UHGV virus genome: UHGV-1375876
Direction: 5' to 3' (one strand)
Length of the DNA stretch: 45,898 nt
DNA from: a virus
Shown: piece by piece, positions 1-45,898 of the stretch
How positions within the stretch are numbered: position 1 is the stretch's first letter
How the letters are laid out: each line of letters begins with the position of its first letter
Made by a program: the position numbers and the translations under genes
Notes under the pieces: model-generated
The model's database searches: none
What the model was told of the DNA's origin: nothing
What the model saw: only the letters and a program-made list of their open reading frames with translations

Positions 1-70
1 GGTGCCTTCTGAGCCTCACGGCCTTGTCGTACTTGAGCTTGCAGTGCGGGCAGAAAATGGTGCCGTTCAT
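1..70 (-). CDS. Zn-ribbon protein, N-terminal part (MNGTIFCPHCKLKYDKAVRLRRH...); continues in frame into 45762..45898 if the window ends are joined
   Basis: ATG at complement 68-70 overlaps the stop of gene 67..333 (ATGA). The frame is open to position 1 with one nucleotide left over, which completes a codon with 45898-45897. It contains a CPHC motif. Confidence 0.5.
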   Translation of the reverse strand, partial: MNGTIFCPHCKLKYDKAVRLRRH

Positions 71-333
71 GCCGCGTTCCTCCTCTTTTCCAGCTTATCC
101 TGATACAGAGCATACCTGTCGTGAAGTTCTGCGCTTACCCATCCCTCGCAGTCGGTGATCTTCTTCGGGTCGATGGCAACCTCAGCATCGGCAAGCATGA
201 TGCCGAACCGTTCCTTGATGTCCTTCACCATGTCCGAAGAGATATTGCACAGCTGGTCGCTCTCGAAGTAGCGGGCGCAGGTGGCGCACACGCGGGGCTC
301 ATCTTCCGGTTCATATTCGTAAGGGTTACGCAT
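67..333 (-). CDS. hypothetical small protein with a CxxC motif
   Basis: 88-aa ORF with a GAGAGGA Shine-Dalgarno 7 nt upstream of the ATG. It is part of the leftward small-gene operon. Confidence 0.5.
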   Translation of the reverse strand: MRNPYEYEPEDEPRVCATCARYFESDQLCNISSDMVKDIKERFGIMLADAEVAIDPKKITDCEGWVSAELHDRYALYQDKLEKRRNAA

Positions 334-367
334 GGCTGTATCCTCTCGGTTGAAGTTCGTTCCGGCG

Positions 368-419
368 TCCCAATCCCGATGAAAAAGCCCCGATTTCTCG
401 GGGCTTCTACGGGACTAGG
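368..419 (-). repeat. intergenic stem-loop repeat, copy A (CCCAATCCCG..CCCCGA-loop-TCGGGG..GGGACTAGG); reads as a terminator-like hairpin plus T-run on the minus strand
   Basis: Shares conserved end blocks and a GC hairpin with copies at 885..932 and 1354..1403. On the minus strand the hairpin GCCCCGAgaaaTCGGGGC is followed by TTTTTCAT. Confidence 0.55.
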
Positions 420-424
420 ATGAT

Positions 425-559
425 TTAATCGTCGCCCGAGCCGTAGCCGGAGCCGTCGCCGTAGCCGGAGCCGTAGCCGGAGCCGGAGCCGTCGCCGTAG
501 CCGGAGCCGTAGCCGGAGCCGGAGCCGTCGCCGTAGCCGGAGCCGTTTACTCCTGCCAT
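425..559 (-). CDS. Gly/Tyr-rich tandem-repeat peptide (MAGVNGSGYGDGSGSGYGSGYGDGSGSGYGSGYGDGSGYGSGDD)
   Basis: 44-aa ORF not in the supplied track because it is under 60 aa. Its ATG overlaps the stop of the upstream gene, with a GAGGTGG Shine-Dalgarno. It is encoded by a roughly 36-bp tandem DNA repeat, gccgtagccggagccg..., at 430..545. Confidence 0.45.
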   Translation of the reverse strand: MAGVNGSGYGDGSGSGYGSGYGDGSGSGYGSGYGDGSGYGSGDD

Positions 560-852
560 ACTTCCACCTCATCGAGAGAGAGCTTTGCCTTTTCAGTGAG
601 CGGAAGCACTTCGATCACTTGGGTCAGGTGAACGGCATCGACCGGAGCGGGAAACTTGCAGTCATCCGGGTTACTCGTGCCGTCCTTGGAAAGCTGAGAA
701 AGGCTTGCCGCTCCAGCCCAGTACCAGACGCGGCGGGCATTCGTGACGACGGCTTCCTGACCGTCCATGTTTTCGAGTTTTCCATAGAAAACCCCGGCGC
801 TGTAGGTTCTGACGATGACGTTCTGTCCGATGAATGGGGAGAGCGTAGGCAT
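547..852 (-). CDS. hypothetical protein
   Basis: 101-aa ORF with an AAAGAGGA Shine-Dalgarno before the ATG and protein-like composition. Confidence 0.5.
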   Translation of the reverse strand: MPTLSPFIGQNVIVRTYSAGVFYGKLENMDGQEAVVTNARRVWYWAGAASLSQLSKDGTSNPDDCKFPAPVDAVHLTQVIEVLPLTEKAKLSLDEVEVWQE

Positions 853-884
853 AGTGTCCTCTTTGGTTGGTGTTGATGAATGTT

Positions 885-932
885 CCCAATCCCGTTTCCT
901 GCCCCGGATTCCGGGGCAAGTGCGGGGCTAGG
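885..932 (-). repeat. intergenic stem-loop repeat, copy B (hairpin GCCCCGGAATCCGGGGC)
   Basis: Conserved CCCAATCCCG and GGGGCTAGG blocks flank a GC hairpin. Confidence 0.55.
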
Positions 933-1090
933 CTGGATTTCACGGCTCCAATCCTTCTTGTCTTCGCCGTGTGTGCTCCGCCCATGCTTTCGCTACCAGA
1001 GGCCAACGCCATGCCGCATGATGCGGGTACAACGTCGCGCTTGGGGGCATCGTCGCGCTGATTGTCAAAGAACCGTGCTGAGCTACGGGG

Positions 1091-1321
1091 CTACCAAGCC
1101 CTGCACAGTGTCGCCGGGAAATCGATTCCGGGGCGCACGCCGAAGTATTCCGGCGTCCATTCGGCATCGTCATCATCCCAAGGTTCAGCCTGAGCCTCTT
1201 CTTCGCCGGTAAAGTCGCTGATGTACTGCCGGGCATCTTCGAGGCAGTCGAGATGTTCGATTTCGATTGCTCCGGTTGGTGTCGCGGTCAGAACCGTGCA
1301 GGGCGTAGAAAAAGCGGTCAT
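1091..1321 (-). CDS. hypothetical acidic small protein (MTAFSTP...)
   Basis: Start chosen at the internal ATG preceded by AAAGGAGAACAGCC. It shares a 26-nt leader plus start sequence with gene 1416..1604. Confidence 0.5.
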   Translation of the reverse strand: MTAFSTPCTVLTATPTGAIEIEHLDCLEDARQYISDFTGEEEAQAEPWDDDDAEWTPEYFGVRPGIDFPATLCRAW

Positions 1322-1353
1322 GGCTGTTCTCCTTTGGTCTTTCGGGCTTGAAT

Positions 1354-1403
1354 CCCAATCCCGGTTGCTACCCCGAAGAATCGGGGCAGGGGCCGGGGCT
1401 AGG
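1354..1403 (-). repeat. intergenic stem-loop repeat, copy C (hairpin CCCCGAttcTTCGGGG)
   Basis: Same conserved flanks as copies A and B. Confidence 0.55.
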
Positions 1404-1415
1404 CGAGGCATCGAT

Positions 1416-1604
1416 TTAATATGGGCAATACCGATCATCCCAAGTTACTTCACGAATGAAGCGAACGGCCTCATTATACGATGTGAATGATTCCCATTGT
1501 CCCTGAACCGTCGCGTTCCACACGAGATATATGGTCGATTCCGTTCCGTCCGGGTGCTGCTCAACGATGTCTTCAATCCAGATTGTATCGGTCATGGCGG
1601 TCAT
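1416..1604 (-). CDS. hypothetical small protein (MTAMTD...)
   Basis: 62-aa ORF. It has the same 26-nt leader, GACCAAAGGAGAACAGCCATGACCGC, as gene 1091..1321. Confidence 0.5.
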   Translation of the reverse strand: MTAMTDTIWIEDIVEQHPDGTESTIYLVWNATVQGQWESFTSYNEAVRFIREVTWDDRYCPY

Positions 1605-1625
1605 GGCTGTTCTCCTTTGGTCAGG

Positions 1626-1871
1626 CTAGGCGGCGAGAAAGAAACGGCTGGGCAGGTCGACAAGCTCAAGGTCTTCACAGTCGATCCAGCGGTCGAAGGC
1701 TTCGGCATCCCTCTTCTCCAGTTCGTCCATGATCCAGCCGCGAACCATCATTTCTTCCAGCAGATTTTCCCTGCTCGTGCAGTTGGTGGCCTCGAACATC
1801 TCGCAAAGTTGAGCCGTCGAGCGGTTGGCGATAATGGCGCGGGCGATATTTTCCTTTTCCTGAGCGTTCAT
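1626..1871 (-). CDS. hypothetical protein, first gene of the leftward early operon
   Basis: 81-aa ORF with an AAAGGAGAAAGCAGA Shine-Dalgarno. It lies directly downstream of the pL-like promoter. Confidence 0.5.
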   Translation of the reverse strand: MNAQEKENIARAIIANRSTAQLCEMFEATNCTSRENLLEEMMVRGWIMDELEKRDAEAFDRWIDCEDLELVDLPSRFFLAA

Positions 1872-1918
1872 TCTGCTTTCTCCTTTTGGCGGGGTTCGTT
1901 CCCCGTCTCGTTGAAAAC

Positions 1919-1947
1919 AGAATAGGTAAATTTTACCTTTACGTCAA
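1919..1947 (-). promoter_or_regulatory. sigma70-like leftward early promoter (-35 TTGACG, 17-bp spacer, -10 TATTCT on the minus strand) with operator palindrome AGGTAAATTTTACCT (1924..1938) in the spacer
   Basis: Hexamers read from the minus strand. A near-perfect 15-bp palindrome is shared with the site at 2452..2466. Confidence 0.6.
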
Positions 1948-1980
1948 GTGAAAAAGCAAAATTTTCTCCTAAAATTTGGC

Positions 1981-2008
1981 AACAAAAAAGCCGCCAATTA
2001 CGGCGGCT
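1981..2008 (-). terminator. rho-independent terminator downstream of the repressor gene
   Basis: On the minus strand the hairpin GCCGCCgtaattGGCGGC is followed by TTTTTTG. Confidence 0.6.
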
Positions 2009-2039
2009 CAAATGAGTTATGTTTTGTCAGTCTGTTACA

Positions 2040-2402
2040 TCATTTTTGTGTTGCCAAAAGAGCTTTGATTTTCTCTTGTTCCTCTTTTTGTGCTCGATCT
2101 GCCTCAGCCAAGGCTTGTTTGATTACATCTCCCCAAGGCAAGCCCAAGGCGGCGCAAAGGTTCATCACGTCTGTCATCCTCAATTGTTGTGGCTTTCTGT
2201 TTTCTCCAGATCCTTGCCCCTTCCTGATTGATTGAACCTTTCTCCGAGAATCAGCAACGTGAGGGAATGCAAGCGAGCCAAGGGCTTGTTCGGTCATGCC
2301 TATGACTGTGCGGCGTTCCTCAAGTGCTCTTCGGATGGATTCTTCAAACGCGACCATCCCGGTTTCGTTTAGCACCTGCATTTCTCCTTTTCCCTCAGTC
2401 AT
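2040..2402 (-). CDS. XRE-family HTH transcriptional regulator; cI-like phage repressor without a peptidase domain
   Basis: About 120 aa with an XRE-like helix-turn-helix in the N-terminal half (IRRALEERRTVIGMTEQALGSLAF...). Start at the ATG with an AAAGGAGAG Shine-Dalgarno. It is flanked by two copies of the operator palindrome. No S24 or LexA-like domain. Confidence 0.7.
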   Translation of the reverse strand: MTEGKGEMQVLNETGMVAFEESIRRALEERRTVIGMTEQALGSLAFPHVADSRRKVQSIRKGQGSGENRKPQQLRMTDVMNLCAALGLPWGDVIKQALAEADRAQKEEQEKIKALLATQK

Positions 2403-2451
2403 AGCAAAAACTCTCCTTTTACTCTTGGCGTATTTTTTTGCATTGACAAAG

Positions 2452-2466
2452 AGGTAAACTTTACCT
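2452..2466. promoter_or_regulatory. operator palindrome AGGTAAACTTTACCT in the repressor promoter region
   Basis: Second copy of the 15-bp palindrome, lying between TTGACA-like elements upstream of the repressor start. Confidence 0.55.
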
Positions 2467-3778
2467 AAAAAGAAGTCAACAGGGCACGCCCAACCGCCCC
2501 GCGAAGAAGCGAACAGGAGGGAGTAGGCCACCGCTCAAGGGGCATTGTCTGATGGACGGCTAGAAACGGTGGCGTCAGGCTCTACACGGGAACCACGGCC
2601 CCATGCCCGAAGCGCAGCAGCGAGACGAGAGAAGACGCGGGGAAGACGGCGCATCAGCCGGAAAGCTCTCGACCTGTAGCATGATGCAGTGACTACAGGG
2701 GCCATGAAGCGACGGCGGCTCCATACCGGAACCACTTAGCGGGAAGGTCTTAGCGCCCCTCAATGGGAAAGGGGCAGCTTTGGCCTTTCGCTCAGGCTCA
2801 CCACCCGGAACTCATGGGAAGCCCGAATGCCTTTCTGCCTTTCCTCTTCGGCATATGCCTTTCCCCTCTTCGCCTACCGAGAGCCAGGGTCAGGGCGGGA
2901 ACCGCCCTCTTGCCGGAATGGGGGGACGGGAAAGATGAAAAAGGGGCACGGAATCTCAAAAGCCGTTTTCAATTCTTTTTGAGATGCTGCGAAGTGTGAA
3001 AAAACGCTAAAACAGGACATTTTACTCTGTGCGTAGCCTGTCCACGAAGTTTATGGGCAATTTATAAGCGATTTATGGGATTTTATGAGTTTTAAAAATA
3101 TCAACTTTTTCAATATGATACACTGTTTTATCTTCTAAGTAAGCTCATTTTAATAATCGTTCTTTGACAATCAGCCCCCATAACCCGCCCAGTCCGGTGG
3201 TAGTGTCATCGGTGGTATGGCGGATAGGGAAAACTTCATGGGCGGGTGGTTCGATGCCGGATACAGTACACCGGGAATCACCACGCCCTAGACCAGCGAC
3301 TAGTGAAAACAACCTTATCCACGCTCTAGCATGGTTCGGGAGTACGATTTCTCGCGCTCCCTTTCATGCTGGCGGTCGAACTGTCGAAAGGTCAACTGAC
3401 CGCCCGGATATAAAAATTCGTATTTCATCACGTTTCACGGCCCGATCTTTGTGTCGTAACCGTGGGCCCTGTTGGTCGGCTCGGCCCCCGTCGCTTCGGT
3501 GCGCTTTGCGCTTCGGCCTTCTTTTCAGCCGTTTTTCCGTCCCGCCGTCCCTGCGCGGCCTGTCTTCACCTCGCCAGCCTGTTGCCCTTCTTTTTCGCGT
3601 CCTACTGGGGAGCCTTAGCACTGGGGGTCGGCATCGTTCGGTTGCTCCATACTGAGCGGCTGGCTTCCTCCGCCCGGGGTTTCGGCTACTTTCCGGCTAG
3701 GTGCCTGGCGTGTTCGCCTTCCCCGTTCGTCGTGAAGTTACAATACCAACTGGTAAAAAATAGGTCAAGAATAAAATT

Positions 3779-3920
3779 CCCAATAGGTAAAGTATGAGGT
3801 TTGACATCCTCCCCCTGAAGGGAGAGGTTTTACGGCGCGTTGGATAAATATTCAACCCTTGAATATACAATAGGAATTACAGCGGCACCATTTAATGTTG
3901 ACTATAATTTTACCTATTGG
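3779..3920. promoter_or_regulatory. rightward immunity-region control sites: inverted half-site-related repeats CCAATAGGTAAA (3781..3792) and TTTACCTATTGG (3909..3920), and a perfect TATAAT at 3903..3908
   Basis: The two 12-mers are exact reverse complements about 115 bp apart and share the GGTAAA core with the operator. A further related sequence, CTGGTAAAAAATAGGTC, is at 3750..3766. Confidence 0.45.
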
Positions 3921-3932
3921 TATTTAGTTCCC

Positions 3933-4178
3933 ATGAAGAACGAACTTTCCCACCCTAGTTTTTACGGCTTCACAATTACTGACGCGGCCGCACGCTCAGG
4001 GCTTCCTTATGTGACGGTGTGGAGGCATTTCAAAAAACATCGCGCTATAAGCCCTGAAACTGCCATTCGTTATAATCGTTTTTTGGGTATCCCCCTTTCA
4101 TCTCTCAGGCCTGATCTGTGGCCTCCAACCCTCCCCAGCACTCCCACCGAACCCGAAGAGGTAGACCGTGCTGGATGA
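3933..4178 (+). CDS. putative Cro/CII-like HTH regulator
   Basis: 81 aa from an internal ATG. An HTH-like segment (TITDAAARSGLPYVTVWRHFKK) lies near the N-terminus. It is the first rightward gene after the non-coding region. No clear Shine-Dalgarno. Confidence 0.4.
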   Translation: MKNELSHPSFYGFTITDAAARSGLPYVTVWRHFKKHRAISPETAIRYNRFLGIPLSSLRPDLWPPTLPSTPTEPEEVDRAG

Positions 4179-4515
4179 ATGGGGGCTTGCTCGCTTCATC
4201 GGGTATCTCGGCGGGGCTGTTGCCTTTTGTTTTTTCACGCACCGCCGAGAGTCCCTCAATGCACCGCTGGGCCACGGCTTCCGGCGTCGGGTAGTCCTCG
4301 GCACGGTGCAAGGGATGCTTTCCGGCGTGAAGATCATACATCCGGCAAATGCTCGTGAGATCCGTTCGGCGCTCGGTGACGTGATCACGGCCTGCCGCCG
4401 GGTGCAAACACAGCTTCAACCTGTAGCCGCTTCCCGCGATCATACAGAGTGCCTTGCCTGTGTGAGGCCTGAAGCAAGAAAACCGTGGTGGAAAAAGATC
4501 AGGGGGGAAAGATAA
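4168..4515 (+). CDS. hypothetical protein
   Basis: GTG start with a GAAGAGGT Shine-Dalgarno. Codon third positions are GC-rich. The minus-strand alternative (4105..4695) looks less protein-like. Confidence 0.3.
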   Translation: MLDEWGLARFIGYLGGAVAFCFFTHRRESLNAPLGHGFRRRVVLGTVQGMLSGVKIIHPANAREIRSALGDVITACRRVQTQLQPVAASRDHTECLACVRPEARKPWWKKIRGER

Positions 4516-4727
4516 TGCCGATCTTGATCTGCCAACAGTGTGGTCGGATGTTCGAGGTGAAACGGTATTTTGCCGAAACCGCAAAATATTGCTCGAAAGA
4601 GTGCAAAGACAAGGCTGCACAGACGCGCGCCCCGCAAAAATGCAAGTCTGCGGGAAACTCTTTCCCGCAAAAGGACATGCCGTTTTTTGTGACAAGGCTT
4701 GTAGTTATGCTTTTAGAGCCGGGGTAA
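4515..4727 (+). CDS. Zn-ribbon protein (CxxCG..F..FCSxxC), frame A
   Basis: ATG with a GGGGGAAAG Shine-Dalgarno. The Cys motif is ICQQCGRMFEVKRYFAETAKYCSKEC. It overlaps frame B from 4640. Confidence 0.45.
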   Translation: MPILICQQCGRMFEVKRYFAETAKYCSKECKDKAAQTRAPQKCKSAGNSFPQKDMPFFVTRLVVMLLEPG

Positions 4728-4912
4728 GCCGTGAAGAATGGATTGCTGAACACCCGCAGAGTGACCAGTCAACGCTTTTCAAGCGTAAGTGCCATGACTG
4801 CGGGAAGCCCACGAACAATTACAGATGCCCGGCGTGTTGGGAAAAGCTCCGCAGCAGTTCAGAGATAGACGGCATCCCGGAATACGAAGTCATGGGGCAG
4901 GCATGGGTATAG
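4640..4912 (+). CDS. Zn-ribbon protein, frame B (two CxxC-type motifs); possibly the -1 frameshift continuation of 4515..4727
   Basis: Motifs CGKLFPAKGHAVFCDKAC and CHDCGKPTNNYRCPAC. There is no Shine-Dalgarno before its ATG. A canonical slippery heptamer, G GGA AAC at 4652..4658, lies in the frame-A register at the start of the overlap. Confidence 0.4.
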   Translation: MQVCGKLFPAKGHAVFCDKACSYAFRAGVSREEWIAEHPQSDQSTLFKRKCHDCGKPTNNYRCPACWEKLRSSSEIDGIPEYEVMGQAWV

Positions 4913-5103
4913 ATCCGTGCCGCTTTGGTCGGCTTTACCGCGACGGGCGCCGCGTCCTGTGCTTTGCGGACTGGTCGAAAGAGTACGGGGTGCCGACGTG
5001 GACGTCACGGAACGGGTTCGTCAAAGACGTGAACTTCTGCCGCCTGTACTGCGAGAAGCGCCCGAATATTGTTGAAGTGGAACTTGAAGGTTGCAAGGCA
5101 TAG
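4903..5103 (+). CDS. hypothetical protein
   Basis: 67-aa ORF from an internal ATG, with protein-like composition. Confidence 0.3.
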   Translation: MGIDPCRFGRLYRDGRRVLCFADWSKEYGVPTWTSRNGFVKDVNFCRLYCEKRPNIVEVELEGCKA

Positions 5104-5174
5104 GCGAAAGAAAAGCCCGATGCGGGAACACCGGGCCAAACCAAAAATAACCAAAACGTGAAAGCAGGATACAT

Positions 5175-6119
5175 ATGGAACACGGATATGTCAAGCTTTG
5201 GCGGAAATGTTTAGACAGCGGATTGCTTCAAAATGGCCCCGCATGGCAGCTTTTTGGGTACTTGCTGCTCAAGACTACGCACAGGCCGCATCGCCAGATT
5301 ATCGGTGGCATGGTTTTTGAGCTTGAGCCGGGGGAAGTCATCTTTGGGCGAGCTAAAGCAGCCTCTGATCTGAGGCTGAGCGAAAAGCAGGTAAGAACAG
5401 CTTTTGAGCTGCTTAAAAAACTCGAAATTGTGGCCAGCCGATCGACCAACCGCTGTACGGTGGTTTCTTTTGTGAATTGGCATAGATACCAAGATGAAAG
5501 GCCAGCCGAGGGCCAACCGGAGGGCCAGCCGCAGGGCCAACAAACGGCCAGCAACGGGCCAGCAGAGGGCCAGCAGAGGGCCACAAACAAGAATGTAAGA
5601 ACAAAGAAAGAAGAATATATAAATACACTCCCCCTTACCCCCTCAAGCGAGGGGGAAGCTGATTTGTGCGATGAGCATACTCCTCCCACGGAGTCCCAGA
5701 GTTCGTCACGGGGGGCACGCAATGACGGCACAAAACCACGAGCTGCGGGAACGAATCCCAGAACCAACGGCACAAGCCCTCGGAGCACTGGGGACAACCC
5801 CCGCACAAGGGAGCCTGCCGGTTCCCGTGCCGGGGGGAATTCCGCCGCAGACCTGAAAGCCTTTGCCGACGAGTACACGCAATGCCCGGAACTCAGGCAG
5901 GCATTGGAGGATTTTCGCGTCATGCGGGAACGTTTGCGAAAGCCCCTGACGGCAAGGGCATTCCAGCTCACCTGCACGGAGCTGGATAAACTGGCCGGAA
6001 ATGACGACGTGCTGAAAACAAAGATTCTTGACCAGAGCATCCAGCGGGGGTGGCAGGGGATTTTCCCGCTCCGTGAAGACTCGAAACCCAAAGTAGACCA
6101 GTGGGCAGGCGCAATATGA
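5175..6119 (+). CDS. phage replication initiator (lambda O-like or replisome-organizer winged-helix N-terminus, DnaD-like C-terminus) with a low-complexity central linker
   Basis: The N-terminus (YVKLWRKCLDSGLL..LSEKQVRTAFELLKKLEIV) is typical of phage O/replisome-organizer proteins. The central PEGQ-rich linker is encoded by iteron-like DNA repeats. Its stop overlaps the primase-helicase start (ATGA). Confidence 0.65.
   Translation: MEHGYVKLWRKCLDSGLLQNGPAWQLFGYLLLKTTHRPHRQIIGGMVFELEPGEVIFGRAKAASDLRLSEKQVRTAFELLKKLEIVASRSTNRCTVVSFVNWHRYQDERPAEGQPEGQPQGQQTASNGPAEGQQRATNKNVRTKKEEYINTLPLTPSSEGEADLCDEHTPPTESQSSSRGARNDGTKPRAAGTNPRTNGTSPRSTGDNPRTREPAGSRAGGNSAADLKAFADEYTQCPELRQALEDFRVMRERLRKPLTARAFQLTCTELDKLAGNDDVLKTKILDQSIQRGWQGIFPLREDSKPKVDQWAGAI
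5498..5655. other. putative phage origin of replication inside the initiator gene: about 8 iterons GGCCA(G/A)C at roughly 11-bp spacing (5500..5585), AT-rich tract (5586..5628), palindrome CCCCTCaagcGAGGGG
   Basis: Direct repeats with helical periodicity followed by an AT-rich segment, all inside the O-like gene. This mirrors the lambda ori arrangement. Confidence 0.5.
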
Positions 6120-7921
6120 GCAGCATGAAGCAATACGACATCCGGCAAATTTCTGAAATGCTGGCGGCGAGGGCTGAGTCCGTTTGCGAGTGGCTGTTGC
6201 CCGGTGGAAAGCGTGAAGGCCGGGAATGGCGGGCCGGAAGTATAACCGGGGAGACGGGGAAGTCGCTTGGAGTCAATCTTTCCGGGAAACCGGGAGTGTG
6301 GCGGGATTTTGCGGACGATGCCAAAGGCGGCGATCTTATCGACCTCATTCAAGCCGTGCATGGGATCACGAAGGCGGATGCCGTCAGGGAGGCGAAAGAA
6401 TTCCTTGGCATAGCCTCAGAACGCCCACAATTCGCTCCTGAGCGCAAAAAGTACGTTAAGCCGACTCGTCCATCGGGATTGACGAAACCGAGCCCTGAAA
6501 TGCTTCTCTGGTTCGAAAAACGGGGCATCAGCAGAGAGGTCGTTGAAGCGTTCAAAATTGGGCAGCTAAACCATGCCCAGAAAGGGCCTGTCATCGTGTT
6601 TCCGTATCTGCGCGGCGGGGAACTTGTTTTTATCAAGTATCGCCCGCTGCATGACAAAAAAGACATGTGGACGAGCAAGGATTCTGAACCCTGTCTGTTC
6701 GGCTGGGATTTGATGCCGGAGAATGCGAGGACGCTGGTTATTTGCGAAGGGGAACCGGATGCAATGGCTTTTCGGCAAGCTGGAATCTGCGCCGTATCCG
6801 TGCCGCGCGGGGGTGGTGAGGGGGATAAGCAGGACGGGTGGATCGATGCGGAGTGGGAGCGCCTCCAGCTTTTTGACACGATTTACCTTGCGCTTGATCA
6901 GGACGAACAGGGCTGTAAAGCAATGGAGCATATTTCCCGCCGTTTAGGGCAGCATCGTTGTTTCATCGTCAGTTTTGGCGGGCACAAGGATGCAAATGAA
7001 GCTTTGGTTTCCGGGGTTGACCTGAAATCCGTTTTTGAATCTGCAAAGACTATCGATCCTGTGGAACTGCATTCCGCTTCTGACTATCTCGATGAAGTAT
7101 TTGCATATTTTAGTGACGCTCAAGAAGCCGGGGGGATCAAGCTGCCGTGGGCGAAGACGCAGACCACTGTCGGTTTGCGCAACGGAGAAACGACAATCTG
7201 GGCTGGCATAAATGGACATGGCAAAAGCCAGATTATCGGGCATGTTGTCGTTGATTCACTGGCAAAGGGAGAACGCTGGTGCGTCGCCTCCATGGAGTTC
7301 AAGCCATACAAATTCCTTGCCAGAATGGCACGACAGGCCTGTGCCACGAACAGACCTGAGCCGGGCGACAAACAGGCTCTTGACGCTTTCTGGAATGGTT
7401 CCCTCTGGGTGTTTGATGTGCAGGGTACAGCAAAGGCTGACAGGATTCTTGAAGTGTTTGAGTATGCGTATCGCCGTTATGGTGTCAGGCATTTTCTTAT
7501 CGACAGTCTGGCCAAATGCGGATTCGGCGAAGATGCATACAACGAACAGAAAGCCTTTGTTGATCGACTTTCAGACTTTGCCAGAAATAATGACATTCAG
7601 GTGCATCTTGTCTGTCACTCCCGCAAACGAAATGACGAATCGGACCTTCCTGACAAGTTTGACATCAAGGGAACAGGCGCAATCACGGATATGGTTGATA
7701 ATGTTTTCATTGTGTGGAGGAACAAGCCAAAAGAGCAGAAAGTACAGGAAGCGACAAGCGATTGGGGAAAGCAGCAAGCTCAGAATGAAGGGCCTGACGC
7801 CATCCTGTATTGCTGCAAGCAGCGCAACGGAGAATGGGAGGGGAAAATCAAGCTCTGGTTTGACCCAGCTTCTTTGCAATACCTGGAATCCGCAACTTCT
7901 TCTCCTGTGAGGTACTGCTGA
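6116..7921 (+). CDS. bifunctional DNA primase/helicase (TOPRIM primase plus DnaB/T7 gp4-like helicase)
   Basis: TOPRIM motif VICEGEPDAMAF and Walker A GINGHGKS. Helicase motifs DSLAKCGFGEDAY and HLVCHSRK are present. About 600 aa. Confidence 0.85.
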   Translation: MSSMKQYDIRQISEMLAARAESVCEWLLPGGKREGREWRAGSITGETGKSLGVNLSGKPGVWRDFADDAKGGDLIDLIQAVHGITKADAVREAKEFLGIASERPQFAPERKKYVKPTRPSGLTKPSPEMLLWFEKRGISREVVEAFKIGQLNHAQKGPVIVFPYLRGGELVFIKYRPLHDKKDMWTSKDSEPCLFGWDLMPENARTLVICEGEPDAMAFRQAGICAVSVPRGGGEGDKQDGWIDAEWERLQLFDTIYLALDQDEQGCKAMEHISRRLGQHRCFIVSFGGHKDANEALVSGVDLKSVFESAKTIDPVELHSASDYLDEVFAYFSDAQEAGGIKLPWAKTQTTVGLRNGETTIWAGINGHGKSQIIGHVVVDSLAKGERWCVASMEFKPYKFLARMARQACATNRPEPGDKQALDAFWNGSLWVFDVQGTAKADRILEVFEYAYRRYGVRHFLIDSLAKCGFGEDAYNEQKAFVDRLSDFARNNDIQVHLVCHSRKRNDESDLPDKFDIKGTGAITDMVDNVFIVWRNKPKEQKVQEATSDWGKQQAQNEGPDAILYCCKQRNGEWEGKIKLWFDPASLQYLESATSSPVRYC

Positions 7922-8109
7922 TGCTTATTCGTCTTCGGTGGATACTGAAAGATTGTATTGTAACAGCGGCATGTCATGGGGTCATTGGTCCGAAGACAGC
8001 TCACTGTTTTATATGGTCTGGGTTTGATTCATGTCTGATTGCCCACGATACTGTGAAATTTTTGGTCCCGGTGCGTGTGTTGGGGTATTTGATGAAAAGG
8101 AGTGTGTGA
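7921..8109 (+). CDS. hypothetical small protein
   Basis: 62-aa ORF with overlapping stop/start on both sides (TGATG). Confidence 0.3.
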   Translation: MLIRLRWILKDCIVTAACHGVIGPKTAHCFIWSGFDSCLIAHDTVKFLVPVRVLGYLMKRSV

Positions 8110-8501
8110 TGAATGCACCACAAACTGCAATGGAAACCTTGCGTCTTGAACTTCCCATTCCGCCGCTCGTCAACCACTACTGGCGGCACATTACAATCAA
8201 AGGGACCCCTAGAACGCTCATATCAGCCCGTGGGCGCGATTTTAGGGAAAATGTGGTGCGGATTGTGGGCCGAGAGAAAAAGGCCCTTAAAATCGATTCC
8301 CGCGTCAAGATCAATGTGCGGGTTTACCCGCCGGATAGACGCAAGCGTGACATAGACGGGTATCTGAAAGCCCTTCTTGATTCCCTTACTCACGCCGGGG
8401 TGTGGCTGGACGACGAGCAAGTGGACTCGATTTACATCACACGCGGCGAGGTAGTGAAAGGCGGAAAGGCCGTTGTCGAAATCTTGCCGATGGGAGAGTG
8501 A
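8109..8501 (+). CDS. rusA: RusA-family Holliday junction resolvase
   Basis: Clear RusA signature: PPLVNHYW, RDIDGYLKALLDSLTHAGVWLDDEQV. About 130 aa. Confidence 0.8.
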   Translation: MNAPQTAMETLRLELPIPPLVNHYWRHITIKGTPRTLISARGRDFRENVVRIVGREKKALKIDSRVKINVRVYPPDRRKRDIDGYLKALLDSLTHAGVWLDDEQVDSIYITRGEVVKGGKAVVEILPMGE

Positions 8502-8503
8502 GC

Positions 8504-8692
8504 ATGGCTGATAAAGAACGCAGGCTGTTGTGCGGCTGGAAGGCCATTACGGCCTATACTGGAGTTAGCCGTCTGCTCATGATCCGCTACGCCTATCCCG
8601 TTCATGACTGCGATAGAGCCACGCATCGCGGGTACGGCGTCTGCGTCTATACCGACGAGCTTGACGCCCACAAGGAGGCTGTCAGTGCATAA
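8504..8692 (+). CDS. small DNA-binding protein, weak excisionase/AlpA-family HTH-like
   Basis: 62 aa. Its pattern (RLLCGW.AI..YTGVSR..M.RY.YP) resembles HTH_17 excisionase-like domains. The call is tentative. Confidence 0.3.
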   Translation: MADKERRLLCGWKAITAYTGVSRLLMIRYAYPVHDCDRATHRGYGVCVYTDELDAHKEAVSA

Positions 8693-8945
8693 CATCGACA
8701 TCACAATACTTGGTGAACAGGCTCTTGCGGCACTCATGCAGCGGCTGTCGGAAGCACGCGGGAAGCACCCTGTTTTCGCGGAGGGCAAATACCACGCGCT
8801 CGGCGTTATCGGGGAGGAGTACCGTGAGCTTGTACACGCCGTTGAGCACGAAACCCCGGAGCGTATCTGCGACGAAGCCCTCGATGTAGCTGTGACCGCA
8901 CTGCGGCTATGGCTTGGGGAACACAAGGTTGGTGCTCATGAGTGA
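8685..8945 (+). CDS. MazG-like nucleotide pyrophosphohydrolase domain protein
   Basis: GTG start with an AAGGAGG Shine-Dalgarno. The all-alpha EExxE..A...E..D pattern (GEEYRELVHAVEHETPERICDEALDVAV) is typical of MazG. Confidence 0.45.
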   Translation: MHNIDITILGEQALAALMQRLSEARGKHPVFAEGKYHALGVIGEEYRELVHAVEHETPERICDEALDVAVTALRLWLGEHKVGAHE

Positions 8946-9306
8946 CGTGTGGGTGAGCCAGTTCGAACTGTCAGAGGCCATCGGTGACGTGGGGGCGGTC
9001 ATCCTCTGCGCACAGTGCGGTGGCCGTTCATACTTTATCCCCCGGAAGCCCACAGGTTTTCTTCTGGAGTTGCTTGGTCGGCAGCGTATGGCGGCCCTCT
9101 GTACAGAATTTGGGGGGATGCAGATCGTCGTGCCCAACCTGCGCCGTGGTGAACCGTTCAAAGGACGTATCCTGTCCCGTCTTGAAGCAGGGGAGAAGCC
9201 GGACGCCATCGCCGAAGCCCTTGGCGTAACCACCCGGTACGTCCGTCGGCTCAAAAAGCAGCTTTGCGGGAACTCGGAACCACAGCAGCAATATCGGTTG
9301 CTGTAA
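8938..9306 (+). CDS. Mor/C-family transcriptional activator (Mu middle/late activator-like)
   Basis: Contains the Mor-family core LLELLGRQRMAALCTEFGGMQIVVP and a C-terminal HTH (PDAIAEALGVTTRYVRRL). About 122 aa. Confidence 0.65.
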   Translation: MSDVWVSQFELSEAIGDVGAVILCAQCGGRSYFIPRKPTGFLLELLGRQRMAALCTEFGGMQIVVPNLRRGEPFKGRILSRLEAGEKPDAIAEALGVTTRYVRRLKKQLCGNSEPQQQYRLL

Positions 9307-9309
9307 GTC

Positions 9310-9327
9310 CGAACCTTGTTCACGGTG
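9310..9327 (+). promoter_or_regulatory. conserved 18-mer CGAACCTTGTTCACGGTG, copy 1 (candidate late promoter or activator site) upstream of the lysis cassette
   Basis: The identical 18-mer recurs at 15026..15043, 24330..24347 and 25815..25832. Each copy lies just after a stop codon and 32-50 nt before the first ATG of a rightward operon. Confidence 0.55.
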
Positions 9328-9373
9328 CCGCCTCCTCCCCCTGCCGTGGCAGAAGTGGACGCAGGAGGATTTT

Positions 9374-9898
9374 ATGCACATCATCAGATACCGCAAGGTT
9401 CCCGGAAAGATCGTCGCAAGTGCGGCGCTCGTCGCGCTTCTCGGCGTCGGGGCGGCCACCCTGTCCGTGGATATGATCGCGGATTTTGAAGGCTATGTGC
9501 CCGAAGCCTATCAGGACCCGGTCGGTATCTGGACCAAATGTTTCGGCGACACCGAGGACGTGGTGCCGGGTGCCCGGTACACGTTTGATCAGTGCGTGGA
9601 CTCCCTGAATGCCGCCGTCTATGCCCACGCCGGGCCTGTCCTGAGCTGCGTGCCGGGGCTGGCCGAGCAGCCGTACAAGGTCAGGGCGGCTTTCGTCTCG
9701 ATGGCCTACAACATCGGGCCGCATGGCTTTTGCACGTCATCCGTGGCCCGGTACGCCAATGCTGGAGAGTGGGAACGCGCCTGCACGCGTATGGCCGAGA
9801 TATACAAGACGGCCAAGGGGAAGGAGCTTCCCGGACTTGTGCGGCGTCGGCAGGCGGAATCCGCGCTTTGCCTCCAAGGGCTGCGAGAGGGCCGATGA
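9374..9898 (+). CDS. endolysin, GH24 phage lysozyme with an N-terminal SAR signal-anchor
   Basis: Catalytic region DFEGYVPEAYQDPVGIWTKCFGDT, like P21 R21. The N-terminal hydrophobic Ala/Gly-rich segment is KIVASAALVALLGVGAATLSV. Confidence 0.8.
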   Translation: MHIIRYRKVPGKIVASAALVALLGVGAATLSVDMIADFEGYVPEAYQDPVGIWTKCFGDTEDVVPGARYTFDQCVDSLNAAVYAHAGPVLSCVPGLAEQPYKVRAAFVSMAYNIGPHGFCTSSVARYANAGEWERACTRMAEIYKTAKGKELPGLVRRRQAESALCLQGLREGR

Positions 9899-10206
9899 TG
9901 TTCTCTTTTTTCTCTAAGCTCCTCCCTTTCCTTAAGCCCCTGACCGAGCGTTTGTTTACTGATAGCGCGCGGCGTGCCGAGCTTGAGGCTGAAAAAGAGC
10001 TGGTCGAGGCCCGGGCTTTTGCCAAGGGCAGGATCAGCCCGAAGTATCTGCTCAAATACGTGCTTGTCGCAGCCTTCGCCCTCTTTGCCGCCATAACCTT
10101 GCTCCATTTTTTATTTCCGCAGCACTTCGCCGTGTCACCGCTTGCGGAGTTGAAGGACCTCATTGACGTGGCTGCGGAGATTTTTGGTATGGGGGCAGGG
10201 CTATGA
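9895..10206 (+). CDS. lysis-cassette membrane protein (holin or spanin candidate)
   Basis: ATGA overlap with the endolysin. It has one strong transmembrane segment (YVLVAAFALFAAITLLHFLF). Confidence 0.4.
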   Translation: MMFSFFSKLLPFLKPLTERLFTDSARRAELEAEKELVEARAFAKGRISPKYLLKYVLVAAFALFAAITLLHFLFPQHFAVSPLAELKDLIDVAAEIFGMGAGL

Positions 10207-10487
10207 GCGGCGAGGAGAACATCCAGCTTGTGCGCGAGATCGGTGCGGTCAAGGCGGAACTGGCCGGGCTGACCGCCGAGGTAGCGGGTATCAACCAGCG
10301 GCTCGACGACATCGTGATCACGCAACTGAAGGATCACGGCAAACGGCTGGCCGCGCAGGACGCCCGCATCGCCGCCCTTGAAGCCGCCGAGAACAGGCGG
10401 GCGGGTGGTTTGGCCGTCCTTGCGGGTGTGGCCGCAGCCGCGGGCAGCGCTGGGGCTTTGCTCATGAAGCTGCTGGGCCCCCTGTGA
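10203..10487 (+). CDS. coiled-coil protein with a C-terminal TM (lysis accessory or spanin candidate)
   Basis: ATGA overlap with the upstream gene. It has a coiled-coil region followed by a C-terminal hydrophobic tail (AVLAGVAAAAGSAGALLMKLL). Confidence 0.35.
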   Translation: MSGEENIQLVREIGAVKAELAGLTAEVAGINQRLDDIVITQLKDHGKRLAAQDARIAALEAAENRRAGGLAVLAGVAAAAGSAGALLMKLLGPL

Positions 10488-10512
10488 TCTGAGTTTTTCG
10501 GAGCTATAAAAA

Positions 10513-11142
10513 ATGGATTTGAAAGTCGAACAGTGGCCTATTGATCGCTTGATCCCCTATGCGAGAAACCCGCGCAAAAATGATGCGCAGGTTGACCGTA
10601 TGTGCGCCGCAATTCTGGAATTCGGATTCCGTATCCCTATTGTTGCGCGTTCTGACGGTAGTATCGTTGACGGACACCTGCGTCTGAAAGCCGCCCGGAA
10701 GCTGGGCTTGAAAGATGTTCCCGTAGCTCTTGCCGACGAGCTGAGTGATGTGCAGGTCAAGGCTTTCCGACTGCTTGCAAACCAATCGGCAAATTGGGCT
10801 GAATGGGATAACGAACTTTTGGCCCTTGAGCTTGAAGAACTCAAAGCATCTGATTCGGGCATTATCTCGATGATGGAGTCGGATAGCTATGTCACTGGTC
10901 CCGTAAATATCGGCAACCCTGAAGAAATCACGATCTTGGAGCTTGCCAAGACGATAATCGAAAAAGTGCGGTCCTCGTCAAAAATTGTATTCCGGCCTAT
11001 CCCTGACGATGACCCCACGCGGCGCGTCCCCGACATCGGCAAGGCGTCCGCGTTTCTGGGGTTTAAGCCGACAACGAGCTTGGATGAGGGGCTTGAACTG
11101 ACGATTCCATACTACATCAACCTGCGCAGAGGCGTTCAATGA
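10513..11142 (+). CDS. chimeric ORF: N-terminal ParB-like nuclease domain fused in frame to a C-terminal fragment of an NAD-dependent sugar epimerase/dehydratase (UDP-glucuronate decarboxylase/UXS-like)
   Basis: Residues 1-115 carry a ParB/Srx-like motif (IPYARNPRKND..IVDGHLRLKAARKLG). Residues from about 125 (GPVNIGNPEEITILELAKTII..IVFRPIPDDDPTRRVPDIGKA..LGFKPTTSLDEGLELTIPYY) match the conserved C-terminus of UXS/ArnA-type dehydratases. Confidence 0.6.
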   Translation: MDLKVEQWPIDRLIPYARNPRKNDAQVDRMCAAILEFGFRIPIVARSDGSIVDGHLRLKAARKLGLKDVPVALADELSDVQVKAFRLLANQSANWAEWDNELLALELEELKASDSGIISMMESDSYVTGPVNIGNPEEITILELAKTIIEKVRSSSKIVFRPIPDDDPTRRVPDIGKASAFLGFKPTTSLDEGLELTIPYYINLRRGVQ

Positions 11143-11543
11143 GTGGCGGCAGGCCTGCGATAAAACGATGCAAAGAAAAGGCCTCGCTTGTAGAGGTGAT
11201 GGCTCAATACGGCGTACCGCAGGATGAAATTGCCGCAAAGATCGGCATGTCTGCTGATACGATGGTGAAGCTCTACAAAAAAGAGCTACTTTCCGGGAGG
11301 ACAAACGCTAATTTCAAAGTGGGAAAGCGACTGTTTGATAAAGCCATGTCGGGGGATACAACGGCCCTCATTTTCTGGGCAAAGACCCGGATGGGGTGGA
11401 GAGAGACGCAAAAAGTCGATCTTTCCAGTTCCGATGGAACGATGTCGCCTGTACCAGCACTTGAACTTTCCCATCTTTCTCCCGATGATCTGCTCAAGCT
11501 GACGCGGGAAGCCTTCAAAGAGACGGAGAGGAATGGCGGGTGA
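11139..11543 (+). CDS. terminase small subunit
   Basis: HTH-containing protein of about 134 aa immediately upstream of the large terminase. ATGA coupling on the upstream side. Confidence 0.65.
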   Translation: MSGGRPAIKRCKEKASLVEVMAQYGVPQDEIAAKIGMSADTMVKLYKKELLSGRTNANFKVGKRLFDKAMSGDTTALIFWAKTRMGWRETQKVDLSSSDGTMSPVPALELSHLSPDDLLKLTREAFKETERNGG

Positions 11544-14500
11544 GACGCTTGCTGAAATCCGCCGTGCGCTGGCCAGGAGCTGCATGGCGGCCTTCGTGCG
11601 CCACACCATGCCCGCCTACCGCATGGGCTGGGTGCATGAGGAGGTTTGTGCCGAACTGGACGCCTTTCTTGCCGATGTCGTAGCCGGGCGTTCCCCGCGT
11701 CTCATGCTGACCATGCCCCCGCGTCACGGGAAACTGTGCGCTGATGATACTCCTGTTTTGACGGTTGATGGGTGGAAAACTCATGGTGCGCTTAAGGTTG
11801 GTGATTATGTATTTCACCCAAGTGGCAAACCTGTGAGGGTTGTTGCTGTGGGCGAGAAAAATTTTGCCACTCATTCTGTTGTTTTTACCAATGGCGACAT
11901 AATAGATGTGCACCTTGATCATGAGTGGCGGGTGTATGACAGGACTAAACCCGGATATAGAACAGTTGAGACACGATACTTTGTGGAGCCAAGCAAAAAA
12001 ACTAAGGCGCTTAGGAAGCTGGATAGCGGTATCCCAGACACCAGAGGGCACAGGTATTTGTATCAGGTGGACACAGCTGATGCTCCCCAATGGCCTGCCG
12101 TAGAACACGTTATCCCGCCATACGTTTTGGGCGTGTGGTTAGGTGATGGAACGTCAATCGCGCCCAGAATAAACATGGCTCCTGATGACGCTTGTGTCGT
12201 CAAAATGGAGTTTGAACGACTAGGTGTGCCAATAACTGGAACATGGGTGCATAGAGATACTGGAGTTGAAACTTTTTCATTTGCCAGCGGCGTGAAAAAT
12301 AGAAGAAATATATTTTCGCAGGCTCTAAAAGATGCTGATCTGCTAAAAAATAAACATATTCCTAATGAGTACAAGCATGATAGCCTAGAAAACAGGCTTG
12401 ACTTGCTTGCTGGACTTATTGATACGGATGGTCATTTTGATAGAAAGACAAACAGATATCGTTTTACAACATCCAATGAGCTGTTAGCGCATGATGTAGA
12501 AGAATTGGCCATGCTATGCGGGTTTGTAGCGCATACAAATATCCCAGCACTAGATAATCGGGAAAGAACGATTAAAAATAAGTCACAGGTTTATGTGGTG
12601 TCATTTTTCTTTTCCGGTGTAGTTGTCCCGTGCAGACTTGAACGGAAAAAAGTTAATAAAACGTTTTCTTCTCTGCGTCGGCGCGTATCCATCAAATGTG
12701 TACGAGCGCTAGAGTCGCCTAAAATGGGGAATTGTATTCAGGTGGATAGTCCAGATGGCTTATATTTAGTTGGCAAACACCTTACGATAACCCACAATAG
12801 CGAGCTGGCCTCCCGCCGCTTCCCGGCCTACGCCTTGGGCCGCTACCCCGATCTATCCGTCATTTCAACGAGCTACGCCGCCGACCTGTCCTCGCGCATG
12901 AACCGCGATGTTCAGCGTGTCATCGACAGCCCGGAATACCGGGAACTCTTCCCGGGAACAGCCCTTTACGGCAAGAATATCCGCACCGTCGGGAACGGCT
13001 CTTATCTCCGCAACTCGGATATCTTCGAAATCGTGGGGCACGCTGGCTGCTACCGTTCCGCTGGCGTGGGCGGCGGCATCACGGGCATGGGTGGGCATAT
13101 CGTCATCGTCGACGACCCGTTCAAGGACCGGGCGTCCGCCGATTCCCCGACCATCCGCCAGAACGTCTGGGACTGGTACACGTCCACGTTGTACACGCGC
13201 CTCGCGCCCGGTGGAGGGGTGCTCATCATCAACACTCGCTGGCACATGGCTGACCTTTCCGGGCGGCTGCTTGAGGCCGCCGCACGGGGGGAGGGCGACC
13301 ACTGGCGCGTGGTAAACTTCCCGGCCATCGCCACGGAGGATGAGCCGCACCGCAAGGCAGGTGAAGCCTTACACCCTGAACGCTACCCGTTGGAGCAGCT
13401 TCTTGCCATCAAGAAAGCCCTCGGCACACGCGACTGGGAGGCCCTGTACCAGCAGCGGCCTACGCCAGACGGCGGCGCCATCTTCAAATCCGAGTGGCTG
13501 CGGTTCTGGCTCCCCAAAGACCTGCCGGAGCAGTTCGACCAGCTCCTTATCTCGTGGGATATGACGTTCAAGGACGGCGACGATACCGACTTTGTTGTGG
13601 GGCAGGTGTGGGGCCGCAAGGGGGCAGACCGCTACCTCCTCGATCAGGTCCGGCGGCGCATGGGATTTACGGACACGGTCGCCGCGTTCCGAGCGCTCGC
13701 CGCTAAATGGCCCGGCGCAACCCGTAAGCTGGTGGAGGATAAGGCCAACGGCCCGGCGGTCATCGACGCGCTGAAACACGCCGTGCCCGGTATCATCCCC
13801 GTGGAGCCGGACGGCAGCAAGACGGCTCGCGCCCATGCTGTGACCACGTTCTTCGAGGCCGGGAACGTCCTTATCCCGCACCCTGAGCATTGCCCGTGGG
13901 CGCGGGAGTACGTCGCGGAACTGACGCAGTTCCCCGGAGCGCCCCACGACGATCAATGTTTTGCTGCAGGCACTTTAGTTGCGACTTTGCGAGGGGGTAT
14001 CCCAATTGAAAAAGTAAAGGAAGGTGATTTTGTTGTGACTCCTCAAGGGTTTAGGCGTGTGTTGTTCGCTGGAAAAACCGGAGAGTCTGTGTTATTGTAT
14101 CGACATGGAATTTTTGCAACTGCGAATCATCCGTTCATGAAAACCAGTGGAGAAGTTTGCAAATTTGCAGAAATAGAAAAGTCTGAACTTGTTCACATGA
14201 CTATAAGGGAGTTGCTAGTATGGATATTCCGAAAAGAGTTGAATTTAATGGCGTCACCTATGCCCTCATGGCAGGGGGGAAATACTATCTTAGTCAGTCA
14301 AAAACAAACGCAGGTAGGAAAAATCCGAAGGGGCTTCATGTCGCTATTTGGGAATACTACAGTGGCAAGAAAGTCCCTAAAGGGTATGAGATTCATCACA
14401 AAGATGGTAATACACATAACAACAATTTTGACAACCTTGAGTGTTTATCACGTTGTGAACACCGCAAAACGGTTAAGCAAAACAAAGAAAAATGCCGTAA

Positions 14501-15021
14501 GCACCTTGAAGAAGTACGCCCTCTTGCTACTGAGTGGCACAGGAGCGAAGAAGGCCGTGCATGGCATCGAGAGCAAAGCAGGAAGGCATACGCAAAAAGA
14601 GAGTATACTGAGCATGTTTGTGAGTACTGCGGCAAGACGTATAAAACGCGCCATACGGGAAAAAACCGCTTCTGTTCCCATAATTGTGAAATCAAATGGC
14701 GATATCACAATGAATACGAGCTTGCCGAGGGTGTGTGCCAATGGTGCGGCAAACCGTTCACATACAAGACCGGAACCTGCAGAAAAAACAAAGTACGTAA
14801 ATTCTGCAGCAAGTCTTGCAGCACAAGCCACTTCAACGCCCAACGCCGTGCCAGTGTATAACCTCACCGTAGAGGGCGAGCACCTTTATTTTGCTAATGG
14901 GGTGCTCGTCCACAATTGTGACGCCACCACTCAGGCCCTCCGCGACTTCGACGCCAAACGCCCCATGTCTATCAATCCTGCTATCCTCACTCAACCACGT
15001 ATAGGGTATCGCTTCCGGTAA
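11533..15021 (+). CDS. terminase large subunit precursor interrupted by two inteins (extein about 488 aa)
   Basis: Exteins carry P-loop PPRHGK..S, Walker B IVIVDDPF and nuclease HDD motifs. One continuous 1162-aa frame spans two Hint-type insertions. Confidence 0.85.
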   Translation: MAGETLAEIRRALARSCMAAFVRHTMPAYRMGWVHEEVCAELDAFLADVVAGRSPRLMLTMPPRHGKLCADDTPVLTVDGWKTHGALKVGDYVFHPSGKPVRVVAVGEKNFATHSVVFTNGDIIDVHLDHEWRVYDRTKPGYRTVETRYFVEPSKKTKALRKLDSGIPDTRGHRYLYQVDTADAPQWPAVEHVIPPYVLGVWLGDGTSIAPRINMAPDDACVVKMEFERLGVPITGTWVHRDTGVETFSFASGVKNRRNIFSQALKDADLLKNKHIPNEYKHDSLENRLDLLAGLIDTDGHFDRKTNRYRFTTSNELLAHDVEELAMLCGFVAHTNIPALDNRERTIKNKSQVYVVSFFFSGVVVPCRLERKKVNKTFSSLRRRVSIKCVRALESPKMGNCIQVDSPDGLYLVGKHLTITHNSELASRRFPAYALGRYPDLSVISTSYAADLSSRMNRDVQRVIDSPEYRELFPGTALYGKNIRTVGNGSYLRNSDIFEIVGHAGCYRSAGVGGGITGMGGHIVIVDDPFKDRASADSPTIRQNVWDWYTSTLYTRLAPGGGVLIINTRWHMADLSGRLLEAAARGEGDHWRVVNFPAIATEDEPHRKAGEALHPERYPLEQLLAIKKALGTRDWEALYQQRPTPDGGAIFKSEWLRFWLPKDLPEQFDQLLISWDMTFKDGDDTDFVVGQVWGRKGADRYLLDQVRRRMGFTDTVAAFRALAAKWPGATRKLVEDKANGPAVIDALKHAVPGIIPVEPDGSKTARAHAVTTFFEAGNVLIPHPEHCPWAREYVAELTQFPGAPHDDQCFAAGTLVATLRGGIPIEKVKEGDFVVTPQGFRRVLFAGKTGESVLLYRHGIFATANHPFMKTSGEVCKFAEIEKSELVHMTIRELLVWIFRKELNLMASPMPSWQGGNTILVSQKQTQVGKIRRGFMSLFGNTTVARKSLKGMRFITKMVIHITTILTTLSVYHVVNTAKRLSKTKKNAVSTLKKYALLLLSGTGAKKAVHGIESKAGRHTQKESILSMFVSTAARRIKRAIREKTASVPIIVKSNGDITMNTSLPRVCANGAANRSHTRPEPAEKTKYVNSAASLAAQATSTPNAVPVYNLTVEGEHLYFANGVLVHNCDATTQALRDFDAKRPMSINPAILTQPRIGYRFR
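11737..12798 (+). mobile_element. intein 1 (354 aa) in the terminase ATPase P-loop, with a LAGLIDADG homing-endonuclease domain
   Basis: Starts CADDTPVLTVDGW and ends LTITHN with S at +1. LAGLIDADG motifs are LGVWLGDGT and LLAGLIDTDGHF. Markedly AT-richer than the flanking sequence. Confidence 0.75.
13957..14916 (+). mobile_element. intein 2 (320 aa) in the terminase nuclease HDD motif, carrying a nested HNH endonuclease ORF in another frame
   Basis: Starts CFAAGTLVATLRGG after HDDQ. Ends VYNLTVEGEHLYFANGVLVHN with C at +1. Block B is TANHPF. AT-rich. Confidence 0.75.
14220..14861 (+). CDS. HNH homing endonuclease with C-terminal Zn-finger repeats, free-standing ORF nested inside intein 2
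   Basis: HNH motif GYEIHHKDGNTHNNNFDNLECLSRCEHR, followed by multiple CxxC pairs. It has its own AAGGGAG Shine-Dalgarno and ATG. It is in the +2 frame relative to terminase, while the terminase frame stays open. Confidence 0.75.
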   Translation: MDIPKRVEFNGVTYALMAGGKYYLSQSKTNAGRKNPKGLHVAIWEYYSGKKVPKGYEIHHKDGNTHNNNFDNLECLSRCEHRKTVKQNKEKCRKHLEEVRPLATEWHRSEEGRAWHREQSRKAYAKREYTEHVCEYCGKTYKTRHTGKNRFCSHNCEIKWRYHNEYELAEGVCQWCGKPFTYKTGTCRKNKVRKFCSKSCSTSHFNAQRRASV

Positions 15022-15025
15022 ACTC

Positions 15026-15043
15026 CGAACCTTGTTCACGGTG
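15026..15043 (+). promoter_or_regulatory. conserved 18-mer CGAACCTTGTTCACGGTG, copy 2, upstream of the portal/head operon
   Basis: Identical to copies 1, 3 and 4. It lies 33 nt before the portal ATG. Confidence 0.55.
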
Positions 15044-15076
15044 TAAATTCTTCTTCGCTCATAGCATGATGCCCTC

Positions 15077-16627
15077 ATGAGCAAGAAGCGCACTTATCGC
15101 CACGCTACCTCCATAGCCCCGCAAGCCGTGCAGCCGTCGCGCCGTCTGAATCTCTCCCCGGACGTGCGCGGCGGCCTTGCTCAACCTTTGCCACCTACGC
15201 CCGAAGACATCAGCCGGTTGTACGGTCCTGCGAAGACGCTCGGCGCGCCCGAAGATGTGCAGCTTGCGATGGATGCGCGGCTTGCGGATTCCGGCGTCTA
15301 TTCCCTGCTCCAGCACTCGCTTGAGCTTGGGGTCGGGATTGCGCCGCAATTCATGGGCTACGGCGTCCTCCAGAACCTTGCCCAGAACGGCCTGATCCGT
15401 GCCTGCGTCGAGACGGTATCCGACGATATGACCCGAGCGTGGATTGAGTTCAAGCGCGAAGGGGAGGGCGGCGACGAATCATTGCTCACCGACCTTGCGC
15501 AGGCGTGCAAGCGGTTCGCCCTGCAACGCCTTTTCCATGAGGCGACCGAGCTTGTGGGGTACGAGGGTGGGGCCTTCCTTTTCATCGACACCGGGTCCGT
15601 CGGCCAAGAGCTGGAACGCCCGCTGAACGTCAGCCCGTATTCCGCCGAACTCAGGCCCGGCGGCGTGCTGCGCTTCGTCGTCATCGACCCCGTGAACGTC
15701 TTCCCCGGCGACTACAACAGCCTTTCGCCGCTTGAGCCGGACTACTTCCGCCCGCGTTGGTGGTGGGTGCTCGGGAAGCGGGTGCACGCCTCTCGCCTCA
15801 TCCGATTGGTTGCGAACGAATGCCCGGTGCTGCTGCGGCCCGCCTACAATTTCCTAGGCATCCCGCAGGCCCAGATCCTCTGGGATTACGTCCTGCATTT
15901 TCAGGAATGCCGCGCCGCCGAAGCCCGGCTACTGACCAAGTTTTCGCTGACCGTCTTCAAGACGAAGATGGAAGACATCCTGTACGCGGCCGGGGGCACG
16001 GCACAGATCGATACCCGCATCCGGTACATGATTCAGACCATGACCAATGACGGCGTGCTTGCCGTCGACAAAGAATCGGAAGACGTGGTCAAGCTGGAAA
16101 CCCCGCTTTCAGGCGTGACCGACATCGTGCGCCAGTCCCTTGAAATCCTCGCCGCCCTGAACCGAACCCCGGCGGTCAAGCTGCTCGGCATCAGCCCGTC
16201 AGGGTTCAATGCCACGGGCGAATCGGATATCCGTAACTATTACGATCATGTCAGGAGCCAGCAGGAGAAAGTCCTGCGCGACGGCATCAAGAAGGCGCTC
16301 GACTGTATCCAGCTCTACCTGCGCGGAACCATCGACCCTTCCGTGACTTTCGACTTCGCGCCCCTCGGCGAAGAGGATAGGGCGGCCCTTGCGACGCTCC
16401 AGAAGACCAAGGCCGACACCATCGCCGTCTACATGGATCGGGACATCATCTCTCAGGAAGAAGCCCGGCAATCCCTTGCCAGTGACCCGGACAGCGGCTT
16501 CTCCGACATCGACCCGGCGGAAGTGCCGCAGGGCAACGGAATGCCTGACGCCCTGCCGGAAACCGGGGAAGAGGGATTGATGCCCGACATCGACGATGTG
16601 GACAAGGCCGGGGCCGTCTATGGCTAA
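15077..16627 (+). CDS. portal protein (putative)
   Basis: 516 aa. It follows the large terminase and precedes the head morphogenesis protein. Acidic C-terminus. Confidence 0.65.
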   Translation: MSKKRTYRHATSIAPQAVQPSRRLNLSPDVRGGLAQPLPPTPEDISRLYGPAKTLGAPEDVQLAMDARLADSGVYSLLQHSLELGVGIAPQFMGYGVLQNLAQNGLIRACVETVSDDMTRAWIEFKREGEGGDESLLTDLAQACKRFALQRLFHEATELVGYEGGAFLFIDTGSVGQELERPLNVSPYSAELRPGGVLRFVVIDPVNVFPGDYNSLSPLEPDYFRPRWWWVLGKRVHASRLIRLVANECPVLLRPAYNFLGIPQAQILWDYVLHFQECRAAEARLLTKFSLTVFKTKMEDILYAAGGTAQIDTRIRYMIQTMTNDGVLAVDKESEDVVKLETPLSGVTDIVRQSLEILAALNRTPAVKLLGISPSGFNATGESDIRNYYDHVRSQQEKVLRDGIKKALDCIQLYLRGTIDPSVTFDFAPLGEEDRAALATLQKTKADTIAVYMDRDIISQEEARQSLASDPDSGFSDIDPAEVPQGNGMPDALPETGEEGLMPDIDDVDKAGAVYG

Positions 16628-17402
16628 GGTCATCCGCGCCATCAAGCCCAACGCGGGTATTCGGGCGAAATACCGGAAGCGGCTGGTATCTCTCCTCGAC
16701 GAGATGCAGCGTTCCGTCGTGTGGTGGCTGCGCGCTGAGTATCGGCAGCAGGAAACTCGGATAGCACAAGATGCATCCCCGGCGAGTGACCTGCAAGACC
16801 GCCTCAAGCGCCTGTTTCGGTACTGGACGAAGCGGTGGAGGGAAAGCGCGGAGAGTTTCGCACGGGAGTTCGTGGGCAGTACGAGGCGGCGCACGGAAGC
16901 CAGCATGAGGCAGGCCCTCAAGGATGCGGGCTTTACGGTGAGGATGGATAGAAGCAGGGCCATGAGCGACGTTGCGCGGGCTCTCTTCGAGGAAAATGTC
17001 AACCTCATCAAGTCCATCCCGCAGCACTATTTTACGGAAGTGACGGGGCTAGTACAGCGTTCAGCCAGCATGGGCCGGGACGTGGAGTTCCTCACCGACG
17101 AACTGCACAAGCGGTACGAGATTACCCGGCGCCGGGCAGAATTCATTGCCCGCGACCAGTCCAATAAGGCGACCGAGGCCCTTAAGCGGGTACAGGACAA
17201 GGAACTCGGCATCACCGAAGGCATCTGGGTACATGTGCCGGGAAAGAAAACGAGCCGCCATACCCACCAGCTCATGAATGGGAAAAAGTTCGTCATCACG
17301 GAAGGTCTTTACGACTCTGACGTGAAGCGCAAAGTGCTTTGCGGTGAGCTTCCGGGGTGCCAATGCACGTACCGGGCCGTTATTCCTGAATTTGGAGACT
17401 AG
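16620..17402 (+). CDS. minor head/head morphogenesis protein (Mu F/SPP1 gp7-like)
   Basis: Its ATG overlaps the portal stop. Length of about 260 aa, and the order terminase, portal, this gene, protease is typical. Confidence 0.55.
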   Translation: MAKVIRAIKPNAGIRAKYRKRLVSLLDEMQRSVVWWLRAEYRQQETRIAQDASPASDLQDRLKRLFRYWTKRWRESAESFAREFVGSTRRRTEASMRQALKDAGFTVRMDRSRAMSDVARALFEENVNLIKSIPQHYFTEVTGLVQRSASMGRDVEFLTDELHKRYEITRRRAEFIARDQSNKATEALKRVQDKELGITEGIWVHVPGKKTSRHTHQLMNGKKFVITEGLYDSDVKRKVLCGELPGCQCTYRAVIPEFGD

Positions 17403-19118
<1,716 letters not shown>

Positions 19119-19129
19119 GAGGCACACCA

Positions 19130-19710
19130 TGCCTTTGCAGTCCCAAGTCAATCTCTCCGTCGCTCCCGGCGTTGCGGGCGATAAAGCGACGCCCGACCAG
19201 AGCATCTACACCCCGCTCAACCCTCTGGCGGCGGTGGCCCTCCCTGTGGGGCGCTTCGTCTTCCCTGTCGTGGATTCCGGCGTGATCGACAACACGCAGG
19301 CCACCAACGTTGCGGGCACCGCCACAGCCGTGCTCGGCTTCGTGGAGCGCGTCATCAACTACGTGAACTATGAAATTTTTTCTGACGGCACCCTGACCGT
19401 CCCGGCAGGCTCGAACCTCACCGTGGCCGTGAAGGGCGACTATTGGGCCGTTTCCACGACCAAGGCCACGGTGGGGCAGGCCGTCCTTGCCTCCACCGCT
19501 GACGGTTCAATCAGCACCGGGACCCCCGACGGGACGCACCTCGATACGGGGTGGGTCGTCAAGACGCCAGGTGAAATCGGGGAACCGATCATCATAAGCA
19601 ATTGGGGACAGGCCGCAGCGTCGGGATCCGGCGGCGACACCTCGAACCTGATGCAGAAAGATTTCAGCAACGCCACCGGAGCGCTCGGCGCAGCCGCCGC
19701 CGGAGCGTAG
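19130..19710 (+). CDS. head structural protein (decoration or cement-like, putative)
   Basis: AGGAGG Shine-Dalgarno. 193 aa, Gly/Ala/Thr-rich, lying between the scaffold and the major capsid gene. Confidence 0.4.
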
Positions 19711-19720
19711 GAGGTACTAC

Positions 19721-20734
19721 ATGAATCCGACTTTTGAACAGGCCAAGCGCTACGGCTTTATCTTCCCGGGCGCCCGCATGTGGGCAACCCCGGAGAACCG
19801 CGCCCGCATTGCGCAGGACGCCGCGCTCATCACTACTCCGAACACGACCGTCCCCGCCGAGCTTCTGGCGTATATCGACCCGATGGTCATCGAAATCCTG
19901 ACCGCGCCCCGGCGCGCCCGCGAAATCTTCGGCGAAGAGAAGAAGGGCGACTGGACGACCCCGTACATGAAGTGGCGCGTCGACGAAATGACCGGAAAGA
20001 CCGAGCCGTATTCCGACTATGCCAACGGCACGACTTCGGGCGTGAACTCAGAATGGCAGACCCGCGTGCAGTACGTCTTCCAGACGTCCATCACCTACGG
20101 CGATTTTGAAGTGGACATGTCGAGCACGGCGAAAGTCAACCTGGCTGCCTCCAAGCAGCGCGCGGCGGCCAACGTCATCGACATCGACCAGAACCGTTTC
20201 TACCTGCTCGGCGTCGCCGGGAAGGAAATCTACGGTATCCTCAACGATCCGAACCTCCCTGCTGCGATCACCGCAGGGGCCACGGGCACGGGCGGCTCCA
20301 CGAAATGGGCCGACAAGACCACGGTGCAGATCTACAATGACGTCCTCGCCCTGTTCGCGCAGCTTTCCGAGCAGTCCAGCGGCCTTATTGACAAGGACAC
20401 GCCCCTCAAGCTCTGCCTCTCCCCCGAACTGGCCGTTCGCCTCGGCGCGGCTACCGATTTCAACGTGTCCGTGCTGGATATGTTGAAGCGGTACTTCACC
20501 CGCATTGACATCGTGACCGTACCCGAGCTGCATAGCATGACCGCCGGGGAAACCATATTTCTCATCGCCCCCGAAGTGAACGGGCAGCGATCCGGCACGC
20601 TGGCCTTCGGAGAAAAGATGCGTGCCGGACGCGTCGTGCCCGACCTGTCCAGCTTCCGTCAGAAGTTCGTCGGCACCACCTACGGCGGTATCGTGCTCAT
20701 GCCCTTTGCCTTTGCGCAAATGACTGGAGCCTAG
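19721..20734 (+). CDS. major capsid protein
   Basis: 337 aa with a GGAGGT Shine-Dalgarno, the last gene of the head block, followed by a strong terminator. Confidence 0.65.
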   Translation: MNPTFEQAKRYGFIFPGARMWATPENRARIAQDAALITTPNTTVPAELLAYIDPMVIEILTAPRRAREIFGEEKKGDWTTPYMKWRVDEMTGKTEPYSDYANGTTSGVNSEWQTRVQYVFQTSITYGDFEVDMSSTAKVNLAASKQRAAANVIDIDQNRFYLLGVAGKEIYGILNDPNLPAAITAGATGTGGSTKWADKTTVQIYNDVLALFAQLSEQSSGLIDKDTPLKLCLSPELAVRLGAATDFNVSVLDMLKRYFTRIDIVTVPELHSMTAGETIFLIAPEVNGQRSGTLAFGEKMRAGRVVPDLSSFRQKFVGTTYGGIVLMPFAFAQMTGA

Positions 20735-20756
20735 TCCCATCCTTCCCTCCATGCGA

Positions 20757-20795
20757 AAGCCCCAACCGCCTGTTTAACGGTTGGGGCTTTCTTTA
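20757..20795 (+). terminator. rho-independent terminator after the capsid gene
   Basis: Hairpin GCCCCAACCG-cctgtttaa-CGGTTGGGGC followed by TTTCTTT. Confidence 0.7.
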
Positions 20796-20806
20796 CGTAT
20801 CAGGCG

Positions 20807-21028
20807 TCATTTTCCAAGCTGCTGTATATTTGCGTCCAGCCACATCTCGACTGCTTCCCGTACTACCTGTGAGCGTAGGATACCCCTATCCGTACATATA
20901 TCGTTCAGCCGTTCCCAGACATGATCCGGCATAGATACAGTCTTTACTGTTGCACGATCTTCAACCTTTTTTTTACGTCCAGATCCTTTGCGGCGGCCTC
21001 CGTGTTTTTTTTCTTGCGCGTCACTCAT
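20807..21028 (-). CDS. ribbon-helix-helix (CopG/Arc-like) DNA-binding protein with a K/R-rich N-terminal tail
   Basis: RHH-like core VKTVSMPDHVWERLNDICTDRGILRSQVVREAVEMWL. It is the second gene of a two-gene unit with 21143..21647. Confidence 0.55.
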   Translation of the reverse strand: MSDAQEKKHGGRRKGSGRKKKVEDRATVKTVSMPDHVWERLNDICTDRGILRSQVVREAVEMWLDANIQQLGK

Positions 21029-21142
21029 CCGTTGCGTCTCCCTTCATCAAAAAGCTATCTCCTTCCCATTGGCTGCGCCAGAATTATCCTTATTGAGTTG
21101 ACTGTCTTCGAGCTGAAATCGATAAGATCGTCGATGTCTATC

Positions 21143-21647
21143 TTAGTCTTCCTCTTCATCGTCTGCCTCCGTTGACGCTTGCAGCTTTATGAACTCGGGA
21201 AGAACCGCGATACTTCCACATTCGTCATCCATTCCAACAGCCTTGAAGCCCAACTTACGGGCAAAGGCGATACGCATGGCCTGAGCCTCCCAACCCGCGT
21301 CGTCCTCGTCCATTCCGAGAAGGTCTGCCCAGTCTTCCCGTTCTTGAAAGTCCAGTTCTTCCGAAACCACGGCTTGCCAGCATAGATCAAAATGGATTTC
21401 GTCTATCCCGCGCTCTTCCATAATTTCACGTAGAGCCGTTCCCGCAGCACCGTCATCAAGATACGGAAGGTCTTCCGTAAAAAAGATATCCTTGACGTCT
21501 ACTTCGCACTGGTAGACGTAATCTCCGTATCCCTTTGCTGTTCCATACGTGCGGGCAAAGAACATCGCTCCGAAGTTATACCCTAACCCTGTTCCTGAGT
21601 TAGATATAGCCAAATGTTCAATCATGCTTCCGTGGTACAGCTTCATG
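21143..21647 (-). CDS. Arr-like/PARP-like (H-Y-E class) mini ADP-ribosyltransferase domain fused to an acidic C-terminal domain
   Basis: The N-terminal MKLYHGS...GYNFGAMFFAR...GDYVYQCEV aligns with the HGT, YFSA and GYIYIVEP motifs of Arr and PARP catalytic cores. The C-terminus is very acidic (EADDEEED). AAAGGAGAAG Shine-Dalgarno. Confidence 0.4.
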
Positions 21648-21690
21648 GTGGCTTCTCCTTTACCCTTTCGTTGAAAATACAATAGCACCA

Positions 21691-21724
21691 TTTTTTGAAA
21701 AAATAAACAATTTTTTCAAAAAAA
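21691..21724. promoter_or_regulatory. AT-rich perfect inverted repeat TTTTTTGAAAAAA-N7-TTTTTTCAAAAAAA upstream of the ART-like gene (candidate operator)
   Basis: 13/14-bp arms are exact reverse complements. It lies 45-75 nt upstream of the ART start. Confidence 0.5.
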
Positions 21725-21769
21725 GTTTTATCTTTTTTAACTCGTCAGTAACAGAAGGGAGAGGCAGAA

Positions 21770-21803
21770 AAACAAAAAGGGGCGGCTCTTAAAGCCACCC
21801 CTT
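21770..21803 (-). terminator. rho-independent terminator after gene 21825..22136
   Basis: On the minus strand the hairpin GGGGTGGCT-ttaag-AGCCGCCCC is followed by TTTTTGTTTTT. Confidence 0.65.
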
Positions 21804-21824
21804 TTCTACGATATTCTTTCTTTA

Positions 21825-22136
21825 TTAGAATCCGAGCCAGCCGAAGCCCTTGGCCATAACGGCGACAAGTGCAAACCCTATGGCGATTTGCCATTTCAAA
21901 AGATCATACTTGACCTTCAACACTTCAGCACGAATTTTTTCGATCTCCGCTTGCACTTTCAGGTCCAATTCCCGAATTTCTTTTTGCAACCGCAGTTCCG
22001 TTTCGCGCAGATCTCCCTTGGTGGCACTGGCGTTCCTTTGGCTCTCGTCAAAGCGTTCCAGTACTTCCACGATGGCTTTTGCGGCTTCCTCGCCGACGGC
22101 CTTTTCAAGCTTTTTTCCATCATCGAACAGCAACAT
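21825..22136 (-). CDS. coiled-coil protein with a C-terminal transmembrane anchor
   Basis: GGAGGGA Shine-Dalgarno. Heptad-rich sequence and the hydrophobic C-terminal tail LLKWQIAIGFALVAVMAKGFGWLGF. Confidence 0.45.
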   Translation of the reverse strand: MLLFDDGKKLEKAVGEEAAKAIVEVLERFDESQRNASATKGDLRETELRLQKEIRELDLKVQAEIEKIRAEVLKVKYDLLKWQIAIGFALVAVMAKGFGWLGF

Positions 22137-22191
22137 GGGGGAATCCCTCCGTTGGTGAAGTCTTATATGATTCATGCAGGCTTGCCAAGGA

Positions 22192-23112
22192 TTACCCTAG
22201 CATCAACCTGTTTGCCGTCTTCGCGGCACGGATTGCCGCTCTCATTTCCGAGATTCCCGCGTCAATCCACGTCTGGGCGTTGTACGAGTTGGATTGCAGG
22301 ATGCCGAGGAGCGGGTCTTTCGAGATGTTCTGCCGGGAACATATCCGGTTCAGCAATTCGGGATAAGTGCTCTCCTTGACGCGCAGGAGCTCGTTGACGA
22401 ATTGGTGCAGCCGGGAGCGGGTTTCCCCCGCGAATTCGATCCATTCCTCTTCGAGGCGGTCGAGGGCCTTCATGCGGTCGGCGTAAATTGAAGAGGCGGG
22501 AAGCACCGGGGTACGGGCGGGGGCGGGCACAGCGGGGAGAGCGTCAATCTTTGCCTGTACCCACTGAATAGCCTCCTTAACCTGCGCTACGGTCAGGGCG
22601 TCCACAGAAGTGACGCCGAAATGGGCGTTTACCTGCGCACGGGCCGAGGCGTAGTGAATCGGGGCCATGCCCACCCATGTGTTGATGATGGCGGTAAGCG
22701 CCTTACGTTCCGGGTCGGTACGCTTGGAAATGGGAGAAGGGGTGGGGAATGGAACGGGCTTGACTTCATATCGTCCCGTCTTACGGATGGATGGCACGAC
22801 TTCCGAAGCAATCCAGTTGGTGAAAGCGTCCGCTTCTGGCTTATTGGAGCGGAAGGCCAGTTTGTACACAGCGGGCTCAATTATGGCTCTAACCTGTTGA
22901 TTTCCTGAGGGGGTGGTAAGTTTTACCAACCCTTTCCAATCAGCAGGAATGGCATCAAGGGTATGCCCTGTCCAACCGATATTGAGCGCAGAGCAAATAT
23001 CTCTGGCGACGAACCAGAGCGTTTCGCCTTTAAGTTGGGTACGGATAGGGTGATTTTGAAACTGAAAGGGAGGTACGGGGGATACTTCGGAGAGAAGTTC
23101 GGCTTGAGACAT
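22192..23112 (-). CDS. Bro-N domain protein (phage antirepressor-like)
   Basis: Bro-N signature ..GETLWFVARDICSALNIGW..AFTNWIASEVVPSIRKTG. TAGGAG Shine-Dalgarno at the internal ATG. Confidence 0.6.
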   Translation of the reverse strand: MSQAELLSEVSPVPPFQFQNHPIRTQLKGETLWFVARDICSALNIGWTGHTLDAIPADWKGLVKLTTPSGNQQVRAIIEPAVYKLAFRSNKPEADAFTNWIASEVVPSIRKTGRYEVKPVPFPTPSPISKRTDPERKALTAIINTWVGMAPIHYASARAQVNAHFGVTSVDALTVAQVKEAIQWVQAKIDALPAVPAPARTPVLPASSIYADRMKALDRLEEEWIEFAGETRSRLHQFVNELLRVKESTYPELLNRICSRQNISKDPLLGILQSNSYNAQTWIDAGISEMRAAIRAAKTANRLMLG

Positions 23113-23624
23113 GGTAAAACTCCTATGTTTGATCTGAATTGCGCTTTTCAAAAAAAGAAAAGCGCCGGGTGTTCAGAACGGCCATAGGAACCGCTGGCGG
23201 CCTTTAGCTTTCGCTTGGACATATCCGCCACACCCGGCAAACATTGGATGCAATCATAGCCCAAAAGACAGCCAAGAAAAATCTTGACTTTCATAAAAGG
23301 GCACAAAAAAGCGCCATGCTGTCGGGTGGCTTACCGCCTATGGTCGGGGTTCTGAAGCCCGTGCACAAAAGACAGCACAAAACTCTGAAAATGTAAAGAG
23401 AAAAGCAGTGGCGTTGCCCGCATCTGGATGTTCTTCATCTGCATTGGCGGACAACGCCACGTTGGAAGTTTTACTTGTTATCGTATTTCAAGGCCGTAGC
23501 CCGGATTCGATCCGCAAAGGGAATAATATCTTCCATCCCAGATTCTTTACCTTTTTCGACAATTCAGCAATTCTTTCCGAAAAATCCATGGTCCTCTCTC
23601 CCTGTTCGGATTCAAGTTAATATA

Positions 23625-24224
23625 TTAAGATTTATATATTTTCTTATAGGTTTTCCAAGAATACAGTCCGGAAAGGATAGTGAGGATTCCCCATAACAAG
23701 GCCCCATTCGTATTGGGCGGCGTTTGGAGGGCACAACTCAGCCACAATACGGCTAGCACTACTGTTATCAGCACTCCAATGATAAGGGCAATTTTTTTAG
23801 GGGGCGTCTGAGAACGTTCATGATGTATAAGCGGGTTTGGTTCTCCACGCTCTTGGGCCAATTGGTCATCAAAAAGATAGGCACGGATAACCTCCATCAT
23901 GGGGCTATTTACTTTTGCCAATGCCTTATTTCCATTTTTGAACTCAATAATGACGGTAGACTCAGTTGTCTTGCCTCCAGCTACCGCACCCGCAACCGCT
24001 CCGATGCCTCCAAGCAAGACGCCGCCGACAAGCGCGCCCCCCAAGGTCCCTCCGAGTTTTTTTACCGATTCCTCGTTGGCTACTTCACAAGAGGCAATAC
24101 TGGAAAGAAAAAGTTCCTTTGCTCCAAACATTTTTGAAGAGCAACGCAACTGGTTTTTATTTTTAATGTAAATATATTCTTCTTTCCCGTAGTCCCCTGC
24201 CAGAAATTTGATGTAGGTAGCCAT
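23625..24224 (-). CDS. membrane protein with a glycine-zipper segment and C-terminal TM helices (accessory gene)
   Basis: GGTLGGALVGGVLLGGIGAVAGAVAGG followed by two hydrophobic helices. It is distinctly AT-rich relative to the rest of the genome. AAGGGGGATGATG Shine-Dalgarno. Confidence 0.5.
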   Translation of the reverse strand: MATYIKFLAGDYGKEEYIYIKNKNQLRCSSKMFGAKELFLSSIASCEVANEESVKKLGGTLGGALVGGVLLGGIGAVAGAVAGGKTTESTVIIEFKNGNKALAKVNSPMMEVIRAYLFDDQLAQERGEPNPLIHHERSQTPPKKIALIIGVLITVVLAVLWLSCALQTPPNTNGALLWGILTILSGLYSWKTYKKIYKS

Positions 24225-24329
24225 ACATCATCCCCCTTATATTATAGATGAGGCTATCATGGCATAGGCCGTTCCAAAAATCCACCGCCGCCGCCCTCCG
24301 CCCCGAAAGGGGCTTTTCTTTTGCCTGTA

Positions 24330-24347
24330 CGAACCTTGTTCACGGTG
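24330..24347 (+). promoter_or_regulatory. conserved 18-mer CGAACCTTGTTCACGGTG, copy 3, upstream of the Bro-N/Rha genes
   Basis: Identical 18-mer. Confidence 0.5.
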
Positions 24348-24385
24348 TGCCCCCACGCCGCCATGCGGCATCATCTCCAAAACAC

Positions 24386-24938
24386 TATGGAGGTGCAGCG
24401 ATGGAAAATTCCCCCCCTGGCTCTTTTTGAGCATGAAAAGTTCGGTTCCCTTCGCGTCGTCAGAAGCGATCAGGGGGCCCAGTGGTTCGTGGCGAAAGAC
24501 GTGTGCGGGTGTCTCGGGCTGGATACCAGTAACCTTTCAAAAATGTTGGATGAAGACGAGCTTTCGACCTACCCCGTACAGTATACGGATCAGGTCAGGA
24601 ATCTTTCCGTCGTATCCGAACCGGGCCTGTATTCCCTCATCCTGCGTTCCCGCAAGCCCGAAGCCAAGGCGTTCAAGCGGTGGGTGACGCATGAGGTCAT
24701 CCCTTCTATCCGCAAGACTGGCGCGTATGCGACGAACAATGCCCTGACCATGCCGAACTTCTCCAATCCGGCGGAAGCCGCGCGTGCGTGGGCTGACGAA
24801 TACGAAGCCAAGCAAAGGAGTGCTCTTATCTTATTGAAGAGAATGAGTAAGCCCCCGTTCCTTGACAGGTTCGGGGGCTCATGCTATCGAAAGGTTGTCA
24901 CACCAAGAGCCGATAGCATCGGTCTGGTCCTTCAATGA
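24386..24938 (+). CDS. Bro-N domain protein with a degenerate C-terminal region
   Basis: LALFEHEKFGSLRVV..AQWFVAKDVCGCLGL..AFKRWVTHEVIPSIRKTG. The linker MPNFSNPAEAARAW matches the Rha gene linker LPNFRDPIAAAEAW, but the following domain appears truncated. Confidence 0.55.
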
Positions 24939-24998
24939 GGCGAATGTGTTGGAGCCTCATCGTCGGTAGAACCAACCAACACAAGAAGGATAGATGAT

Positions 24999-25811
24999 AT
25001 GAATGATTCTGTCAAGTCTCTCGTTGAAGTAAGCACTCGCACCATCAATGGCAAGGAGGTCCTCGCCGTAACCTCGCTTCAGGTGGCGGCGCACTTCGGG
25101 AAGAAACACAAGGACGTTTTGAGGGACATCCGTGTAACCATTGAAAAATGCTCACAGGAGTTTAACGAGCGCAACTTTGCGCCCGTTGAGTACACGGATG
25201 CCAAGGGCGAAAAACGCCCCATGTATCTGCTTTCCAAAGACGGGTTCATGATGGTCGCGATGGCGTACATCACGCCCGAGGCCATGCGTATCAAGGAAGC
25301 CTATATCGCCCGCTTCAACGAAATGGAAGAACAGCTTCGCACCACGTCGCCGCTTCTCCCCAACTTCCGCGACCCCATCGCGGCAGCCGAGGCGTGGATT
25401 GTGGCGGAACGCGCGCGGCTGGCGGAACAGGCTCGTGCCGACTATTATTACCAGCGCACCAAGGCCGAAATCGGTTCACGCCGCGAGGCCACCGCGATGG
25501 CAACCGCCTCCGCAGCCGTACGCAAGGCTGCGGCTCTTGAGAACGAACTTGGGCGGGGCAGGGACTACAAGTCCGTGAAGGGCATCCCGTGGTTCCTTGA
25601 CATCTTCGCAGATACGCCAGCCGCGTACTCCGTCGCGGGACGCAAGCTTTCCGATATGTCCCGCCGTATGGATTACGAAATCCGGGAAATCGAGGACAGC
25701 CGTTTCGGGAGCGTCAAGGCGTACCACGTCGACGTGATCGAAGCCTTCCGGCTGGCCCTGAAAAATGACTTGAACATGCTGGGCAAGTATCGCCTTCGCC
25801 GGGCGGCATAG
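24999..25811 (+). CDS. Rha-family phage regulatory protein with a KilA-C/ANT-like C-terminal domain
   Basis: Rha core VTSLQVAAHFGKKHKDVLRDIR. AAGGA Shine-Dalgarno. Confidence 0.65.
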   Translation: MNDSVKSLVEVSTRTINGKEVLAVTSLQVAAHFGKKHKDVLRDIRVTIEKCSQEFNERNFAPVEYTDAKGEKRPMYLLSKDGFMMVAMAYITPEAMRIKEAYIARFNEMEEQLRTTSPLLPNFRDPIAAAEAWIVAERARLAEQARADYYYQRTKAEIGSRREATAMATASAAVRKAAALENELGRGRDYKSVKGIPWFLDIFADTPAAYSVAGRKLSDMSRRMDYEIREIEDSRFGSVKAYHVDVIEAFRLALKNDLNMLGKYRLRRAA

Positions 25812-25814
25812 CCT

Positions 25815-25832
25815 CGAACCTTGTTCACGGTG
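25815..25832 (+). promoter_or_regulatory. conserved 18-mer CGAACCTTGTTCACGGTG, copy 4, upstream of the head-completion and tail operon
   Basis: Identical 18-mer, 50 nt before the ATG at 25883. Confidence 0.55.
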
Positions 25833-25882
25833 ATTTTTCCCCGTCCTTTTTGCCATGATGACCAAAACAACGGAGGACAGAT

Positions 25883-26296
25883 ATGGCTAGACCCAAAAAG
25901 AATACCGCCCCGGAAACAACGCAGGCGACGAAGACGGATACAGTGATGGTTGCCCTGAACCGGACGACCGGGATCACGTTCCCCATGCCCGACGGACGCA
26001 AGGTGCTCATCGAAGGCAACGCCGCCAGCCTGCGCGGAAAGGAAAAGGGCGTGCTGCCCGTGGGCGCGTTCGGGCTGACGCGGGTGAACGCCGACGATTG
26101 GGCGTACATTGAAAAGACCTATGGGCCGCACATGGAAATCTTCAAGTCCGGGCTTATCTTCGCGCAGGCGCGCAAGGCCGACGCCGTGGACGAGGCCGAC
26201 GAAAGGGCGGAACTGCGCAACGGGCTGGAGCCCGTGGATGTGGAGAACGACCCCAAGGCGCAGACCGAACCGCTCCAGAGCAAGGCGGGGTTCTAA
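25883..26296 (+). CDS. hypothetical virion protein (first gene of the head-tail joining block)
   Basis: GGAGGA Shine-Dalgarno. 137 aa. Confidence 0.4.
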   Translation: MARPKKNTAPETTQATKTDTVMVALNRTTGITFPMPDGRKVLIEGNAASLRGKEKGVLPVGAFGLTRVNADDWAYIEKTYGPHMEIFKSGLIFAQARKADAVDEADERAELRNGLEPVDVENDPKAQTEPLQSKAGF

Positions 26297-26299
26297 ACC

Positions 26300-26731
26300 G
26301 TGGCTGTTGTTGTCTTTGACCCGCAGGAGTTCCGGGAGGCCTATCCGCGCTTCGTCGATACGAAGACCGGGCAGCCCCTCCTGACCGATGCACAGCTTCG
26401 GCAGGCATTCGACGTCGCCTGTCTGCTCTTGGACAACACAAACTCATCCCCGGTTCCTTATGATCCGGCCCACGGCGTCATGATCCGCAAGACGCTTCTG
26501 TATCTCCTCGTTTGCCATCTGGCGACGCTGGCCTTGTGGCCGATGGGGCAGGCCGGGCCAGTGGCCTCGGCGACGGAAGGAACTGTCAGCATCAGCTTCT
26601 CCGTGCCCCAGAACACCGGGAAAGCCTTTTACGCGCAGACGCCGTGCGGACAGACGTTTTGGCAGGCCATCCAGCCCTATGCCGTGGGCGGTCGCTACTA
26701 TGCCGCCCGGTATTGGCATCCGTGGGGGTAA
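26300..26731 (+). CDS. DUF4054-like phage protein (head-tail connector region)
   Basis: N-terminal FREAYPRF-type motif. GTG start. Confidence 0.4.
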   Translation: MAVVVFDPQEFREAYPRFVDTKTGQPLLTDAQLRQAFDVACLLLDNTNSSPVPYDPAHGVMIRKTLLYLLVCHLATLALWPMGQAGPVASATEGTVSISFSVPQNTGKAFYAQTPCGQTFWQAIQPYAVGGRYYAARYWHPWG

Positions 26732-27294
26732 TGGTGTCCGGAGAACTCGAAAAGCTGCTCAAGCGGTACATCACCCCCGATATCGTCGTGAAGGCCGGGG
26801 TGCTCGAAAATGCGACGCGGGGCGAAGGTGGTACTCCCGTCGCAGAGTATGCGGCGTACAACGAATACGGCGCAACAATCGAAATCCCTGAGCGGACGCA
26901 AACCTTGTACTTCAAGCGGAAGCGTGACGGCAGCGTCGGGAATCGGTTCGTGAAGAAGGGCAAAAGTGATTTTGCGCAGGATGCGACGGTCAAAGCCCAC
27001 ACCGTCACCATCCCCTCTCGGCCTTTCCTGCGCTCAACGCTCGATGCCAAGGCGGATGCATGGTGCGATAACCTCGCGGAAGCGTTGGAAGCCGGACGGA
27101 CGCCGAAAGAGGCGATGCGGCTTGTGGGACGCCGCATGGCAGACGACATTCAAGCAACGATCAAGAGCAATATGCCCCCGGACAACGCCGAATCCACCAA
27201 GCGCCGCAAGAACGCCAAGGGCGCGGGAAAGGGGACGCTCATCGATTCCGGAAGCCTGCTCAAGTCCATCGATTACGAGGTAGTCAAAAGATGA
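26731..27294 (+). CDS. virion morphogenesis/head-tail joining protein (putative)
   Basis: Start overlaps the upstream stop (TAATG). 187 aa. Confidence 0.4.
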   Translation: MVSGELEKLLKRYITPDIVVKAGVLENATRGEGGTPVAEYAAYNEYGATIEIPERTQTLYFKRKRDGSVGNRFVKKGKSDFAQDATVKAHTVTIPSRPFLRSTLDAKADAWCDNLAEALEAGRTPKEAMRLVGRRMADDIQATIKSNMPPDNAESTKRRKNAKGAGKGTLIDSGSLLKSIDYEVVKR

Positions 27295-27722
27295 ATCTCC
27301 ATGAACTTGTGCGTCCGCTTATCAGCATCGTGAACCCTTTCCAGTCGGTCGTGATTCTCGTCTCCACAGGCTTCACCATAACCGCGCAGTATGAGCAGGT
27401 CCCGGCATGGGCCCCCGCCGTTGAAGTCATGGCGCAGCCTCAGCCTGTCGCCGACAAGACGCTGCAATTCCTCGTGCAGCAGCGCCAGAACACGATCTGG
27501 CACGACTTTTATCTTTCAGGGGACTGGTCGGCCCTTGATCGTCCGGCGGAGCAGGGCGGCGATCTTCTCTACTGGGATGGCGCCGAGTGGCAGGTAGATC
27601 AAGTTCTGGAGCGCTGGAATCCCACGGCAGGCTGGACGAAAATCCGGTGCGTGAAGCTCCGGGAAACCGCGCCGCCGGAAGTCGGGGCCACGGAACCGCC
27701 CAAAGGGGGAGACGATGAGTGA
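27291..27722 (+). CDS. hypothetical phage structural protein
   Basis: ATGA coupling to the upstream gene. 143 aa. Confidence 0.4.
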   Translation: MNLHELVRPLISIVNPFQSVVILVSTGFTITAQYEQVPAWAPAVEVMAQPQPVADKTLQFLVQQRQNTIWHDFYLSGDWSALDRPAEQGGDLLYWDGAEWQVDQVLERWNPTAGWTKIRCVKLRETAPPEVGATEPPKGGDDE

Positions 27723-28200
27723 CGGCATCCTCGTGCAGGCCCTCGGCGATTTTTGTAAGCGTTACCTCGGCGATTCCGCCGTTGTTGTGCGCGGCTACGT
27801 CAACCGCGTGAGCAAGCCGAAGACGAAAAGCTACGTGCTCGTTACCCCCATGACCATGACGCGCCTCTCGACGAACCTGCATCAAACGGAGTGCGGCGGG
27901 ACAGCCATCGTACAGCCGCAGCGCCGCCGGGTACAGCTCGACGTCTATGGGCCGACCGCCGCCGACCGCGCCCAAACGCTCGCAACGCTCCTGCGCGACG
28001 GCGTGGGGTGCCGCTTCCTCCAGACGTACGGGATTGCCCCCCTGTACGTCGAAGACCCGCAGGACATGACACAGGCGGAAGGTGACGAGCAGTACAACCC
28101 CCGCTTTATGCTCAATGTACTGATTCAGGCAAACCGCGTTGAACACGTTGAGATGGATACTTTTACCGACGCGGAACTTTCCGTGCATCCGCTGGCATAG
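27715..28200 (+). CDS. tail completion/tail terminator-like protein (putative)
   Basis: ATGA coupling to the upstream gene. It is the last small gene before the sheath. Confidence 0.4.
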   Translation: MSDGILVQALGDFCKRYLGDSAVVVRGYVNRVSKPKTKSYVLVTPMTMTRLSTNLHQTECGGTAIVQPQRRRVQLDVYGPTAADRAQTLATLLRDGVGCRFLQTYGIAPLYVEDPQDMTQAEGDEQYNPRFMLNVLIQANRVEHVEMDTFTDAELSVHPLA

Positions 28201-28215
28201 CAAAAGGAGGGCGCA

Positions 28216-29721
28216 ATGAGCGTCAATGCCGACAAACTGGTTCAAATCATCCCCCGCATTATCGAGGGCGGCACGCCGGGCCTGACCTTCGCCGGGCTCC
28301 TGCTTTCGCAGTCCGAGCTTTTGCCCGCAGGCAGAGTCGTGCAGTTCGCCAGCGCGCAGGCCGTGGCCAATTATTTCGGCTCGCTTTCGGAAGAGGCAAG
28401 CATGGCTTCCATGTACTTCTCCGGCTACGTGAACACGACGAGCCTCCCGGACAAGATTTTCTTTGCCCGGTACAACGGCGAGGCCGTGGGCGCATGGCTG
28501 CGCGGCGCGAAGTATACGGGCAATCTCGCCGTGTTGCAGGCCGTCACCAACGGCGCGATGGTCATTTCCATCGACAACACGCCGCACACGCTTTCCTCCG
28601 TGGATTTGTCCGCTGCGACCAGCTTCTCGCAGGTTGCGGAGGCGATCCAGACTGCGCTCACGACGGCGGGCGCGACCGGGGCGAAGGTGACGTACTCCAG
28701 CCAGACTGGGGCGTTCCAGATCGACAGCCCGACGACCGGGGCAAGTTCCGCCGTGGCCTTTCCGACGCCGCCGGAAGCCGGGACCGACCTCGGCGCGCTG
28801 CTTCTGCTCACCGAACAGTCCGGTGCCGTCCAGTCCGTAGGCATGGCTGGCCAGACGCTCCCCGACTGCATGACCAACGTGCTCCTGTACGCCCGCGATT
28901 GGGTGACGTTCGGGACGGTCTGGGAACCCGAACTTGACGATAAGATCGCGCTCGCACAATGGTGCGCCGGGTATGACACCCGTTTTGTCTATGTGATGTG
29001 GGATACCGACAACGCCGCGCAGGTCGCGGGCTCCACAGCCTCGGCGGGGTATCAGATTGCCAAGGTGCTCGAACTCGACGGGACGGTTCCCGTGTTCAAC
29101 ACGCCTGAACTCGCCGCGTGGGTCATGGGCACGGCGGCCTCCATCAACTTTGAAGAGACGAACGGACGGCTCACCTTCGCATTCAAGCAGGGCGAAGGGC
29201 TTGCCGTAACCTGCGACAACGACGAGAACTATGACGCGCTGATCGCCAACGCCTACAACTGCTATGCGGACTTCGCCACGGCCTCCAGCCAGTTCAAGTT
29301 TTTCCAGAACGGGCAGGTTTCTGGCAAATGGGGCTGGCTCGACACGTACCTTGACGCCATCGCCATTAAAGACGGCCTCCAGTTGAATCTTTTGGACCTG
29401 TTCAAGGCCGTAAAGTGCATCCCCTACAACGAGAGCGGCTACGGCATGATCCGTACGGCCTGCCTCGACACCATCACGCGTTTTCTCGACTTCGGGGCTA
29501 TCCGCACGGGCGTGACCCTCTCGAACACCCAAAAGGTGCAGCTCCTCGCGGAAATCGGGCTGGACGTTTCCCAGACGCTTGAAACGCAGGGCTGGTATAT
29601 GCAGGTCAAGGACCCCGGCGCGACCGTACGCGGACAACGCCAGTCCCCCGAATGCAAATTTTACTACATGGACGGCGGCAGCGTGCAGCAAATCGTCATG
29701 CCCGCCACGGCCATTCAGTGA
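28216..29721 (+). CDS. contractile tail sheath protein
   Basis: 501 aa, with an AAAGGAGGG Shine-Dalgarno. Followed by tube, frameshifted chaperone and tape measure, the canonical myovirus order. Confidence 0.7.
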   Translation: MSVNADKLVQIIPRIIEGGTPGLTFAGLLLSQSELLPAGRVVQFASAQAVANYFGSLSEEASMASMYFSGYVNTTSLPDKIFFARYNGEAVGAWLRGAKYTGNLAVLQAVTNGAMVISIDNTPHTLSSVDLSAATSFSQVAEAIQTALTTAGATGAKVTYSSQTGAFQIDSPTTGASSAVAFPTPPEAGTDLGALLLLTEQSGAVQSVGMAGQTLPDCMTNVLLYARDWVTFGTVWEPELDDKIALAQWCAGYDTRFVYVMWDTDNAAQVAGSTASAGYQIAKVLELDGTVPVFNTPELAAWVMGTAASINFEETNGRLTFAFKQGEGLAVTCDNDENYDALIANAYNCYADFATASSQFKFFQNGQVSGKWGWLDTYLDAIAIKDGLQLNLLDLFKAVKCIPYNESGYGMIRTACLDTITRFLDFGAIRTGVTLSNTQKVQLLAEIGLDVSQTLETQGWYMQVKDPGATVRGQRQSPECKFYYMDGGSVQQIVMPATAIQ

Positions 29722-29732
29722 TGAGGTAAAAC

Positions 29733-30182
29733 ATGGCTGACAACTTCGGCAACATGACGATTACAGCGGCAAATTGCACGCTTTTCCTGACGGTTCCCGG
29801 GCTCTACGACAGTCCCGTGCAGATCGAGGGGTTCAGCACCGACGCGATGGTCAGCGTCGCCACGAATACCCCAGTCGTCGCGGAAAAGGGCGTTGACGGG
29901 CATACCTCTTTTGGTTGGGTCCCGACCAACAAAGAAGTTACGATTACCCTCGCTGCGGACTCGCCCAGCCGCCAGATCATGGAAGATTGGGCCACGTATC
30001 AGGAAACCGCCCGGGAAGTGATGCTCTGCAATGCCGAGTTCGCCATGCCGAGCATCAACCGGAAGATCACCGGGAAACGGGGCGGCCTCACCTCCGTACA
30101 GTCCAGCCCCAACGCCGCTCAGACCTTGCAGGCGAGCGCCTTCGTCATCACCTTTGACCAGTGGACCGCGAGTCCGCTTTAA
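29733..30182 (+). CDS. tail tube protein
   Basis: 149 aa immediately after the sheath. Confidence 0.65.
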   Translation: MADNFGNMTITAANCTLFLTVPGLYDSPVQIEGFSTDAMVSVATNTPVVAEKGVDGHTSFGWVPTNKEVTITLAADSPSRQIMEDWATYQETAREVMLCNAEFAMPSINRKITGKRGGLTSVQSSPNAAQTLQASAFVITFDQWTASPL

Positions 30183-30197
30183 ACCGTGGAGGCCGTC

Positions 30198-30695
30198 ATG
30201 CTCAACGAAAAAATTATTGCCATCGACAAGGGCCGCGACGCCGGGAAGACCTTCAAGGTCAAGGAAATGCCCGTCACCAAGCTGGAAAAATGGGCCGCCC
30301 GTGCGCTGCTCGCCGTCTTCGGTTCCGAGATGCCCGCCGACATCCGAACGCTTTCAGCGTCATCGAACACCGCCGCGCTGCTTTCCGCCGGGCTCCGGGG
30401 ACTCTCGGGGCTCCGGTGGGAACAGGCAGAGCCGCTCTATGACGAGCTTCTCGGGCAGATCTATCGCGTCCCGAACCCCCACAAGCCCGATGATGCCATC
30501 AGGCTTACTCCGCAAAACCTCGACGCCCATGTCGAGGACGTGGGCACGATCTATCGTTTGCGTTGGGAGGCCATCGCCGTCTGTCTGGATTTTTTGCAGG
30601 GCGGCGAGGGCTTGACCTCCCGCCTGTCGCAGATCCTCAACCTCTCGGGCTCCGGGACTACGCAAACTTCCCCGGATGCGTCGGAATCCCGGTAA
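30198..30695 (+). CDS. tail assembly chaperone (short form)
   Basis: GGAGG Shine-Dalgarno 5 nt before the ATG. Located between the tube and tape measure. Confidence 0.55.
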   Translation: MLNEKIIAIDKGRDAGKTFKVKEMPVTKLEKWAARALLAVFGSEMPADIRTLSASSNTAALLSAGLRGLSGLRWEQAEPLYDELLGQIYRVPNPHKPDDAIRLTPQNLDAHVEDVGTIYRLRWEAIAVCLDFLQGGEGLTSRLSQILNLSGSGTTQTSPDASESR

Positions 30696-30826
30696 GCCGG
30701 AACCTCGCGACGTTGCACGAAATGCAGACAGTATACGGCCTGTCCGATGCCTACGAGATGCTAGAAATCATCGCCGTGGACGGCCACAACCAACGCCTCT
30801 GGAGCAAATTCCATGAACGCAGGTGA
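30198..30826 (+). CDS. tail assembly chaperone, long form, produced by a putative -1 programmed frameshift at T TTT TTG (30590..30596)
   Basis: The -1 frame stays open from the slippery run to 30826 and encodes protein-like sequence (..NLATLHEMQTVYGLSDAYEMLEIIAVDGHNQRLW..). This parallels the G/GT or E/E' arrangement before the tape measure. Confidence 0.45.
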
Positions 30827-32621
30827 ACTCGTCGTCAGCCTCTTGCTGAAAGCAGGGGATTTTAAAGCGCAGGTGCAGTCCGCACAAGAGCGGCTGGACG
30901 GCGTGCAGGCCGCAGCCGTTGACGTGGGGCGCGCGACATATGACGCAGGCGTCAAGGGGGCCCAAGGGCTTGGTCAATCTGCCGATGCCGCCTCTTCGTT
31001 GCAAGCCGCTTTTGATGAAGCCGTGCAAAAAGGCCGCGAAATCAGCGAGGTCACGAAAGAGTATCAGCGGATGCGCGAGGAGCTTATCCGCACCGGAGCG
31101 ACAAAAGAACGTCTTGAGGCCCTTGATGATGCAGCGAAAAAACTGGGCGTTTCGCTGGAAGACGCGGCGGACAAAGGCGCGTTTGGCTTTGAACGGCTCA
31201 AGAGCGTGGCAGCGCAGGCCCTCGCCGTCATCGGCGGCGTTTCCATCCTGAAAAGCTCCATAGCGCAGTATTACGAGCAGGCTCAGGCTATTGAGAAGAC
31301 TTCGGACGCGCTCGGCATGAGCATTGAAGACTGGCAGGCATGGCAAAGGACGGCAGCCTCCGCCGGGGTTGACGCCGAGGAGCTTTCGACCCGGTTCATG
31401 GATCTGGGCGACTGGATGCAGGATCTCATCTTGCACGACTCGGGGCCGCTCAAAGACGCGACCAAAGACTTGGGGGTGAGCTTCACGGATGCGAAAGGGA
31501 AGGCCGTTTCCTTTGAAGAAGGACTCCTTCGTCTCTCCGACGCCACGTCAAAAATCGACCGCCAGAAGGCGACCTCGATCCTCACGCAGATCGGCTTCGA
31601 CGAAAAAACCATCCCGCTCATCCTCAAGGGCCGCAAAGGGATTGAGGAGCTTCTGAAAGTCCAGAAGGCTCAAGCCATCTACAGCAAGCAGGACATCGAA
31701 AACGCGAAGAAGCAACGGGAGGCGCAGCAGCGGCTCAATGACGCATGGGAGGCCATCTCAGCCCTTTTCGCCAGCACCGTCTCCCCTGCGATCACGTTTT
31801 TGACGAACCTGCTCGGCGATCTCCTCGGGTGGGTGAAAGAAAACAAGCAGTTCGTGATAGTCTTCTTTACGGCGTTAGCCGGGGTCATTACGACGCTCAT
31901 GCTCCCGGCGTTGAGCGCGATGGCGACGGCGGCATGGGCTGCGATTGCGCCGTTTACGCCGTTGATTGCGGGCATCGGCGCGATCGCGCTGGTTGTCGAC
32001 GATCTCATTACCTACATCAAAGGCGGAGAATCTGCACTTTCCGGGCTCTGGTCGATGTTCGGAACTGGCGATGAAATCGGGGCTCGTTTCAAGGCTATTT
32101 GGGAAGGCATCAAAAGTATTCTCGGGGGCGTCTGGGATGCCCTTTCGGGGGTCGCCAAGCTCTTCAACTCCGTTCTTACTCTGGACGGAAAAGGCGTTAT
32201 CGAAGCCCTCAAAACGATCTGGGGAGGCATCTCCAAAATCAATGATGTGCTTGTCGAAATGCTGAACTGGGTAGCCCAGAAGCTCTACAATTTGCTTCCC
32301 GACTGGATCAAGGACTGGCTCGGCGGCGATGAGTCTTCGCGCCCGGAAGAAACGAAGGCCGAAGCCAAGCCCGGCGGCGTCGCCGATTCGATGCGGGTTG
32401 GTGATGTCCGCCCGTCTATTCTGCCGCCGCAGGTGCGCGCCGGGGATGCGCGTCCGGGAAGCGTGAGCAATGTCAACAATTCGCGTCAGATGACGTCAAC
32501 CACCAATGTGGGGGAGGTCAAGGTCTACACCCAGGCTACGGATGCGGAAGGGATGGCCCAAGGAGTGGTTCCGGCTCTTCGTAATCAGACCGCGCAAGCA
32601 GACAGCGCATTCGGGTACTGA
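30813..32621 (+). CDS. tail tape measure protein
   Basis: 602 aa, Ala/Gly/Leu-rich with coiled-coil and hydrophobic central segments. GGAG Shine-Dalgarno. Confidence 0.75.
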   Translation: MNAGELVVSLLLKAGDFKAQVQSAQERLDGVQAAAVDVGRATYDAGVKGAQGLGQSADAASSLQAAFDEAVQKGREISEVTKEYQRMREELIRTGATKERLEALDDAAKKLGVSLEDAADKGAFGFERLKSVAAQALAVIGGVSILKSSIAQYYEQAQAIEKTSDALGMSIEDWQAWQRTAASAGVDAEELSTRFMDLGDWMQDLILHDSGPLKDATKDLGVSFTDAKGKAVSFEEGLLRLSDATSKIDRQKATSILTQIGFDEKTIPLILKGRKGIEELLKVQKAQAIYSKQDIENAKKQREAQQRLNDAWEAISALFASTVSPAITFLTNLLGDLLGWVKENKQFVIVFFTALAGVITTLMLPALSAMATAAWAAIAPFTPLIAGIGAIALVVDDLITYIKGGESALSGLWSMFGTGDEIGARFKAIWEGIKSILGGVWDALSGVAKLFNSVLTLDGKGVIEALKTIWGGISKINDVLVEMLNWVAQKLYNLLPDWIKDWLGGDESSRPEETKAEAKPGGVADSMRVGDVRPSILPPQVRAGDARPGSVSNVNNSRQMTSTTNVGEVKVYTQATDAEGMAQGVVPALRNQTAQADSAFGY

Positions 32622-32623
32622 CA

Positions 32624-33180
32624 TGGCATTCGGAGCGCTCCCGCCGGGACAGCCCGGAAACTGGTCGATTTTCGATAAAGACGGCAACAAGGGCCTCGAC
32701 TTCGACACCTTTTTTTCATGCTCAATCAAGGCCGAGAACAAAATCAGCTCTAACCCTGTCGAGAAAGGGAGTTTCGCGGATTACAACAAGGTCGCTTCTC
32801 CCACGGCGATATCGGTCGTGCTGGGCCGCACGGGGAAGAGCGACGAGCTTGCGGCGTTTCTGACGGCGCTGGACAAGCTGGCGGAAAGCACCGACCTCGT
32901 GAGCATCGTCACCCCGGAAAAAACGTTTCTCGACTACAACCTTGTCTCCTACGACTACGACCGCAAGGCCGAAAACGGTGTGGACAGGCTGCTTGTGGGG
33001 ATCATGCTGCAAGAGATCCGGCAGGTCGATCCGCAGTACAGCAACGAAACGATAAAGCCAATCAGTAAAGCGCAGGCAAAGAATCCGACCGACGCAAGCA
33101 CCACGGATGCCGGGAAACAACAGGGGCAGACGACGCAAAAAAGCACACTGAAAAAGCTAGGCGAGGGGATTTTCGGATGA
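32624..33180 (+). CDS. tail/baseplate protein (putative)
   Basis: 185 aa directly after the tape measure. Confidence 0.4.
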
Positions 33181-33479
33181 TGACCGTACCGCTCCGACAG
33201 GAGCCGAACCAGAGCCTCCAAATTGTGCTTGGGGAACAGAACTGCACCCTCCGGTTCATCTCCCGAGGCGTGAACCTGTACTGCGACCTTGCTGTCGACC
33301 AGACGGTCATCTGGTCTGGGGTCATCTGCCGTAACCTCGTCGGCTTGAAGCTGTACGACTATCTCGCCTTCCGGGGGCAGCTCTACTTTGTCGATATGCA
33401 GGGCGAAGATGATCCCCGCTGGTCTGGCCTCGGTGACCGCTTCCAGCTCGTTTATGTCGAAGAAGGGGAAACGCTGTGA
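33177..33479 (+). CDS. small tail/baseplate protein (putative)
   Basis: ATGA coupling to the upstream gene. 100 aa. Confidence 0.4.
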   Translation: MMTVPLRQEPNQSLQIVLGEQNCTLRFISRGVNLYCDLAVDQTVIWSGVICRNLVGLKLYDYLAFRGQLYFVDMQGEDDPRWSGLGDRFQLVYVEEGETL

Positions 33480-34378
33480 ACACGAGCTTCACCAAAAAGC
33501 TGCTTGAAGCGCACATCACGCTCGCCGAGGGCGGCTTCAATACGGCCACCGGGCAAGGGGCGAACACCAAGATCATCAGGCTCGGGATGGACGTAGACAT
33601 CCAGAAACCTGGCGGGAAAGAGAAGAACAAGGCCAAAGTCAAGATTTTCAATATGCCCTTGGCGGATATGGAGATGCTGACGACGCTGGCGTTCAAGCCG
33701 TTGCAGGCGTCGAAAAACCGCATTGCCGTGTACGCGGGCGATGAAGAGCACGGGATGTCTCTGGCGTTCTCCGGCGACATCGTGAGCGCCGTCCCGAACT
33801 TCAACGCGGCGCCGGACCCTTCTTTCGACGTCGAGTGCATCACGGGATACGTCGCCAGCATTACGCCCGTGCCGCCGTTGACGGCGCAGGGTGCGCAGGA
33901 CGTTGCCACGCTCATGCAGGGGCTTGCGAAGCAAATGGGGCTCGCTTTCGTCAACAGGGGCGTGTCCGTTTCCATTCGCAATGTCGCCATCGTCGGGGGC
34001 CCGATGGAACAGGCGCAGCAGCTTGCCCACGATGCCCGTATTGACCTCATCGTGGATGATGGCGAGATGGTCATCTCCCCGCTTGCGACGCTTCGCAGCG
34101 ATGACGGCGGCTCGACGCCCCTCTGGTCCGCGAAAAGCGGCATGATTGGCTATCCGAGCTTCGATAACGAGGGCGTGACGGTGAAAGGCATCTACGAGCC
34201 GAAGCTCCAGCTTGGCGGCCCGGTGCGCATCGAGAGCATCGTCCCTCGCGCATCAGGCCTCTGGCAGGTCGTGAGCCTGAGCCACAAATTGCAGGCAGGC
34301 TATCCCGGCGCAACGCAGTGGGTGAGTCAGGTCAAGGCAAGCTATCCCGGCGCGAAGCCGAAGAAGGACAAGAAATAA
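33476..34378 (+). CDS. tail/baseplate hub-like protein (putative)
   Basis: 300 aa, translationally coupled to its neighbours. Confidence 0.4.
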   Translation: MNTSFTKKLLEAHITLAEGGFNTATGQGANTKIIRLGMDVDIQKPGGKEKNKAKVKIFNMPLADMEMLTTLAFKPLQASKNRIAVYAGDEEHGMSLAFSGDIVSAVPNFNAAPDPSFDVECITGYVASITPVPPLTAQGAQDVATLMQGLAKQMGLAFVNRGVSVSIRNVAIVGGPMEQAQQLAHDARIDLIVDDGEMVISPLATLRSDDGGSTPLWSAKSGMIGYPSFDNEGVTVKGIYEPKLQLGGPVRIESIVPRASGLWQVVSLSHKLQAGYPGATQWVSQVKASYPGAKPKKDKK

Positions 34379-35100
34379 TGCAGGGACAACGCGGCCTCTC
34401 GACAAATTCCAGCGAGTACAACGCGCAGGACTTCATGATCAGCCAGATGCTCGGACGCATCGCAACGGCGGAACCCGTTCGCGTGGTCGCCGTCTCCGGC
34501 TCGGGCGTCTCCCCGGTGGGCTTCGTCGACGTGCAACCCCTCATCAACTTGGTGACGGGCGAACAGAAGGCGCAGGAGCAGAGCGTGCTCTTCAAGCTCC
34601 CGTACCTACGCATTCAAGGCGGAAAAAATGCCCTCGTCATCGACCCGCAGCCGGGCGACATCGGCCTCGCCGTCTACGCCATGCGCGACACTGAATCGCT
34701 CAAAGAGAGCCGGGGGAAGGACGGGAACGTCAATCCGGGTTCCGCCCGTGCCATGAGCAAAGGCGACGGCTTCTATCTCGGAGGCTTCTTGAACGCCGCG
34801 CCGGAACGCTATGTGCTGGTCGACGACGAGGGCGTCACCATCGAAGGAGTGGCCAAACTGACGATGCACGGGGAAACTTCCGTCCTGACGGCGGAAAACG
34901 GCCTCACCATCAACGCCGATGTGCGCATCAACGGATCCTTGACGTGGACGGGCACGGCGCAGGGCGACGGCGGCCCGGCCCGGTTCTCCGGCGGACTCAC
35001 GAACATGGGAGGGACGGTTGAGAGTAACGGTAAGGTCTTGGAAACCCATGTTCATACCGGGGTCAAGCCCGGTTCCGGCATATCCGGACAACCACAGTAA
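34378..35100 (+). CDS. baseplate spike protein (gpV-like)
   Basis: N-terminal OB-like region and a C-terminal Gly-rich tip with the HxH motif (ETHVHTG). TAATG start overlap with the upstream stop. Confidence 0.55.
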   Translation: MQGQRGLSTNSSEYNAQDFMISQMLGRIATAEPVRVVAVSGSGVSPVGFVDVQPLINLVTGEQKAQEQSVLFKLPYLRIQGGKNALVIDPQPGDIGLAVYAMRDTESLKESRGKDGNVNPGSARAMSKGDGFYLGGFLNAAPERYVLVDDEGVTIEGVAKLTMHGETSVLTAENGLTINADVRINGSLTWTGTAQGDGGPARFSGGLTNMGGTVESNGKVLETHVHTGVKPGSGISGQPQ

Positions 35101-35112
35101 CGGGGAGGTGTT

Positions 35113-35853
35113 ATGCCTGATTTTCAGTACCAGCCCCCGACAGGGCCGCTTTCCGGAAGCGAATTCGAGAGACAAACCACACAGTTCTTTCAGCAAGTAT
35201 CGGCTGCGGCTGGTGCAGCGTCGACGGCGGCAAGTGCGGCACAAACCACGGCAAATGAGGCACTTGAGCGTGCTCAGGCGTCGAACTTTGTCGACGGGAA
35301 GACCACGCGGGCCGCTGCGGACGGCGCGATCACCGTGAAAGATGTGGCGATTAGTGGAGACCTTGAGGATCTTGCGAGTGCGCGGGGGCAGATTGGGGAC
35401 AATATCCGGATCAATACAGCTTCGGATCTGAACGCGTATACCAAGGCTGGCAACTGGCTTTTTTCGGATGCCGCCGCAAGAGAAAATTTTCCAAATATCG
35501 GTAGGGGTGGAGAACTTAACTGCTACGTTTCAACCACGGCAATATTCCAATTTTTTACTGAATTTAACAATAACAGAAGGTATATTCGATACGGAATCCC
35601 CAACAGTACGTGGACGAACTGGATACAATTTATTTCTGTCGCTCAGCTCGGTGACGGCATTCGTAACACAAACGGCATCATCTCCGTCCCCGAATACGAA
35701 GGCGCGACGGCATCGACCGCCGGAACGAGCGGCCTCGTCCCGCCCGCAGCCGCCGGGCAAGCCACCTACGTGCTCTGTGGCGATGGAGAATGGCGGGACA
35801 TAGCGACGCTTGTCGCCGCTGCATCTGTAAAAGCGGAAGAAGGGACTTCATGA
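35113..35853 (+). CDS. tail fiber-related protein with a pyocin-knob-like domain
   Basis: Knob-like segment GNWLFSD..NFPNIGRGGELNCYVS..IFQFFTEFNNNRRYIRYGIPNSTWTNW. Locally AT-rich at 35460..35640. C-terminal GLVPPAAAGQATYVLCGDGEWRD motif. Confidence 0.45.
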   Translation: MPDFQYQPPTGPLSGSEFERQTTQFFQQVSAAAGAASTAASAAQTTANEALERAQASNFVDGKTTRAAADGAITVKDVAISGDLEDLASARGQIGDNIRINTASDLNAYTKAGNWLFSDAAARENFPNIGRGGELNCYVSTTAIFQFFTEFNNNRRYIRYGIPNSTWTNWIQFISVAQLGDGIRNTNGIISVPEYEGATASTAGTSGLVPPAAAGQATYVLCGDGEWRDIATLVAAASVKAEEGTS

Positions 35854-36284
35854 ATTTCCGAGCAGTTCTGAATATCCGCGCGCTCTCCAATATTCGTGAA
35901 GCACAAGCATCTTCCGAAGGTGAGGTAGATTCGGGGCTCTTATCCTTACGGCTTGATGATATGTGGGATTTGACGCTCTCCGCAGGGGGCAATCTTGCTT
36001 CGACAGGGGGGACTGTGCGCATCGTGCAAGACGTCGCGTCGTACGTGCGGACATTTCAGGGAGAACCGTACTACGCGCAGCAAGACGGAATCCCGTACTT
36101 CATGCGCGAGCTTGGTTCCCTCCCTCCCGCCGAGCTCGTGCGGGCGCGCTCGAATGCCCGTGCGCTTGAAGTCCCCGGCGTAGCGCAGGCTGATACGCAG
36201 CTTTCTCGGCTTGAAAAACGCATCTTGAGCGGGACGATCCGCATCACTACAGAGACGGGGGAAACCGCAGATGTCGCAGTCTAG
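35850..36284 (+). CDS. baseplate assembly protein (gpW/gp25-like position)
   Basis: 144 aa between the spike/knob genes and the J-like gene. ATGA coupling. Confidence 0.4.
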   Translation: MNFRAVLNIRALSNIREAQASSEGEVDSGLLSLRLDDMWDLTLSAGGNLASTGGTVRIVQDVASYVRTFQGEPYYAQQDGIPYFMRELGSLPPAELVRARSNARALEVPGVAQADTQLSRLEKRILSGTIRITTETGETADVAV

Positions 36285-37524
36285 TATCGATTTTACCGAA
36301 AACGGCCCGGTCGTACCCGATACCGCGACCGTCCGGGACGCTGTCGAAACTGATTGGCAGGCGGCATTCGACAATCGGCTGAACCCGGATCCGGCAACGC
36401 CGCAGGGACAGCTCATTACCTCAGAAACGGCCATCGTGCAGGACAAGAACAGCCAGCTTTTGTTCCTCTCGAACATGTTCAACCCCGAGACTGCGGAGGG
36501 TATCTATCAAGACGCGCTCGCCAAAATTTACTTTCTGACCCGGCAGGCCGCCCGTTCCACGGTCGTCCCCTGTACTTGTACGGGACTTCCCGGCACCGTC
36601 ATCCCCGGCATCGGCAGCGAAGCCCCGGCGCTTGCAAAAGATGCGGACGGGAACATCTTGGTCTGTCAGACGGGAGGGACGATCCCCCAATCCGGCAGTA
36701 TTATCCTTGATTTTGCCTGTCAGGTTCCGGGGCCTATTGAAATCCGGCAGGGAACTGTGACTACGATTGTACGAACCATCCCCGGATGGGACACGATCAC
36801 CAATGAAGCCGGGATTACTGGGCAAAACGTCGAGAGCCGGGCCGCGTTCGAGTCCCGGCGCTACGCCAGCGTCGCGAAGAACGCCCGGAGCGTTGCAGCC
36901 GCCGTCTATGCCAACGTCGGCGATCTGGATGGCGTGCTTGATGTCTGTGTGCGTGAGAACAAAACCAGCGCACCGTTTGAAGTACAGGGCGTCACGCTCA
37001 AGCCGCACTCAATCTATGTTGCGGTCGTCGGCAGCGCGACGGATAGTGATATTGCTGAGTCAATTTACGCCCGTTGTTCAGCCGGATGTGATTACAACGG
37101 CAACACCAGCGTCACTGTGACTGATCCGGTAACCGGAGCGGTCGAGACGGTACTCTTTGAGCGCCCGGAATCGCTCCCGGTGGGCATTCAGGTGACTATC
37201 CGCAAAAATGCCTCAATGCCGAGCAACGTCGAAGAACTCATCAAAACTGCCGTTGTCGCCGAATTCTACGGAGAAACCGCCGACGCCTGCGGAAATACGG
37301 GTCAGCGCGTTCATATCGGGGATACCGTGTATGCCAGCCGCTTTTATTCCGCCGTGCTCGGAACTGGCGTTACCGACTTGGTGAGTATCGAAATCGCGGC
37401 GCCCGTCGGTGAAGGTTCGCCAACGTGGGGCGACTACATCACCATTAATATAGATGAAGCCCCCATGCTCGTCTCCGATAACGTCACTGTAACCATCATT
37501 GAAGCGAGGTCGGGCCGTGGATAA
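36271..37524 (+). CDS. baseplate J-like protein
   Basis: 417 aa at the position and of the size of P2 gpJ/Mu gp47. Confidence 0.65.
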   Translation: MSQSSIDFTENGPVVPDTATVRDAVETDWQAAFDNRLNPDPATPQGQLITSETAIVQDKNSQLLFLSNMFNPETAEGIYQDALAKIYFLTRQAARSTVVPCTCTGLPGTVIPGIGSEAPALAKDADGNILVCQTGGTIPQSGSIILDFACQVPGPIEIRQGTVTTIVRTIPGWDTITNEAGITGQNVESRAAFESRRYASVAKNARSVAAAVYANVGDLDGVLDVCVRENKTSAPFEVQGVTLKPHSIYVAVVGSATDSDIAESIYARCSAGCDYNGNTSVTVTDPVTGAVETVLFERPESLPVGIQVTIRKNASMPSNVEELIKTAVVAEFYGETADACGNTGQRVHIGDTVYASRFYSAVLGTGVTDLVSIEIAAPVGEGSPTWGDYITINIDEAPMLVSDNVTVTIIEARSGRG

Positions 37525-38182
37525 CTGGCGCGAAACGCTCCTTTCGCAATACGACAACTCTGAACGGCTGCTGGCGCTCATCGAATCGATGAATGCCGTC
37601 ATTGCGCCTACGGCGGATATTGCGGCGTTCTATGAGTCCGTCTTTGACCCAGAAACGGCATTCGGATGGGGGCTTGACGTGTGGGGACGCATCGTCGCCA
37701 TTCCGCGTACGCTTGAAGTAGAGGCGACGGACATCAAGACGTTCGGTTTCTCCGGTTCAAACCTCAGCAACTTTGGGCACGGTCCTTTTGCATATGAGAG
37801 CAAATCGAACACGTTCATACTTCAAGATAACGCATATCATCTTTTGATCTGGATGAAAGCAGCTTCGAACATCACCGACGGCAGCCTCCTAGATTTGAAC
37901 AAGATCGTTCATTGGCTTTTCTCGGATCGCGGTCATATTGCCGTCGTGCATGTCGGAACGATGAAAATACGCTACGTTATCGGCTTCAAGCTCCAGCCAT
38001 ACGAGCGTGCGCTTCTCCTGCGCGATGACGTTCCCCCAAAGCCTGCGGGCGTCGGCTATGACGTCTATCAAGTCATCCCGAAACATACCTTCGGTTTCGC
38101 CGGATCCGGCGGTCAGAATTTCAACAACGGCGTTTTTCAGCCGTATGGAGGCCCTGTAGATGCCTATTCCCTCAACGCCTAG
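37499..38182 (+). CDS. tail protein I-like (baseplate)
   Basis: Follows the J-like gene. 227 aa. An alternative GTG start at 37517 has a GAGG Shine-Dalgarno. Confidence 0.45.
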   Translation: MKRGRAVDNWRETLLSQYDNSERLLALIESMNAVIAPTADIAAFYESVFDPETAFGWGLDVWGRIVAIPRTLEVEATDIKTFGFSGSNLSNFGHGPFAYESKSNTFILQDNAYHLLIWMKAASNITDGSLLDLNKIVHWLFSDRGHIAVVHVGTMKIRYVIGFKLQPYERALLLRDDVPPKPAGVGYDVYQVIPKHTFGFAGSGGQNFNNGVFQPYGGPVDAYSLNA

Positions 38183-39293
38183 CATCATGCCCAACGTCTT
38201 GGGATATGCAGCGGATACCGTGCAGATCCCTAAAACGACCCCCACGGGTCAAGGTATTCCCTCTTTCCGAGATCTCTTTCCGTTCATCACGCAGGTCGAC
38301 CCGGACGCGGGCGGCGTCATGGTTGAACGTTCATGGATGAACGCGCTTTTCAACCTGCTTGGTCAACACGCCTTTTTCCAACAATCCGGATGCGTCTACC
38401 CGTGGCAAGATACGCTGAACTATATCACGGGCTCTCATGTCAAAGGTAGTGATGATGTCGAGTACATCGCGTTGCAACCTTCCGGGCCAGATGTGTCCGG
38501 CGTGGGAGCAAAAGACCCTGCACAGCAAGCAAACCGCGCGTACTGGGTTTCGCTTGCATCTTTTGTCTCCGGCGACTTTGTTCCAGATTCGCGGCGGGTC
38601 ATCGCCGGAACGGGGCTCACTGGCGGCGGGCCGCTCTCCGCTGACGTGACTCTCGCGGCGAAGCTGACCGACAGCGTGAGCTCGAGAGATTCGACCACGG
38701 CGGCGTCCGCGAAGGCTGTGAAGACGGCCTATGATCTGGCGAACAGCAAGCAGGCAAACCTTGGTTTTACGCCCGTGCAGCAGGGCGGCGGAACCGGGCA
38801 AGGAAGCGATAAGATCTACATAGGGTACAGTAAGAGTGGACTGAAGGCGCAGGCGGATGTCCTCGATCTCGGATATATCGTCACGACATCCGCCGGATGT
38901 ACAAAAGCCCCCAGTGCCGCCAATGCGGATTATGCGACTTCGGCAGGTACATTATATATAGGGTGGCCCTCCACTTGGCACTGGATTGGTCAGGCGGGTC
39001 AACCGGAATGGTTGTGGGGAGGTAATGAGGCTACCCGTGGTAGTATGTACGTCTACAACCCCGTCAATTTCAGAGTGAACTATGCGAACAGCGCGGGGAC
39101 GGCGACAGGCCTCACTTATGCCTTTACAAAAAATAGCTCCCTTGTACTGCCGCCGGGGGGAACGTGGTTTGTTCTGAACTGGTGGGATGGCGATGGTGTC
39201 ACCGCGAATGGTAACTGGTCAGGTGGTCAAATAGTCGCCGGAGGATCTAGTGTAGGCGTAAGCAATGGGGCGTTTGCCCTGAGGGTTGCATGA
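38160..39293 (+). CDS. tail fiber protein
   Basis: P2 gpH-like motif (..SSRDSTTAASAKAVKTAYDLANSKQ..) and a Gly-rich beta-type C-terminus. GGAGG Shine-Dalgarno. Confidence 0.65.
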   Translation: MPIPSTPSIMPNVLGYAADTVQIPKTTPTGQGIPSFRDLFPFITQVDPDAGGVMVERSWMNALFNLLGQHAFFQQSGCVYPWQDTLNYITGSHVKGSDDVEYIALQPSGPDVSGVGAKDPAQQANRAYWVSLASFVSGDFVPDSRRVIAGTGLTGGGPLSADVTLAAKLTDSVSSRDSTTAASAKAVKTAYDLANSKQANLGFTPVQQGGGTGQGSDKIYIGYSKSGLKAQADVLDLGYIVTTSAGCTKAPSAANADYATSAGTLYIGWPSTWHWIGQAGQPEWLWGGNEATRGSMYVYNPVNFRVNYANSAGTATGLTYAFTKNSSLVLPPGGTWFVLNWWDGDGVTANGNWSGGQIVAGGSSVGVSNGAFALRVA

Positions 39294-39697
39294 TCGAAAA
39301 AACATACGGACAAATTATCCACCGGGCATCTGATGATTCTTATGTCATCACGAAGAACGGAATGCCCTACCACGTCTATCCCTACGCCGCCGAGTTCGCG
39401 GAAGAATGGGACGCCGTGTTCGCCTACGCCGAAGCACACCCGGAGATGGTGACGGAAGAGCAGCCCTACGTCCCGCCCGTGCCGACGACCGAAGAACTCG
39501 CGGCTAGCGTACGCGCCGAACGCAACAAACGGCTTGCTCTCACCGATCATCTTGTCATGCCAGACTATCCGCTTGATACGGATAAACTTGAAGAGATCAA
39601 GGCATACCGCCAAGCTCTCCGCGACATTCCGCAGCAACCGGGCTTTCCGTGGGGTGGACCTGACGATCCTGCGTGTCCGTGGCCTGTCGAACCGTGA
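39290..39697 (+). CDS. tail fiber assembly protein (Tfa)
   Basis: ATGA coupling to the fiber gene. Conserved C-terminal pattern ..ERNKRLALTDHLVMPDYPL..EEIKAYRQALRDIPQQPGFPW. Confidence 0.6.
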   Translation: MIEKTYGQIIHRASDDSYVITKNGMPYHVYPYAAEFAEEWDAVFAYAEAHPEMVTEEQPYVPPVPTTEELAASVRAERNKRLALTDHLVMPDYPLDTDKLEEIKAYRQALRDIPQQPGFPWGGPDDPACPWPVEP

Positions 39698-39867
39698 TTT
39701 GCAAAAATCGTAGGCATGGCTAGACTCTTTAGAAACAAGGAGGAAGGTCATGCCGCTACCCATGCCCGAAGAAGAGGAGCACTTTCGTTGTCCGCACGGT
39801 GAACGTGTTCAAGCACTGATGCTGTGTTCTCTGGACTGTGCTGAATCTGGCGCGCATCCAGACAGAA

Positions 39868-39892
39868 AAGGAAAAGCCCCTTTCGGGGCTAC
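39868..39892. terminator. bidirectional terminator hairpin between the convergent tail operon and the leftward early operon
   Basis: AAAAGCCCCtttcGGGGCT. On the minus strand it is followed by TTTTCCTTTTCT. Confidence 0.55.
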
Positions 39893-40237
39893 TTCGGTTC
39901 GCGGGGTTCGTCGGGAATGGGCACCACCGCCACAAGTTCGTCATCCCATGCTCGCGCGTGCTCCCAACTACACAGATCACTCTCGTTCGTGCATGGAAGC
40001 TTGCGGCACAAATACCGCCCATCCCCGTCTATGCCTACGGCGATGCGCGGCACCCAAAATTTCATGCCGGAATCGCGCACAGCCACACTCTCTCCACAAA
40101 CCGGCATATACTTTGACTCGGACCACGAAGCGGGGGCGTCAGCCGTGCCCGCCACATGACTGTAGAAACCCGGCACCCATGCAGTGTCGTCGCTATCCCG
40201 CACCAGTACCCTGTAGAACGGCTTGAAATCAGACATC
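39889..40237 (-). CDS. hypothetical protein
   Basis: 116 aa from an internal ATG with a GGAGAAGAGGAGAAGA Shine-Dalgarno. Protein-like composition, unlike the overlapping plus-strand ORF. Confidence 0.45.
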
Positions 40238-40618
40238 GTTCTTCTCCTCTTCTCCCACCGGTTCGTGGGGGCGGGGTTCGGGGATGGGGCCAGCCCATTG
40301 TCCGCCGAGATCTTGATAGGATACACGGTCAATCTGCATAGCGATATCGACGGTTCCATCTTGGTAGACGTACCGAGGGATGCGGCTATCTTCATCCCTC
40401 CACCAATTCCATGCTCCCAATTGTGGATCGCGCGTCCACGTCAGCGCTCGGGGCAGGGCGTTCCATTGCCTGATCGCATATTCCGTATCGACCTTTGGGG
40501 AGCAAGGCCCGCACATCCCGCACGCGGGACAGAATCCGTAGGCTCTCGTATCTACTCTCATGACCACATCGGAAGCCCCACACGCCGGGCACGGTAGCAA
40601 CGTCAGTTCTTCGGGCAT
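40229..40618 (-). CDS. Lar-family restriction alleviation protein with a C-terminal extension
   Basis: LLPCPACGAS..FCPACGMCGP..AIRQWNALPRA matches the Lar Zn-ribbon pattern. Confidence 0.55.
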   Translation of the reverse strand: MPEELTLLPCPACGASDVVMRVDTRAYGFCPACGMCGPCSPKVDTEYAIRQWNALPRALTWTRDPQLGAWNWWRDEDSRIPRYVYQDGTVDIAMQIDRVSYQDLGGQWAGPIPEPRPHEPVGEEEKNDV

Positions 40619-40818
40619 GATTCCTCCAGCATTTTTCTGATTGTCATAAGTGAATCATCAACGTAGAGAAGCTCATTGACAGCGGAATCGAGCAAGCATT
40701 GATACCGCTCCTGTCTACATCGTTCCTTCATTTCTCTCAGATGTTCGACGATTGCCCCGATTTCCCATTGCCGCTGCTCAAGTCCCGCATCAAGTCCGTT
40801 CAGCGCGTGCTCGTTCAT
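40603..40818 (-). CDS. hypothetical small protein
   Basis: 71-aa ORF coupled to its neighbours. Confidence 0.4.
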   Translation of the reverse strand: MNEHALNGLDAGLEQRQWEIGAIVEHLREMKERCRQERYQCLLDSAVNELLYVDDSLMTIRKMLEESCPKN

Positions 40819-41102
40819 CTCCCTTCCTCCACGGCTTTGCGGGCGGCTTCACGCATACACTCCATGCACGAACTATCTTGGCATTTAGACATATCTACAT
40901 TGCGGGGGCACATTCCAAGCAAATCAACAGCGTTAGTGTATCCGTGTGCCAGCCAATCCGCCTCCCGCTCCAGCCGTTCCAGTTCCCGGCACAACCTGAA
41001 AATGACGGCGGACGGCCCCATTTCGTCTAGCGCCTTGGAGTCTCCGAGCATATCGCCAACGGCGGCGGAACGGATGCGGGCGAGTTCTTCGGTGGTGATC
41101 AT
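40815..41102 (-). CDS. hypothetical Cys-rich protein
   Basis: Start at the internal ATG, which overlaps the upstream stop (ATGA). Confidence 0.4.
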   Translation of the reverse strand: MITTEELARIRSAAVGDMLGDSKALDEMGPSAVIFRLCRELERLEREADWLAHGYTNAVDLLGMCPRNVDMSKCQDSSCMECMREAARKAVEEGR

Positions 41103-41299
41103 TCTTCCGGCTCCACAAGTACCTTTTCCCAATCCTGTGGTGTCACTGCCCAACAAAGACCTCTTCCCATCACACACGACCCGTTGAAACATCTTTCAGG
41201 ACATTTTTGTTGTGCCTCAAACGTTTCCCGGCACATATAGGCCCGCGCGATTGCCTCTTTCGAGCACTGCATGATTGATTCAAGCGTGGTTTCGTTCAT
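41099..41299 (-). CDS. hypothetical Cys-rich small protein
   Basis: 66-aa ORF. Confidence 0.4.
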   Translation of the reverse strand: MNETTLESIMQCSKEAIARAYMCRETFEAQQKCPERCFNGSCVMGRGLCWAVTPQDWEKVLVEPEE

Positions 41300-41654
41300 T
41301 GGTCATCTCCTGTTCGAGCATTTTTTCCACTGTACGAATTTTTTCAGCCATTTTCTTTGCCAACTTCCAACGATAGGCACGGATGGCTTCCAACCTTGTT
41401 GCATAGACATCTACCCCTTCCATCCTGCTCCAATACTTGCTCCCTGCTTCCCTTTTTCTCTCACCCTCAGCATCAACCATCGCTACAGATGGATAATATT
41501 CTCCGTAAGAAACCCACCCTCTAGTGATTTTACCGTGGGGCGTTTCGATGGGCATCGGCTCATCAAAGGAGGGCCATAGGCGAGTTCCTGTCAATCTGAT
41601 TTCTTCGATTTCAGCCTGAGCCCACTTCGGTAGGTCGTTAAGCGTCTTTGCCAT
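41280..41654 (-). CDS. hypothetical protein
   Basis: Start at ATG 41654 with a GAGGAG Shine-Dalgarno. Confidence 0.45.
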   Translation of the reverse strand: MAKTLNDLPKWAQAEIEEIRLTGTRLWPSFDEPMPIETPHGKITRGWVSYGEYYPSVAMVDAEGERKREAGSKYWSRMEGVDVYATRLEAIRAYRWKLAKKMAEKIRTVEKMLEQEMTNERNHA

Positions 41655-41997
41655 TATCCATCTCCTCTTCAACGGCGATGCGTGCTCTTTTCAGACGGCA
41701 CCATCTGCACGAAAATGCGCTTCCATCGTCTTCGGTAAAGTATGGACAATCACTAAGGTTAGCGTTTTCGGGAAGAGGACAAGGCTCTTCCAGTGTAAGT
41801 TTTGCCGCCACCCTCTCGGCAAACTCGGCGGCGTCGCAATAGTCAGGTTCCTTCATAAGCGCCCTATCCTTAATGGGAAACCCGATATCCCGGCAGATTT
41901 TACGAAGCGCCGGACTGCATGTCCTCTTATTCTTAGAGCACCGAAAGCACACATCATCGCGGTGCTCCAGCCACTTCCTTTCCTGTTTTGTCAGCAT
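41638..41997 (-). CDS. hypothetical Cys-rich protein
   Basis: GGGGTGA Shine-Dalgarno. 119 aa. Confidence 0.45.
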   Translation of the reverse strand: MLTKQERKWLEHRDDVCFRCSKNKRTCSPALRKICRDIGFPIKDRALMKEPDYCDAAEFAERVAAKLTLEEPCPLPENANLSDCPYFTEDDGSAFSCRWCRLKRARIAVEEEMDNGKDA

Positions 41998-42164
41998 ATT
42001 TCACCCCGCGCGTTGTTCAGGCAGACGCGCCCCTGCCAAAACATGTTACAGGGGTTCCATTAGGATATGGATTCATCGGCATCACCCCCTTCCGGGGCCA
42101 GTTGCCCAGATCAGCCAAAGAAAGAAGGCGACCCACGCGAGAGTGAGCCGCCTTTCCCATTTCG

Positions 42165-42470
42165 TCATTCCGCCTTTTCCAATAATGCGGTATGGGGTCG
42201 GTAAAACTTTCCTACCCCACCCGTTTTCGAGGGGACGCGGACAATATACGATACGTGATCCCGAGGATATCCAAGGTGGGGTGTCCTTCTCCCATATTTC
42301 TCAGCTACCCTCGTAGCATATATCTGAGGATTCCCGCCCGCAGGTATGACTGATTCAACAATGCCCTTTTTTTCTTTCCAAAACCCATTTGCGGCAGAAG
42401 CCCACTGTACCGTATCGCCAACTTTGAAATTTTCCATATCGATCCCGCGTGCTTCGTATGCGCGGCCCAC
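42165..42470 (-). CDS. hypothetical protein
   Basis: 101 aa with a GTG start. An alternative ATG at 42437 is possible. Confidence 0.4.
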   Translation of the reverse strand: MGRAYEARGIDMENFKVGDTVQWASAANGFWKEKKGIVESVIPAGGNPQIYATRVAEKYGRRTPHLGYPRDHVSYIVRVPSKTGGVGKFYRPHTALLEKAE

Positions 42471-42484
42471 GGTTGAGAGATGGA

Positions 42485-42682
42485 TTACTCGCTGGCGTCA
42501 ACCGGATAGAGGCCGATGACGGTTTCCGTGAACGCCTTTCCTTCGGTGTCTTCGCAGCCGCATTCGGTGGACTGTGGGTCAATGTCGAACATGCCCGCTC
42601 CTTCGCTTCCGTCCAGCGTGATGCAGACATCCTGCTCAGGATCAAAGGCTTCAAGCTTCTCGATCAGTTCTCCGATGGTCAT
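42485..42682 (-). CDS. hypothetical acidic small protein
   Basis: 65 aa from an internal ATG with an AAGGA Shine-Dalgarno. Confidence 0.4.
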   Translation of the reverse strand: MTIGELIEKLEAFDPEQDVCITLDGSEGAGMFDIDPQSTECGCEDTEGKAFTETVIGLYPVDASE

Positions 42683-42749
42683 GTTGAATCCTTGGGTTAG
42701 AGTTTGGGGTATGAAAAGCCCCGCCGGGGAGGGCGGGGCGTGGGGTGCT

Positions 42750-43086
42750 TCAATATTGAGGTAACTGTCCGATCTTTTGGAGATAGTTATATCGAGAGCA
42801 AACAGTATGCAGATCGTGTGCGGGAATATACGCTGCACATCCTTCGCGTTTTTCTCCGGTTGCTTTCAACGGACAATCTGCGAAATATGTACCTTCACCA
42901 TCGCAGTGTTCGCAACTTGTGCACTTCCCGATAATACTGTCGATCTCGTATCCGTGTAGGTCTTCAAAGTTACATACAAATTCTTCCACAGAAGCATTGT
43001 CTTTACAGTCATCAAGGCATCTTTCAGCTTGCTGATATGTAGGATACTCTTTATGACATATCGGACAAACATATTTTTTTACTTTC
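42750..43086 (-). CDS. Zn-finger protein (multiple CxxC/HxxC pairs)
   Basis: GGAGAAAG Shine-Dalgarno. Cys pairs at CPICHKEY, CLDDC and CTSCEHC. AT-rich. Confidence 0.45.
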
Positions 43087-43336
43087 ATACTTTCTCCGCA
43101 ATCCTCAGCTTGCTTGCCGGGACCGTCCATTTCCCCTCGTAGCCGTACACGGTGACGTACATAGCCTTGCGTCCCTTCCCGAAATCACGGAGATACGGGG
43201 CACAGGATGCCGTCACGGTGACGGTTTGACGTTCGCCGCCTACCTTGGCTCGGTATAGAAAACGGCGTCCCGGAATTATCGATGCCAAATCAGGACATTT
43301 TAGTCTGATGTCTGGGAGGGCGTCGGTGTCGGGCAT
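43085..43336 (-). CDS. hypothetical protein
   Basis: Start at the internal ATG with a GGAG Shine-Dalgarno. Confidence 0.35.
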   Translation of the reverse strand: MPDTDALPDIRLKCPDLASIIPGRRFLYRAKVGGERQTVTVTASCAPYLRDFGKGRKAMYVTVYGYEGKWTVPASKLRIAEKV

Positions 43337-43566
43337 GGCGTTACTCCGTTGAACTCTTTCAATGTTCCGTCGCTCCATATAACTCTGTGAGTGTTGTTCT
43401 CAGAGTCTACAATGACGAACACGATATCCTTCTTCTGCTTCTCTGAAAGTATCCCGCTCATCTCACCAGACCTATACGCAAGATGCATACAGAAAAAAAA
43501 CATGATGAGCGCGTAAACCATCCCCATAAATTTTGAGTTCATGAATCTTGTAAATCCGTTACCCAC
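43300..43566 (-). CDS. small membrane protein
   Basis: GTG start with a GGGAGG Shine-Dalgarno. Hydrophobic segment MGMVYALIMFFFCMHLAY. AT-rich. Confidence 0.4.
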   Translation of the reverse strand: MGNGFTRFMNSKFMGMVYALIMFFFCMHLAYRSGEMSGILSEKQKKDIVFVIVDSENNTHRVIWSDGTLKEFNGVTPCPTPTPSQTSD

Positions 43567-43849
43567 AGTTCACCGCCTCCCGCAGTTCCTTTCCCGGCCT
43601 GAACTTCACGGCCTTGTGCGCGGGGATGGGGATGCTTTCCCCGGTGCGCGGATTGCGGCCTTGACGTTCGGGCACGTCCACGACTTCGAACACGCCGAAG
43701 CCCTGAATTTTCAGGAAGCCGTGTTCAACGATAGCCCGTTGGAGCGTATCTAATACCTGATTGACGACACGTTCGGTCATCATGATCGAGTTCATGGTGC
43801 CCATGGTGTCTGAATTTCGAAGCATCCTGACAAATTCGGATCTGTTCAT
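43559..43849 (-). CDS. HU/IHF-family DNA-binding protein
   Basis: Classic HU/IHF arm: FGVFEVVDVPERQGRNPRTGESIPIPAHKAVKFRPGKELREAVN. Confidence 0.85.
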   Translation of the reverse strand: MNRSEFVRMLRNSDTMGTMNSIMMTERVVNQVLDTLQRAIVEHGFLKIQGFGVFEVVDVPERQGRNPRTGESIPIPAHKAVKFRPGKELREAVNCG

Positions 43850-43850
43850 G

Positions 43851-43880
43851 GCGTTACCTCAAAAGAAAGGCCCGGTGGTG
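43851..43880 (-). terminator. rho-independent terminator between recT and the HU/IHF gene
   Basis: On the minus strand the hairpin GGCCCGGctcaccaCCGGGCC is followed by TTTCTTTTG. Confidence 0.55.
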
Positions 43881-43896
43881 AGCCGGGCCGGGGTGG

Positions 43897-44826
43897 TTAT
43901 TCTGCCCACGCGGGGCATTGGGCGTGCTGGTCACATTCGGAACACTTCAAGTCGTTCACCTGCTTTTCAGTTTTCGGACAGGTGATCAGATTGACGGCGG
44001 GGGCGGGCTGAGCTTCCGGCTGCGCGGGTACTTCCGATTCAGAGCTATCGGAGTCCACAATGTCGGTATCAACCACGTCCCCAAACGAGCCGATGTCCTT
44101 GATGCTCTTCATGTCAGCATCCATGGCCTGCTGCATTTCAACGGACATGACGCCCCACTTGCTGATGAGCTGGCGGATCATGGTTTTGAAGGCCATAGCG
44201 TCGAAGTCCTTGCTCCAGAACGAGTTGTTCCATCCCTTGTTCAGGTCATTCTTGTAGGCCTTCGAGTAGCGCAGGGCGTGCGCCTGCATCTTTTCCTTGC
44301 TCCAGTACAGGCACTTCCGAAATCCGTTCAGGTACTCGAACATGGCGTAATAGCCGGTGGTTGGCGTCTCTTCCCGGAGGGCGTCATCCTGAATAAGGTC
44401 GATTTCCAGCTCTTCATTCAGCGGGTCAAAGAACTTAAGTTCTCCCTCCTTGACGGCAATGACGTTTAGTTTGCGGTAGTTTCCGGAACGGATGGCAAGC
44501 TGGACATAGCCCTTGTAGCCAAGTTGGAACGTCGCCATGTTTCTGTTGTTTTTGTTGTCTCGGTAGGAGACTACCCATGCCTGCCCAAGTTGGCGGTTGA
44601 GCGAAAGGTTCAGACTCTGGGCTTGCAATGCGGAGGCGATCAGACTCATTGGTTCACAGTCTCTGAGCGCAACATCCTGATTCATAAGGCTGATCAGGCT
44701 GGTTACGAAATCATCGGCCTTCTTGCCTACAAGAACGGTGGAAATCTTGGAGCGCACCAGCTCGGCGAAACTCTTTTTTTGTTCCTGAGCCGGGGGCATG
44801 GGGCGGGTGAGATCAAGCTGTGACAT
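43897..44826 (-). CDS. recT: RecT-family single-strand annealing recombinase
   Basis: RecT core (..LGQAWVVSYRDNKNNRNMATFQLGYKGYVQLAIRSGNY..) plus a C-terminal Cys-rich tail. Confidence 0.85.
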   Translation of the reverse strand: MSQLDLTRPMPPAQEQKKSFAELVRSKISTVLVGKKADDFVTSLISLMNQDVALRDCEPMSLIASALQAQSLNLSLNRQLGQAWVVSYRDNKNNRNMATFQLGYKGYVQLAIRSGNYRKLNVIAVKEGELKFFDPLNEELEIDLIQDDALREETPTTGYYAMFEYLNGFRKCLYWSKEKMQAHALRYSKAYKNDLNKGWNNSFWSKDFDAMAFKTMIRQLISKWGVMSVEMQQAMDADMKSIKDIGSFGDVVDTDIVDSDSSESEVPAQPEAQPAPAVNLITCPKTEKQVNDLKCSECDQHAQCPAWAE

Positions 44827-44836
44827 GGTATTGGCC

Positions 44837-45610
44837 TTATGCCGCCCACTTGGGCAGACTGATGGTTAAAATGTCTCTGGTGTAGCAGGGAAAGGTTCCC
44901 GAGTTCAGGCAACGCTTGAGGCTTTCGACAGCGGACAGACACTCGGATAGCCCCTTTTGCAGGGCATCCTCGTCGAGCTGGCACATGGTGACGAGGTGCG
45001 GGAATGTTTTTTCGACAAAGATGAAGATGAACGCCTCGCAGGGTTGGCCTATGGCTTTCATCCCATCGAGATACCAAGCGGCCTGCCGATGGTAGCCGTA
45101 TTTCGCGATGGTGCGCTGGATGGCCTCTGGGTTCGCGCTCTCCGTGGTTTTGAGGTCGGCACAGAAGCGTTGCCCGAAAACGGTAGAAACGATGTCCGGC
45201 TTGGCCTTGCATTCGATGCCGTCGCGCATCCAGTAAATGGGCTGTTCCGCAGTGTAGTGCCTAAAAAGGCACTTGGCCTGTGGGTGCTCCCGGACTGCCT
45301 CGGACATGAGCAGGGCCTTTTCGTAGTCCTCCTGCTTGACGATGGTCACAGTGTCCGGGATGCCTTTTTTCCACTCCCGTCCTGCCTTCGTGGAGAGATT
45401 GATGTCGGTGACGGCGAACTCGTTGGCGAACAGCTCAGGTTGAAGGCAGAGAAGATGGAACATACTGCCGAAGGAAAGGGCCTTGGATTCCTGCTCGTCG
45501 TCCACGCCCTCCAACCACGCTTTGTAAAGAGCAGGACATTCAAGCAACAGGTCGATGGCACTTTTGGAAAGAGCTTTGTTGGAGAAGTATGCTGCGTCAG
45601 CCTTATTCAT
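44837..45610 (-). CDS. PD-(D/E)xK-family exonuclease (YqaJ/lambda Exo-like partner of RecT)
   Basis: D..K / QxxxY motifs (FCADLKTTE..YGYHRQAAWYLDG). Positioned directly upstream of recT in the same operon. Confidence 0.65.
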   Translation of the reverse strand: MNKADAAYFSNKALSKSAIDLLLECPALYKAWLEGVDDEQESKALSFGSMFHLLCLQPELFANEFAVTDINLSTKAGREWKKGIPDTVTIVKQEDYEKALLMSEAVREHPQAKCLFRHYTAEQPIYWMRDGIECKAKPDIVSTVFGQRFCADLKTTESANPEAIQRTIAKYGYHRQAAWYLDGMKAIGQPCEAFIFIFVEKTFPHLVTMCQLDEDALQKGLSECLSAVESLKRCLNSGTFPCYTRDILTISLPKWAA

Positions 45611-45765
45611 CGCATGGCCTCCATCCCGTACAAGATCTGTGGAAGAATGCAGATCCCAAGCATGACCGACATAAAGATGATGACCGCAGCAACTCTAGCC
45701 CGGTCAACCTTTTTAGGCCGTTCCAAAGATACCTTGGCGTGCTTCATGTAGACGTTGGAAATCAT
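45607..45765 (-). CDS. small membrane protein (52 aa)
   Basis: Not in the track because it is under 60 aa. GGAGGG Shine-Dalgarno. Hydrophobic core AAVIIFMSVMLGICILPQIL. ATGA overlaps at both ends. Confidence 0.4.
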   Translation of the reverse strand: MISNVYMKHAKVSLERPKKVDRARVAAVIIFMSVMLGICILPQILYGMEAMR

Positions 45766-45898
45766 GCCGCCGCCCTCCGTGCCATGATTTTGAGGTAGTT
45801 AGCCTTTGCCAGAAACGATCGTGCGGCGTTCTCGCACGCCGTGACCAGCGTCTCGGCGGTGTAGTATTCCGCGCAGGACGAGCAGATCCAGAAGTCGC
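45762..45898 (-). CDS. Zn-ribbon protein, C-terminal part (...DFWICSSCAEYYTAETLVTACENAARSFLAKANYLKIMARRAAA); the 5' part is at 1..70
   Basis: The frame is open from the window edge to a TGA that overlaps the downstream ATG. It joins 1..70 exactly in phase, giving a 68-aa CPHC-x18-CSSC protein. Confidence 0.5.
   Translation of the reverse strand, partial: DFWICSSCAEYYTAETLVTACENAARSFLAKANYLKIMARRAAA

Follow-up and report, generated by a model that had tools for sequence, protein, structure and literature searches.

The early-left operons of lambdoid phages, such as exo-bet-gam...ral in lambda and recE-recT-lar in the Rac prophage, are long same-strand arrays of small genes downstream of an operator-controlled promoter, in which an exonuclease and an annealase are accompanied by small zinc-ribbon or Lar-like accessory proteins. 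The stretch of DNA analysed here (the window, 45,898 nucleotides in its entirety) has the same arrangement and the same kinds of gene, and in its relatives an integrase occupies the distal end of the array, as in the lambdoid layout. However, the exonuclease in the window is of the PD-(D/E)XK DUF3799 type and is paired with RecT, a 68-aa protein of the array falls under every curated family threshold, and the window gives no evidence of an N-type antiterminator and has a 1.2-kb untranslated leader.

The closest cultured phages, by portal, are the Burkholderia temperate myophages phiE131, phiE058 and PE067 (~44 kb). These resemble the window in genome size and contractile tail, but portal identity is 45–46% over 82% of the protein. 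The sheath, tube, hub, gp27-like and gp24-like proteins of the window match Pfam families built on the Pseudomonas phages E217 and Pa193 (Pbunavirus). This similarity is at the family level only, and genome size, early genes and lifestyle differ.

The closest relatives are integrated Bilophila-type prophages and IMG/VR contigs, for example IMGVR_UViG_3300008599_000014 (49,367 bp), IMGVR_UViG_2561511128_000006 (from an isolate genome) and prophages on ENA contigs of 0.05–3.5 Mb. Module order is shared, as is the spacer after the tail chaperone gene. Portals are 97–98% identical, the exonuclease/RecT/zinc-ribbon block is 98–99% identical at the DNA level, and tail and fibre genes are 84–95% identical. 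In these relatives, though not in the window, the tail chaperone gene is separated from the leftward array by attP, a tyrosine integrase and a 164-aa gene. The relatives also reside inside bacterial chromosomes, whereas the window lineage is found only on contigs of at most 50 kb. Mosaicism affects the immunity regions and many of the small early genes. Next to a related prophage lies a chromosomal gene with 97%/93% identity to Desulfovibrio/Bilophila MAGs, and the host is therefore taken to be Bilophila-like. The exonuclease was also scanned against bacterial contigs, one genome per species, with no confirmed match.

The window is very probably an arbitrary linearisation of a complete, ~45.9-kb circular-map genome from a myovirus-type phage, so far uncultured, whose host is a Bilophila-like (Desulfovibrionaceae) bacterium of the human gut. 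It would serve as a complete reference genome for phages of Bilophila-type sulfidogenic gut bacteria, a group with no close cultured relative (portal ≤46%). The overall result is ordinary and unsurprising to a phage genomicist, the twist being the integrase-less lineage.

A zinc-ribbon gene split by the window ends

The sequence-only reading had held that the ends of the window join in frame and rebuild a CxxC-x18-CxxC gene, and translation of the joined ends bears this out. On the minus strand the frame starts with ATG at 70..68, runs for 23 codons plus one nucleotide to position 1, and resumes at 45898 to reach a TGA at 45764..45762. The 5' part (1..70, minus strand) supplies codons 1–23 and the first base of codon 24, including the knuckle C7-P-H-C10. 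The 3' part (45762..45898, minus strand) supplies the last two bases of codon 24, codons 25–68 and the TGA, with the knuckle C29-S-S-C32 and a C-terminal helix. The joined product, MNGTIFCPHCKLKYDKAVRLRRHRDFWICSSCAEYYTAETLVTACENAARSFLAKANYLKIMARRAAA, has 68 aa and the pattern C7xxC10-x18-C29xxC32. Terminal redundancy was looked for: the ends abut exactly and no direct repeat of 5–400 nt is common to both, so the join neither repeats nor omits any sequence.

The join had also been called unlikely by chance. By chance estimate, a frame of at least 45 codons stays open from a random position with p=0.39, so continuation of the ORF is by itself weak evidence. For a CxxC in the 12 codons that follow, p=0.0105. 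The start of the gene is preceded by an SD-like GGAGG and overlaps, by ATGA (67–70), the stop of an 88-aa gene (67..333, minus strand) that lies directly upstream and is translationally coupled. Its stop overlaps, again by ATGA (45762–45765), the start of the downstream gene for a 52-aa hydrophobic small protein (45607..45765, minus strand), which itself shares an ATGA (45607–45610) with the start of the exonuclease gene. The overlaps at both ends of the 68-aa gene back up the join.

External sequences, rather than the window alone, are decisive. The exact 38-nt junction is present in 11 IMG/VR contigs, and the exact 50-nt junction in 16 loci among those fetched. Assemblies L108 (JGI, 45,354 bp), L109/L205 (ENA NODE_315, 46,808 bp) and L110 (ENA scaffold_415, 45,944 bp) match the window at 100.000% identity over 14–16.6 kb up to 45898, and then go on at position 1 for 510 nt. 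To judge from record names, some of these fully identical assemblies may share one sample (ERR414388 / SAMEA2338767, PRJEB5224); they are independent as assemblies, not necessarily as samples. The junction is also spanned, at 94.6–99.2% identity, by chromosomal prophages L101, L102, L104 and L106 on contigs of 53 kb to 3.48 Mb, and the gene order 88 aa, 68 aa, 52 aa, exonuclease is called in these four as well as in L108–L110. GenBank phages gave no BLAST match to the junction (distant mode) or to 20 kb of the window (near mode).

A database search with the joined protein, proposed along with the join, found full-length homologues, the best of them 94% identical (E=2e-36), in a cluster that counts 343 members; C7, C10, C29 and C32 are all kept in the full-length members. 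The structure predicted for P0001, a 94%-identical homologue standing in for the joined protein, has four short strands, modelled with moderate confidence (pLDDT 65–69), and a helix at 38–67. The predicted fold is that of a Cys4 zinc ribbon, with two conserved CxxC knuckles on beta-hairpins. The threshold of no named zinc-ribbon Pfam family is reached (best Zn_ribbon_SprT, 20.6 bits against a cut-off of 28.1), and a Foldseek search of the P0001 model against PDB returned generic zinc-binding modules only, all with E above 0.8. The 68-aa protein matches phrog_6422 (Lar-like) weakly (E=1.4e-3, 20 bits) and gives no match to PF14354 (Lar). Most likely, this small protein, which weakly resembles Lar-like proteins, serves the recombination/host-takeover module as an early accessory factor. 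On this sequence evidence the gene is real and conserved, and the window was opened inside it. The coordinates wrap and the window contains the entire element, so features near either end are to be read on the joined sequence.

Gene content and form of the virion DNA

Replication, lysis, terminase, head, tail and recombination modules are all in the window, and host DNA, host genes, tRNA and tmRNA were not found in it. The replication module (5175..7921, plus strand) encodes a DnaD/O-like initiator and a Toprim-DnaB primase-helicase, and the lysis region (9374..10487, plus strand) a lysozyme (PF00959 on an identical protein) and two small genes. Next to the small terminase (11139–11543, plus strand) is a ParB_N-domain protein (10513–11142) that matches nuclease/methylase-type families. 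The large terminase (11533–15021, plus strand; 1162 aa) contains two inteins. The head module (15077..20734, plus strand) comprises portal, MuF-like, DUF2213/Pa193 gp24-like, cement and major capsid proteins, and the contractile-tail module (25883..39697, plus strand) comprises sheath, tube, tape measure, hub, baseplate J, wedge, fibre and tail assembly chaperone. Rha and Bro-type genes are present as well.

Sibling contigs of 45.3–46.8 kb open at points other than the window does. Those of 45,354 and 46,808 bp open in the tape-measure gene (~31.3–31.8 kb), and those of 45,942 and 45,944 bp open at ~470–557, in the 36-nt × 3.0 tandem repeat on which a 44-aa Gly/Tyr/Ser/Asp repeat gene (425..559, minus strand) is built. 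The first of the latter pair, ENA k127_27917, begins at about 470–476 of the window and is 100% identical to it over 5077–26627. The ends of contigs L207 and L110 fall in this repeat, of which L108 and L109 have one unit fewer. From lengths and offsets only, the 45.9-kb ENA contigs appear to wrap around, with an overlap of ~44–80 nt in the repeat. Adjacent ends, full-length homologues of the joined protein, a full set of modules and differing start points together indicate a circular or circularly permuted complete genome, as had been proposed from the window. The accompanying claim that the whole ~46-kb element is in the window is confirmed for the circle, though this lacks the attP-integrase cassette of its relatives.

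The most likely origin of the circular map is headful packaging, which would give virion DNA that is circularly permuted and terminally redundant, with a circular replicative form as a possible alternative source. By type, the large terminase is Terminase_6N/6C, as opposed to the lambda GpA or HK97/P2 Terminase_1 types. Headful packagers typically have a Terminase_6-type terminase, a MuF/SPP1-gp7-like head protein and a small terminase, and T7-like DTR phages have the same terminase fold family. The presence of all three proteins in the window is suggestive of headful (pac) packaging. The spliced terminase (extein) gave no phmmer match among PDB sequences and the nearest cultured portals are at most 46% identical, so the packaging mode is read from the family type.

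Fixed physical ends inside the window, either cohesive or with a short direct terminal repeat, would leave the virion DNA unpermuted; the circle would then be a collapsed repeat, or else the circularised or replicative form. The sequence is compatible with such ends. Assembly breaks are confined to repeats or variable regions (the tandem repeat at 439–546 and the tape-measure gene), and the assemblies are therefore silent on termini. However, the window has no terminal repeat, and its terminase type, small terminase and MuF/SPP1-gp7-like protein fit headful packagers, which makes fixed ends unlikely.

The missing attP-integrase cassette

In the closest relatives, an attP-integrase cassette sits between positions 39697 and 39889. 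Five sibling integrases used as tblastn queries detected no integrase in the window (the best match had E=0.026 over 35 aa), and the window has no leftover unannotated ORF of integrase-like size. Where siblings L225 and L226 have the spacer followed by the integrase and the 164-aa gene, the window has 39875–39890. What siblings L224–L227 have after the spacer (the attP side) is absent, the window switching to the operon terminator at 39868–39874. This array end and deletion junction (39859..39895) contains the terminator-like hairpin AGCCCCGAAAGGGGCT at 39890->39875 and a crossover in AAAAGCC (39868–39874). The exact 36-nt deletion junction is present in seven loci (L108–L114) from at least five samples. 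Natural loss of the integration cassette is documented in a lineage from several human samples.

The ancestors of this lineage were integrating prophages, from which attP, the tyrosine integrase and the neighbouring 164-aa gene were lost through an apparent deletion at a 7-nt microhomology beside the operon terminator. With the cassette lost, the lineage is probably unable to integrate on its own. That it cannot lysogenise does not follow, because a repressor-like gene and operator-like palindromes are retained.

This retention of a 120-aa repressor-like gene and repeated operator-like palindromes, together with the absence of integrase and attP, would also fit a phage-plasmid, that is, an extrachromosomal plasmid-like prophage that lost its integrase and is kept as an episome under repressor control. 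Compatible with an episome are the Rha and Bro-type genes, the recurrence of the same deletion junction in at least five samples, and the confinement of exact copies of the portal, tail chaperone and 120-aa protein to contigs of no more than 50 kb. However, no ParA/ParB pair and no plasmid-type replication gene was found in the window, its sole ParB_N-domain protein (10513–11142) adjoins the small terminase, an arrangement common among phages, and a purely lytic lifestyle accounts for the same data; an episome is accordingly quite improbable. Lastly, the window as a fragment of an integrated prophage or larger element, with a coincidental in-frame join, is hardly conceivable and was rejected: open frames after a random join are not rare and the relatives are integrated prophages, but 16 loci read through the junction without a base gained or lost, homologues match the joined protein over its full length, integrated relatives end at the integrase ~6 kb from the window join, and the window has no host gene.

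The leftward early array and its upstream region

In the complete circular-map genome, 22 called same-strand genes extend leftward over ~7.9 kb, from 1871 across the junction to 39889, where the array ends in a terminator-like hairpin. The 88-aa, 68-aa and 52-aa genes, the PD-(D/E)XK exonuclease (DUF3799; 44837..45610, minus strand; Pfam 2e-31) and the RecT-family single-strand annealing protein (43897..44826, minus strand; Pfam 3.6e-39) form a translationally coupled chain within it. Bacterial contigs as long as 3.48 Mb encode a protein identical to the exonuclease. The distal array (39889..43849, minus strand) has 12 called small genes, including one for an HU-like protein and one for a second Lar-like zinc-ribbon protein (40229-40618; weak Lar-like signal).

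The sequence-only reading had treated the array as one leftward unit of ~8 kb driven from 1919..1947. The extent of the array and the promoter-like site (TTGACG-17-TATTCT, 1919..1947, minus strand) are as described; a single unit starting there is unproven, because several terminator-like hairpins lie inside the array and a family-conserved promoter lies upstream at 3768->3740. The 1919..1947 site overlaps the palindrome AGGTAAATTTTACCT (1924-1938), and a terminator-like hairpin (2009->1988, minus strand) lies ahead of it. The upstream early-left site (TTGACC-17-TATTGT, with TG; 3740..3768, minus strand) has a lineage-specific palindrome and is followed, from ~3733, by the conserved untranslated leader. 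AGGTAAA/TTTACCT palindromes or half-sites occur at four promoter-like places. The repressor-like, HTH-like gene of 120 aa (2040-2402) has no family match, and a 163-aa version of it (2040-2531) is not on record. A DUF6948 protein is very widespread.

A candidate new structured RNA of ~430 nt lies at about 2480-2930 on the minus strand. Rfam gave no match for the whole window at the gathering threshold, nor for 2400-3950 at E≤1. Six environmental matches in an RNA-motif scan (L251, L263, L283, L285, L286, L289) were excluded, their match lengths being unlike those of the family; the five long enough to compare showed no similarity to it and were treated as chance. Tentatively, the window may represent a naturally integrase-deleted, still repressor-bearing Bilophila prophage lineage that circulates between people, with an early-left transcript that starts with the 1.2-kb leader, in which an undescribed ~430-nt structured RNA and a family-wide 5' leader element would lie. 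If so, the RNA and the 5' leader element could act in antitermination or immunity.

Adjacency of the window ends

The zinc-ribbon gene lies on the minus strand and is split between the two ends of the window (1..70 and 45762..45898). The reading frame opens with an ATG at 70..68, runs off position 1 after 23 codons and one base, and continues from 45898 to a TGA at 45764..45762. Translation of the joined ends gives a 68-aa product (MNGTIFCPHCKLKYDKAVRLRRHRDFWICSSCAEYYTAETLVTACENAARSFLAKANYLKIMARRAAA) with the cysteine arrangement C7xxC10-x18-C29xxC32. The sequence-only reading had called the pairing of the two CxxC motifs in the joined protein unlikely by chance. At least 45 codons are open in 39% of random positions and frames of this genome, and the open-frame continuation is by itself poor evidence for the join; a CxxC within the next 12 codons has a chance frequency of 1%. 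The gene shares an ATGA at its start with the stop of the 88-aa gene preceding it, and another at its end with the start of the 52-aa gene that follows; this latter gene likewise overlaps the exonuclease start by ATGA. The join therefore rebuilds a continuous, translationally coupled gene chain.

The joined arrangement also occurs uninterrupted in public sequences. A 38-nt probe with 19 nt on either side of the join was found inside 11 IMG/VR contigs, and 16 of the loci retrieved contain the exact 50-nt junction. Position 45898 runs directly into position 1 in three assemblies: JGI 3300045988 Ga0495776_185753 (L108, 45,354 bp), ENA ERZ1310118 NODE_315 (L109, 46,808 bp) and ENA ERZ28597182 scaffold_415 (L110, 45,944 bp). 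These show 100.000% identity to the window over 14.1–16.6 kb ending at 45898 and then, gapless, over 510 nt from 1. Four integrated prophages (L101, L102, L104 and L106), whose bacterial contigs range in size from 53 kb to 3.48 Mb, span the same point with 94.6–99.2% identity. The record names suggest that one sample (ERR414388 / SAMEA2338767, PRJEB5224) may underlie some of the assemblies with 100% identity; the chromosomal prophages and IMG/VR contigs come from other samples. A search with the joined protein recovered full-length 68-aa homologues (best 94% identity, E=2e-36, cluster n=343), and all four cysteines are conserved in the intact ones. Given these contiguous copies and full-length homologues, the window ends are adjacent and the zinc-ribbon gene is real.

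A structure model built on the 94%-identical homologue with 12 sequences (mean pLDDT 73.6) consists of two knuckles on four short strands followed by a helix from 38 to 67. The window join maps to the second hairpin. The protein stays below every curated family threshold (SprT zinc ribbon, 20.6 bits against a cut-off of 28.1), the PHROG Lar-like family matched at E=1.4e-3, and Foldseek returned only generic zinc modules with E above 0.8. In one homologue the N-terminal ribbon is replaced by a longer one while the C-terminal helix is kept. Our best guess is a putative small early accessory protein of a recombination/host-takeover module.

Genome content, completeness and host

The window had been proposed to be a circular or circularly permuted complete phage genome, and this is borne out by the adjacency of its ends in public sequences, a full tailed-phage gene set and the lack of any host gene in the window. 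The gene set was recognised from Pfam/PHROG matches and precomputed matches on identical proteins. It comprises a DnaD/O-like initiator and Toprim-DnaB primase-helicase (5175–7921), RusA, a lysozyme (9374–9898), a ParB_N-domain protein, the small (11139–11543) and large (11533–15021, plus strand) terminases, and the portal, MuF-like, DUF2213/Pa193-gp24-like, cement and major capsid proteins (15077–20734). The sheath, tube, tape measure, Dit-like protein, hub, baseplate J, wedge, fibre and tail chaperone occupy 25.9–39.7 kb, and RecT and a PD-(D/E)XK exonuclease lie on the minus strand within the leftward early array. Neither tRNAs nor Rfam families were found in the window. An island at 20.8–25.8 kb (20807–25811), which separates the capsid from the tail module and has most of its genes on the reverse strand, carries two Bro-N genes, Rha, an AcrIF11-like ADP-ribosyltransferase (21143–21646) and a PH/glycine-zipper protein, and looks like a candidate anti-defence/moron region.

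Comparison with an intein-less homologue places two inteins in the large terminase, which is a single 1162-aa ORF. The first (C69..N422, +1 Ser) interrupts the P-loop (Walker A) of the terminase and has LAGLIDADG motifs, and the second (C809..N1130, +1 Cys) interrupts the HDDQ nuclease motif. The predicted spliced terminase has about 488 aa, against 490 aa in the homologue, and has no match among PDB sequences.

Other assemblies are opened elsewhere on the same map. ENA ERZ919744 k127_27917 (45,942 bp) opens at ~470–476 of the window, inside a 36-nt tandem repeat, and is 100% identical to the window over 5077–26627 at a constant offset of 475. The 45,354- and 46,808-bp contigs have their ends in the tape-measure gene. 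Copy lengths of 45.3–46.8 kb, set against the 45,898 nt of the window, are as expected for one circle with short overlaps, from which single-contig wrap-around is inferred. Terminal redundancy, which the sequence-only reading had suggested looking for, is absent from the window: no direct repeat of 5–400 nt is shared by the two window ends. The break in the zinc-ribbon gene does not fall at any repeat, and is therefore an arbitrary linearisation point and no biological end. Together the evidence supports the window as a complete genome with a circular map, from an uncultured Bilophila-type phage. Positions 1–486 of L108 and L109 (~31321–31806 of the window, in the tape-measure gene) do not match the window, to which these contigs are otherwise 100% identical; either variation between strains or a bubble in the assembly may account for this.

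No DNA similarity to the window was found among GenBank phages. The closest cultured phages are Burkholderia phiE131 and PE067, whose portals show 45–46% identity to that of the window. In the contig collection, 1,514 blocks carry the identical exonuclease protein, Mb-scale bacterial contigs included. On these large contigs the genes run 88 aa, 68 aa, 52 aa, exonuclease, RecT and, further on, the 164-aa gene, a tyrosine integrase and host genes. The ABC-F gene beside one such prophage has 97% and 96% identity to sequences from two gut MAGs named 'uncultured Desulfovibrio sp.', and 93% to one from a Bilophila MAG. Because of these matches, and with modules shared at about 99% identity, the host is probably a Bilophila-like member of the Desulfovibrionaceae.

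Probable loss of the integration cassette, and lifestyle

No integrase was detected in the window by tblastn with five sibling integrases, and neither the 164-aa protein nor three sibling repressors gave a tblastn match to it. In two sibling loci that retain the integrase (L225 and L226), the spacer following the tail chaperone gene (window 39311–39878) is succeeded by ~330 nt, the integrase and the 164-aa gene. An isolate-genome contig (L227) also has this spacer; there the prophage ends after it, and an unrelated P4-type integrase island comes next. Sequence comparison puts the switch point at 39868–39874, in a junction region (39859–39895) between the tail chaperone gene (39290–39697) and the 115-aa gene (39889–40236). 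The window matches the siblings' spacer as far as AAAAGCC, and beyond it matches the L104 sequence between the 164-aa and 115-aa genes, a terminator-like hairpin (AGCCCCGAAAGGGGCT). It thus looks as if attP, int and orf164 were removed by deletion at a 7-nt microhomology. The exact 36-nt deletion junction (AGACAGAAAAGGAAAAGCCCCTTTCGGGGCTACTTC) is present in seven loci (L108–L114) from at least five samples, and all exact copies of the portal, the tail chaperone and the 120-aa protein lie on contigs no longer than 50 kb. Since the integrase cassette is gone and exact copies are confined to such contigs, the element is complete as a circle yet an integration-deficient derivative. One assembly's gene caller chose a 158-aa ORF here (39750–40226, plus strand), which has a strong Shine-Dalgarno sequence (AAGGAGGAAGG) and overlaps the conserved 115-aa gene in antisense; past its start this ORF is probably spurious.

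What looks like an immunity region contains a 120-aa HTH-like gene (2040–2402) with no family match and a Cro-like ORF (3933–4178). AGGTAAA(N)TTTACCT palindromes or half-sites lie at four promoter-like places (1924–1938, 2452–2466, 3785–3791 and 3909–3915). The 229–260-aa repressor-like genes of relatives (HTH_3 or Peptidase_S24 matches) have no counterpart in the window.

The large terminase belongs to the Terminase_6N/6C type; a small terminase and a MuF/SPP1-gp7-like protein are also encoded, and such a combination is typical of headful packagers, which yield circular assemblies. Permuted, headful-packaged virion DNA is the reading we lean towards. The sequence alone is also compatible with a circular molecule, cos ends or a short DTR, and virion DNA with fixed ends would be a rather improbable second choice. 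That the circle is an episome seems less probable still. The element may now be lytic or episomal: the 120-aa HTH-like gene and AGGTAAA/TTTACCT sites are retained, and no partition system was found in the window.

The leftward early array and a candidate structured RNA

A single leftward unit of ~8 kb had been proposed, from a promoter at 1947->1919 across the join to 39889. The promoter-like site is present (TTGACG-17-TATTCT, minus strand) and overlaps a palindrome; starting at 1871 and passing through the join, 22 called minus-strand genes extend over about 7.9 kb to 39889, and the array terminates at a terminator-like hairpin (39890->39875). However, further terminator-like hairpins lie within it (43889->43869, 42739->42718 and 42154->42125), as does a hairpin with a T-run near 400->380, and the conserved early-left promoter is not at 1947. 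Heteroimmune relatives each have their own TTGAC-N17-(-10) promoter and their own palindrome, and share the transcribed sequence TTCACGACGAACGGGGAAGG at a fixed distance after the promoter (~+1). In the window the corresponding early-left promoter-like site is at 3768->3740 (minus strand), with a leader from about 3733 whose start, carried by 25 viral contigs, is this sequence. In L104 and L106 the leader is immediately 5' of the 88-aa gene of the 88-aa/zinc-ribbon/exonuclease chain. Because of the internal terminator-like hairpins and the conserved leader promoter further upstream, one unit from 1947 is only plausible, and transcription from 3740, giving a unit of some 9.7 kb, is equally possible.

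The untranslated leader (3300–3768, minus strand) is conserved across the family, with weak covariation in 3737->3300; a put/nut-like antitermination element would be a speculative assignment. An intergenic element of ~55 nt has three minus-strand copies in the first part of the array (~366–418, ~884–936 and ~1353–1407). It consists of CCTAGYCCCG, a GC hairpin with a variable loop and CGGGATTGGGA, lies 20–30 nt upstream of the next gene, and has a T-run in the first copy. It is a candidate processing, antitermination or termination site. A 44-aa Gly/Tyr/Ser/Asp repeat protein (GYGDGSGSGYGS...; 425–559, minus strand) is encoded on three tandem copies of a 36-nt repeat (439–546), always downstream of a DUF6948 gene. 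The copy number varies between assemblies, which break there, and the protein has 32–86 aa in relatives.

A region of ~430 nt (~2480–2930, minus strand) is a candidate new structured RNA. It is flanked by a promoter-like site (3000->2972) and a terminator-like hairpin (2502->2479), is free of gene calls in every assembly, and has no Rfam match at E<=1. Indels in its conserved stretches are of 1, 2, 4 and 8 nt, not multiples of three. RNAalifold on 14 sequences predicted 82 pairs, and 21 of these show compensatory changes. Pairing holds in 94.5% of cells, compared with 43–49% with partners slid, and the observed values were reached in none of 500 shuffles. The consensus fold shifts between alignments, so the existence of a structure is supported and not its details. 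Among 21 held-out sequences, 83% of cells pair (42–50% in slid controls) and 22 pairs covary (7–12 in the controls). The analysis recovered about 40 distinct copies, all from human-gut contigs.

Follow-up and report, generated by a model that had tools for sequence, protein, structure and literature searches.

We found that the window, the whole 45,898-nt stretch of DNA analysed here, represents the entire genome of a myovirus found in human-gut metagenomes, and that it closes into a circle. Comparison with its relatives suggests that it is probably an ordinary lysogeny-defective (lytic) offshoot of a temperate family, from which both the integrase cassette and the repressor operon have been deleted. 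The ancestor would have belonged to a temperate lineage with a lambda-like organisation; recombination in a short microhomology would have removed the integrase cassette together with a neighbouring gene of 163-187 aa, and the maintenance repressor operon, in the slot between cro and pL, would have been replaced by a 94-bp scar. This is supported by relatives in which both modules are intact and occupy the corresponding positions, by flanks that are collinear, by breakpoints that can be located and by a gene relic.

In its head and tail genes, the virus belongs to the E217/Pam3/XM1 type. The initial annotation had described the ends as circularly joined, and the join from 45898 to 1 was found to be exact in three assemblies (L029, L030 and L031). 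It had also listed two Bro-N genes, one Rha gene and a leftward recombination operon; Pfam and PHROGs searches of the window genes confirmed the Bro-N and Rha genes, and RecT, a DUF3799 exonuclease and HU are present in the operon.

5175-6119, plus strand: DnaD-like loader or O-like initiator of the replication module
6125-7921, plus strand: Toprim and DnaB-like primase-helicase of the replication module
22192-23112, minus strand: Bro-N antirepressor-type gene
24387-24938, plus strand: Bro-N antirepressor-type gene
24999-25811, plus strand: Rha antirepressor-type gene
39889-45765, minus strand: distal part of the leftward early operon, which runs on across the window ends from 1871-67
43559-43849, leftward operon: HU
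43897-44826, leftward operon: RecT
44837-45610, leftward operon: DUF3799/PDDEXK exonuclease

The integrase slot

The absence of tyrosine and serine recombinases and of a DDE transposase, as originally annotated, held up in every search, including the HMM searches for recombinase and transposase families that had been proposed as a check. Pfam revealed no integrase, resolvase or transposase among the approximately 70 called genes or in the six frames of 2350-4450. The remaining stop-to-stop ORFs with a length of 130 codons or more yielded no recombinase in Pfam, the sole match being an HNH endonuclease, and no rve or DDE transposase was present in any of the genes and ORFs searched with Pfam. 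With PHROGs, the early genes and the unknown genes likewise yielded no enzyme of these kinds. The integrases of 20 relatives were used to build a tyrosine-integrase HMM, which matched none of the window ORFs of at least 60 aa, and in a tblastn search of the window with the integrases of two relatives, the best E was about 1. At up to three mismatches, the window contains no match to the dif pattern of the E. coli type, which may differ from the dif of the host. A transposable (Mu-like) phage was rejected, as no DDE transposase was found and the ends join exactly in three assemblies; the resemblance to Mu is confined to the portal and Mu-F-like head genes.

In relatives with the same tail module, a tyrosine integrase cassette lies just downstream of the tail-fibre chaperone. 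The integrase follows the chaperone directly in L036, L040, L043, L048, L053, L042, L057 and L069, and in L012, L027, L146 and L139 it lies where the left operon ends. Compared with the relatives, the window lacks 2.2-2.3 kb at the chaperone-proximal slot.

39698-39888: scar of the integrase cassette, between the tail-fibre chaperone (stop at 39697) and the last gene of the leftward operon
39750-39877, plus strand: 5' part of a truncated small gene with a strong ribosome-binding site

Window positions 39311-39878 correspond to L036 8007-8576 and positions 39863-39903 to L036 10840-10880, placing the crossover at approximately 39863-39878, within the 13-15-bp microhomology CAGAAAAG(G/C)(A/G)AAAGC. 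The alignments with L040 and L043 place the breakpoints as L036 does, and the junction is identical in at least seven assemblies. The small gene at 39750 is intact in L047 (8460-8687, 76 aa), and its C-terminus was removed by the deletion in the window. The gene of 163-187 aa that neighbours the integrase in relatives is missing from the window and is kept in the integrase-less L047 and L080. The cassette of the relatives presumably also contains the attachment site. The initial annotation had suggested an integrase lost or decayed in 2470-3930. The loss stands, but it is a clean deletion at the crossover described above; in 2470-3930 itself, the six frames gave no protein-family signal, and two conserved non-coding RNAs are present there.

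The integrases that relatives carry in this one slot range from 335 to 447 aa, belong to five or more types and occur in both orientations. L047 lacks exactly the integrase ORF with its flanks intact, which could reflect gain of the cassette rather than loss. These observations are consistent with a slot that never held an integrase, the relatives having gained diverse cassettes and the window retaining the ancestral state. We consider this unlikely, as the window also has the small upstream gene truncated, the gene of 163-187 aa missing and a gene relic in its repressor slot, which argue for deletion rather than ancestral absence. The direction of the integrase event is not proven in all of the relatives.

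The repressor slot and early promoters

3768 to 3740, minus strand: leftward early promoter, TTGACC-17-TATTGT
3744-3756 and 3778-3790: CI/Cro-type operators at the leftward early promoter
3801-3894: CI-slot scar (94 bp), between the leftward and rightward early promoters
3898-3926, plus strand: rightward early promoter, TTGACT-17-TATTTA
3933-4178, plus strand: cro-like gene, 81 aa

The window had been annotated as encoding a cI-like repressor with operators. As evident from our searches, no CI homologue was found over the whole window; the true CI gene is missing, and the XRE-type regulator g07, described below, lies outside the CI slot. The scar in this slot has two parts. A hairpin element of 45 bp occupies 3801-3849; at 3844-3895 lies a relic of 52 bp, which derives from the 179-aa membrane-protein gene of the cI operon and is 94% identical to L028 5823-5874. 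In L149, 1.6 kb (6197-7796), containing an S24 CI and other genes, lies between the matches to window positions 3895 and 3800. The leftward early promoter is identical in sequence to the pL of this CI-carrying relative, and the rightward early promoter retains a single CI/Cro-type operator (3910-3922). The cro-like product matched HTH_3 with an E of 7e-4, which is below the curated cut-off, and shares 91-94% identity with Cro of L143, L144, L149 and L159; L143, L144 and L149 (91-92% identity) have the same pL and a LexA-like S24 CI. With this CI type present in the slot deleted here, the earlier suggestion, that a repressor without a LexA-like peptidase fits antirepressor-driven induction, is not supported. 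The segment 3700-3960 is exact in four assemblies.

In at least 15 relatives, which have an S24-type or coiled-coil-type CI, cro and the leader lie at least 1.0-2.2 kb apart; in the window, L039, L080 and L159, the interval is approximately 170-200 nt. When integrase status was taken as an integrase at the syntenic slot, both modules were present in L012, L027, L146 and L139 and both absent in the window, L039 and L080, with no mixed case among the assessable genomes, which are few and some of them seen only in part. Among the features of an integrating phage, the window has a Cro-type regulator and operator-bearing early promoters and lacks a recombinase and a slot repressor.

Entry into the chromosome could also occur independently of an integrase of its own, either by RecT/exonuclease-mediated homologous recombination into related prophages or by using the integrase of a helper. 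Integration encoded by the host is also conceivable. RecT and the exonuclease are present, L012, L149 and L152 have stretches 99-100% identical to the window, and Rad52-like recombinases are reported to drive exchange with prophages (PMC3945230). However, the integrase cassette, and presumably attP with it, is absent, and there is no CI to silence an inserted copy unless a resident prophage supplies a matching one. The contigs with exact window proteins are all at most 46.8 kb and never lie within longer host contigs, and no hybrid was found among them. This route is therefore improbable in our estimation.

The g07 regulator and two conserved RNAs

1947 to 1919, minus strand: second leftward promoter, TTGACG-17-TATTCT, downstream of the g07 terminator
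2009 to 1988, minus strand: g07 terminator
2040-2402, minus strand: g07, a regulator with an XRE/Cro-CI fold and a long C-terminal helix
2443-2471, plus strand: RNA-1 promoter, TTGACA-17-TAAAAA
2502 to 2479, minus strand: terminator-like hairpin
2476-3004, plus strand: RNA-1, a conserved non-coding RNA of approximately 530 nt, starting TCAACAGGGCACGCC
3310-3736, minus strand: RNA-2, a conserved leader RNA, starting TTCACGACGAACGGGGAAGGCGAA

No protein family in Pfam or PHROGs matched g07. Its predicted structure (AF2 pLDDT of 88) revealed an XRE/Cro-CI-like fold, for which the best structural matches were C.BclI, ClgR, C.Esp1396I, HipB and the N-terminal domain of lambda cI. We conclude that g07 is an accessory regulator and not CI, because it lies outside the CI slot and coexists with a true CI in relatives (an S24 CI in L012 and L143). 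Perfect palindromic operators and terminators flank the gene. The palindromes are AGGTAAATTTTACCT (1924-1938), in the second leftward promoter, and AGGTAAACTTTACCT (2452-2466), within the RNA-1 promoter; they occur in the window at these two places only, and the operators of the early promoters (3744-3756, 3778-3790 and 3910-3922) differ from them in type. No g07-type palindrome is present at the rightward lytic promoter. With its operators and terminators, g07 could still silence part of the genome. The rightward lytic promoter would not be held off, because the g07 operators flank only g07 itself. Lacking the integration cassette, the DNA would not integrate site-specifically. With that promoter unrepressed and site-specific integration lost, the phage would propagate lytically, and the roles of cro, g07, Bro, Rha and RecT/exonuclease would lie in the lytic programme and in mosaic recombination.

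A phage-plasmid lifestyle, raised by the initial annotation, would instead make the window a still temperate episome, in which g07 would be the repressor and the primase-helicase module would serve as replicon. The predicted fold of g07 with its own operators and terminators, the circular assembly, a ParB_N-domain protein at 10513-11142 and the lack of any observed link to host DNA are in keeping with this. We nevertheless judge it quite improbable: Pfam and PHROGs searches gave no ParA, ParM, TubZ, plasmid Rep or protelomerase; the ParB_N protein is an orphan truncated fusion adjoining the small terminase subunit; and in the plasmid collection, no capsid match exceeds 39% identity and no close relative is present. 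The rightward lytic promoter without g07 operators and the relatives that have g07 alongside a true CI also argue against it. Finally, despite the metagenomic source, it is hardly credible that an assembly artefact, through a chimera or a collapsed variant, accounts for the missing modules, as both deletion junctions and the end-to-start join are base-identical across independent assemblies from different projects and different assemblers.

Between g07 and cro, 2403-3932 contains no credible ORF; RNA-1 and RNA-2 occupy this region convergently, and both are promoter-proximal. RNA-1 starts a few bases past the -10 box of its operator-bearing promoter and is always divergent from a g07-like gene. 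The start of RNA-2 directly adjoins the -10 box of the leftward early promoter; in relatives, an intrinsic terminator comes next and precedes the early genes. RNA-2 is approximately 330-430 nt long with many helices and has a fold z of -3.1 on the minus strand. Covariation supports its structure: across 39 distinct variants, 93% of cells pair, compared with 28-37% in slid controls; ten pairs change on both sides, and the core helices are invariant. An Rfam search of RNA-2 gave no match. The two RNAs are large, conserved, located in the immunity region and match no described RNA family. It is tentatively possible that they are new RNA families controlling early transcription, RNA-2 as a large put-like antiterminator or RNA immunity element heading the leftward operon and RNA-1 as the regulated product of a g07-RNA switch. 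If such RNA-based control is true, it could explain the repeated tolerance of this lineage for loss of the protein repressor and the integrase.

Lifestyle calls and comparison with known systems

This genome would be classified as temperate by automatic lifestyle calls that take Bro/Rha "antirepressors", RecT or any helix-turn-helix "repressor" as evidence, whereas synteny with relatives reveals the loss of the repressor operon and the integrase cassette despite these temperate-looking genes. The junctions of the window recur in many independent human-gut assemblies, and other relatives appear to have lost the two modules by different deletions. Together this suggests that the lineage gives rise to lytic offshoots time and again and that these spread, which is relevant to the conversion of gut prophage families into lytic populations.

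The predicted fold of g07 is closest to the restriction-modification controller (C) proteins C.BclI and C.Esp1396I among small XRE regulators, and both g07 and C proteins have palindromic operators between divergent transcription units. In C proteins, the divergent partner is an enzyme gene, whereas in g07 it is the non-coding RNA of approximately 530 nt; g07 also has the added long C-terminal helix.

For RNA-2, a parallel is provided by put, an element of approximately 70 nt with two stem-loops. The put RNA of HK022 is a cis-acting antiterminator (PMC9378689). RNA-2 has a comparable position, directly following the leftward early promoter and preceding terminators, but it is much longer, no copy was seen after the rightward promoter, and no sequence or Rfam relation to put was found.

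The lambdoid immunity order (cro, pR/OR, cI, terminator, pL/OL, leader, early-left genes) is matched, with the genes in the corresponding orientation, in the CI-carrying relatives L012, L028 and L149. The operators within promoter spacers, the recombination genes in the leftward operon and the integrase at its far end beside the tail genes are also lambdoid. In contrast to lambdoid phages, an N gene and a recognisable nut site are lacking, and a conserved RNA of approximately 400 nt follows pL instead; the g07 and RNA-1 module is an extra insertion, and the virion is of a contractile-tailed type.

Lambda cI/int mutants and mycobacteriophage D29 are virulent, clear-plaque deletion derivatives of temperate phages. 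Deletions of lysogeny modules give clear-plaque, non-lysogenising phages, as in mutants of Lactobacillus phage A2 (PMC6526443). Like these derivatives, the window has a full lytic gene set with the lysogeny genes deleted, relatives with intact modules, and scars or relics at the breakpoints. The window, known from sequence alone, differs from them in that the repressor operon and the integrase cassette are both gone and that several related genomes of gut phages show this double loss as well.

Genome organization and recombinase searches

The window most likely represents a lysogeny-defective derivative of a temperate lineage, which would be obligately lytic. The gene layout was assigned by Pfam and PHROGs. 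Our own gene call placed approximately 70 genes on the 45,898 bp (~56% G+C), in which no tRNA gene was found and no Rfam family was matched.

Gene modules of the window
1871 to 67, continuing over the window ends from 45765 to 39889, minus strand: leftward early operon with RecT, DUF3799/PDDEXK exonuclease and HU
3933-20734, plus strand: rightward operon with cro, DnaD-like loader, primase-helicase, RusA, late activator, lysis genes, ParB_N protein, small and large terminase subunits, portal, Mu-F-like protein, scaffold, cement and major capsid
20.8-25.8 kb: small mixed cluster with two Bro-N proteins and one Rha protein
39290-39697: tail-fibre chaperone, the last gene of a contractile-tail module of the E217/Pam3/XM1 type

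Contigs encoding exact matches of the capsid, chaperone or loader proteins were all human-gut metagenomic and all 46.8 kb or shorter. In three of them, position 45898 continued straight into position 1; therefore, the window is a complete phage genome that is circular or circularly permuted, as the initial annotation had suspected in proposing that the assembly was a circle. A search of the phage collection revealed no near-identical DNA among deposited phages, and RecT, used as a query in the genome collection, matched only unrelated Firmicutes MAGs with 41-48% identity.

No Pfam family of integrases, resolvases or transposases was found among the called genes or in the six frames of 2350-4450, and all other stop-to-stop ORFs of at least 130 codons gave a single Pfam match, an HNH endonuclease. 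Likewise, the PHROGs search of the early genes revealed none of these enzymes, a profile of tyrosine integrases, constructed from 20 sequences of related loci, found nothing among all ORFs of the window with 60 aa or more, and tblastn of the window with the integrases of two relatives gave a best E of ~1. The earlier impression that no recombinase or transposase is evident was confirmed. A decayed integrase in 2350-4450 was ruled out, with no family in six frames and no tblastn signal. With regard to a Xer/dif route, the window contained no dif-like site matching the E. coli-type pattern, from which the dif sequence of the host may differ.

Several other genes were noteworthy. Two inteins were present in the large terminase gene (11533-15021, +): a LAGLIDADG/Hom_end intein in the P-loop region and, close to the C-terminus, a Hint-type intein. 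The latter contained, in a different frame, an HNH_3 endonuclease ORF (14220-14861, +) with its own ribosome-binding site; the terminase frame remained open across this ORF, which resembles an overprinted homing endonuclease. Located between the lysis genes and the gene of the small terminase subunit, 10513-11142 (+) encoded a ParB_N domain fused to an apparent C-terminal fragment of a nucleotide-sugar epimerase, and the same gene was called in two other assemblies (L001 and L002). The zinc-finger-rich early gene (4485-4912, +) was split into two frames (4485-4727 and 4538-4912) and is either a frameshifted pseudogene or subject to a programmed frameshift; its homologue in L028 was intact (142 aa). 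The product of 21143-21646 (-) had a precomputed match to the AcrIF11 ADP-ribosyltransferase family (anti-CRISPR) and gave only a faint ART match in our own Pfam run. Additionally, the small ORF 425-559 (-) consisted of Gly-Ser-Tyr-Gly-Asp repeats, and overlapping BLAST blocks suggest that it differs in length by ~36 nt in two other assemblies.

Integrase and repressor loci in related phages

Relatives were retrieved via RecT and via the tail-fibre chaperone. Many of those sharing the tail module of the window carried a tyrosine integrase (335-447 aa) approximately 0.5 kb or less downstream of the chaperone.

Integrase and CI repressor configurations in related phage loci or contigs (L-numbers)
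Integrase just after the chaperone: L036, L040, L043, L048, L053, L042, L057, L069
Integrase at the distal end of the leftward operon, ~1 kb short of the contig end: L012, L027, L146, L139
Integrase-type diversity in the chaperone slot: L036, L040, L043, L048, L053, L042, L027, L012
LexA-like S24 CI, 244-264 aa: L012, L115, L119, L123, L127, L143, L144, L149, L153 and others
Helix-turn-helix plus coiled-coil CI, 117-135 aa: L027, L028, L124, L126, L138, L146
CI and integrase both present: L012/L152, L027, L146, L139
CI slot occupied (~1.0-2.2 kb) and integrase present: L069/L131, L057/L120
CI absent, and integrase absent at the canonical slot: window, L039/L121, L080

Upon alignment with L036, window positions 39311-39878 corresponded to 8007-8576 and 39863-39903 to 10840-10880, and the 2.2-2.3 kb of L036, L040 and L043 that hold the integrase and a 163-187-aa gene were missing from the window. 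The window flanks of this lost cassette overlapped in the microhomology CAGAAAAG(G/C)(A/G)AAAGC. The left break cut a small gene that was intact at 76 aa in L047, and the right break directly preceded the ribosome-binding site of the 163-187-aa gene. The chaperone-side junction was base-identical in at least seven assemblies. The initial annotation had considered an integrase lost or decayed within 2470-3930; the cassette is indeed absent, but the loss occurred at the chaperone junction. A second integrase-less configuration was found in L047, which was without exactly the integrase ORF of L043 and retained both genes neighbouring the integrase position, plus a 63-bp palindrome. The converse explanation, in which the relatives gained an integrase that the window never lost, is possible for L047-like genomes but improbable for the window, where genes beside the slot are truncated or missing. 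No tRNA was present beside the integrases of the relatives as a clue to attB.

One slot between conserved flanks accommodated at least five types of tyrosine integrase (335-447 aa), placed in either orientation, which suggests that integration cassettes are frequently exchanged in this gut phage lineage.

In the relatives, the immunity region was arranged in the following order: cro, the rightward promoter with operators, the CI gene transcribed away from cro, sometimes a membrane-protein gene, a terminator, the leftward promoter, the conserved leader and the early-left genes. The CI of the relatives was of two types, S24 or helix-turn-helix plus coiled-coil. The distance from cro to the leader was 1.0-2.2 kb or more in CI-carrying relatives and only ~170-200 nt in the window, L039/L121, L080 and L159. 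The best comparators were L149, L143 and L144, with a cro 91-92% identical to that of the window and the same leftward promoter. In particular, window 4300-3895 matched L149 5804-6197 and window 3800-3353 matched L149 7796-8217, and the intervening 1.6 kb of L149, containing the S24 CI and other genes, was replaced by 94 bp in the window. This scar included a 45-bp hairpin element that was seen elsewhere in the relatives and a 52-bp relic 94% identical to the 179-aa membrane-protein gene downstream of CI in L028. No CI homologue was found anywhere in the window, and its CI-less junction was exact in four assemblies. An exact look-up of the 81-aa cro returned no record, presumably due to a different start call. 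In L159, the immunity type was the same but the junction differed, suggestive of an independent deletion event.

Related phages carried the 45-bp hairpin element (ACATCCTCCCCCTGAAGGGAGAGGTTTTACGG...) at the boundaries between modules, in both orientations; it may serve as a terminator or mark a recombination hot spot. Separately, the CI-carrying L153 was located on a 178-kb metagenomic contig (OJSC01000020.1), of which 12.6 kb was examined, and is probably an integrated prophage.

Sites of the 45-bp hairpin element
Window: 3801-3849
L047: 9592-9635 and 11719-11766
Also in L072, L080 and L028

The gene g07 (2040-2402, -) had been taken for a cI-like repressor. Its product belongs to a family of conserved proteins of ~115 aa with homologues on NCBI MAG contigs. 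No Pfam, PHROG or PDB sequence match was obtained, and only the predicted fold was informative; the confident model (pLDDT 88) revealed an XRE/Cro-CI fold with a long C-terminal helix, and its best structural matches were R-M controller proteins, ClgR, HipB and the lambda repressor N-terminal domain. The gene was located downstream of the leader, outside the CI slot, and was found alongside an S24 CI in L012 and L143 and alongside a coiled-coil-type CI in L027. Within the window, perfect palindromes AGGTAAAnTTTACCT were present only at 1924-38 and 2452-66, on either side of g07. The early promoters carried a different operator, TTACC(A/T)NTTGGTA (3744-56, 3778-90 and 3910-22), which was common to the window and the CI-carrying L149. 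From this restricted distribution of sites, we infer that g07 would be unable to hold off the rightward lytic promoter, and the proposed repressor identity was not upheld.

Lifestyle of the phage

Among the genomes assessable for both loci, which were few and included several partial contigs, no mixed case of CI and integrase was found. Clear-plaque phages are known to result from deletions of this kind (PMC6526443), and such deletions would have given rise to the lysogeny-defective phage of the window. This ordinary explanation is the best-supported and ranks above its rivals. The phage-plasmid lifestyle raised in the initial annotation is highly improbable: we found no partition system, plasmid initiator or protelomerase, and no plasmid relative. 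Homologous insertion into resident relatives could be driven by RecT, but nothing was found in its support. Mu-like transposition was excluded by the missing DDE enzyme and the exact circular closure. Two points deserve follow-up: the repeated loss of both modules and the pair of RNAs described below.

Two convergent RNAs between g07 and cro

The region 2470-3930 is not a decayed gene and holds two convergent RNA genes, neither of which matched Rfam.

2476-3004, plus strand: RNA-1, conserved, non-coding, ~530 nt
3736 to ~3310, minus strand: RNA-2, non-coding, the conserved leader, with structure supported by covariation

RNA-1 began TCAACAGGGCACGCC a few bases after a promoter -10 box; its promoters carried operators and differed among the relatives, and it was always divergent from a g07-like XRE regulator gene (36-95% identity). 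RNAalifold predicted 77 pairs, 17 of them with double changes, and a helix closing the 5' and 3' ends.

RNA-2 began TTCACGACGAACGGGGAAGGCGAA directly after the -10 box of the leftward promoter. With an exact 20-23-mer from the invariant core of RNA-2, 39 distinct variants were obtained, drawn from 18 viral and 37 metagenomic stretches. Variable hairpins were exchanged as whole alleles with pairing maintained, as in the outer stem (GCCAGCC/GGCUGGC, GCCGGU/ACUGGU and GCCCCA/UGGGGU). In the 75-pair consensus, 93% of cells paired, compared with 28-37% in slid controls, and ten pairs were altered on both sides; the core helices were invariant and thus uninformative for or against pairing.

In L027, RNA-2 beyond its first ~90 nt was replaced by tRNA-Ser(tga) (3568-3655), tRNA-Gln(ttg) (3834-3908) and a 150-aa ORF, so the leader position acts as a cargo slot. 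The product of this ORF is putatively TerB-like.

In the relatives, RNA-2 was followed by an intrinsic terminator and then by the early-left genes. RNA-2 is similar in position to HK022 put (PMC9378689), but differs from it in size and sequence.

Follow-up and report, generated by a model that had tools for sequence, protein, structure and literature searches.

Two large structured RNAs predicted in face-to-face early transcription units under repressor control in a temperate Bilophila wadsworthia phage

Control of early phage transcription by RNA alone is, to our knowledge, known essentially from one system, the 70-nt put RNA of HK022, and we know of no function for the large structured phage RNAs ROOL and GOLLD. 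Face-to-face promoter switches are represented by pR/pL of coliphage 186, Pe/Pc of P2 and prgQ/prgX of pCF10, in which the overlap is tens to a few hundred bases and control comes from interference or from short antisense RNAs. In HK022, putL lies just downstream of PL and putR downstream of PR (PMC9378689). ROOL and GOLLD, examined by cryo-EM, are phage and prophage RNAs that are 'often near tRNA islands'; in GOLLD the 3' region is conserved and the 5' region less so, tRNAs sometimes lie in the linker, and expression goes up during lysis (PMC12286853). The sections cited here of the report on conAn2 describe a 'large RNA element', predicted to span 260-600 bp, that opens a long operon (PMC8191782).

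The window analysed here, the 45,898-nt stretch of the viral genome UHGV-1375876, carries no credible gene between positions 2403 and 3932, a tract flanked by a 120-aa gene on the minus strand that ends at 2402 and a cro-like helix-turn-helix (HTH) gene on the plus strand that starts at 3933. We consider it about 85-90% probable that the tract is made up of two early transcription units, convergent and under repressor control, of a temperate phage of Bilophila wadsworthia, a sulfide-producing human-gut pathobiont, and that each unit makes a large structured non-coding RNA, RNA1 and RNA2 (Table 1). A preliminary description of the tract had listed a structured non-coding RNA, attachment, packaging or partition sites and a decayed gene as options; the first fits, in the form of two RNAs on opposite strands, each from an operator-controlled promoter, while the decayed gene and, for the RNA segments, the DNA sites are not supported. 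It had also called such a tract unusual for a compact phage genome; the sequence features that it listed are all present at about the positions given and are real and beyond chance, but the tract is the rule within this phage group. Both RNAs are conserved in dozens of related B. wadsworthia phage and prophage contigs, and an RNA-bearing prophage is present in B. wadsworthia ATCC 49260 (on NZ_JNJP01000012), the sole genuine match of a genome-contig pattern scan that was too degenerate (57 of its 58 matches were chance). A blastn search of positions 2400-4000 against 50,697 GenBank phage records gave no match, and literature searches on non-coding RNA in connection with Bilophila phages turned up no pertinent work.

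Table 1. Features of the tract and its flanks, in window positions; ends of RNAs and transcription starts are predictions.
Feature	Position	Strand	Remarks
Promoter A	1919..1947	-	Left of the 120-aa gene; -35 TTGACG, -10 TATTCT; promoter scan
Promoter A operator palindrome	1924-1938	-	AGGTAAATTTTACCT; predicted start A1912
120-aa orphan protein gene	2040..2402	-	XRE-type HTH fold plus long C-terminal helix; own terminator 2009→1988
Promoter B	2443..2471	+	-35 TTGACA 2443-2448, 17-nt spacer, -10 TAAAAA 2466-2471; read from sequence
Promoter B operator	2452-2466	+	AGGTAAACTTTACCT; within spacer; predicted start A2478
RNA1	about 2478-3025	+	Structured non-coding RNA, ~548 nt, predicted ends
RNA1 covarying helix	2547-2554/2573-2580	+	Conserved 18-nt loop, GACGG..ACGGUGG core
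RNA1 covarying helix	2587-2590/2606-2609	+	
RNA1 covarying helix	2626-2631/2666-2671	+	Encloses inner helix 2647-2650/2657-2660
RNA1 covarying helix	2673-2682/2689-2699	+	
RNA1 covarying helix	2717-2722/2728-2733	+	
RNA1 long covarying hairpin	2742-2759/2771-2789	+	
RNA1 3'-part hairpins	2892-2908 and 2954-2984	+	
AT-rich cassette	3010..3249		240 bp, GC 0.39; between the 3' ends of RNA1 and RNA2
RNA2	about 3733-3240	-	Structured non-coding RNA, ~490 nt, predicted ends
RNA2 5' domain	3733→3573	-	
RNA2 P2	3729-3721/3679-3671	-	
RNA2 P3	3718-3716 with 3686-3684	-	
RNA2 P4 hairpin	3709-3693	-	
RNA2 conserved linker		-	GGAGGAAGCC; in 5' domain
RNA2 P5	3664-3658/3579-3573	-	
RNA2 3' domain	3569→3432	-	Hairpins 3559-3544, 3531-3514, 3511-3501, 3464-3436
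RNA2 distal hairpins	3405-3371, 3369-3329, 3288-3240	-	
Promoter C	3740..3768	-	-35 TTGACC 3768→3763; extended -10 TGgTATTGT, hexamer 3745→3740; promoter scan
Promoter C operators	3744-3755, 3779-3789	-	TACCAACTGGTA and CCCAATAGGTA, respectively; predicted start A3733
C-D spacer between divergent promoters	3769..3897		Plus-strand terminator-like hairpin CCTCCCCCTGAAGGGAGAGG+TTTT, 3808-3831
Promoter D	3898..3935	+	-35 TTGACT 3898-3903, -10 TATTTA 3921-3926, operator TACCTATTGGTA 3911-3922; read from sequence

Homologues identified with nhmmer comprise 48 locus entries for RNA1 and 66 for RNA2. Global MAFFT alignment of the full-length RNAs followed by RNAalifold recovered few pairs, because hairpins that are swapped between sequence types misalign, and same-type alignments, anchored extraction of helix strands and per-sequence folds were used instead. 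For RNA1, RNAalifold on same-type alignments gave 65 pairs, 15 of them compensatory, and a hand-set structure of 53 pairs is 96.5% paired with 16 pairs changed on both sides, a result equalled by none of 500 shuffles, while slid controls reach at most 3. Every RNA1 helix forms in every sequence type and is re-formed with different sequences in up to 13 variants. The CCTGTAG/CTACAGG hairpin of the preliminary description (2673-2679/2693-2699) is a real helix with compensatory changes in relatives, where it occurs as CUGUAG/CUACAG, CUGUGG/CCGCAG, CUGCCC/GGGCAG and CCGUCC/GGACGG. The arms of a second hairpin pointed out there, GCCACCG/CGGTGGC, are present (2527-2533/2567-2573), but the 3' arm sits inside the conserved loop of another covarying helix, so that this pairing, if real, is a pseudoknot; CCACC at 2799-2803 is another candidate partner for the ACGGUGG of that loop. 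The imperfect repeats TGCCTTTCC...CTCTTCG were likewise found, at 2836-2847 and 2856-2867. G-U pairs set the plus strand as the sense of RNA1, and its 3' boundary is the end of homology among loci with differing downstream DNA. A long-range pairing of CGGG (2587-2590) with CCCG (2804-2807), suggested by RNAalifold, was dropped in favor of the local helix, whose partners change from G to A and from C to U in the relative L144. Folded alone, RNA1 is no more stable than its shuffles (z = +1.15 and +0.33).

RNA2 has a minimum free energy z-score of -3.30, with none of 100 shuffles as good, and per-sequence folds predict the same architecture in every sequence type despite the swapped hairpins. A composite alignment of helices P1, P2 and P5 gives a covariation score of 0.178 versus 0.072 for shuffles (0 of 500 as good). 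P5 has three pairs with compensatory changes and occurs as GCCAGCC/GGCUGGC, GCCCCA/UGGGGU and GCCGGUU/GACUGGU; P2 becomes perfect through AA to CC or, on the opposite side, GG to UU. Helix P1 (CUUCAC, 3737→3732, with GUGAAG, 3569→3564) is present in all folds with 100% pairing, yet its variation is wobble only, and it is doubted because a +1 at the A seven nt past the -10 hexamer, as in all four promoters, would leave CUUC untranscribed. Here it is the minus strand that the G-U pairs identify as the sense strand. The pyrimidine-rich plus strand reported in the preliminary description was recovered: nowhere in the 45.9-kb window is the plus strand poorer in purines than in the 300 nt from 3429 (fraction 0.343, against a mean of 0.505 and an sd of 0.049); a minus-strand RNA over these 300 nt would consist of 65.6% purine, with U at only 5.6%.

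Palindromic operators overlap all four promoters, arranged as GGTAAA-N-TTTACC at A and B versus TACC-N4-GGTA at C and D; promoters A and B are 33-nt inverted-repeat partners, and C and D are also inverted-repeat partners. In each of the four the -10 hexamer is followed by 6 nt and then the A that is the predicted start. Promoter hexamers are conserved while operators vary: in 35 homologues of promoter B the -35 hexamer is in register, the spacer with its operator comes in about 10 types and conservation of the transcript begins at about +1, and in 34 aligned homologues of promoter C both hexamers are kept, spacers and operators vary (about 10 versions) and the transcript is conserved. At promoter D the predicted start, A3933, coincides with the first base of the ATG that opens the cro-like gene (3933-4178), and the mRNA would therefore be leaderless; the 81-aa product gave a weak HTH_3 match. 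The AlphaFold2 model of the 120-aa protein (pLDDT 85.5) shows a five-helix HTH DNA-binding fold, and the best Foldseek matches were C.BclI, ClgR, HipB, C.AhdI and the 434 repressor, with target-normalised TM scores up to 0.76 and weak E-values (at least 0.005); a phmmer search against PDB sequences returned only noise. The protein is the probable repressor or controller of operators A and B. Relatives carry two genes in the C-D interval, one for a cI/S24-type repressor and one of 293 aa, both of which the window lacks; a 244-aa protein of the relative L009 falls in the PHROG class 'transcriptional repressor / CI-like', and L005 has genes for a cI-like protein as well as for the 120-aa protein. 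With the XRE-type HTH model of the neighbouring protein and palindromic operators at all four promoters, the earlier label 'immunity region' is reasonable.

The simpler related loci place both RNAs as leaders of early operons. In two of them (L004 and L153) RNA1 leads directly into the ribosome-binding site (RBS) and ATG of the gene that opens the replication operon, and in three others (L009, L017 and L061) RNA2 is followed by GCCCGG-AACUACA-CCGGGC-UUUUU and then by the RBS and ATG of the first early-left gene; in L061 the same promoter C stands upstream. Either RNA can also be present alone, and is then a simple operon leader. Wherever both are found (30 loci) they face each other, so that in most genomes no gene stands directly downstream of RNA1 in its direction; cargo genes occupy the interval of 0.6-2.7 kb that separates the two RNA cores. 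In many relatives the RNA2 5' domain is immediately followed, on the same strand, by 2-5 tRNAs (up to Met, Leu, Phe, Ser and Gln), and this domain stays beside the promoter even where the tRNA island replaces the rest of RNA2. One relative (L060) has a tRNA-like gene between the two RNA2 domains.

RNA1 and RNA2 probably control early phage transcription. By analogy with put and conAn2, we tentatively propose that they are cis-acting leaders that help RNA polymerase to read through terminators. Promoter B, with an operator in its spacer and beside the small XRE-type HTH gene, would fire rightwards to make RNA1, and promoter C, with its differently arranged operators, would fire leftwards to make RNA2. 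Each RNA would then be the promoter-proximal leader of an early operon and would act in cis on the polymerase that made it, counteracting pausing and termination in the manner of the HK022 put RNAs, the EAR element and the large RNA conAn2. When the repressor is lifted, presumably only upon induction, transcription could continue past the intrinsic terminators that it meets: with RNA2 the terminator at 2009→1988 and several further minus-strand ones (43889→43869, 42739→42718 and 39890→39875), and with RNA1 the plus-strand hairpin at 3808-3831, ahead of cro and the replication genes. The terminator scan listed neither this hairpin nor the L061 terminator (GCCCGG...CCGGGC-U5).

Both RNAs resemble HK022 put in their placement in the nascent transcript, from about +1 of sigma-70-type, operator-bearing early promoters of a temperate phage, with terminators further along both operons and no protein gene between promoter and RNA. 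In contrast, put is ~70 nt with two stem-loops, whereas the RNAs described here, of ~548 and ~490 nt, each have at least seven helices; they are 7-8 times larger and share nothing with put, which counts against antitermination. The similarity of putL and putR is also without counterpart, since RNA1 and RNA2 are not detectably homologous by nhmmer (the RNA2 profile does not find RNA1) and share only a 14-nt motif, GAAGCGACGG(C/G)GGC, that could be chance. The put units diverge from the immunity region, while the two units here converge; two polymerases made resistant to terminators would run into each other and produce antisense transcripts of the tRNA island, a further point against the antitermination model, as is the ordinary folding of RNA1 alone. 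In size and position, both RNAs match conAn2 as characterized in the cited sections, a large RNA at the start of a long mobile-element operon with several intrinsic terminators that is poorly conserved in sequence between systems (PMC8191782). According to the same sections, the ConAn1 protein gene precedes conAn2 and is required by it, whereas no ORF separates either promoter from its RNA here, because each RNA starts at about +1. The setting described for conAn2 is a Gram-positive host with pLS20-type conjugative plasmids, and those sections do not describe a covarying structure of the complexity of RNA1 and RNA2 (PMC8191782).

In the main rival to the leader model, RNA1 and RNA2 are of the same kind as the 'ornate' phage RNAs ROOL and GOLLD: free-standing end products that induction would yield in bulk and that would not act on their own polymerase but in trans, perhaps by forming RNA-only assemblies (homo-oligomeric, as expected of that kind), or together with phage tRNAs or the translation apparatus. 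We regard this as possible but doubtful. Like ROOL and GOLLD, these are large, conserved multi-helix RNAs from phages and prophages, ~0.5 kb in length with many helices and long conserved loops, encoded in prophages under lytic promoters, and the lack of a gene downstream of RNA1 in most loci suits an end product. Two published traits, the nearby tRNA islands of ROOL and GOLLD and the two-region build of GOLLD (PMC12286853), find parallels among relatives in the tRNA islands after the RNA2 5' domain and in the tRNA-like gene of L060; tRNA-island association and a two-domain build suit this kind of RNA equally and so count against antitermination. The window itself has no tRNA or tmRNA by ARAGORN; many relatives have their tRNAs at this position. 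However, RNA1 and RNA2 match no catalogued RNA family: Rfam 15 gave no match at the gathering threshold in the whole window and, at E ≤ 10 over 2300-4100, only five unrelated weak matches (a CRISPR repeat, HTT-AS1, PsrR1, mir-637 and sot0042), and in 10 homologous loci tRNAs alone passed, with nothing recurrent. None of the candidates named in the preliminary description (GOLLD, ROOL, HEARO, group II intron, RNase P, tmRNA and 6S) was matched; HEARO is detectable with the search used, which found it in L004 outside the region. Neither RNA has a clear 3'-end terminator in the window, and strict fusion to the +1 of operator-controlled early promoters, with direct use as a 5' leader in simpler relatives, is not a known feature of ROOL or GOLLD. 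RNA1 and RNA2 also differ from these in coming as a convergent pair.

It is quite unlikely that the arrangement is in essence a convergent-transcription or antisense switch, in which promoters B and C fire into each other under two different repressors, the 120-aa HTH protein and the cI-type protein missing here. Read-through from one unit would silence or occlude the other by polymerase collision or a long antisense RNA and thereby set the lysis-lysogeny decision or its timing, the folded 5' parts serving mainly to stabilise or time the transcripts. As in the known face-to-face switches, convergent promoters, each under a repressor, lie in a region that chooses between two developmental states; the invariant convergence of the two RNAs, the differing operators of the A/B and C/D promoter pairs, the presence of both cI-like and 120-aa proteins in L005 and the lack of a strong terminator separating the units in the window would all fit. 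Promoters B and C are, however, 1.25 kb apart and the RNA cores of relatives are separated by kilobase-scale stretches with cargo genes, far beyond known switches of this type, and each transcript opens with ~0.5 kb of conserved, covarying structure that interference does not need. The occurrence of each RNA alone as a plain operon leader also argues against it.

A role of the conserved features as DNA, in attachment, packaging, replication origin or partition or as arrays of protein-binding sites, is very unlikely for the tract as a whole and is possible only for the 240-bp AT-rich cassette. The AT-rich core of the preliminary description is evident (GC 0.365 over 3001-3200 versus 0.56 for the whole window), and the cassette is a discrete unit with 96-99% identity in 12 related loci, so nearly invariant that covariation is unreadable there; it contains a sigma-70-like promoter match at 3091-3119 on the plus strand and two copies of the short direct repeat ATTTATGGG. 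No integrase was found among the proteins scanned. In both RNA segments, by contrast, conservation tracks base-pairing with G-U pairs valid on one strand only, both segments start at promoters, and the tract lies between regulatory genes, away from the genome end; attachment, packaging or partition sites are thus not supported there. The GGACA...TGTCC hairpin with its T-run that had been proposed as a terminator exists (3016-3050) but, at 5 bp with a 19-nt loop, is too weak for that role and was not listed by the terminator scan.

Finally, a decayed or frameshifted protein gene, such as the integrase remnant suggested earlier, or selectively neutral spacer DNA is extremely improbable: the longest mechanical ORFs inside the tract are stop-free stretches of 163 and 111 aa, as expected of GC-rich DNA, and against them stand the absence of any protein-family signal and of third-position bias, the frame-breaking indels, the compensatory changes of base pairs and the conservation of the tract across dozens of contigs that otherwise differ as a mosaic. 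Pfam and PHROG scans of the 10 longest internal ORFs gave no match even at E ≤ 1, and NCBIfam, Pfam and PHROGs gave nothing for the internal ORFs or the 120-aa protein. Variable columns of the homologue alignments are spread over the three positions (27/33/43 and 65/63/60), showing no codon periodicity, and indels among homologues are mostly of 1, 2 or 5 nt and break the frame, so that family homology, codon-position bias and multiple-of-three indels all fail to indicate a gene or pseudogene. The preliminary description was therefore right in seeing no credible ORF here, and the conservation of the tract is explained by base-pairing. Long 'gene-less' tracts of phage immunity regions can thus be RNA genes rather than junk or pseudogenes, a lesson for annotation.

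RNA1 and RNA2 combine traits of put with those of ROOL and GOLLD, being large, covarying and linked to tRNA islands in relatives, yet fused to promoters as operon leaders, and this combination makes the system testable, with promoter and terminators defined and a lysogen (ATCC 49260) that can be cultivated. In the most far-reaching reading, which we consider unlikely, they would be two new ~0.5-kb RNA classes that on their own reprogram RNA polymerase or form RNA-only particles and, set head-on between two repressor systems, would constitute an RNA-based developmental switch gating the early genes and the tRNA island of B. wadsworthia prophages. If the main reading given above is right, the temperate phages of Bilophila wadsworthia have two new families of large structured RNA at the point from which lytic development is controlled.

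The gene-less tract of the immunity region encodes two new families of structured non-coding RNA, RNA1 on the plus strand and RNA2 on the minus strand, as a convergent, repressor-controlled pair. This sharpens the preliminary description, which had listed a structured RNA among its options for the tract and had rightly seen no credible ORF in it. The longest mechanical ORF inside the tract is 163 aa, and the ten longest gave nothing credible against Pfam and PHROGs at E ≤ 1; in the homologue alignments, variable columns are evenly spread over the codon positions (27/33/43 and 65/63/60) and gap lengths are mostly 1, 2 or 5 nt. Every hairpin and repeat reported earlier, as well as the AT-rich core, was located at its claimed coordinates, and the pyrimidine-rich plus strand proved to hold the strongest strand bias of the whole 45.9-kb window, in the 300 nt from 3429, over which a minus-strand RNA is 65.6% purine and 5.6% U. 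The proposed Rfam scan matched no Rfam 15 family in the window or the homologous loci; the tool does pick up HEARO and tRNAs in relatives. Nothing on RNA1 or RNA2 was found in the literature.

Positions of the early-region features and of a tRNA-like gene recurring in related loci
Feature	Position	Strand	Remark
Promoter A	1947->1919	-	Flanks 120-aa gene; palindrome GGTAAA-N-TTTACC
120-aa gene	2040-2402	-	Left border of tract
Promoter B	2443-2471	+	Flanks 120-aa gene; palindrome GGTAAA-N-TTTACC
RNA1	about 2478 to 3025	+	From promoter B
RNA2	about 3733 to 3240	-	Starts downstream of promoter C
Promoter C	3768->3740	-	Flanks 129-bp spacer; TACC-N4-GGTA sites
Promoter D	3898-3926	+	Flanks 129-bp spacer; TACC-N4-GGTA sites
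81-aa cro-like helix-turn-helix gene	3933-4178	+	Right border of tract; weak HTH_3 match
Recurring tRNA-like gene	L060 4971-5059; L076 8509-8597; L077 1052-1139; L082 532-616; L157 4816-4903; L187 2891-2978		ARAGORN

Across relatives, a conserved TTGACA is followed by about ten operator/spacer versions and then by the conserved RNA1 transcript, starting AACAGGGCAC; 39 distinct core sequences are present in 48 locus entries. RNAalifold applied to 14 same-type RNA1 sequences gave 65 pairs, 15 of them compensatory. In a structure set by hand (53 pairs in 8 helices), 96.5% of cells pair and both sides are changed in 16 pairs, counted per sequence of a related set and not per evolutionary event. 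None of 500 shuffles reached this result and, in the more telling control, sliding the partners by 1–3 columns left at most 3 both-side-changed pairs. The helix 2547–2554/2573–2580 occurs in eight sequence versions with an invariant loop, and the hairpin 2673–2699, one of those listed earlier, in four. G-U pairs identify the plus strand as sense. As a single sequence RNA1 folds no better than its shuffles (z = +1.15 and +0.33), so its support is comparative, not thermodynamic. A same-sense 14-nt motif, GAAGCGACGG(C/G)GGC (I13), is common to RNA1 (2706–2719, plus strand) and RNA2 (3497–3484, minus strand), directly 3' of a hairpin in both; the motif may be where a shared protein or polymerase binds, or may have arisen by chance (rough odds 0.05–0.2).

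RNA2 is present in 66 locus entries by nhmmer profile. In the promoter C alignment of relatives the −35 and −10 hexamers are fixed, spacers and operators differ widely, and the transcript is conserved from its first bases. The window copy folds more stably than shuffles (z = −3.2 and −3.3). Its 5' domain is predicted alike in every sequence type, with a P2-P3-P4 arm, a conserved GGAGGAAGCC linker and an arm closed by P5, while the hairpins are exchanged from one type to another: P5 appears as GCCAGCC/GGCUGGC, GCCCCA/UGGGGU or GCCGGUU/GACUGGU, and in two related loci P2 reaches a perfect 9 bp, by AA->CC in L067 and by GG->UU in the opposite arm in L176. With anchored helix strands combined into one composite alignment, the covariation score was 0.178 versus 0.072 for shuffles, with 0 of 500 shuffles as good, and three P5 pairs carry compensatory changes. 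Of 24 sequences, 21 have a G-U pair that places the sense on the minus strand. We regard the closing helix P1 as doubtful, since the predicted start falls downstream of its 5' strand. The 3' domain (3569–3432) shows the same sort of hairpin swap (e.g. GCGC-AAA-GCGC versus GGAUG-AGA-CAUCC) and is followed by three distal hairpins, reaching about 3240.

The sigma-70-type promoters form two outward-facing pairs, seen as inverted repeats (I1, I2, I5) and in the promoter scan. In all four the −10 hexamer is followed by six bases ending in C and then A. From this geometry, transcription is predicted to begin at 1912, 2478, 3733 and 3933. Position 3933 is the first base of the cro-like ATG, which would leave the cro-like mRNA without a leader. 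No sequence family matches the 120-aa protein; its AlphaFold2 model (pLDDT 85.5) resembles XRE-type HTH domains (C.BclI, ClgR, HipB, 434 repressor), and the protein is a plausible repressor for promoters A and B. Between promoters C and D, relatives L009–L013 and L005 have two genes, one for a cI/S24-type repressor and one of 293 aa with a ClpP/SppA-like product; L005 has both repressor types. In the window, 3769–3897 holds neither gene, and all that remains is a spacer of 129 bp bearing a terminator-like hairpin; the 120-aa HTH protein may be the only repressor on which the phage depends, or the phage may be a variant that has lost a repressor by deletion.

We tentatively propose, at a probability of roughly 0.35, that RNA1 and RNA2 would act as cis-acting leaders rendering polymerase termination-resistant, because they are tightly fused to repressor-controlled early promoters, hold a leader position in simpler relatives and have terminators downstream on both paths. 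Precedents for RNA-based antitermination are HK022 put (PMC9378689) and the conAn2 RNA of 260–600 bp (PMC8191782). In L004 and L153, the RBS and ATG of a zinc-ribbon gene, then replication genes, lie directly 3' of RNA1; in L009, L017 and L061, GCCCGG-AACUACA-CCGGGC-UUUUU, a hairpin absent from the simple terminator scan list, separates RNA2 from the RBS and ATG with which the first early-left gene opens. Strong intrinsic-terminator-like hairpins between leftward-operon genes (43889–43869, 42739–42718, 42154–42125 and 39890–39875, minus strand), for example directly after RecT, bear on the antitermination idea. Against cis-acting leaders stand the size of the RNAs, their dissimilarity and, above all, the convergent layout, found in 20/20 loci holding both at E ≤ 1e-10 and in 30/30 at a looser threshold, with 0.6–2.7 kb between the cores. 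The main rival, that the two are free ROOL/GOLLD-like RNAs (PMC12286853), is only slightly less probable than the leader reading and is favored by the two-domain build and by the tRNA islands of relatives, in many of which 2–5 tRNA genes follow the RNA2 5' domain on the same strand. A third reading, a convergent-transcription switch, is less probable and could coexist with either of these two.

The window is a temperate-phage genome, coding for RecT, a PD-(D/E)XK exonuclease, a DnaD-like loader, primase-helicase, RusA, lysozyme, portal and terminase. The terminase large subunit (11533–15021, plus strand; 1162 aa) combines Terminase_6N and 6C domains with LAGLIDADG (residues 289–337) and Hint/intein-splicing signals (residues 809–1128), and probably contains one or two inteins. 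The zinc-ribbon gene 3' of the cro region (4516–4912, plus strand) occupies two frames (ORFs 4485–4727 and 4538–4912) and is one ORF of 144–145 aa in L004 and L153; the two-frame form may reflect a frameshift or an error in sequencing, or the gene may be a pseudogene. In the early-left region (about 425–572, minus strand), low-complexity ORFs overlap, one reading as Gly-Ser-Tyr repeats (GSGYGD...) and a differently framed one as an Arg-Leu repeat, which indicates a short tandem DNA repeat.

Relatives were drawn from IMG/VR and human-gut metagenomes; Bilophila wadsworthia ATCC 49260 is the sole genuine match among species-representative genomes, and the tract had 0 matches in 50,697 GenBank phage records. 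HEARO, the IscB-associated omega RNA, occurs in L004 (6903–7117, plus strand; 137 bits versus a gathering score of 83) just past the 120-aa gene homologue, a sign that this phage may carry an insertion of the IscB/IS200-605 type. A tRNA-like gene of 85–89 nt recurs at the head of phage tRNA islands; ARAGORN lists its anticodon loop as abnormal ("anticodon (aa)") and assigns it no amino acid. In L060 this gene sits inside RNA2, between the two domains. A 150-aa ORF of L003 (4297–4749, locus plus strand), TerB-like by eye, lies between tRNA genes and the AT-rich cassette. This 240-bp cassette (3010–3249), between the RNA 3' ends, occurs in 12 loci at 96–99% identity, too conserved for structure to be read. 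The region is a mosaic of modules open to exchange, and the space between RNA1 and RNA2 is a cargo slot.

Follow-up and report, generated by a model that had tools for sequence, protein, structure and literature searches.

The large terminase gene (terL) of the viral genome UHGV-1375876, whose 45,898 nucleotides form the window analysed here, is interpreted with good confidence, predicted splicing, nested HNH gene and homing included, as a composite in which an essential packaging gene harbours two inteins, each mobile in its own right; the second of these hosts an HNH endonuclease gene in a different reading frame. A sequence-only reading of the window had proposed this arrangement; its observation is confirmed and its interpretation supported as largely right, with the structural claims holding except for one boundary of intein 1.

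The terL precursor ORF (11533..15021, plus strand, as for all features below) encodes 1162 amino acids with matches to Pfam Terminase_6N and Terminase_6C, and splicing out both inteins is predicted to leave a mature protein of 487 aa. The exteins align contiguously with intein-free homologues. The N-terminal half of the Walker A motif or P-loop, PPRHGK, lies at 11716..11733; the middle extein (12799..13956) contains the remaining ATPase, including Walker B (IVIVDDP, 13099-13119), and the RNase H-like nuclease as far as PHDDQ (13942-13956). The C-extein (14917..15021, stop codon included) begins with the +1 Cys followed by DATTQAL, and its +1 codon is TGT (Cys) here versus GTG (Val) in intein-free alleles. 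Both inteins are AT-richer, as had been noted, with a GC content of 0.438 (intein 1) and 0.447 (intein 2) against about 0.65 in the two main extein segments and 0.56 in the short C-extein. The intein-free allele sought among relatives is present in P0121 (a cluster of 966 sequences), where a 491-aa, 95% identical terL has both sites empty, and relative to it the two inteins are precise in-frame insertions. Their interpretation as ordinary terminase domains is rejected, homologous terminases, this allele among them, being devoid of the segments.

Intein 1 (11734..12798, 355 aa) interrupts Walker A between Lys and Ser. It starts with Leu68 and ends with THN|S, and exactly 1065 nt are missing at this site in alleles L095, L096, L098 and L086, intein-free alleles reading PRHGK|SELASR. 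The earlier placement at 11737..12798 was correct at its end, but the start lies one codon further upstream. The P-loop position and the LAGLIDADG motifs reported for it hold: two such blocks occur at 12127-12153 and 12403-12435, in frame, and Pfam assigns LAGLIDADG_3 (terL residues 289-337) and Hom_end. According to the published definition (PMC5050341) the element is a class 3 (WCT) intein, with W132 in LDHEW (11914-11928), C401 in GNCIQV (12727-12744) and T420 in LTITHN (12781-12798). W, C and T-H-N are invariant in an alignment with terL inteins of Gordonia, Bacteroides and Mycobacterium, in which position 1 varies (L/E/A) as does position 2 (C/V/L/L); given the class 3 assignment, Cys69 should not be the splicing nucleophile. 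The WCT triplet, the non-nucleophilic first residue, the in-frame LAGLIDADG endonuclease and the "classic" site between the Walker A Lys and Ser/Thr are shared with the mycobacteriophage P-loop inteins of Kelley et al. 2016 (PMC5050341). Intein 1 is about 30-38% identical to the inteins of actinophages and Bacteroides phages, and its host gene, instead of a mycobacteriophage terminase, is a terL of the Terminase_6 type from what is probably a Desulfovibrionaceae phage.

Intein 2 (13957..14916, 320 aa) occupies the terminase nuclease motif HDDQ|xDA, and its boundaries and the position of its Hint blocks in the terL frame agree with the sequence-only reading. It is a class 1 Hint intein running from Cys1 through TANHPF to VYNLTVEGEHLYFANGVLVHN|C. 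Exactly 960 nt are missing in L095, L096 and L097, and the unoccupied target in intein-less terL reads CCCCACGACGACCAAGTGGACGCCACAACA. Pfam reports Hint_2 (terL residues 809-846) and Intein_splicing, the latter below its curated cut-off, and NCBIfam intein_Cterm matches residues 1107-1129. In the AlphaFold2 model, intein residues 1-88 and 295-321 are beta-rich (block-mean pLDDT mostly 63-89), and Foldseek matches the model to the gp41-1 mini-intein 6QAZ (E 7e-5). The intein possesses no in-frame endonuclease domain; its splicing subdomains flank a read-through linker (14221..14853, about 210 codons, stop-free), and the approximately 630 nt between them are occupied by an overprinted gene.

This nested gene (14220..14861, 213 aa) is offset by +2 to terL, the recomputed value of (14220-11533) mod 3 being 2 as originally claimed, and matches HNH_3 with an E-value of 1.3e-15. 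Its product contains an HNH motif (14382-14462), a WHxSEEGRxWH motif (14532-14567) and, corresponding to the zinc-finger repeats recognised earlier, two zinc ribbons with CxxC...CxxxC repeats (14619-14687 and 14736-14819). It is a separate ORF, as had been stated, but the label "free-standing" is better replaced by overprinted gene nested in an intein. The proposed Shine-Dalgarno sequence AAGGGAG is located at 14205..14211, 8 nt before the ATG, where the terL frame reads Arg-Glu; of 37 related clusters, about 20 have a similar motif (AAGGAG, AGGGAG) ahead of the HNH ATG, and the RNA around the ribosome-binding site is unstructured (z +1.55). A promoter and terminator scan found nothing above expectation. 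Intein block F (VYN) supplies the TAA stop of the gene through its Tyr-Asn codons. The modelled protein has a pLDDT of 92.9, and among solved structures the homing nickase I-HmuI comes closest to it. At the protein level conservation is restricted to the HNH frame, with 38 columns at least 80% conserved versus three in the terL frame, and among the HNH-frame codon positions the third is the most variable (0.63 vs 0.47 and 0.42). These data and the model point to a real protein-coding frame for an I-HmuI-like endonuclease of the HNH_3 type, which is presumably expressed.

Indel errors commonly produce out-of-frame domains, and gene callers are confused at such loci (terL is uncalled in L085 and L086), so that a canonical in-frame HNH intein shifted by sequencing or assembly errors might be considered. 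Such an artefact has practically no likelihood: it needs two compensating frameshifts, one per end, whereas the HNH frame has its own Shine-Dalgarno sequence and, 30 nt ahead of its ATG, a stop codon. At least six independent assemblies contain the sequence in identical or near-identical form, and the same offset is found in 37 of the 45 non-redundant viral HNH clusters and in 29 of 52 prokaryotic GTDB genome loci (archaea and CPR bacteria included); four GenBank phages (Clostridium phiCDHM19, Acinetobacter Highwayman, Tetrasphaera TJE1 and Rhodobacteraceae LS06) have the out-of-frame layout too. Among the best 120 HNH relatives listed (all 118-266 aa), none is fused in frame to Hint or terminase. 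Recurrence and the need for two compensating shifts effectively refute a frameshift artefact. GC content of the HNH genes ranges from 27 to 62% among recurring loci, and the family is present in phages and prophages from many bacterial phyla and archaea.

Across the HNH ORF, 22 stops occur in the third frame and none in the terL frame, the latter count agreeing with the earlier statement that the terminase frame stays open across some 640 nt. A paucity of Leu, Ile, Val and Met in the HNH protein could make stops rare in the terL frame anyway, its openness then being a by-product of composition without any selection. Only 2.5-4.6 stops are expected, and the probability of finding none is 0.006 under codon shuffling and, under synonymous resampling, 0.0026 with uniform codon usage but 0.057 with the gene's own usage; judged on the present sequence alone, a chance open frame is thus only moderately excluded. 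Comparison among relatives, however, makes chance untenable and leaves the composition explanation exceedingly improbable. The frame is stop-free in every contiguous intein (37 viral clusters and 29 genome loci), while about 29 HNH homologues in split inteins or in free-standing genes each have 1-13 stops there. NTA/NTG codons make up 4.3% in nested HNH genes, 7.7% in free-standing genes and 9.2% in split-intein relatives, their use being roughly halved in the nested genes. L070 holds the other, usually stop-rich frame open, with 0 stops against 12.7-15.6 expected (P<5e-5) and no T-ending codon ahead of AA, AG or GA codons. The pattern argues for a terL frame maintained open by selection, as the sequence-only reading suggested, with HNH codon choice avoiding terL-frame stops. 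The linker so encoded is predicted to be disordered over about 200 aa (pLDDT about 36, below 50 for intein residues 96-294), and an insert of this kind, which is also hydrophobic in part, might hinder splicing or make it slower.

An uninterrupted frame would be irrelevant if intein 2 were a split intein in a fractured gene, with two polypeptides joined by trans-splicing. Precisely this arrangement occurs among relatives: in L080, in L083 and in at least 11 genome loci the Hint-N ORF stops at the HNH start and, in several cases, Hint-C begins in a separate ORF; it is also the architecture of Dassa et al. 2009 (PMC2677866). For the present copy it is very improbable, as no terL-frame stop lies between the Hint halves, and zero stops across dozens of lineages would be unexplained were read-through unimportant. 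Because the terL frame is uninterrupted, a single precursor and cis-splicing are expected.

Alleles of a terL lineage of about 86-98% protein identity carry the inteins in different combinations: besides the empty P0121, there are alleles with intein 2 alone (P0122, P0124) or intein 1 alone (P0125), and L086 and L005 possess a third, Walker-B intein together with intein 2. Intein 2 DNA is 99.9-100% identical between alleles with 81-98% identical exteins, and intein 1 is 100% identical to that of L097 although the exteins are 78-94% identical; near-identical inteins in diverged exteins indicate recent transfer. This bears on whether the nested HNH has ceased, or never served, to be a homing endonuclease, as a decaying passenger in a mini-intein or a packaging factor of the HK97 gp74 type. 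HNH genes beside terminase genes are common packaging accessories (PMC3592412). In the sister alleles L086-L089 an HNH Trp that is otherwise almost invariant is replaced (W115G), and the HNH reading frame is broken in L044, which suggests that the nuclease is decaying in part of the family, and it could be inactive in the present copy as well. A non-homing role is nevertheless unlikely: the HNH is dispensable for packaging, since it is absent along with the intein from the 95% identical, far commoner intein-free allele, and the copy studied here retains all family-invariant residues, with a confident model (pLDDT 93), the homing nickase as nearest structure and the recent transfer of intein 2 together with its HNH.

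The following course, from splicing of the protein and translation of the HNH gene to nuclease specificity and homing, is inferred. The terL mRNA would be translated in one frame straight through to the 1162-aa precursor, from which intein 1 would excise between Lys and Ser of Walker A and intein 2 from HDDQ|(C)DA, both excisions yielding the 487-aa terminase. The same stretch of about 630 nt would be read twice: at offset +2, from its own Shine-Dalgarno sequence and ATG, as the folded 213-aa HNH protein with two zinc ribbons, and in the terL frame as a loop of about 200 aa, meaningless and probably disordered, which the Hint domain would tolerate at the position where an endonuclease is usually inserted. 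In co-infecting phages or prophages, intein-less terL is the most likely target of the HNH protein, to be nicked or cut at the insertion site or close by; the ensuing repair would copy the intein along with its HNH gene. As terL is essential, any terL-frame stop in the HNH stretch would be lethal, and HNH codons would therefore be constrained to few NTA/NTG before purine-starting codons.

The same layout is described in a 2025 preprint on actinophages, in which contiguous inteins contain an Endonuclease VII-like nuclease out of frame between the splicing blocks; the terminase large subunit is one of four host protein types for these non-canonical inteins, and the authors propose that a free-standing endonuclease gene invaded an intein. 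Splicing blocks in the extein frame, an endonuclease on the same strand at offset +2 and an in-frame read-through without recognisable structure are common to those inteins and intein 2. The nuclease, however, is Endonuclease_7 (PF02945; Keitabear, E 9e-20) there and HNH_3 (PF13392) with zinc ribbons here, and the preprint inteins, at 795 nt, are much shorter and differ in their Hint sequences. The preprint reports neither stop avoidance at the codon level nor the alternative register nor split variants. The split inteins of Dassa et al. 2009 (PMC2677866), with phage terminase among their hosts, likewise place between their Hint-N and Hint-C parts a homing endonuclease gene that has its own start and is free-standing there, its 3' end overlapping the Hint-C coding region; in contrast, the host frame is uninterrupted here, and those endonucleases are GIY-YIG and Vsr-like rather than HNH. 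Unlike in canonical HNH inteins, with their in-frame HNH, the nuclease is no domain of the intein polypeptide. I-HmuI, the HNH nickase of phage SPO1 (PDB 1U3E), sits in a group I intron instead of an intein and has no counterpart of the C-terminal double zinc ribbon. The ShiLan domain (Arsenault et al. 2025, PMC11855218), an HNH insert lying out of frame in the DNA methylase of a mycobacteriophage, also hides an alternative-frame HNH gene in a stop-free host frame, but it lacks Hint or splicing blocks and is thought to be retained in the protein, whereas the insert here lies within a complete intein and is presumably removed.

An HNH_3 family in such an intein at the terminase nuclease-domain site appears to be previously undescribed. 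The preprint survey covers actinophages only and calls its type rare, in contrast to the HNH_3 family, which occurs in many bacterial phyla and archaea; the layout spans phages of many bacteria and archaea, and descriptions of it are scarce so far.

The large terminase (terL) ORF occupies 11533..15021 on the plus strand (1,162 aa), with a small-terminase-sized ORF (11139..11543) on one side and a Phage_portal_3 gene (15077..16627) on the other. Pfam and NCBIfam models locate Terminase_6N and Terminase_6C in this ORF, together with a LAGLIDADG_3/Hom_end segment (residues 276-374), Hint_2 (residues 809-846) and an intein C-terminal splicing region (residues 1107-1129). The two inserts each have a GC content of 0.44, against ~0.65 in the two main extein segments and 0.56 in the short C-extein, and their conceptual removal leaves an extein of 487 aa, which served as query for homologues. 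Intein-free alleles, which the sequence-only reading had proposed to look for, exist at both sites. The homologue P0121 (491 aa, from a cluster of 966 sequences) is 95% identical to the spliced extein and possesses neither intein, and the intein-free terL of Proteus phage RS51pmB (50% identity) aligns unbroken over both insertion sites. Since these homologues align through both sites, a reading of the inserts as ordinary terminase domains is excluded.

Intein 1 was read earlier as a LAGLIDADG intein of the P-loop starting at 11737. Its location and endonuclease type stand, but its start does not: DNA comparison with other alleles reveals an insertion of exactly 1,065 nt between ...CACGGGAAA and AGCGAGCTG... 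(PRHGK/SELAS, the slash marking the junction), and because this insert begins with Leu68, intein 1 spans 11734..12798 on the plus strand. Class 3 inteins lack an N-terminal nucleophile and possess Trp at position 12 of block B, Cys at position 4 of block F and Thr at position 5 of block G (PMC5050341). In an alignment with the terL inteins of Gordonia phage ViaConlectus, Bacteroides phage B124-14 and Mycobacterium phage LittleE, the block B Trp (LDHEW), the block F Cys (GNCIQV) and the block G Thr-His-Asn are all invariant. Position 1 is L/E/A, position 2 (Cys69 in the window) is V/L/L in the homologues, and the C-terminal junction reads TITHN/S. The invariant W, C and T-H-N, combined with variable positions 1 and 2, thus indicate a class 3 intein (WCT signature). 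The endonuclease domain is in frame, with the motifs LGVWLGDGT and LLAGLIDTDGH and Pfam matches to LAGLIDADG_3 (28.6 bits, cut-off 22.5) and Hom_end (21.4 bits, cut-off 21.1). Intein 1 separates the Lys and Ser of Walker A, a position described as the 'classic' P-loop site in PMC5050341, and is an ordinary representative of a known kind.

Intein 2 (13957..14916) is an insertion of exactly 960 nt between ...GACGATCAA and TGTGAC... (HDDQ/CDA), missing in the related loci L095, L096 and L097. The empty allele (P0121/L095) reads ...CCCCACGACGACCAA/GTGGACGCCACAACA..., i.e. GTGGAC and HDDQ/VDATT, with Val in the position where the intein-bearing allele has its +1 Cys. The terL frame contains Cys1 (C809), block B TANHPF and block F/G VYNLTVEGEHLYFANGVLVHN, followed by Cys+1, which corresponds to the class 1 motif series C809 ... 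TANH(PF) ... VLVHN/C1129; class 1 inteins are defined by a Cys or Ser nucleophile at the N-terminus, TxxH in block B, and a C-terminal His-Asn before a +1 Cys, Ser or Thr. Among related clusters Cys1 is present in 37 of 37, and a terminal Asn followed by Cys or Ser in nearly all. Pfam matches Hint_2 at its cut-off and Intein_splicing under its cut-off, while NCBIfam intein_Cterm scores 33 bits (cut-off 15.6). Insertion, motifs and intein_Cterm agree with the sequence-only reading, which had placed intein 2 at the nuclease HDD motif with its Hint blocks in the terL frame. The AF2 model was built from a shallow alignment of 21 sequences, because the linker is not conserved and the search with the terL-frame protein yielded 28 homologues. 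Residues 1-88 (pLDDT 71-89) and 295-321 (pLDDT 63-86) are modelled as beta-rich, residues 96-294 with pLDDT below 50 (mean ~36). The confident part resembles the mini-inteins gp41-1 (6QAZ, E 7e-5), MchDnaB-1 and Npu DnaB, which points to a Hint fold. By motifs, modelled fold and precise insertion relative to the empty allele, intein 2 fits class 1 and is a predicted splicing element.

The linker of intein 2 covers a separate gene. The nested HNH ORF (14220..14861, plus strand, 213 aa) lies wholly within terL at offset +2, covers intein 2 residues 88-302 and matches Pfam HNH_3 (PF13392, E 1.3e-15), a family model that recognises the HNH (His-Me finger) catalytic motif in the predicted protein. 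AAGGGAG sits 8 nt 5' of its ATG, and its relatives conserve, without exception or almost so, the HNH motif, the WHxSEEGRxWH motif and the eight Cys that make up two zinc ribbons. A +2 ORF with its own Shine-Dalgarno, an HNH motif and Zn-finger repeats had been described from the sequence, and its coordinates and these features are confirmed; the profile searches suggested at that time find HNH_3 here and LAGLIDADG_3 plus Hom_end in intein 1. AF2 models the HNH-frame protein with a mean pLDDT of 92.9 and no residue below 50. The terL-frame translation of intein 2 has no HNH match in Pfam, and its linker peptide is predicted to be disordered; with the frames differing as well, intein 2 is not a canonical HNH intein. 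HNH_3 is the sole endonuclease domain in the 120 listed best of 176 HNH homologues (118-266 aa), and a Hint-HNH or terminase-HNH fusion, sought as an in-frame form of the family, was not found among these 120. Programmed frameshifting that joins HNH to the intein is rejected by reasoning only, because it requires two shifts and the HNH gene has its own stop-bounded start and Shine-Dalgarno.

The nested gene ends with a TAA that straddles two codons of the intein VYN block, taking its T from the third position of Tyr and its AA from the first two positions of Asn, a geometry (VY/N or VY/D) present in about half of the related loci. Many relatives keep its ribosome-binding site as AAGGAG or AGGGAG, which encodes Lys/Arg-Glu in their terL frame. 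RNA folding around the HNH start reveals no hairpin that hides the ribosome-binding site (z +1.55), so a translational hairpin of the Gibb/Edgell type is unsupported in this unstructured region. An internal promoter is likewise unsupported: counts from a sigma-70 promoter and terminator scan of 11000-15500 do not exceed the shuffle expectation. Several otherwise identical intein 2 copies (related loci L086-L089) differ from the window in the HNH frame solely by W115G (window position 14562), which affects a nearly invariant Trp of WHxSEEGRxWH; the window keeps the consensus Trp, and the L086-L089 copies may be inactive.

Across the nested ORF the terL frame contains no stop, against 22 in the other remaining same-strand frame. 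Judged from the window alone, ~2.5-4.6 stops are expected in the terL frame and the probability of none is 0.003-0.06 depending on the null model, which is moderate evidence for selection over chance. The comparative sequence data argue decisively for it. Codon shuffling of 37 nested viral clusters predicts 1.2-6.9 stops per locus where 0 are observed, and homologues that are free-standing or flanked by separately encoded Hint halves carry 1-13 stops in the corresponding frame (0 of ~29 are stop-free). NTA/NTG codons make up 4.3% in nested genes; the figure is 7.7% for free-standing relatives and 9.2% for split ones. The earlier proposal that the terL frame is kept open by selection is borne out by these zero-stop contiguous loci, their controls and this codon avoidance. 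Amino-acid identity over the same codons of 630 nested-gene pairs is 0.40 in the HNH frame versus 0.23 in the terL frame; variability is highest at the third HNH codon position (0.63 versus 0.47 and 0.42), and 38 columns are conserved at 80% or more in the HNH frame versus 3 in the terL frame. From these conservation and codon data, selection acts on the HNH frame for its protein and on the terL frame only to remain stop-free. Explanations by sequencing artefact, chance, trans-splicing, or a non-homing or decayed HNH are weak or excluded.

The nested layout is widespread. In four unrelated GenBank phages, tblastn with the HNH protein of the window finds a match within the CDS annotated as terL: Clostridium phiCDHM19 (31% GC), Acinetobacter Highwayman, Tetrasphaera TJE1 and Rhodobacteraceae LS06-2018-MD07. 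All four have HNH at offset +2, an open terL frame and Hint blocks on both sides. In IMG/VR, 572 stretches encode tblastn-confirmed HNH relatives. The best 80 of these, combined with the four GenBank phages, form 45 clusters at 85% identity, 37 of which have HNH nested in a contiguous terL intein without terL-frame stops (HNH GC 27%-57%). An independent scan of GTDB genomes yields the nested, stop-free layout in 29 of 52 loci, with hosts including Sutterella, Nostoc, Bacteroides, Prevotella, Corynebacterium, Nitrospiraceae, Planctomycetes, Patescibacteria, Thermoplasmatales, Woesearchaeota and Thorarchaeota. At least three Pfam families are represented among the host terminases (Terminase_6, Terminase_3 and T7-type RNase H-like). 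Insertions in the bulk of loci are located just before the conserved Asp-Ala of the C-terminal nuclease motif (e.g. ...HDDx/CDA... or ...NH/CIDAxRY...), with a few variant sites. In L150 and L151 (contigs of Falkowbacteria and Shapirobacteria) a 1,403-aa ORF with a Hint-N match contains the nested HNH and stays open across it; this host protein may be other than a simple terminase.

Gene calling at the related loci L085 (4346-6811) and L086 (3371-6811) yields the HNH ORF together with spurious ORFs on the antisense strand, and leaves out the terminase; in annotated phages, e.g. those of C. difficile, the terminase is called and the hidden nuclease is not. Intein-bearing terL genes with nested HNH are likely under-annotated in metagenomes.

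Three layouts deviate from this pattern. L070 (3601-4605) is a contiguous terL intein whose HNH_3 gene uses the alternative register (terL frame = HNH frame +2). This normally stop-rich register has 0 stops versus 12.7-15.6 expected (P<5e-5), because T-ending codons before AA, AG or GA codons are wholly avoided. A rough tree of the HNH proteins, built by neighbour joining without support values and not used for split-versus-contiguous polarity, places L070 with the normal-register L071 and L073. In L044 (2194-2817) a stop soon after the HNH ATG breaks the HNH frame and the terL frame is open throughout; it looks like an endonuclease decaying in an intein still able to splice, the order of decay expected once homing ceases. 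Fractured terL, encoded as separate pieces, occurs in L080 and L083 and also in at least 11 loci from genomes (L108, L117, L120, L127, L131, L133, L134, L143, L144, L148 and L155), most of them of Firmicutes. Here the terL-N/Hint-N ORF stops at the HNH start, the former linker frame contains 1-12 stops, and several of the loci have a further, separate ORF, matching Hint-C, that overlaps the 3' end of HNH or comes after it.

Within the terL lineage of the window, intein 2 occurs alone in P0122 and P0124, and intein 1 alone in P0125. A third intein at Walker B occurs alone in P0225 and together with intein 2 in L086 and L005. Copies of intein 2 from the window, L005, L086 and L098 share 99.9-100% DNA identity, with 81-98% identity in the exteins; intein 1 is 100% identical to L097, with exteins of 78-94%. 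Near-identical inteins in diverged exteins, combined with the allele series, are the classic signature of recent horizontal spread; this identity and the presence/absence polymorphism hint indirectly at site-specific cleavage of the empty allele and homing by the HNH. L005, an IMG/VR locus with identical HNH, is not the window's own contig, as it has the Walker B intein in place of intein 1.

L086 and L005 represent a sister terL (~94% protein identity overall, extein DNA ~83-98%) without the P-loop intein. Their Walker B intein (L086 3869-4889; GMGAE/C...VLVHN/CAIIDDP) contains in its linker, at L086 4017-4835, an out-of-frame ORF of 272 aa at offset +1 to terL with Zn-ribbon repeats and a Pfam HNH match (PF01844, 22.3 bits), a second, unrelated overprinted nuclease within this lineage.

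According to the proposed mechanism, a single terL precursor would be translated through the linker and both inteins would splice out, restoring Walker A and the nuclease motif. HNH would be made separately from its own ribosome-binding site in unstructured RNA and would target and cleave intein-less terL alleles. The window phage carries RecT and PD-(D/E)XK nuclease genes, which, we infer, could act in recombinational repair. The sequence-only reading is supported overall, with corrections of one codon and of the class of intein 1.

Actinophage inteins with an antisense endonuclease, or with one 'in reading frame 3 relative to the intein', are the subject of Gosselin, Arsenault & Gogarten (bioRxiv 2025); the latter type is Endonuclease VII-like and presented there as previously unreported. 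Directly comparable reports besides this were not found in open-access full text and bioRxiv. The window shares with their type D a same-strand, out-of-frame endonuclease between the splicing blocks of a contiguous intein; it differs in nuclease family, which is Endonuclease VII-like (IPR004211 / PF02945) in type D and PF13392 in the window. Their Keitabear intein, as translated here, has offset +2 and PF02945, and differs from intein 2 also in Hint sequence. Tblastn with the window HNH retrieves no actinophage of this PF02945 type at E<=1e-5. Being PF02945, the frame-3 endonuclease does not belong to the HNH family of the window. The in-frame HNH inteins of the same study are unrelated to intein 2, occurring in other genes and being by eye of the classic HNH type PF01844, and in the ShiLan element of the Gosselin/Gogarten group the out-of-frame HNH is not accompanied by an intein. 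A fractured-gene layout was reported by Dassa et al. (2009), who found it with GIY-YIG and Vsr-like nucleases and predicted HNH to be capable of the same. The relatives L080, L083, L131 and others show its stop after Hint-N and probably its separate Hint-C start; the window, which lacks any terL-frame stop, does not. Papers that tie terminases of C. difficile phages or TJE1 to inteins were not found in open-access full text and bioRxiv. The out-of-frame-endonuclease intein architecture is only recently known; what appears new against that literature is the HNH_3 family, its site in the nuclease domain, its breadth, the avoidance of stops at codon level, the second register and the coexistence with split forms.

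Some further features of the window are AT-rich or chimeric. Just upstream of the small terminase gene, within a local GC dip, ORF 10513-11142 combines a ParB_N domain (residues 5-90) with ~95 final residues matching SDRs of the UDP-glucuronate decarboxylase type in their C-terminal part (4LK3, E 4e-17); capture of a host gene fragment or an assembly chimera may account for it. Another AT-rich stretch (21000-24300, GC ~0.46 versus 0.56-0.62 in its surroundings) contains minus-strand ORFs, one of them Bro-N/GemA-like (22192-23151), and the ORFs tested there lack a nuclease or intein signature. The extein homologues P0166, P0178 and P0210 (72-75% identity) are annotated as phage terminases of Desulfovibrio sp. 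MAGs, and an HNH identical to that of the window is found in metagenome assemblies (incl. L132). The window probably represents a Desulfovibrionaceae phage.

In textbook inteins the homing endonuclease is an in-frame domain. Intein 2 is a member of a large uncharacterised family in which a stand-alone nuclease gene overprinted on a junk linker constitutes a stable and very widespread alternative, with most sampled loci among the 572 IMG/VR relatives nested and hosts ranging from Clostridioides to archaea and CPR bacteria. In annotation, the essential terminase is missed in some assemblies at nested-HNH loci. Of interest for protein and genome engineering are inteins predicted to tolerate an unstructured ~200-aa insert, and putative HNH nickases that combine site specificity with modular zinc ribbons. 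The natural series of free, split and contiguous forms in two registers bears on endonuclease acquisition by inteins and on split-intein origin, and provides a test bed for intein-origin models. Our fullest reading is a tentative one, which we hold with more doubt than confidence: a large family of terminase inteins, undescribed so far and very widespread phylogenetically, with an I-HmuI-like HNH permanently overprinted on the linker in either register (L070 versus the rest), with free-standing, split and contiguous forms as living intermediates, and with an overlap that may adjust the expression of HNH to the translation of terL. Should the polarity lead from a free-standing gene through invasion of a mini- or split intein to the contiguous overprinted form, the family would provide direct natural evidence for 'splicing domain first, endonuclease acquired later', and overlapping-frame constraint, not domain fusion, could stably couple an endonuclease to an intein.

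Follow-up and report, generated by a model that had tools for sequence, protein, structure and literature searches.

What is the role of two small minus-strand genes that lie between the head and tail genes of a phage? The window, which is the whole stretch of 45,898 nucleotides analysed here, belongs to a tailed phage or prophage with a G+C content of approximately 58%, and the host of this phage is Bilophila. The analysis established family membership of the first protein, its fold and conserved catalytic residues, the anatomy of the operon, the conservation of an inverted repeat, and the existence in Bilophila of a type I-F CRISPR system that has a spacer matching the phage. The unit is quite probably an anti-CRISPR (acr-aca) operon with autoregulation, carried by a Bilophila phage. 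The two genes lie in an accessory island of lower G+C content, and the island and its surroundings are as follows.

11533-15021, plus strand: large terminase
15077-16627, plus strand: portal
17406-19118, plus strand: head protease
19721-20734, plus strand: major capsid
20755-20791, no strand assigned: bidirectional terminator hairpin that separates the operon from the convergent major capsid gene
20807-21028, minus strand: 73-aa ribbon-helix-helix (RHH) gene, candidate aca, last gene of the unit
21143-21646, minus strand: 167-aa acrIF11-family gene, start MKLYHGS
21774-21806, minus strand: terminator of the upstream minus-strand genes
21825-22175, minus strand: CCDC90-like coiled-coil gene of the accessory island
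22192-23151, minus strand: Bro-N/Ant gene of the accessory island
23625-24224, minus strand: 199-aa ORF of the accessory island
28216-29721, plus strand: tail sheath
30813-32621, plus strand: tape measure

The first-pass annotation had described a minus-strand cassette of two genes within the structural region. The two genes do form a unit of their own, but the minus-strand block continues to 24224. On the upstream side, a terminator scan revealed a 15-pair stem followed by a T-run at 21774-21806, and this terminator insulates the promoter of the two-gene unit. On the other side, an inverted-repeat search returned the hairpin at 20755-20791, whose 14-nt arms are 100% complementary and are separated by a 9-nt loop gap. 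The plus strand reads TTTCTTT directly after it, and the hairpin is 100% conserved in two related loci, L001 and L011. The terminators at 21806-21774 and 20755-20791 therefore set the acrIF11-family and RHH genes apart as a separate unit. A megablast of window positions 19700-24400 against the phage record collection gave zero matches.

The product of the first gene, which has 167 residues and not the 168 first reported, can be assigned from its sequence to AcrIF11, a family of anti-CRISPR ADP-ribosyltransferases. NCBIfam NF052490.1 is a curated equivalog model named "AcrIF11 family anti-CRISPR ADP-ribosyltransferase" with a cut-off of 50 bits. It matched the protein at 97.6 bits (E 1.2e-27), with residues 1-147 of 167 aligned to profile positions 1-140 of 142. 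Homologues that are 74-99% identical, some of them annotated as Bilophila wadsworthia, carry the Pfam domain PF26151 (AcrIF11_ADP_ribosyl). In a Pfam search of the window protein PF26151 was not matched, and the sole match was ART-PolyVal (PF18760, E 0.08), at 14 bits far below the gathering score of 31. A profile built from close homologues matched the AcrIF11 structures 8DWQ (1.3e-8) and 6KYF (1e-5) in the PDB, and a library-wide profile search for the enzyme family collected 259 cluster representatives. The domain combination had at first not been recognised; the curated model and the PF26151 matches of close homologues make it recognisable as an acr-aca operon.

The proposed ADP-ribosyltransferase (ART) fold was borne out by profile and structure searches alike. 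AlphaFold, supplied with an alignment of 48 diverse members, returned a confident model (pLDDT 91.7, pTM 0.87) that can be superposed on the solved AcrIF11 structures. This model was used in place of an earlier run with 14 close homologues, in which the pLDDT was 65, the N-terminal half was unfolded, and the Foldseek match to 6kyf was weak (E 0.014). By a wide margin, the best matches of the enzyme were the two AcrIF11 structures and the curated AcrIF11 model; diphtheria toxin, RES toxins, exotoxin A, PARPs, and Arr were remoter structural matches.

Among the 48 aligned members, all of them stand-alone proteins, H5, Q122, G133, D141, E142, and G144 are invariant. HMMER aligned H5, Y34, and D141/E142 with the AcrIF11Pae2 residues H20, Y46, and D146/E147. 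In that protein, the double mutations H20A/Y46A and D146A/E147A abolish both ADP-ribosylation of Csy1 and phage protection, and in AcrIF11Pae1 the role of D146/E147 is held by D115 (PMC12421852). The H-Y-E signature read from the sequence at first was thus half right. The histidine of YHGS is the conserved NAD-site histidine (H5), but the alignment places the catalytic acid at D141/E142 in MDDECGS rather than at E48 of YQCEV.

A very acidic domain of about 90 residues, possibly an appended DNA or protein mimic, had also been proposed. The protein is strongly acidic, with a net charge of -26, to which a five-helix insert in the AlphaFold model (residues 57-131) contributes -16 and an 11-residue tail -7. 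The region in question is the helical insert of the family together with the last beta-strands, which carry D141/E142, and so is part of the fold. Only residues 157-167 (STEADDEEED), about 11 in all, are extra; they form a predicted disordered acidic tail that is limited to the closest relatives among the sequences examined. Chen et al. proposed that acidic residues of the AcrIF11 helical insert touch lysines of Cas7f (PMC12421852). On that proposal, DNA charge mimicry is not an absurd idea, though the region is not a separate domain.

The solved AcrIF11 proteins (6KYF, 8DWQ), which come from Pseudomonas phages and plasmids, share with the window enzyme the fold, the curated family model, and the His and Asp/Glu residues on which activity depends. 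Both are small, stand-alone proteins from a phage accessory locus, with a beta-sheet core and a variable acidic helical insert. They differ in sequence, as the window enzyme is 22-27% identical to the two characterised proteins and has the additional Asp/Glu-rich tail. They also differ in host, which is a Desulfovibrionaceae gut bacterium for the window enzyme and a gammaproteobacterium for the solved AcrIF11. A 182-aa ORF starting at 21691 was considered as a longer version of the gene and rejected, because homologues begin with MKLYHGS after a strong Shine-Dalgarno sequence and the extension covers the promoter.

The second gene was thought from the outset to encode a ribbon-helix-helix protein with a Lys/Arg-rich N-terminal tail, and later searches agree. 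The 73-aa product matched Pfam RHH_1 (E 0.0024) and PHROG 876 "transcriptional repressor" (8.6e-5). Its PDB profile matches were weak (E 0.0011 to about 1) and were mostly to RHH proteins, such as the CopG-family regulator 7by2, ParG (1p94), VapB26, MazE6, CopG, and Arc. These signals are weak but consistent, and identify the product at the level of sequence profiles as an RHH protein. Its basic Gly/Arg/Lys arm covers residues 1-27, of which 10 are Lys/Arg (GGRRKGSGRKKK), and the RHH core spans residues ~28-68 and is followed by about 5 residues. The Shine-Dalgarno sequence of the gene is GGGAGA at 21042-21037. One source names a member of its cluster "Alginate and motility regulator" (AmrZ), which we take to be an RHH protein.

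A search for distant homologues of the 73-aa protein returned only 11 close relatives. Among the matches listed, an RHH gene with 97% identity stood directly after the AcrIF11 gene in 10 of 10 places. Wherever a relative examined has the promoter type of the window and a visible 3' end, its operon closes with the RHH gene. The gene thus stands where that of an anti-CRISPR-associated (Aca) repressor usually lies, and it encodes a small DNA-binding protein in an acr operon, which probably switches the promoter of the unit off. The elements ahead of the first gene are listed below.

21647-21677, minus strand: short leader, TTTTCAACGAAAGGG (21677-21663) and then the Shine-Dalgarno sequence AAGGAGAA (21660-21653)
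21679-21719, minus strand: promoter region, with two readings, one comparative and one from a promoter scan
21691-21723, minus strand: putative operator, an inverted repeat that reads TTTTTTGAAAAAAT-TGTTT-ATTTTTTCAAAAAA

The upstream inverted repeat reported in the first-pass annotation is real and perfect, though slightly longer than described. Its arms (21691-21704 and 21710-21723) have 14 nt each, are 100% complementary, and stand 5 nt apart. The putative operator can also be written as two near-palindromic T6(G/C)A6 boxes with starts 20 nt apart. As a 31-nt pattern, the repeat occurs once in the window and had 0 matches in 100 shuffles. The same repeat precedes the first operon gene, which is either a GNAT gene or acrIF11, in every relative examined with this promoter type.

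In the comparative reading, the promoter has an extended -10 element TGCTATTGT (21687-21679) and a weak -35 element TTTATT (21707-21702). The promoter scan instead gave TTGAAA (21719-21714) as -35 and AAAAAT (21695-21690) as -10, inside the two arms. In both readings the inverted repeat overlaps the promoter, as is expected of a conserved repeat in an acr core promoter. In an alignment of 25 upstream regions, (T/C)AT(T/A)GT keeps a constant distance to a leader that they share, and other promoter classes have TTGACA, a gap of 17-18 nt, and then CATAGT or TATAGT. Since (T/C)AT(T/A)GT-(A/G)TTTTCAACGAAAGGG is common to all classes, TATTGT (21684-21679) with its TGC extension is favoured as the -10 element, which places the repeat over the -35/spacer region. 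The leader itself is conserved across loci with differing promoters. An RNA-level element was considered here and rejected, because Rfam had no match in the whole window and the conserved leader does not fold (-3.5 kcal/mol, z +1.4; no structure predicted).

Relatives with other promoters carry other small RHH genes. These encode a 56-aa RHH_5 protein or a 63-aa RHH protein upstream, or an 85/97-aa or a 62-aa RHH protein downstream, the last of which is 31% identical to the window RHH. From this co-occurrence of promoter class with regulator type, and by analogy with Aca proteins, we infer that the RHH protein binds the repeat at 21691-21723 and represses the promoter. Aca proteins bind inverted repeats inside acr promoters, an arrangement expected to give strong early expression and then autorepression (PMC9410906).

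The palindrome might instead be intrinsic promoter architecture, UP-element-like or curved A-tract DNA, and no operator at all, with the RHH protein regulating something else or acting elsewhere. Runs of T5-6 and A5-6 stand beside the -35 element in all promoter classes, whichever regulator adjoins, and part of the palindrome may therefore be generic. The homopolymers of the left arm vary among relatives (T5 to T8, A5 to A6), and the loci L003 and L004 have an 83%-identical RHH without the repeat of the window. Against this stands the perfect dyad symmetry over 14 nt. In L011 and L036, both outermost positions of the repeat have changed symmetrically, along with one uncompensated change. This promoter type always occurs with this RHH gene and other types with other RHH genes, and the arrangement agrees with the established Aca pattern (PMC9410906). 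We consider the absence of an operator unlikely and retain repression through the repeat as the preferred reading.

Like the unit of the window, the operons of Aca1 to Aca13 consist of one or more acr genes followed by the gene of a small DNA-binding protein, with an inverted repeat in the core promoter. Those repressors are helix-turn-helix (HTH) proteins, whereas the window regulator is of the RHH type. Aca14 from Pasteurella multocida is the first RHH-type Aca and was shown to be so experimentally (bioRxiv 10.64898/2026.07.27.740549). Like Aca14, the window protein is a small RHH protein whose N-terminal extension has ~28 residues and whose gene holds the aca position in an anti-defence operon; in both cases the promoter contains an AT-rich inverted repeat, and Cas5f-like phage genes lie nearby. 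AcrIF11 is not named as a partner of Aca14 in the text of that paper (bioRxiv 10.64898/2026.07.27.740549). BLASTP of the window RHH against Aca14 gave no alignment, and hhalign gave a probability of 68% with 23% identity over 35 residues, in the RHH core only.

The operators differ as well. That of Aca14 is TGTATATG-N4-CATATACA and lies over the -10 element. The window repeat is T6GA6-N7-T6CA6, which departs from the Aca14 motif, and lies over the -35/spacer region or from -35 to -10, depending on the promoter reading. As a tentative suggestion, to which we give somewhat less than an even chance, the 73-aa protein may found a second RHH family of anti-CRISPR regulators that is unrelated to Aca14. 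Its AT-hook-like Gly/Arg arm and RHH sheet would together read the T6(G/C)A6 double box. In these Bilophila phages, at least five RHH types would then belong to matched regulator-operator cassettes that are swapped before a constant leader and acrIF11, a modular "plug-in" form of control over anti-defence genes.

Comparison with related phages explains the distance between the two genes. In the same genomic slot, these phages carry a longer operon that encodes a GNAT (118 aa), orf56, acrIF11, a 463-aa protein, and the 73-aa RHH, driven from a promoter of the same type as that of the window unit. The GNAT showed sequence similarity to generic GNATs only and none to the acetyltransferase anti-CRISPR AcrVA5. 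The 463-aa protein scored 41 bits against Pfam Cas_Csy2 (cut-off 25). Its residues 9-193 share 33% identity with residues 74-308 of Bilophila Cas8f (E 4e-29), and its residues 207-457 share 42% with Bilophila Cas5f/Csy2 (E 7e-61). Judged by these matches, the protein of the sister phages is a fusion that joins a fragment of Cas8f to a complete Cas5f. In the window, one feature takes its place.

21029-21159, minus strand: deletion scar of the phage cas8f-cas5f fusion gene (blastn, tblastn)

In the blastn alignment, window positions 21661..21095 correspond to 3987..4549 of L001, and 21089..20701 to 5808..6197. Compared to L001, the window is short of 1258 bp from the 463-aa fusion gene and of the 562 bp that hold the GNAT gene and orf56. 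What is left of the fusion gene is the 114 bp that separate the two window genes, in which its first 22 and last 22 codons survive (residues 1-22 and 442-463 by tblastn). These remnants read as a frameshifted 34-aa ORF at 21055-21159. The reduced form of the operon occurs in many independent metagenome assemblies, and thus is not an assembly artefact. The window unit is a reduced form of a larger anti-type-I-F operon.

An early idea that the unit serves phage counter-defence was upheld by the assignment of the enzyme to the AcrIF11 family, and the 167-aa enzyme probably disables the type I-F CRISPR complex of the host. AcrIF11 of Pseudomonas modifies Asn250 of P. aeruginosa Cas8f, which stops the Csy complex from binding DNA and blocks type I-F interference. 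A type I-F locus, L018, is present in the genome of an uncultured Bilophila species, which may differ from the actual host strain of the phage. It encodes a Cas2/3 fusion, a protein in the Cas8f position, Csy2, Csy3, and Csy4, and has two CRISPR arrays with 28-nt repeats (GTTGTCCGCCGCGAAGGCGGTTTAGAAG) and 32-nt spacers. One of its 15 spacers (13848-13879) matches the tape-measure gene of the window at 31399..31368, with 30 of 32 positions identical (E 3.4e-9) and mismatches at positions 10 and 12.

31368-31401, minus strand: protospacer in the tape-measure gene, matched by the L018 spacer, with a 5'-CC PAM at 31401-31400

The type I-F PAM is 5'-CC. The spacer match and the CC PAM together place this phage group under type I-F pressure in Bilophila. 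The nearest genuine Csy2 proteins are found in type I-F loci of Desulfovibrionaceae, in Lawsonia-like, Bilophila, Mailhella, and Desulfovibrio genomes. A sequence search of Bilophila Cas8f against solved structures gave no match, and a search of the literature on type I-F CRISPR in Bilophila turned up no papers.

An AcrIF11-like ADP-ribosyltransferase under the same regulation could also act on another target, such as another defence system, another CRISPR type, or a host takeover target of the kind modified by T4 Alt, ModA, and ModB. No part of the family varies more than the helical insert, which is thought to set target specificity (PMC12421852), and the identity to the characterised AcrIF11 proteins is low. 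Homologous domains in polyvalent proteins adjoin other effector domains. This reading is set against the large margin by which the enzyme passes the curated equivalog model, an operon partner in sister phages that is made of type I-F Cas8f and Cas5f, and the Bilophila type I-F spacer against the window phage. In addition, characterised AcrIF11 is highly specific for Cas8f in vivo (PMC12421852). A different target appears unlikely, and Cas8f remains the preferred substrate.

It is very improbable that the pair is a toxin-antitoxin module akin to DarTG, with the ADP-ribosyltransferase as a growth-arresting toxin (as DarT, ParT, and RES are) and the RHH as a neutralising, autoregulating antitoxin: the enzyme best matches AcrIF11, PADLOC matched neither protein to a defence or toxin-antitoxin model, neither matched a toxin or antitoxin family model of type II systems with ART toxins (DarTG, ParST, RES-Xre, MbcTA), the RHH ends too soon after its core to have a C-terminal segment that wraps or binds a toxin, the 463-aa Cas-like gene separates enzyme and RHH in relatives, and at least five different small regulators accompany the enzyme, upstream of it in some cases and downstream in others, which does not fit an obligate, adjacent pair.

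In the proposed acr-aca operon, transcription would start from the promoter at about 21719-21679, run through the short leader, for which no structure is predicted, and then through the acrIF11-family and RHH genes, and stop at the bidirectional hairpin beside the capsid gene. By homology, the 167-aa enzyme would use NAD+ to ADP-ribosylate Cas8f of the type I-F Csy surveillance complex of the host. As the RHH protein accumulates, its dimers would bind the two T6(G/C)A6 boxes over the promoter and repress it, as Aca proteins do. Such repression would curb the costly head-on transcription towards the capsid gene.

The unit is a new example of the known acr-aca design and contributes a new member of the AcrIF11 family. 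It assigns an enzymatic anti-CRISPR to phages of Bilophila, a gut bacterium that reduces sulphite and is of clinical relevance, and the link between the acrIF11-family gene and a Bilophila type I-F system that has a spacer matching this phage provides a concrete, testable arms-race pair. The window RHH and its relatives are added candidates for a non-HTH class of Aca proteins that has only just been recognised. Comparison of the loci indicates that anti-defence operons gain and lose the GNAT gene, orf56, and the Cas8f-Cas5f fusion and swap regulators, while one leader is kept. In annotation, the two genes can be labelled acrIF11 and putative aca, instead of a toxin-antitoxin pair or hypothetical proteins. 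AcrIF11-like domains also occur inside giant polyvalent phage proteins. A distant ART relative from mobile elements, ART-PolyVal, occurs in the polyvalent proteins of phages and plasmids, and in these proteins the AcrIF11-like and ART-PolyVal domains are separate and adjacent.

The acrIF11 operons of related phages encode further proteins beside the ADP-ribosyltransferase, as in the following features of the related locus L001.

L001 3431-3787: GNAT acetyltransferase, 118 aa, an opening gene of the acrIF11 operon
L001 3808-3978: orf56, a 56-aa ORF, the other opening gene
L001 4485-5876: 463-aa protein in which a Cas8f fragment is fused to a complete Cas5f, encoded beside acrIF11

The fusion gene is also found in sister phages (L003, L011, L021-L025, L031 and L034-L036), and stumps of it are present in the window at 21029-21159. 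NCBI annotation presents the protein as a true Bilophila wadsworthia "type I-F Csy2". The fusion may serve as a decoy subunit, poisoning the assembly of Csy complexes. GNAT and orf56 head the operon in many relatives (3431-3978 in L001) and are candidates for further enzymatic anti-defence genes. Sequence similarity between the GNAT of relatives and AcrVA5, an acetyltransferase anti-CRISPR, was not found.

A protospacer lies in the tape-measure gene of the window (31368-31401, minus strand), and the matching spacer (13848-13879 of the CRISPR locus L018) comes from a type I-F CRISPR array in an uncultured species of Bilophila. The match covers 30 of 32 positions, is accompanied by a CC PAM, and ties the phage group to Bilophila and to I-F immunity.

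Several RHH regulators are encoded near acrIF11 in relatives.

L007 1488-1676: RHH regulator, 3' end
L028 5872-6129: RHH regulator, 3' end
L038 4479-4724: RHH regulator, 3' end
L038 3695-3886: RHH regulator, upstream
L003 2882-3052: RHH regulator, upstream

Their cores diverge. An N-terminal arm, GG(R/S)RxGxGR(P/K), is common to the 3'-end regulators, and the upstream ones carry a shorter version, VGRP; the arm resembles an AT-hook. T-runs and A-runs surround the -35 region in all acrIF11-operon promoters compared; a possible division of labor is that the arm recognizes these A/T tracts and the core recognizes the center of the site. Other settings of acrIF11 were also observed. In L029 (1152-1873), a hicA-hicB pair directly precedes the gene. 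In L039-L042, which carry distant acrIF11 homologues with approximately 30% identity, an HTH gene lies upstream and a gene for a 60-aa RHH protein lies downstream (in L039, the flanking genes are at 3714-3911 and 5177-5359), and the RHH protein is similar to Aca14 of Pasteurella multocida (..NYESITIRVP..).

A further promoter with the -10 and leader layout of the acrIF11 operon is located on the minus strand of the window at ~1890-2010. It consists of TTGACG, 17 nt, TATTCT, and then G-TTTTCAACGAGACGGGG; its spacer contains a palindrome of its own, GGTAAAATTTACC. A terminator lies immediately upstream, and the promoter leads into a series of small genes on the minus strand, starting with 1626-1871. 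The leader common to both promoters may mark early or accessory promoters of this phage.

The remainder of the accessory island (21825-25811) encodes a CCDC90-like coiled-coil/membrane protein and includes the following genes.

22192-23151, minus strand: Bro-N/Ant-type gene
23625-24224: unannotated 199-aa ORF
24321-24938, plus strand: Bro-N/Ant-type gene, opposite in strand to the first
24999-25811: Rha-like regulator

In this phage group, the head-tail junction is a general hotspot for accessory genes.

The large terminase ORF of the window (11533-15021, plus strand, 1162 aa) is probably interrupted by one or two inteins or insertions of homing endonucleases. Residues ~809-1128 match Hint and Intein_splicing, residues 289-337 match LAGLIDADG_3, and G+C content drops within the ORF at 12001-12500 and 14001-14500.
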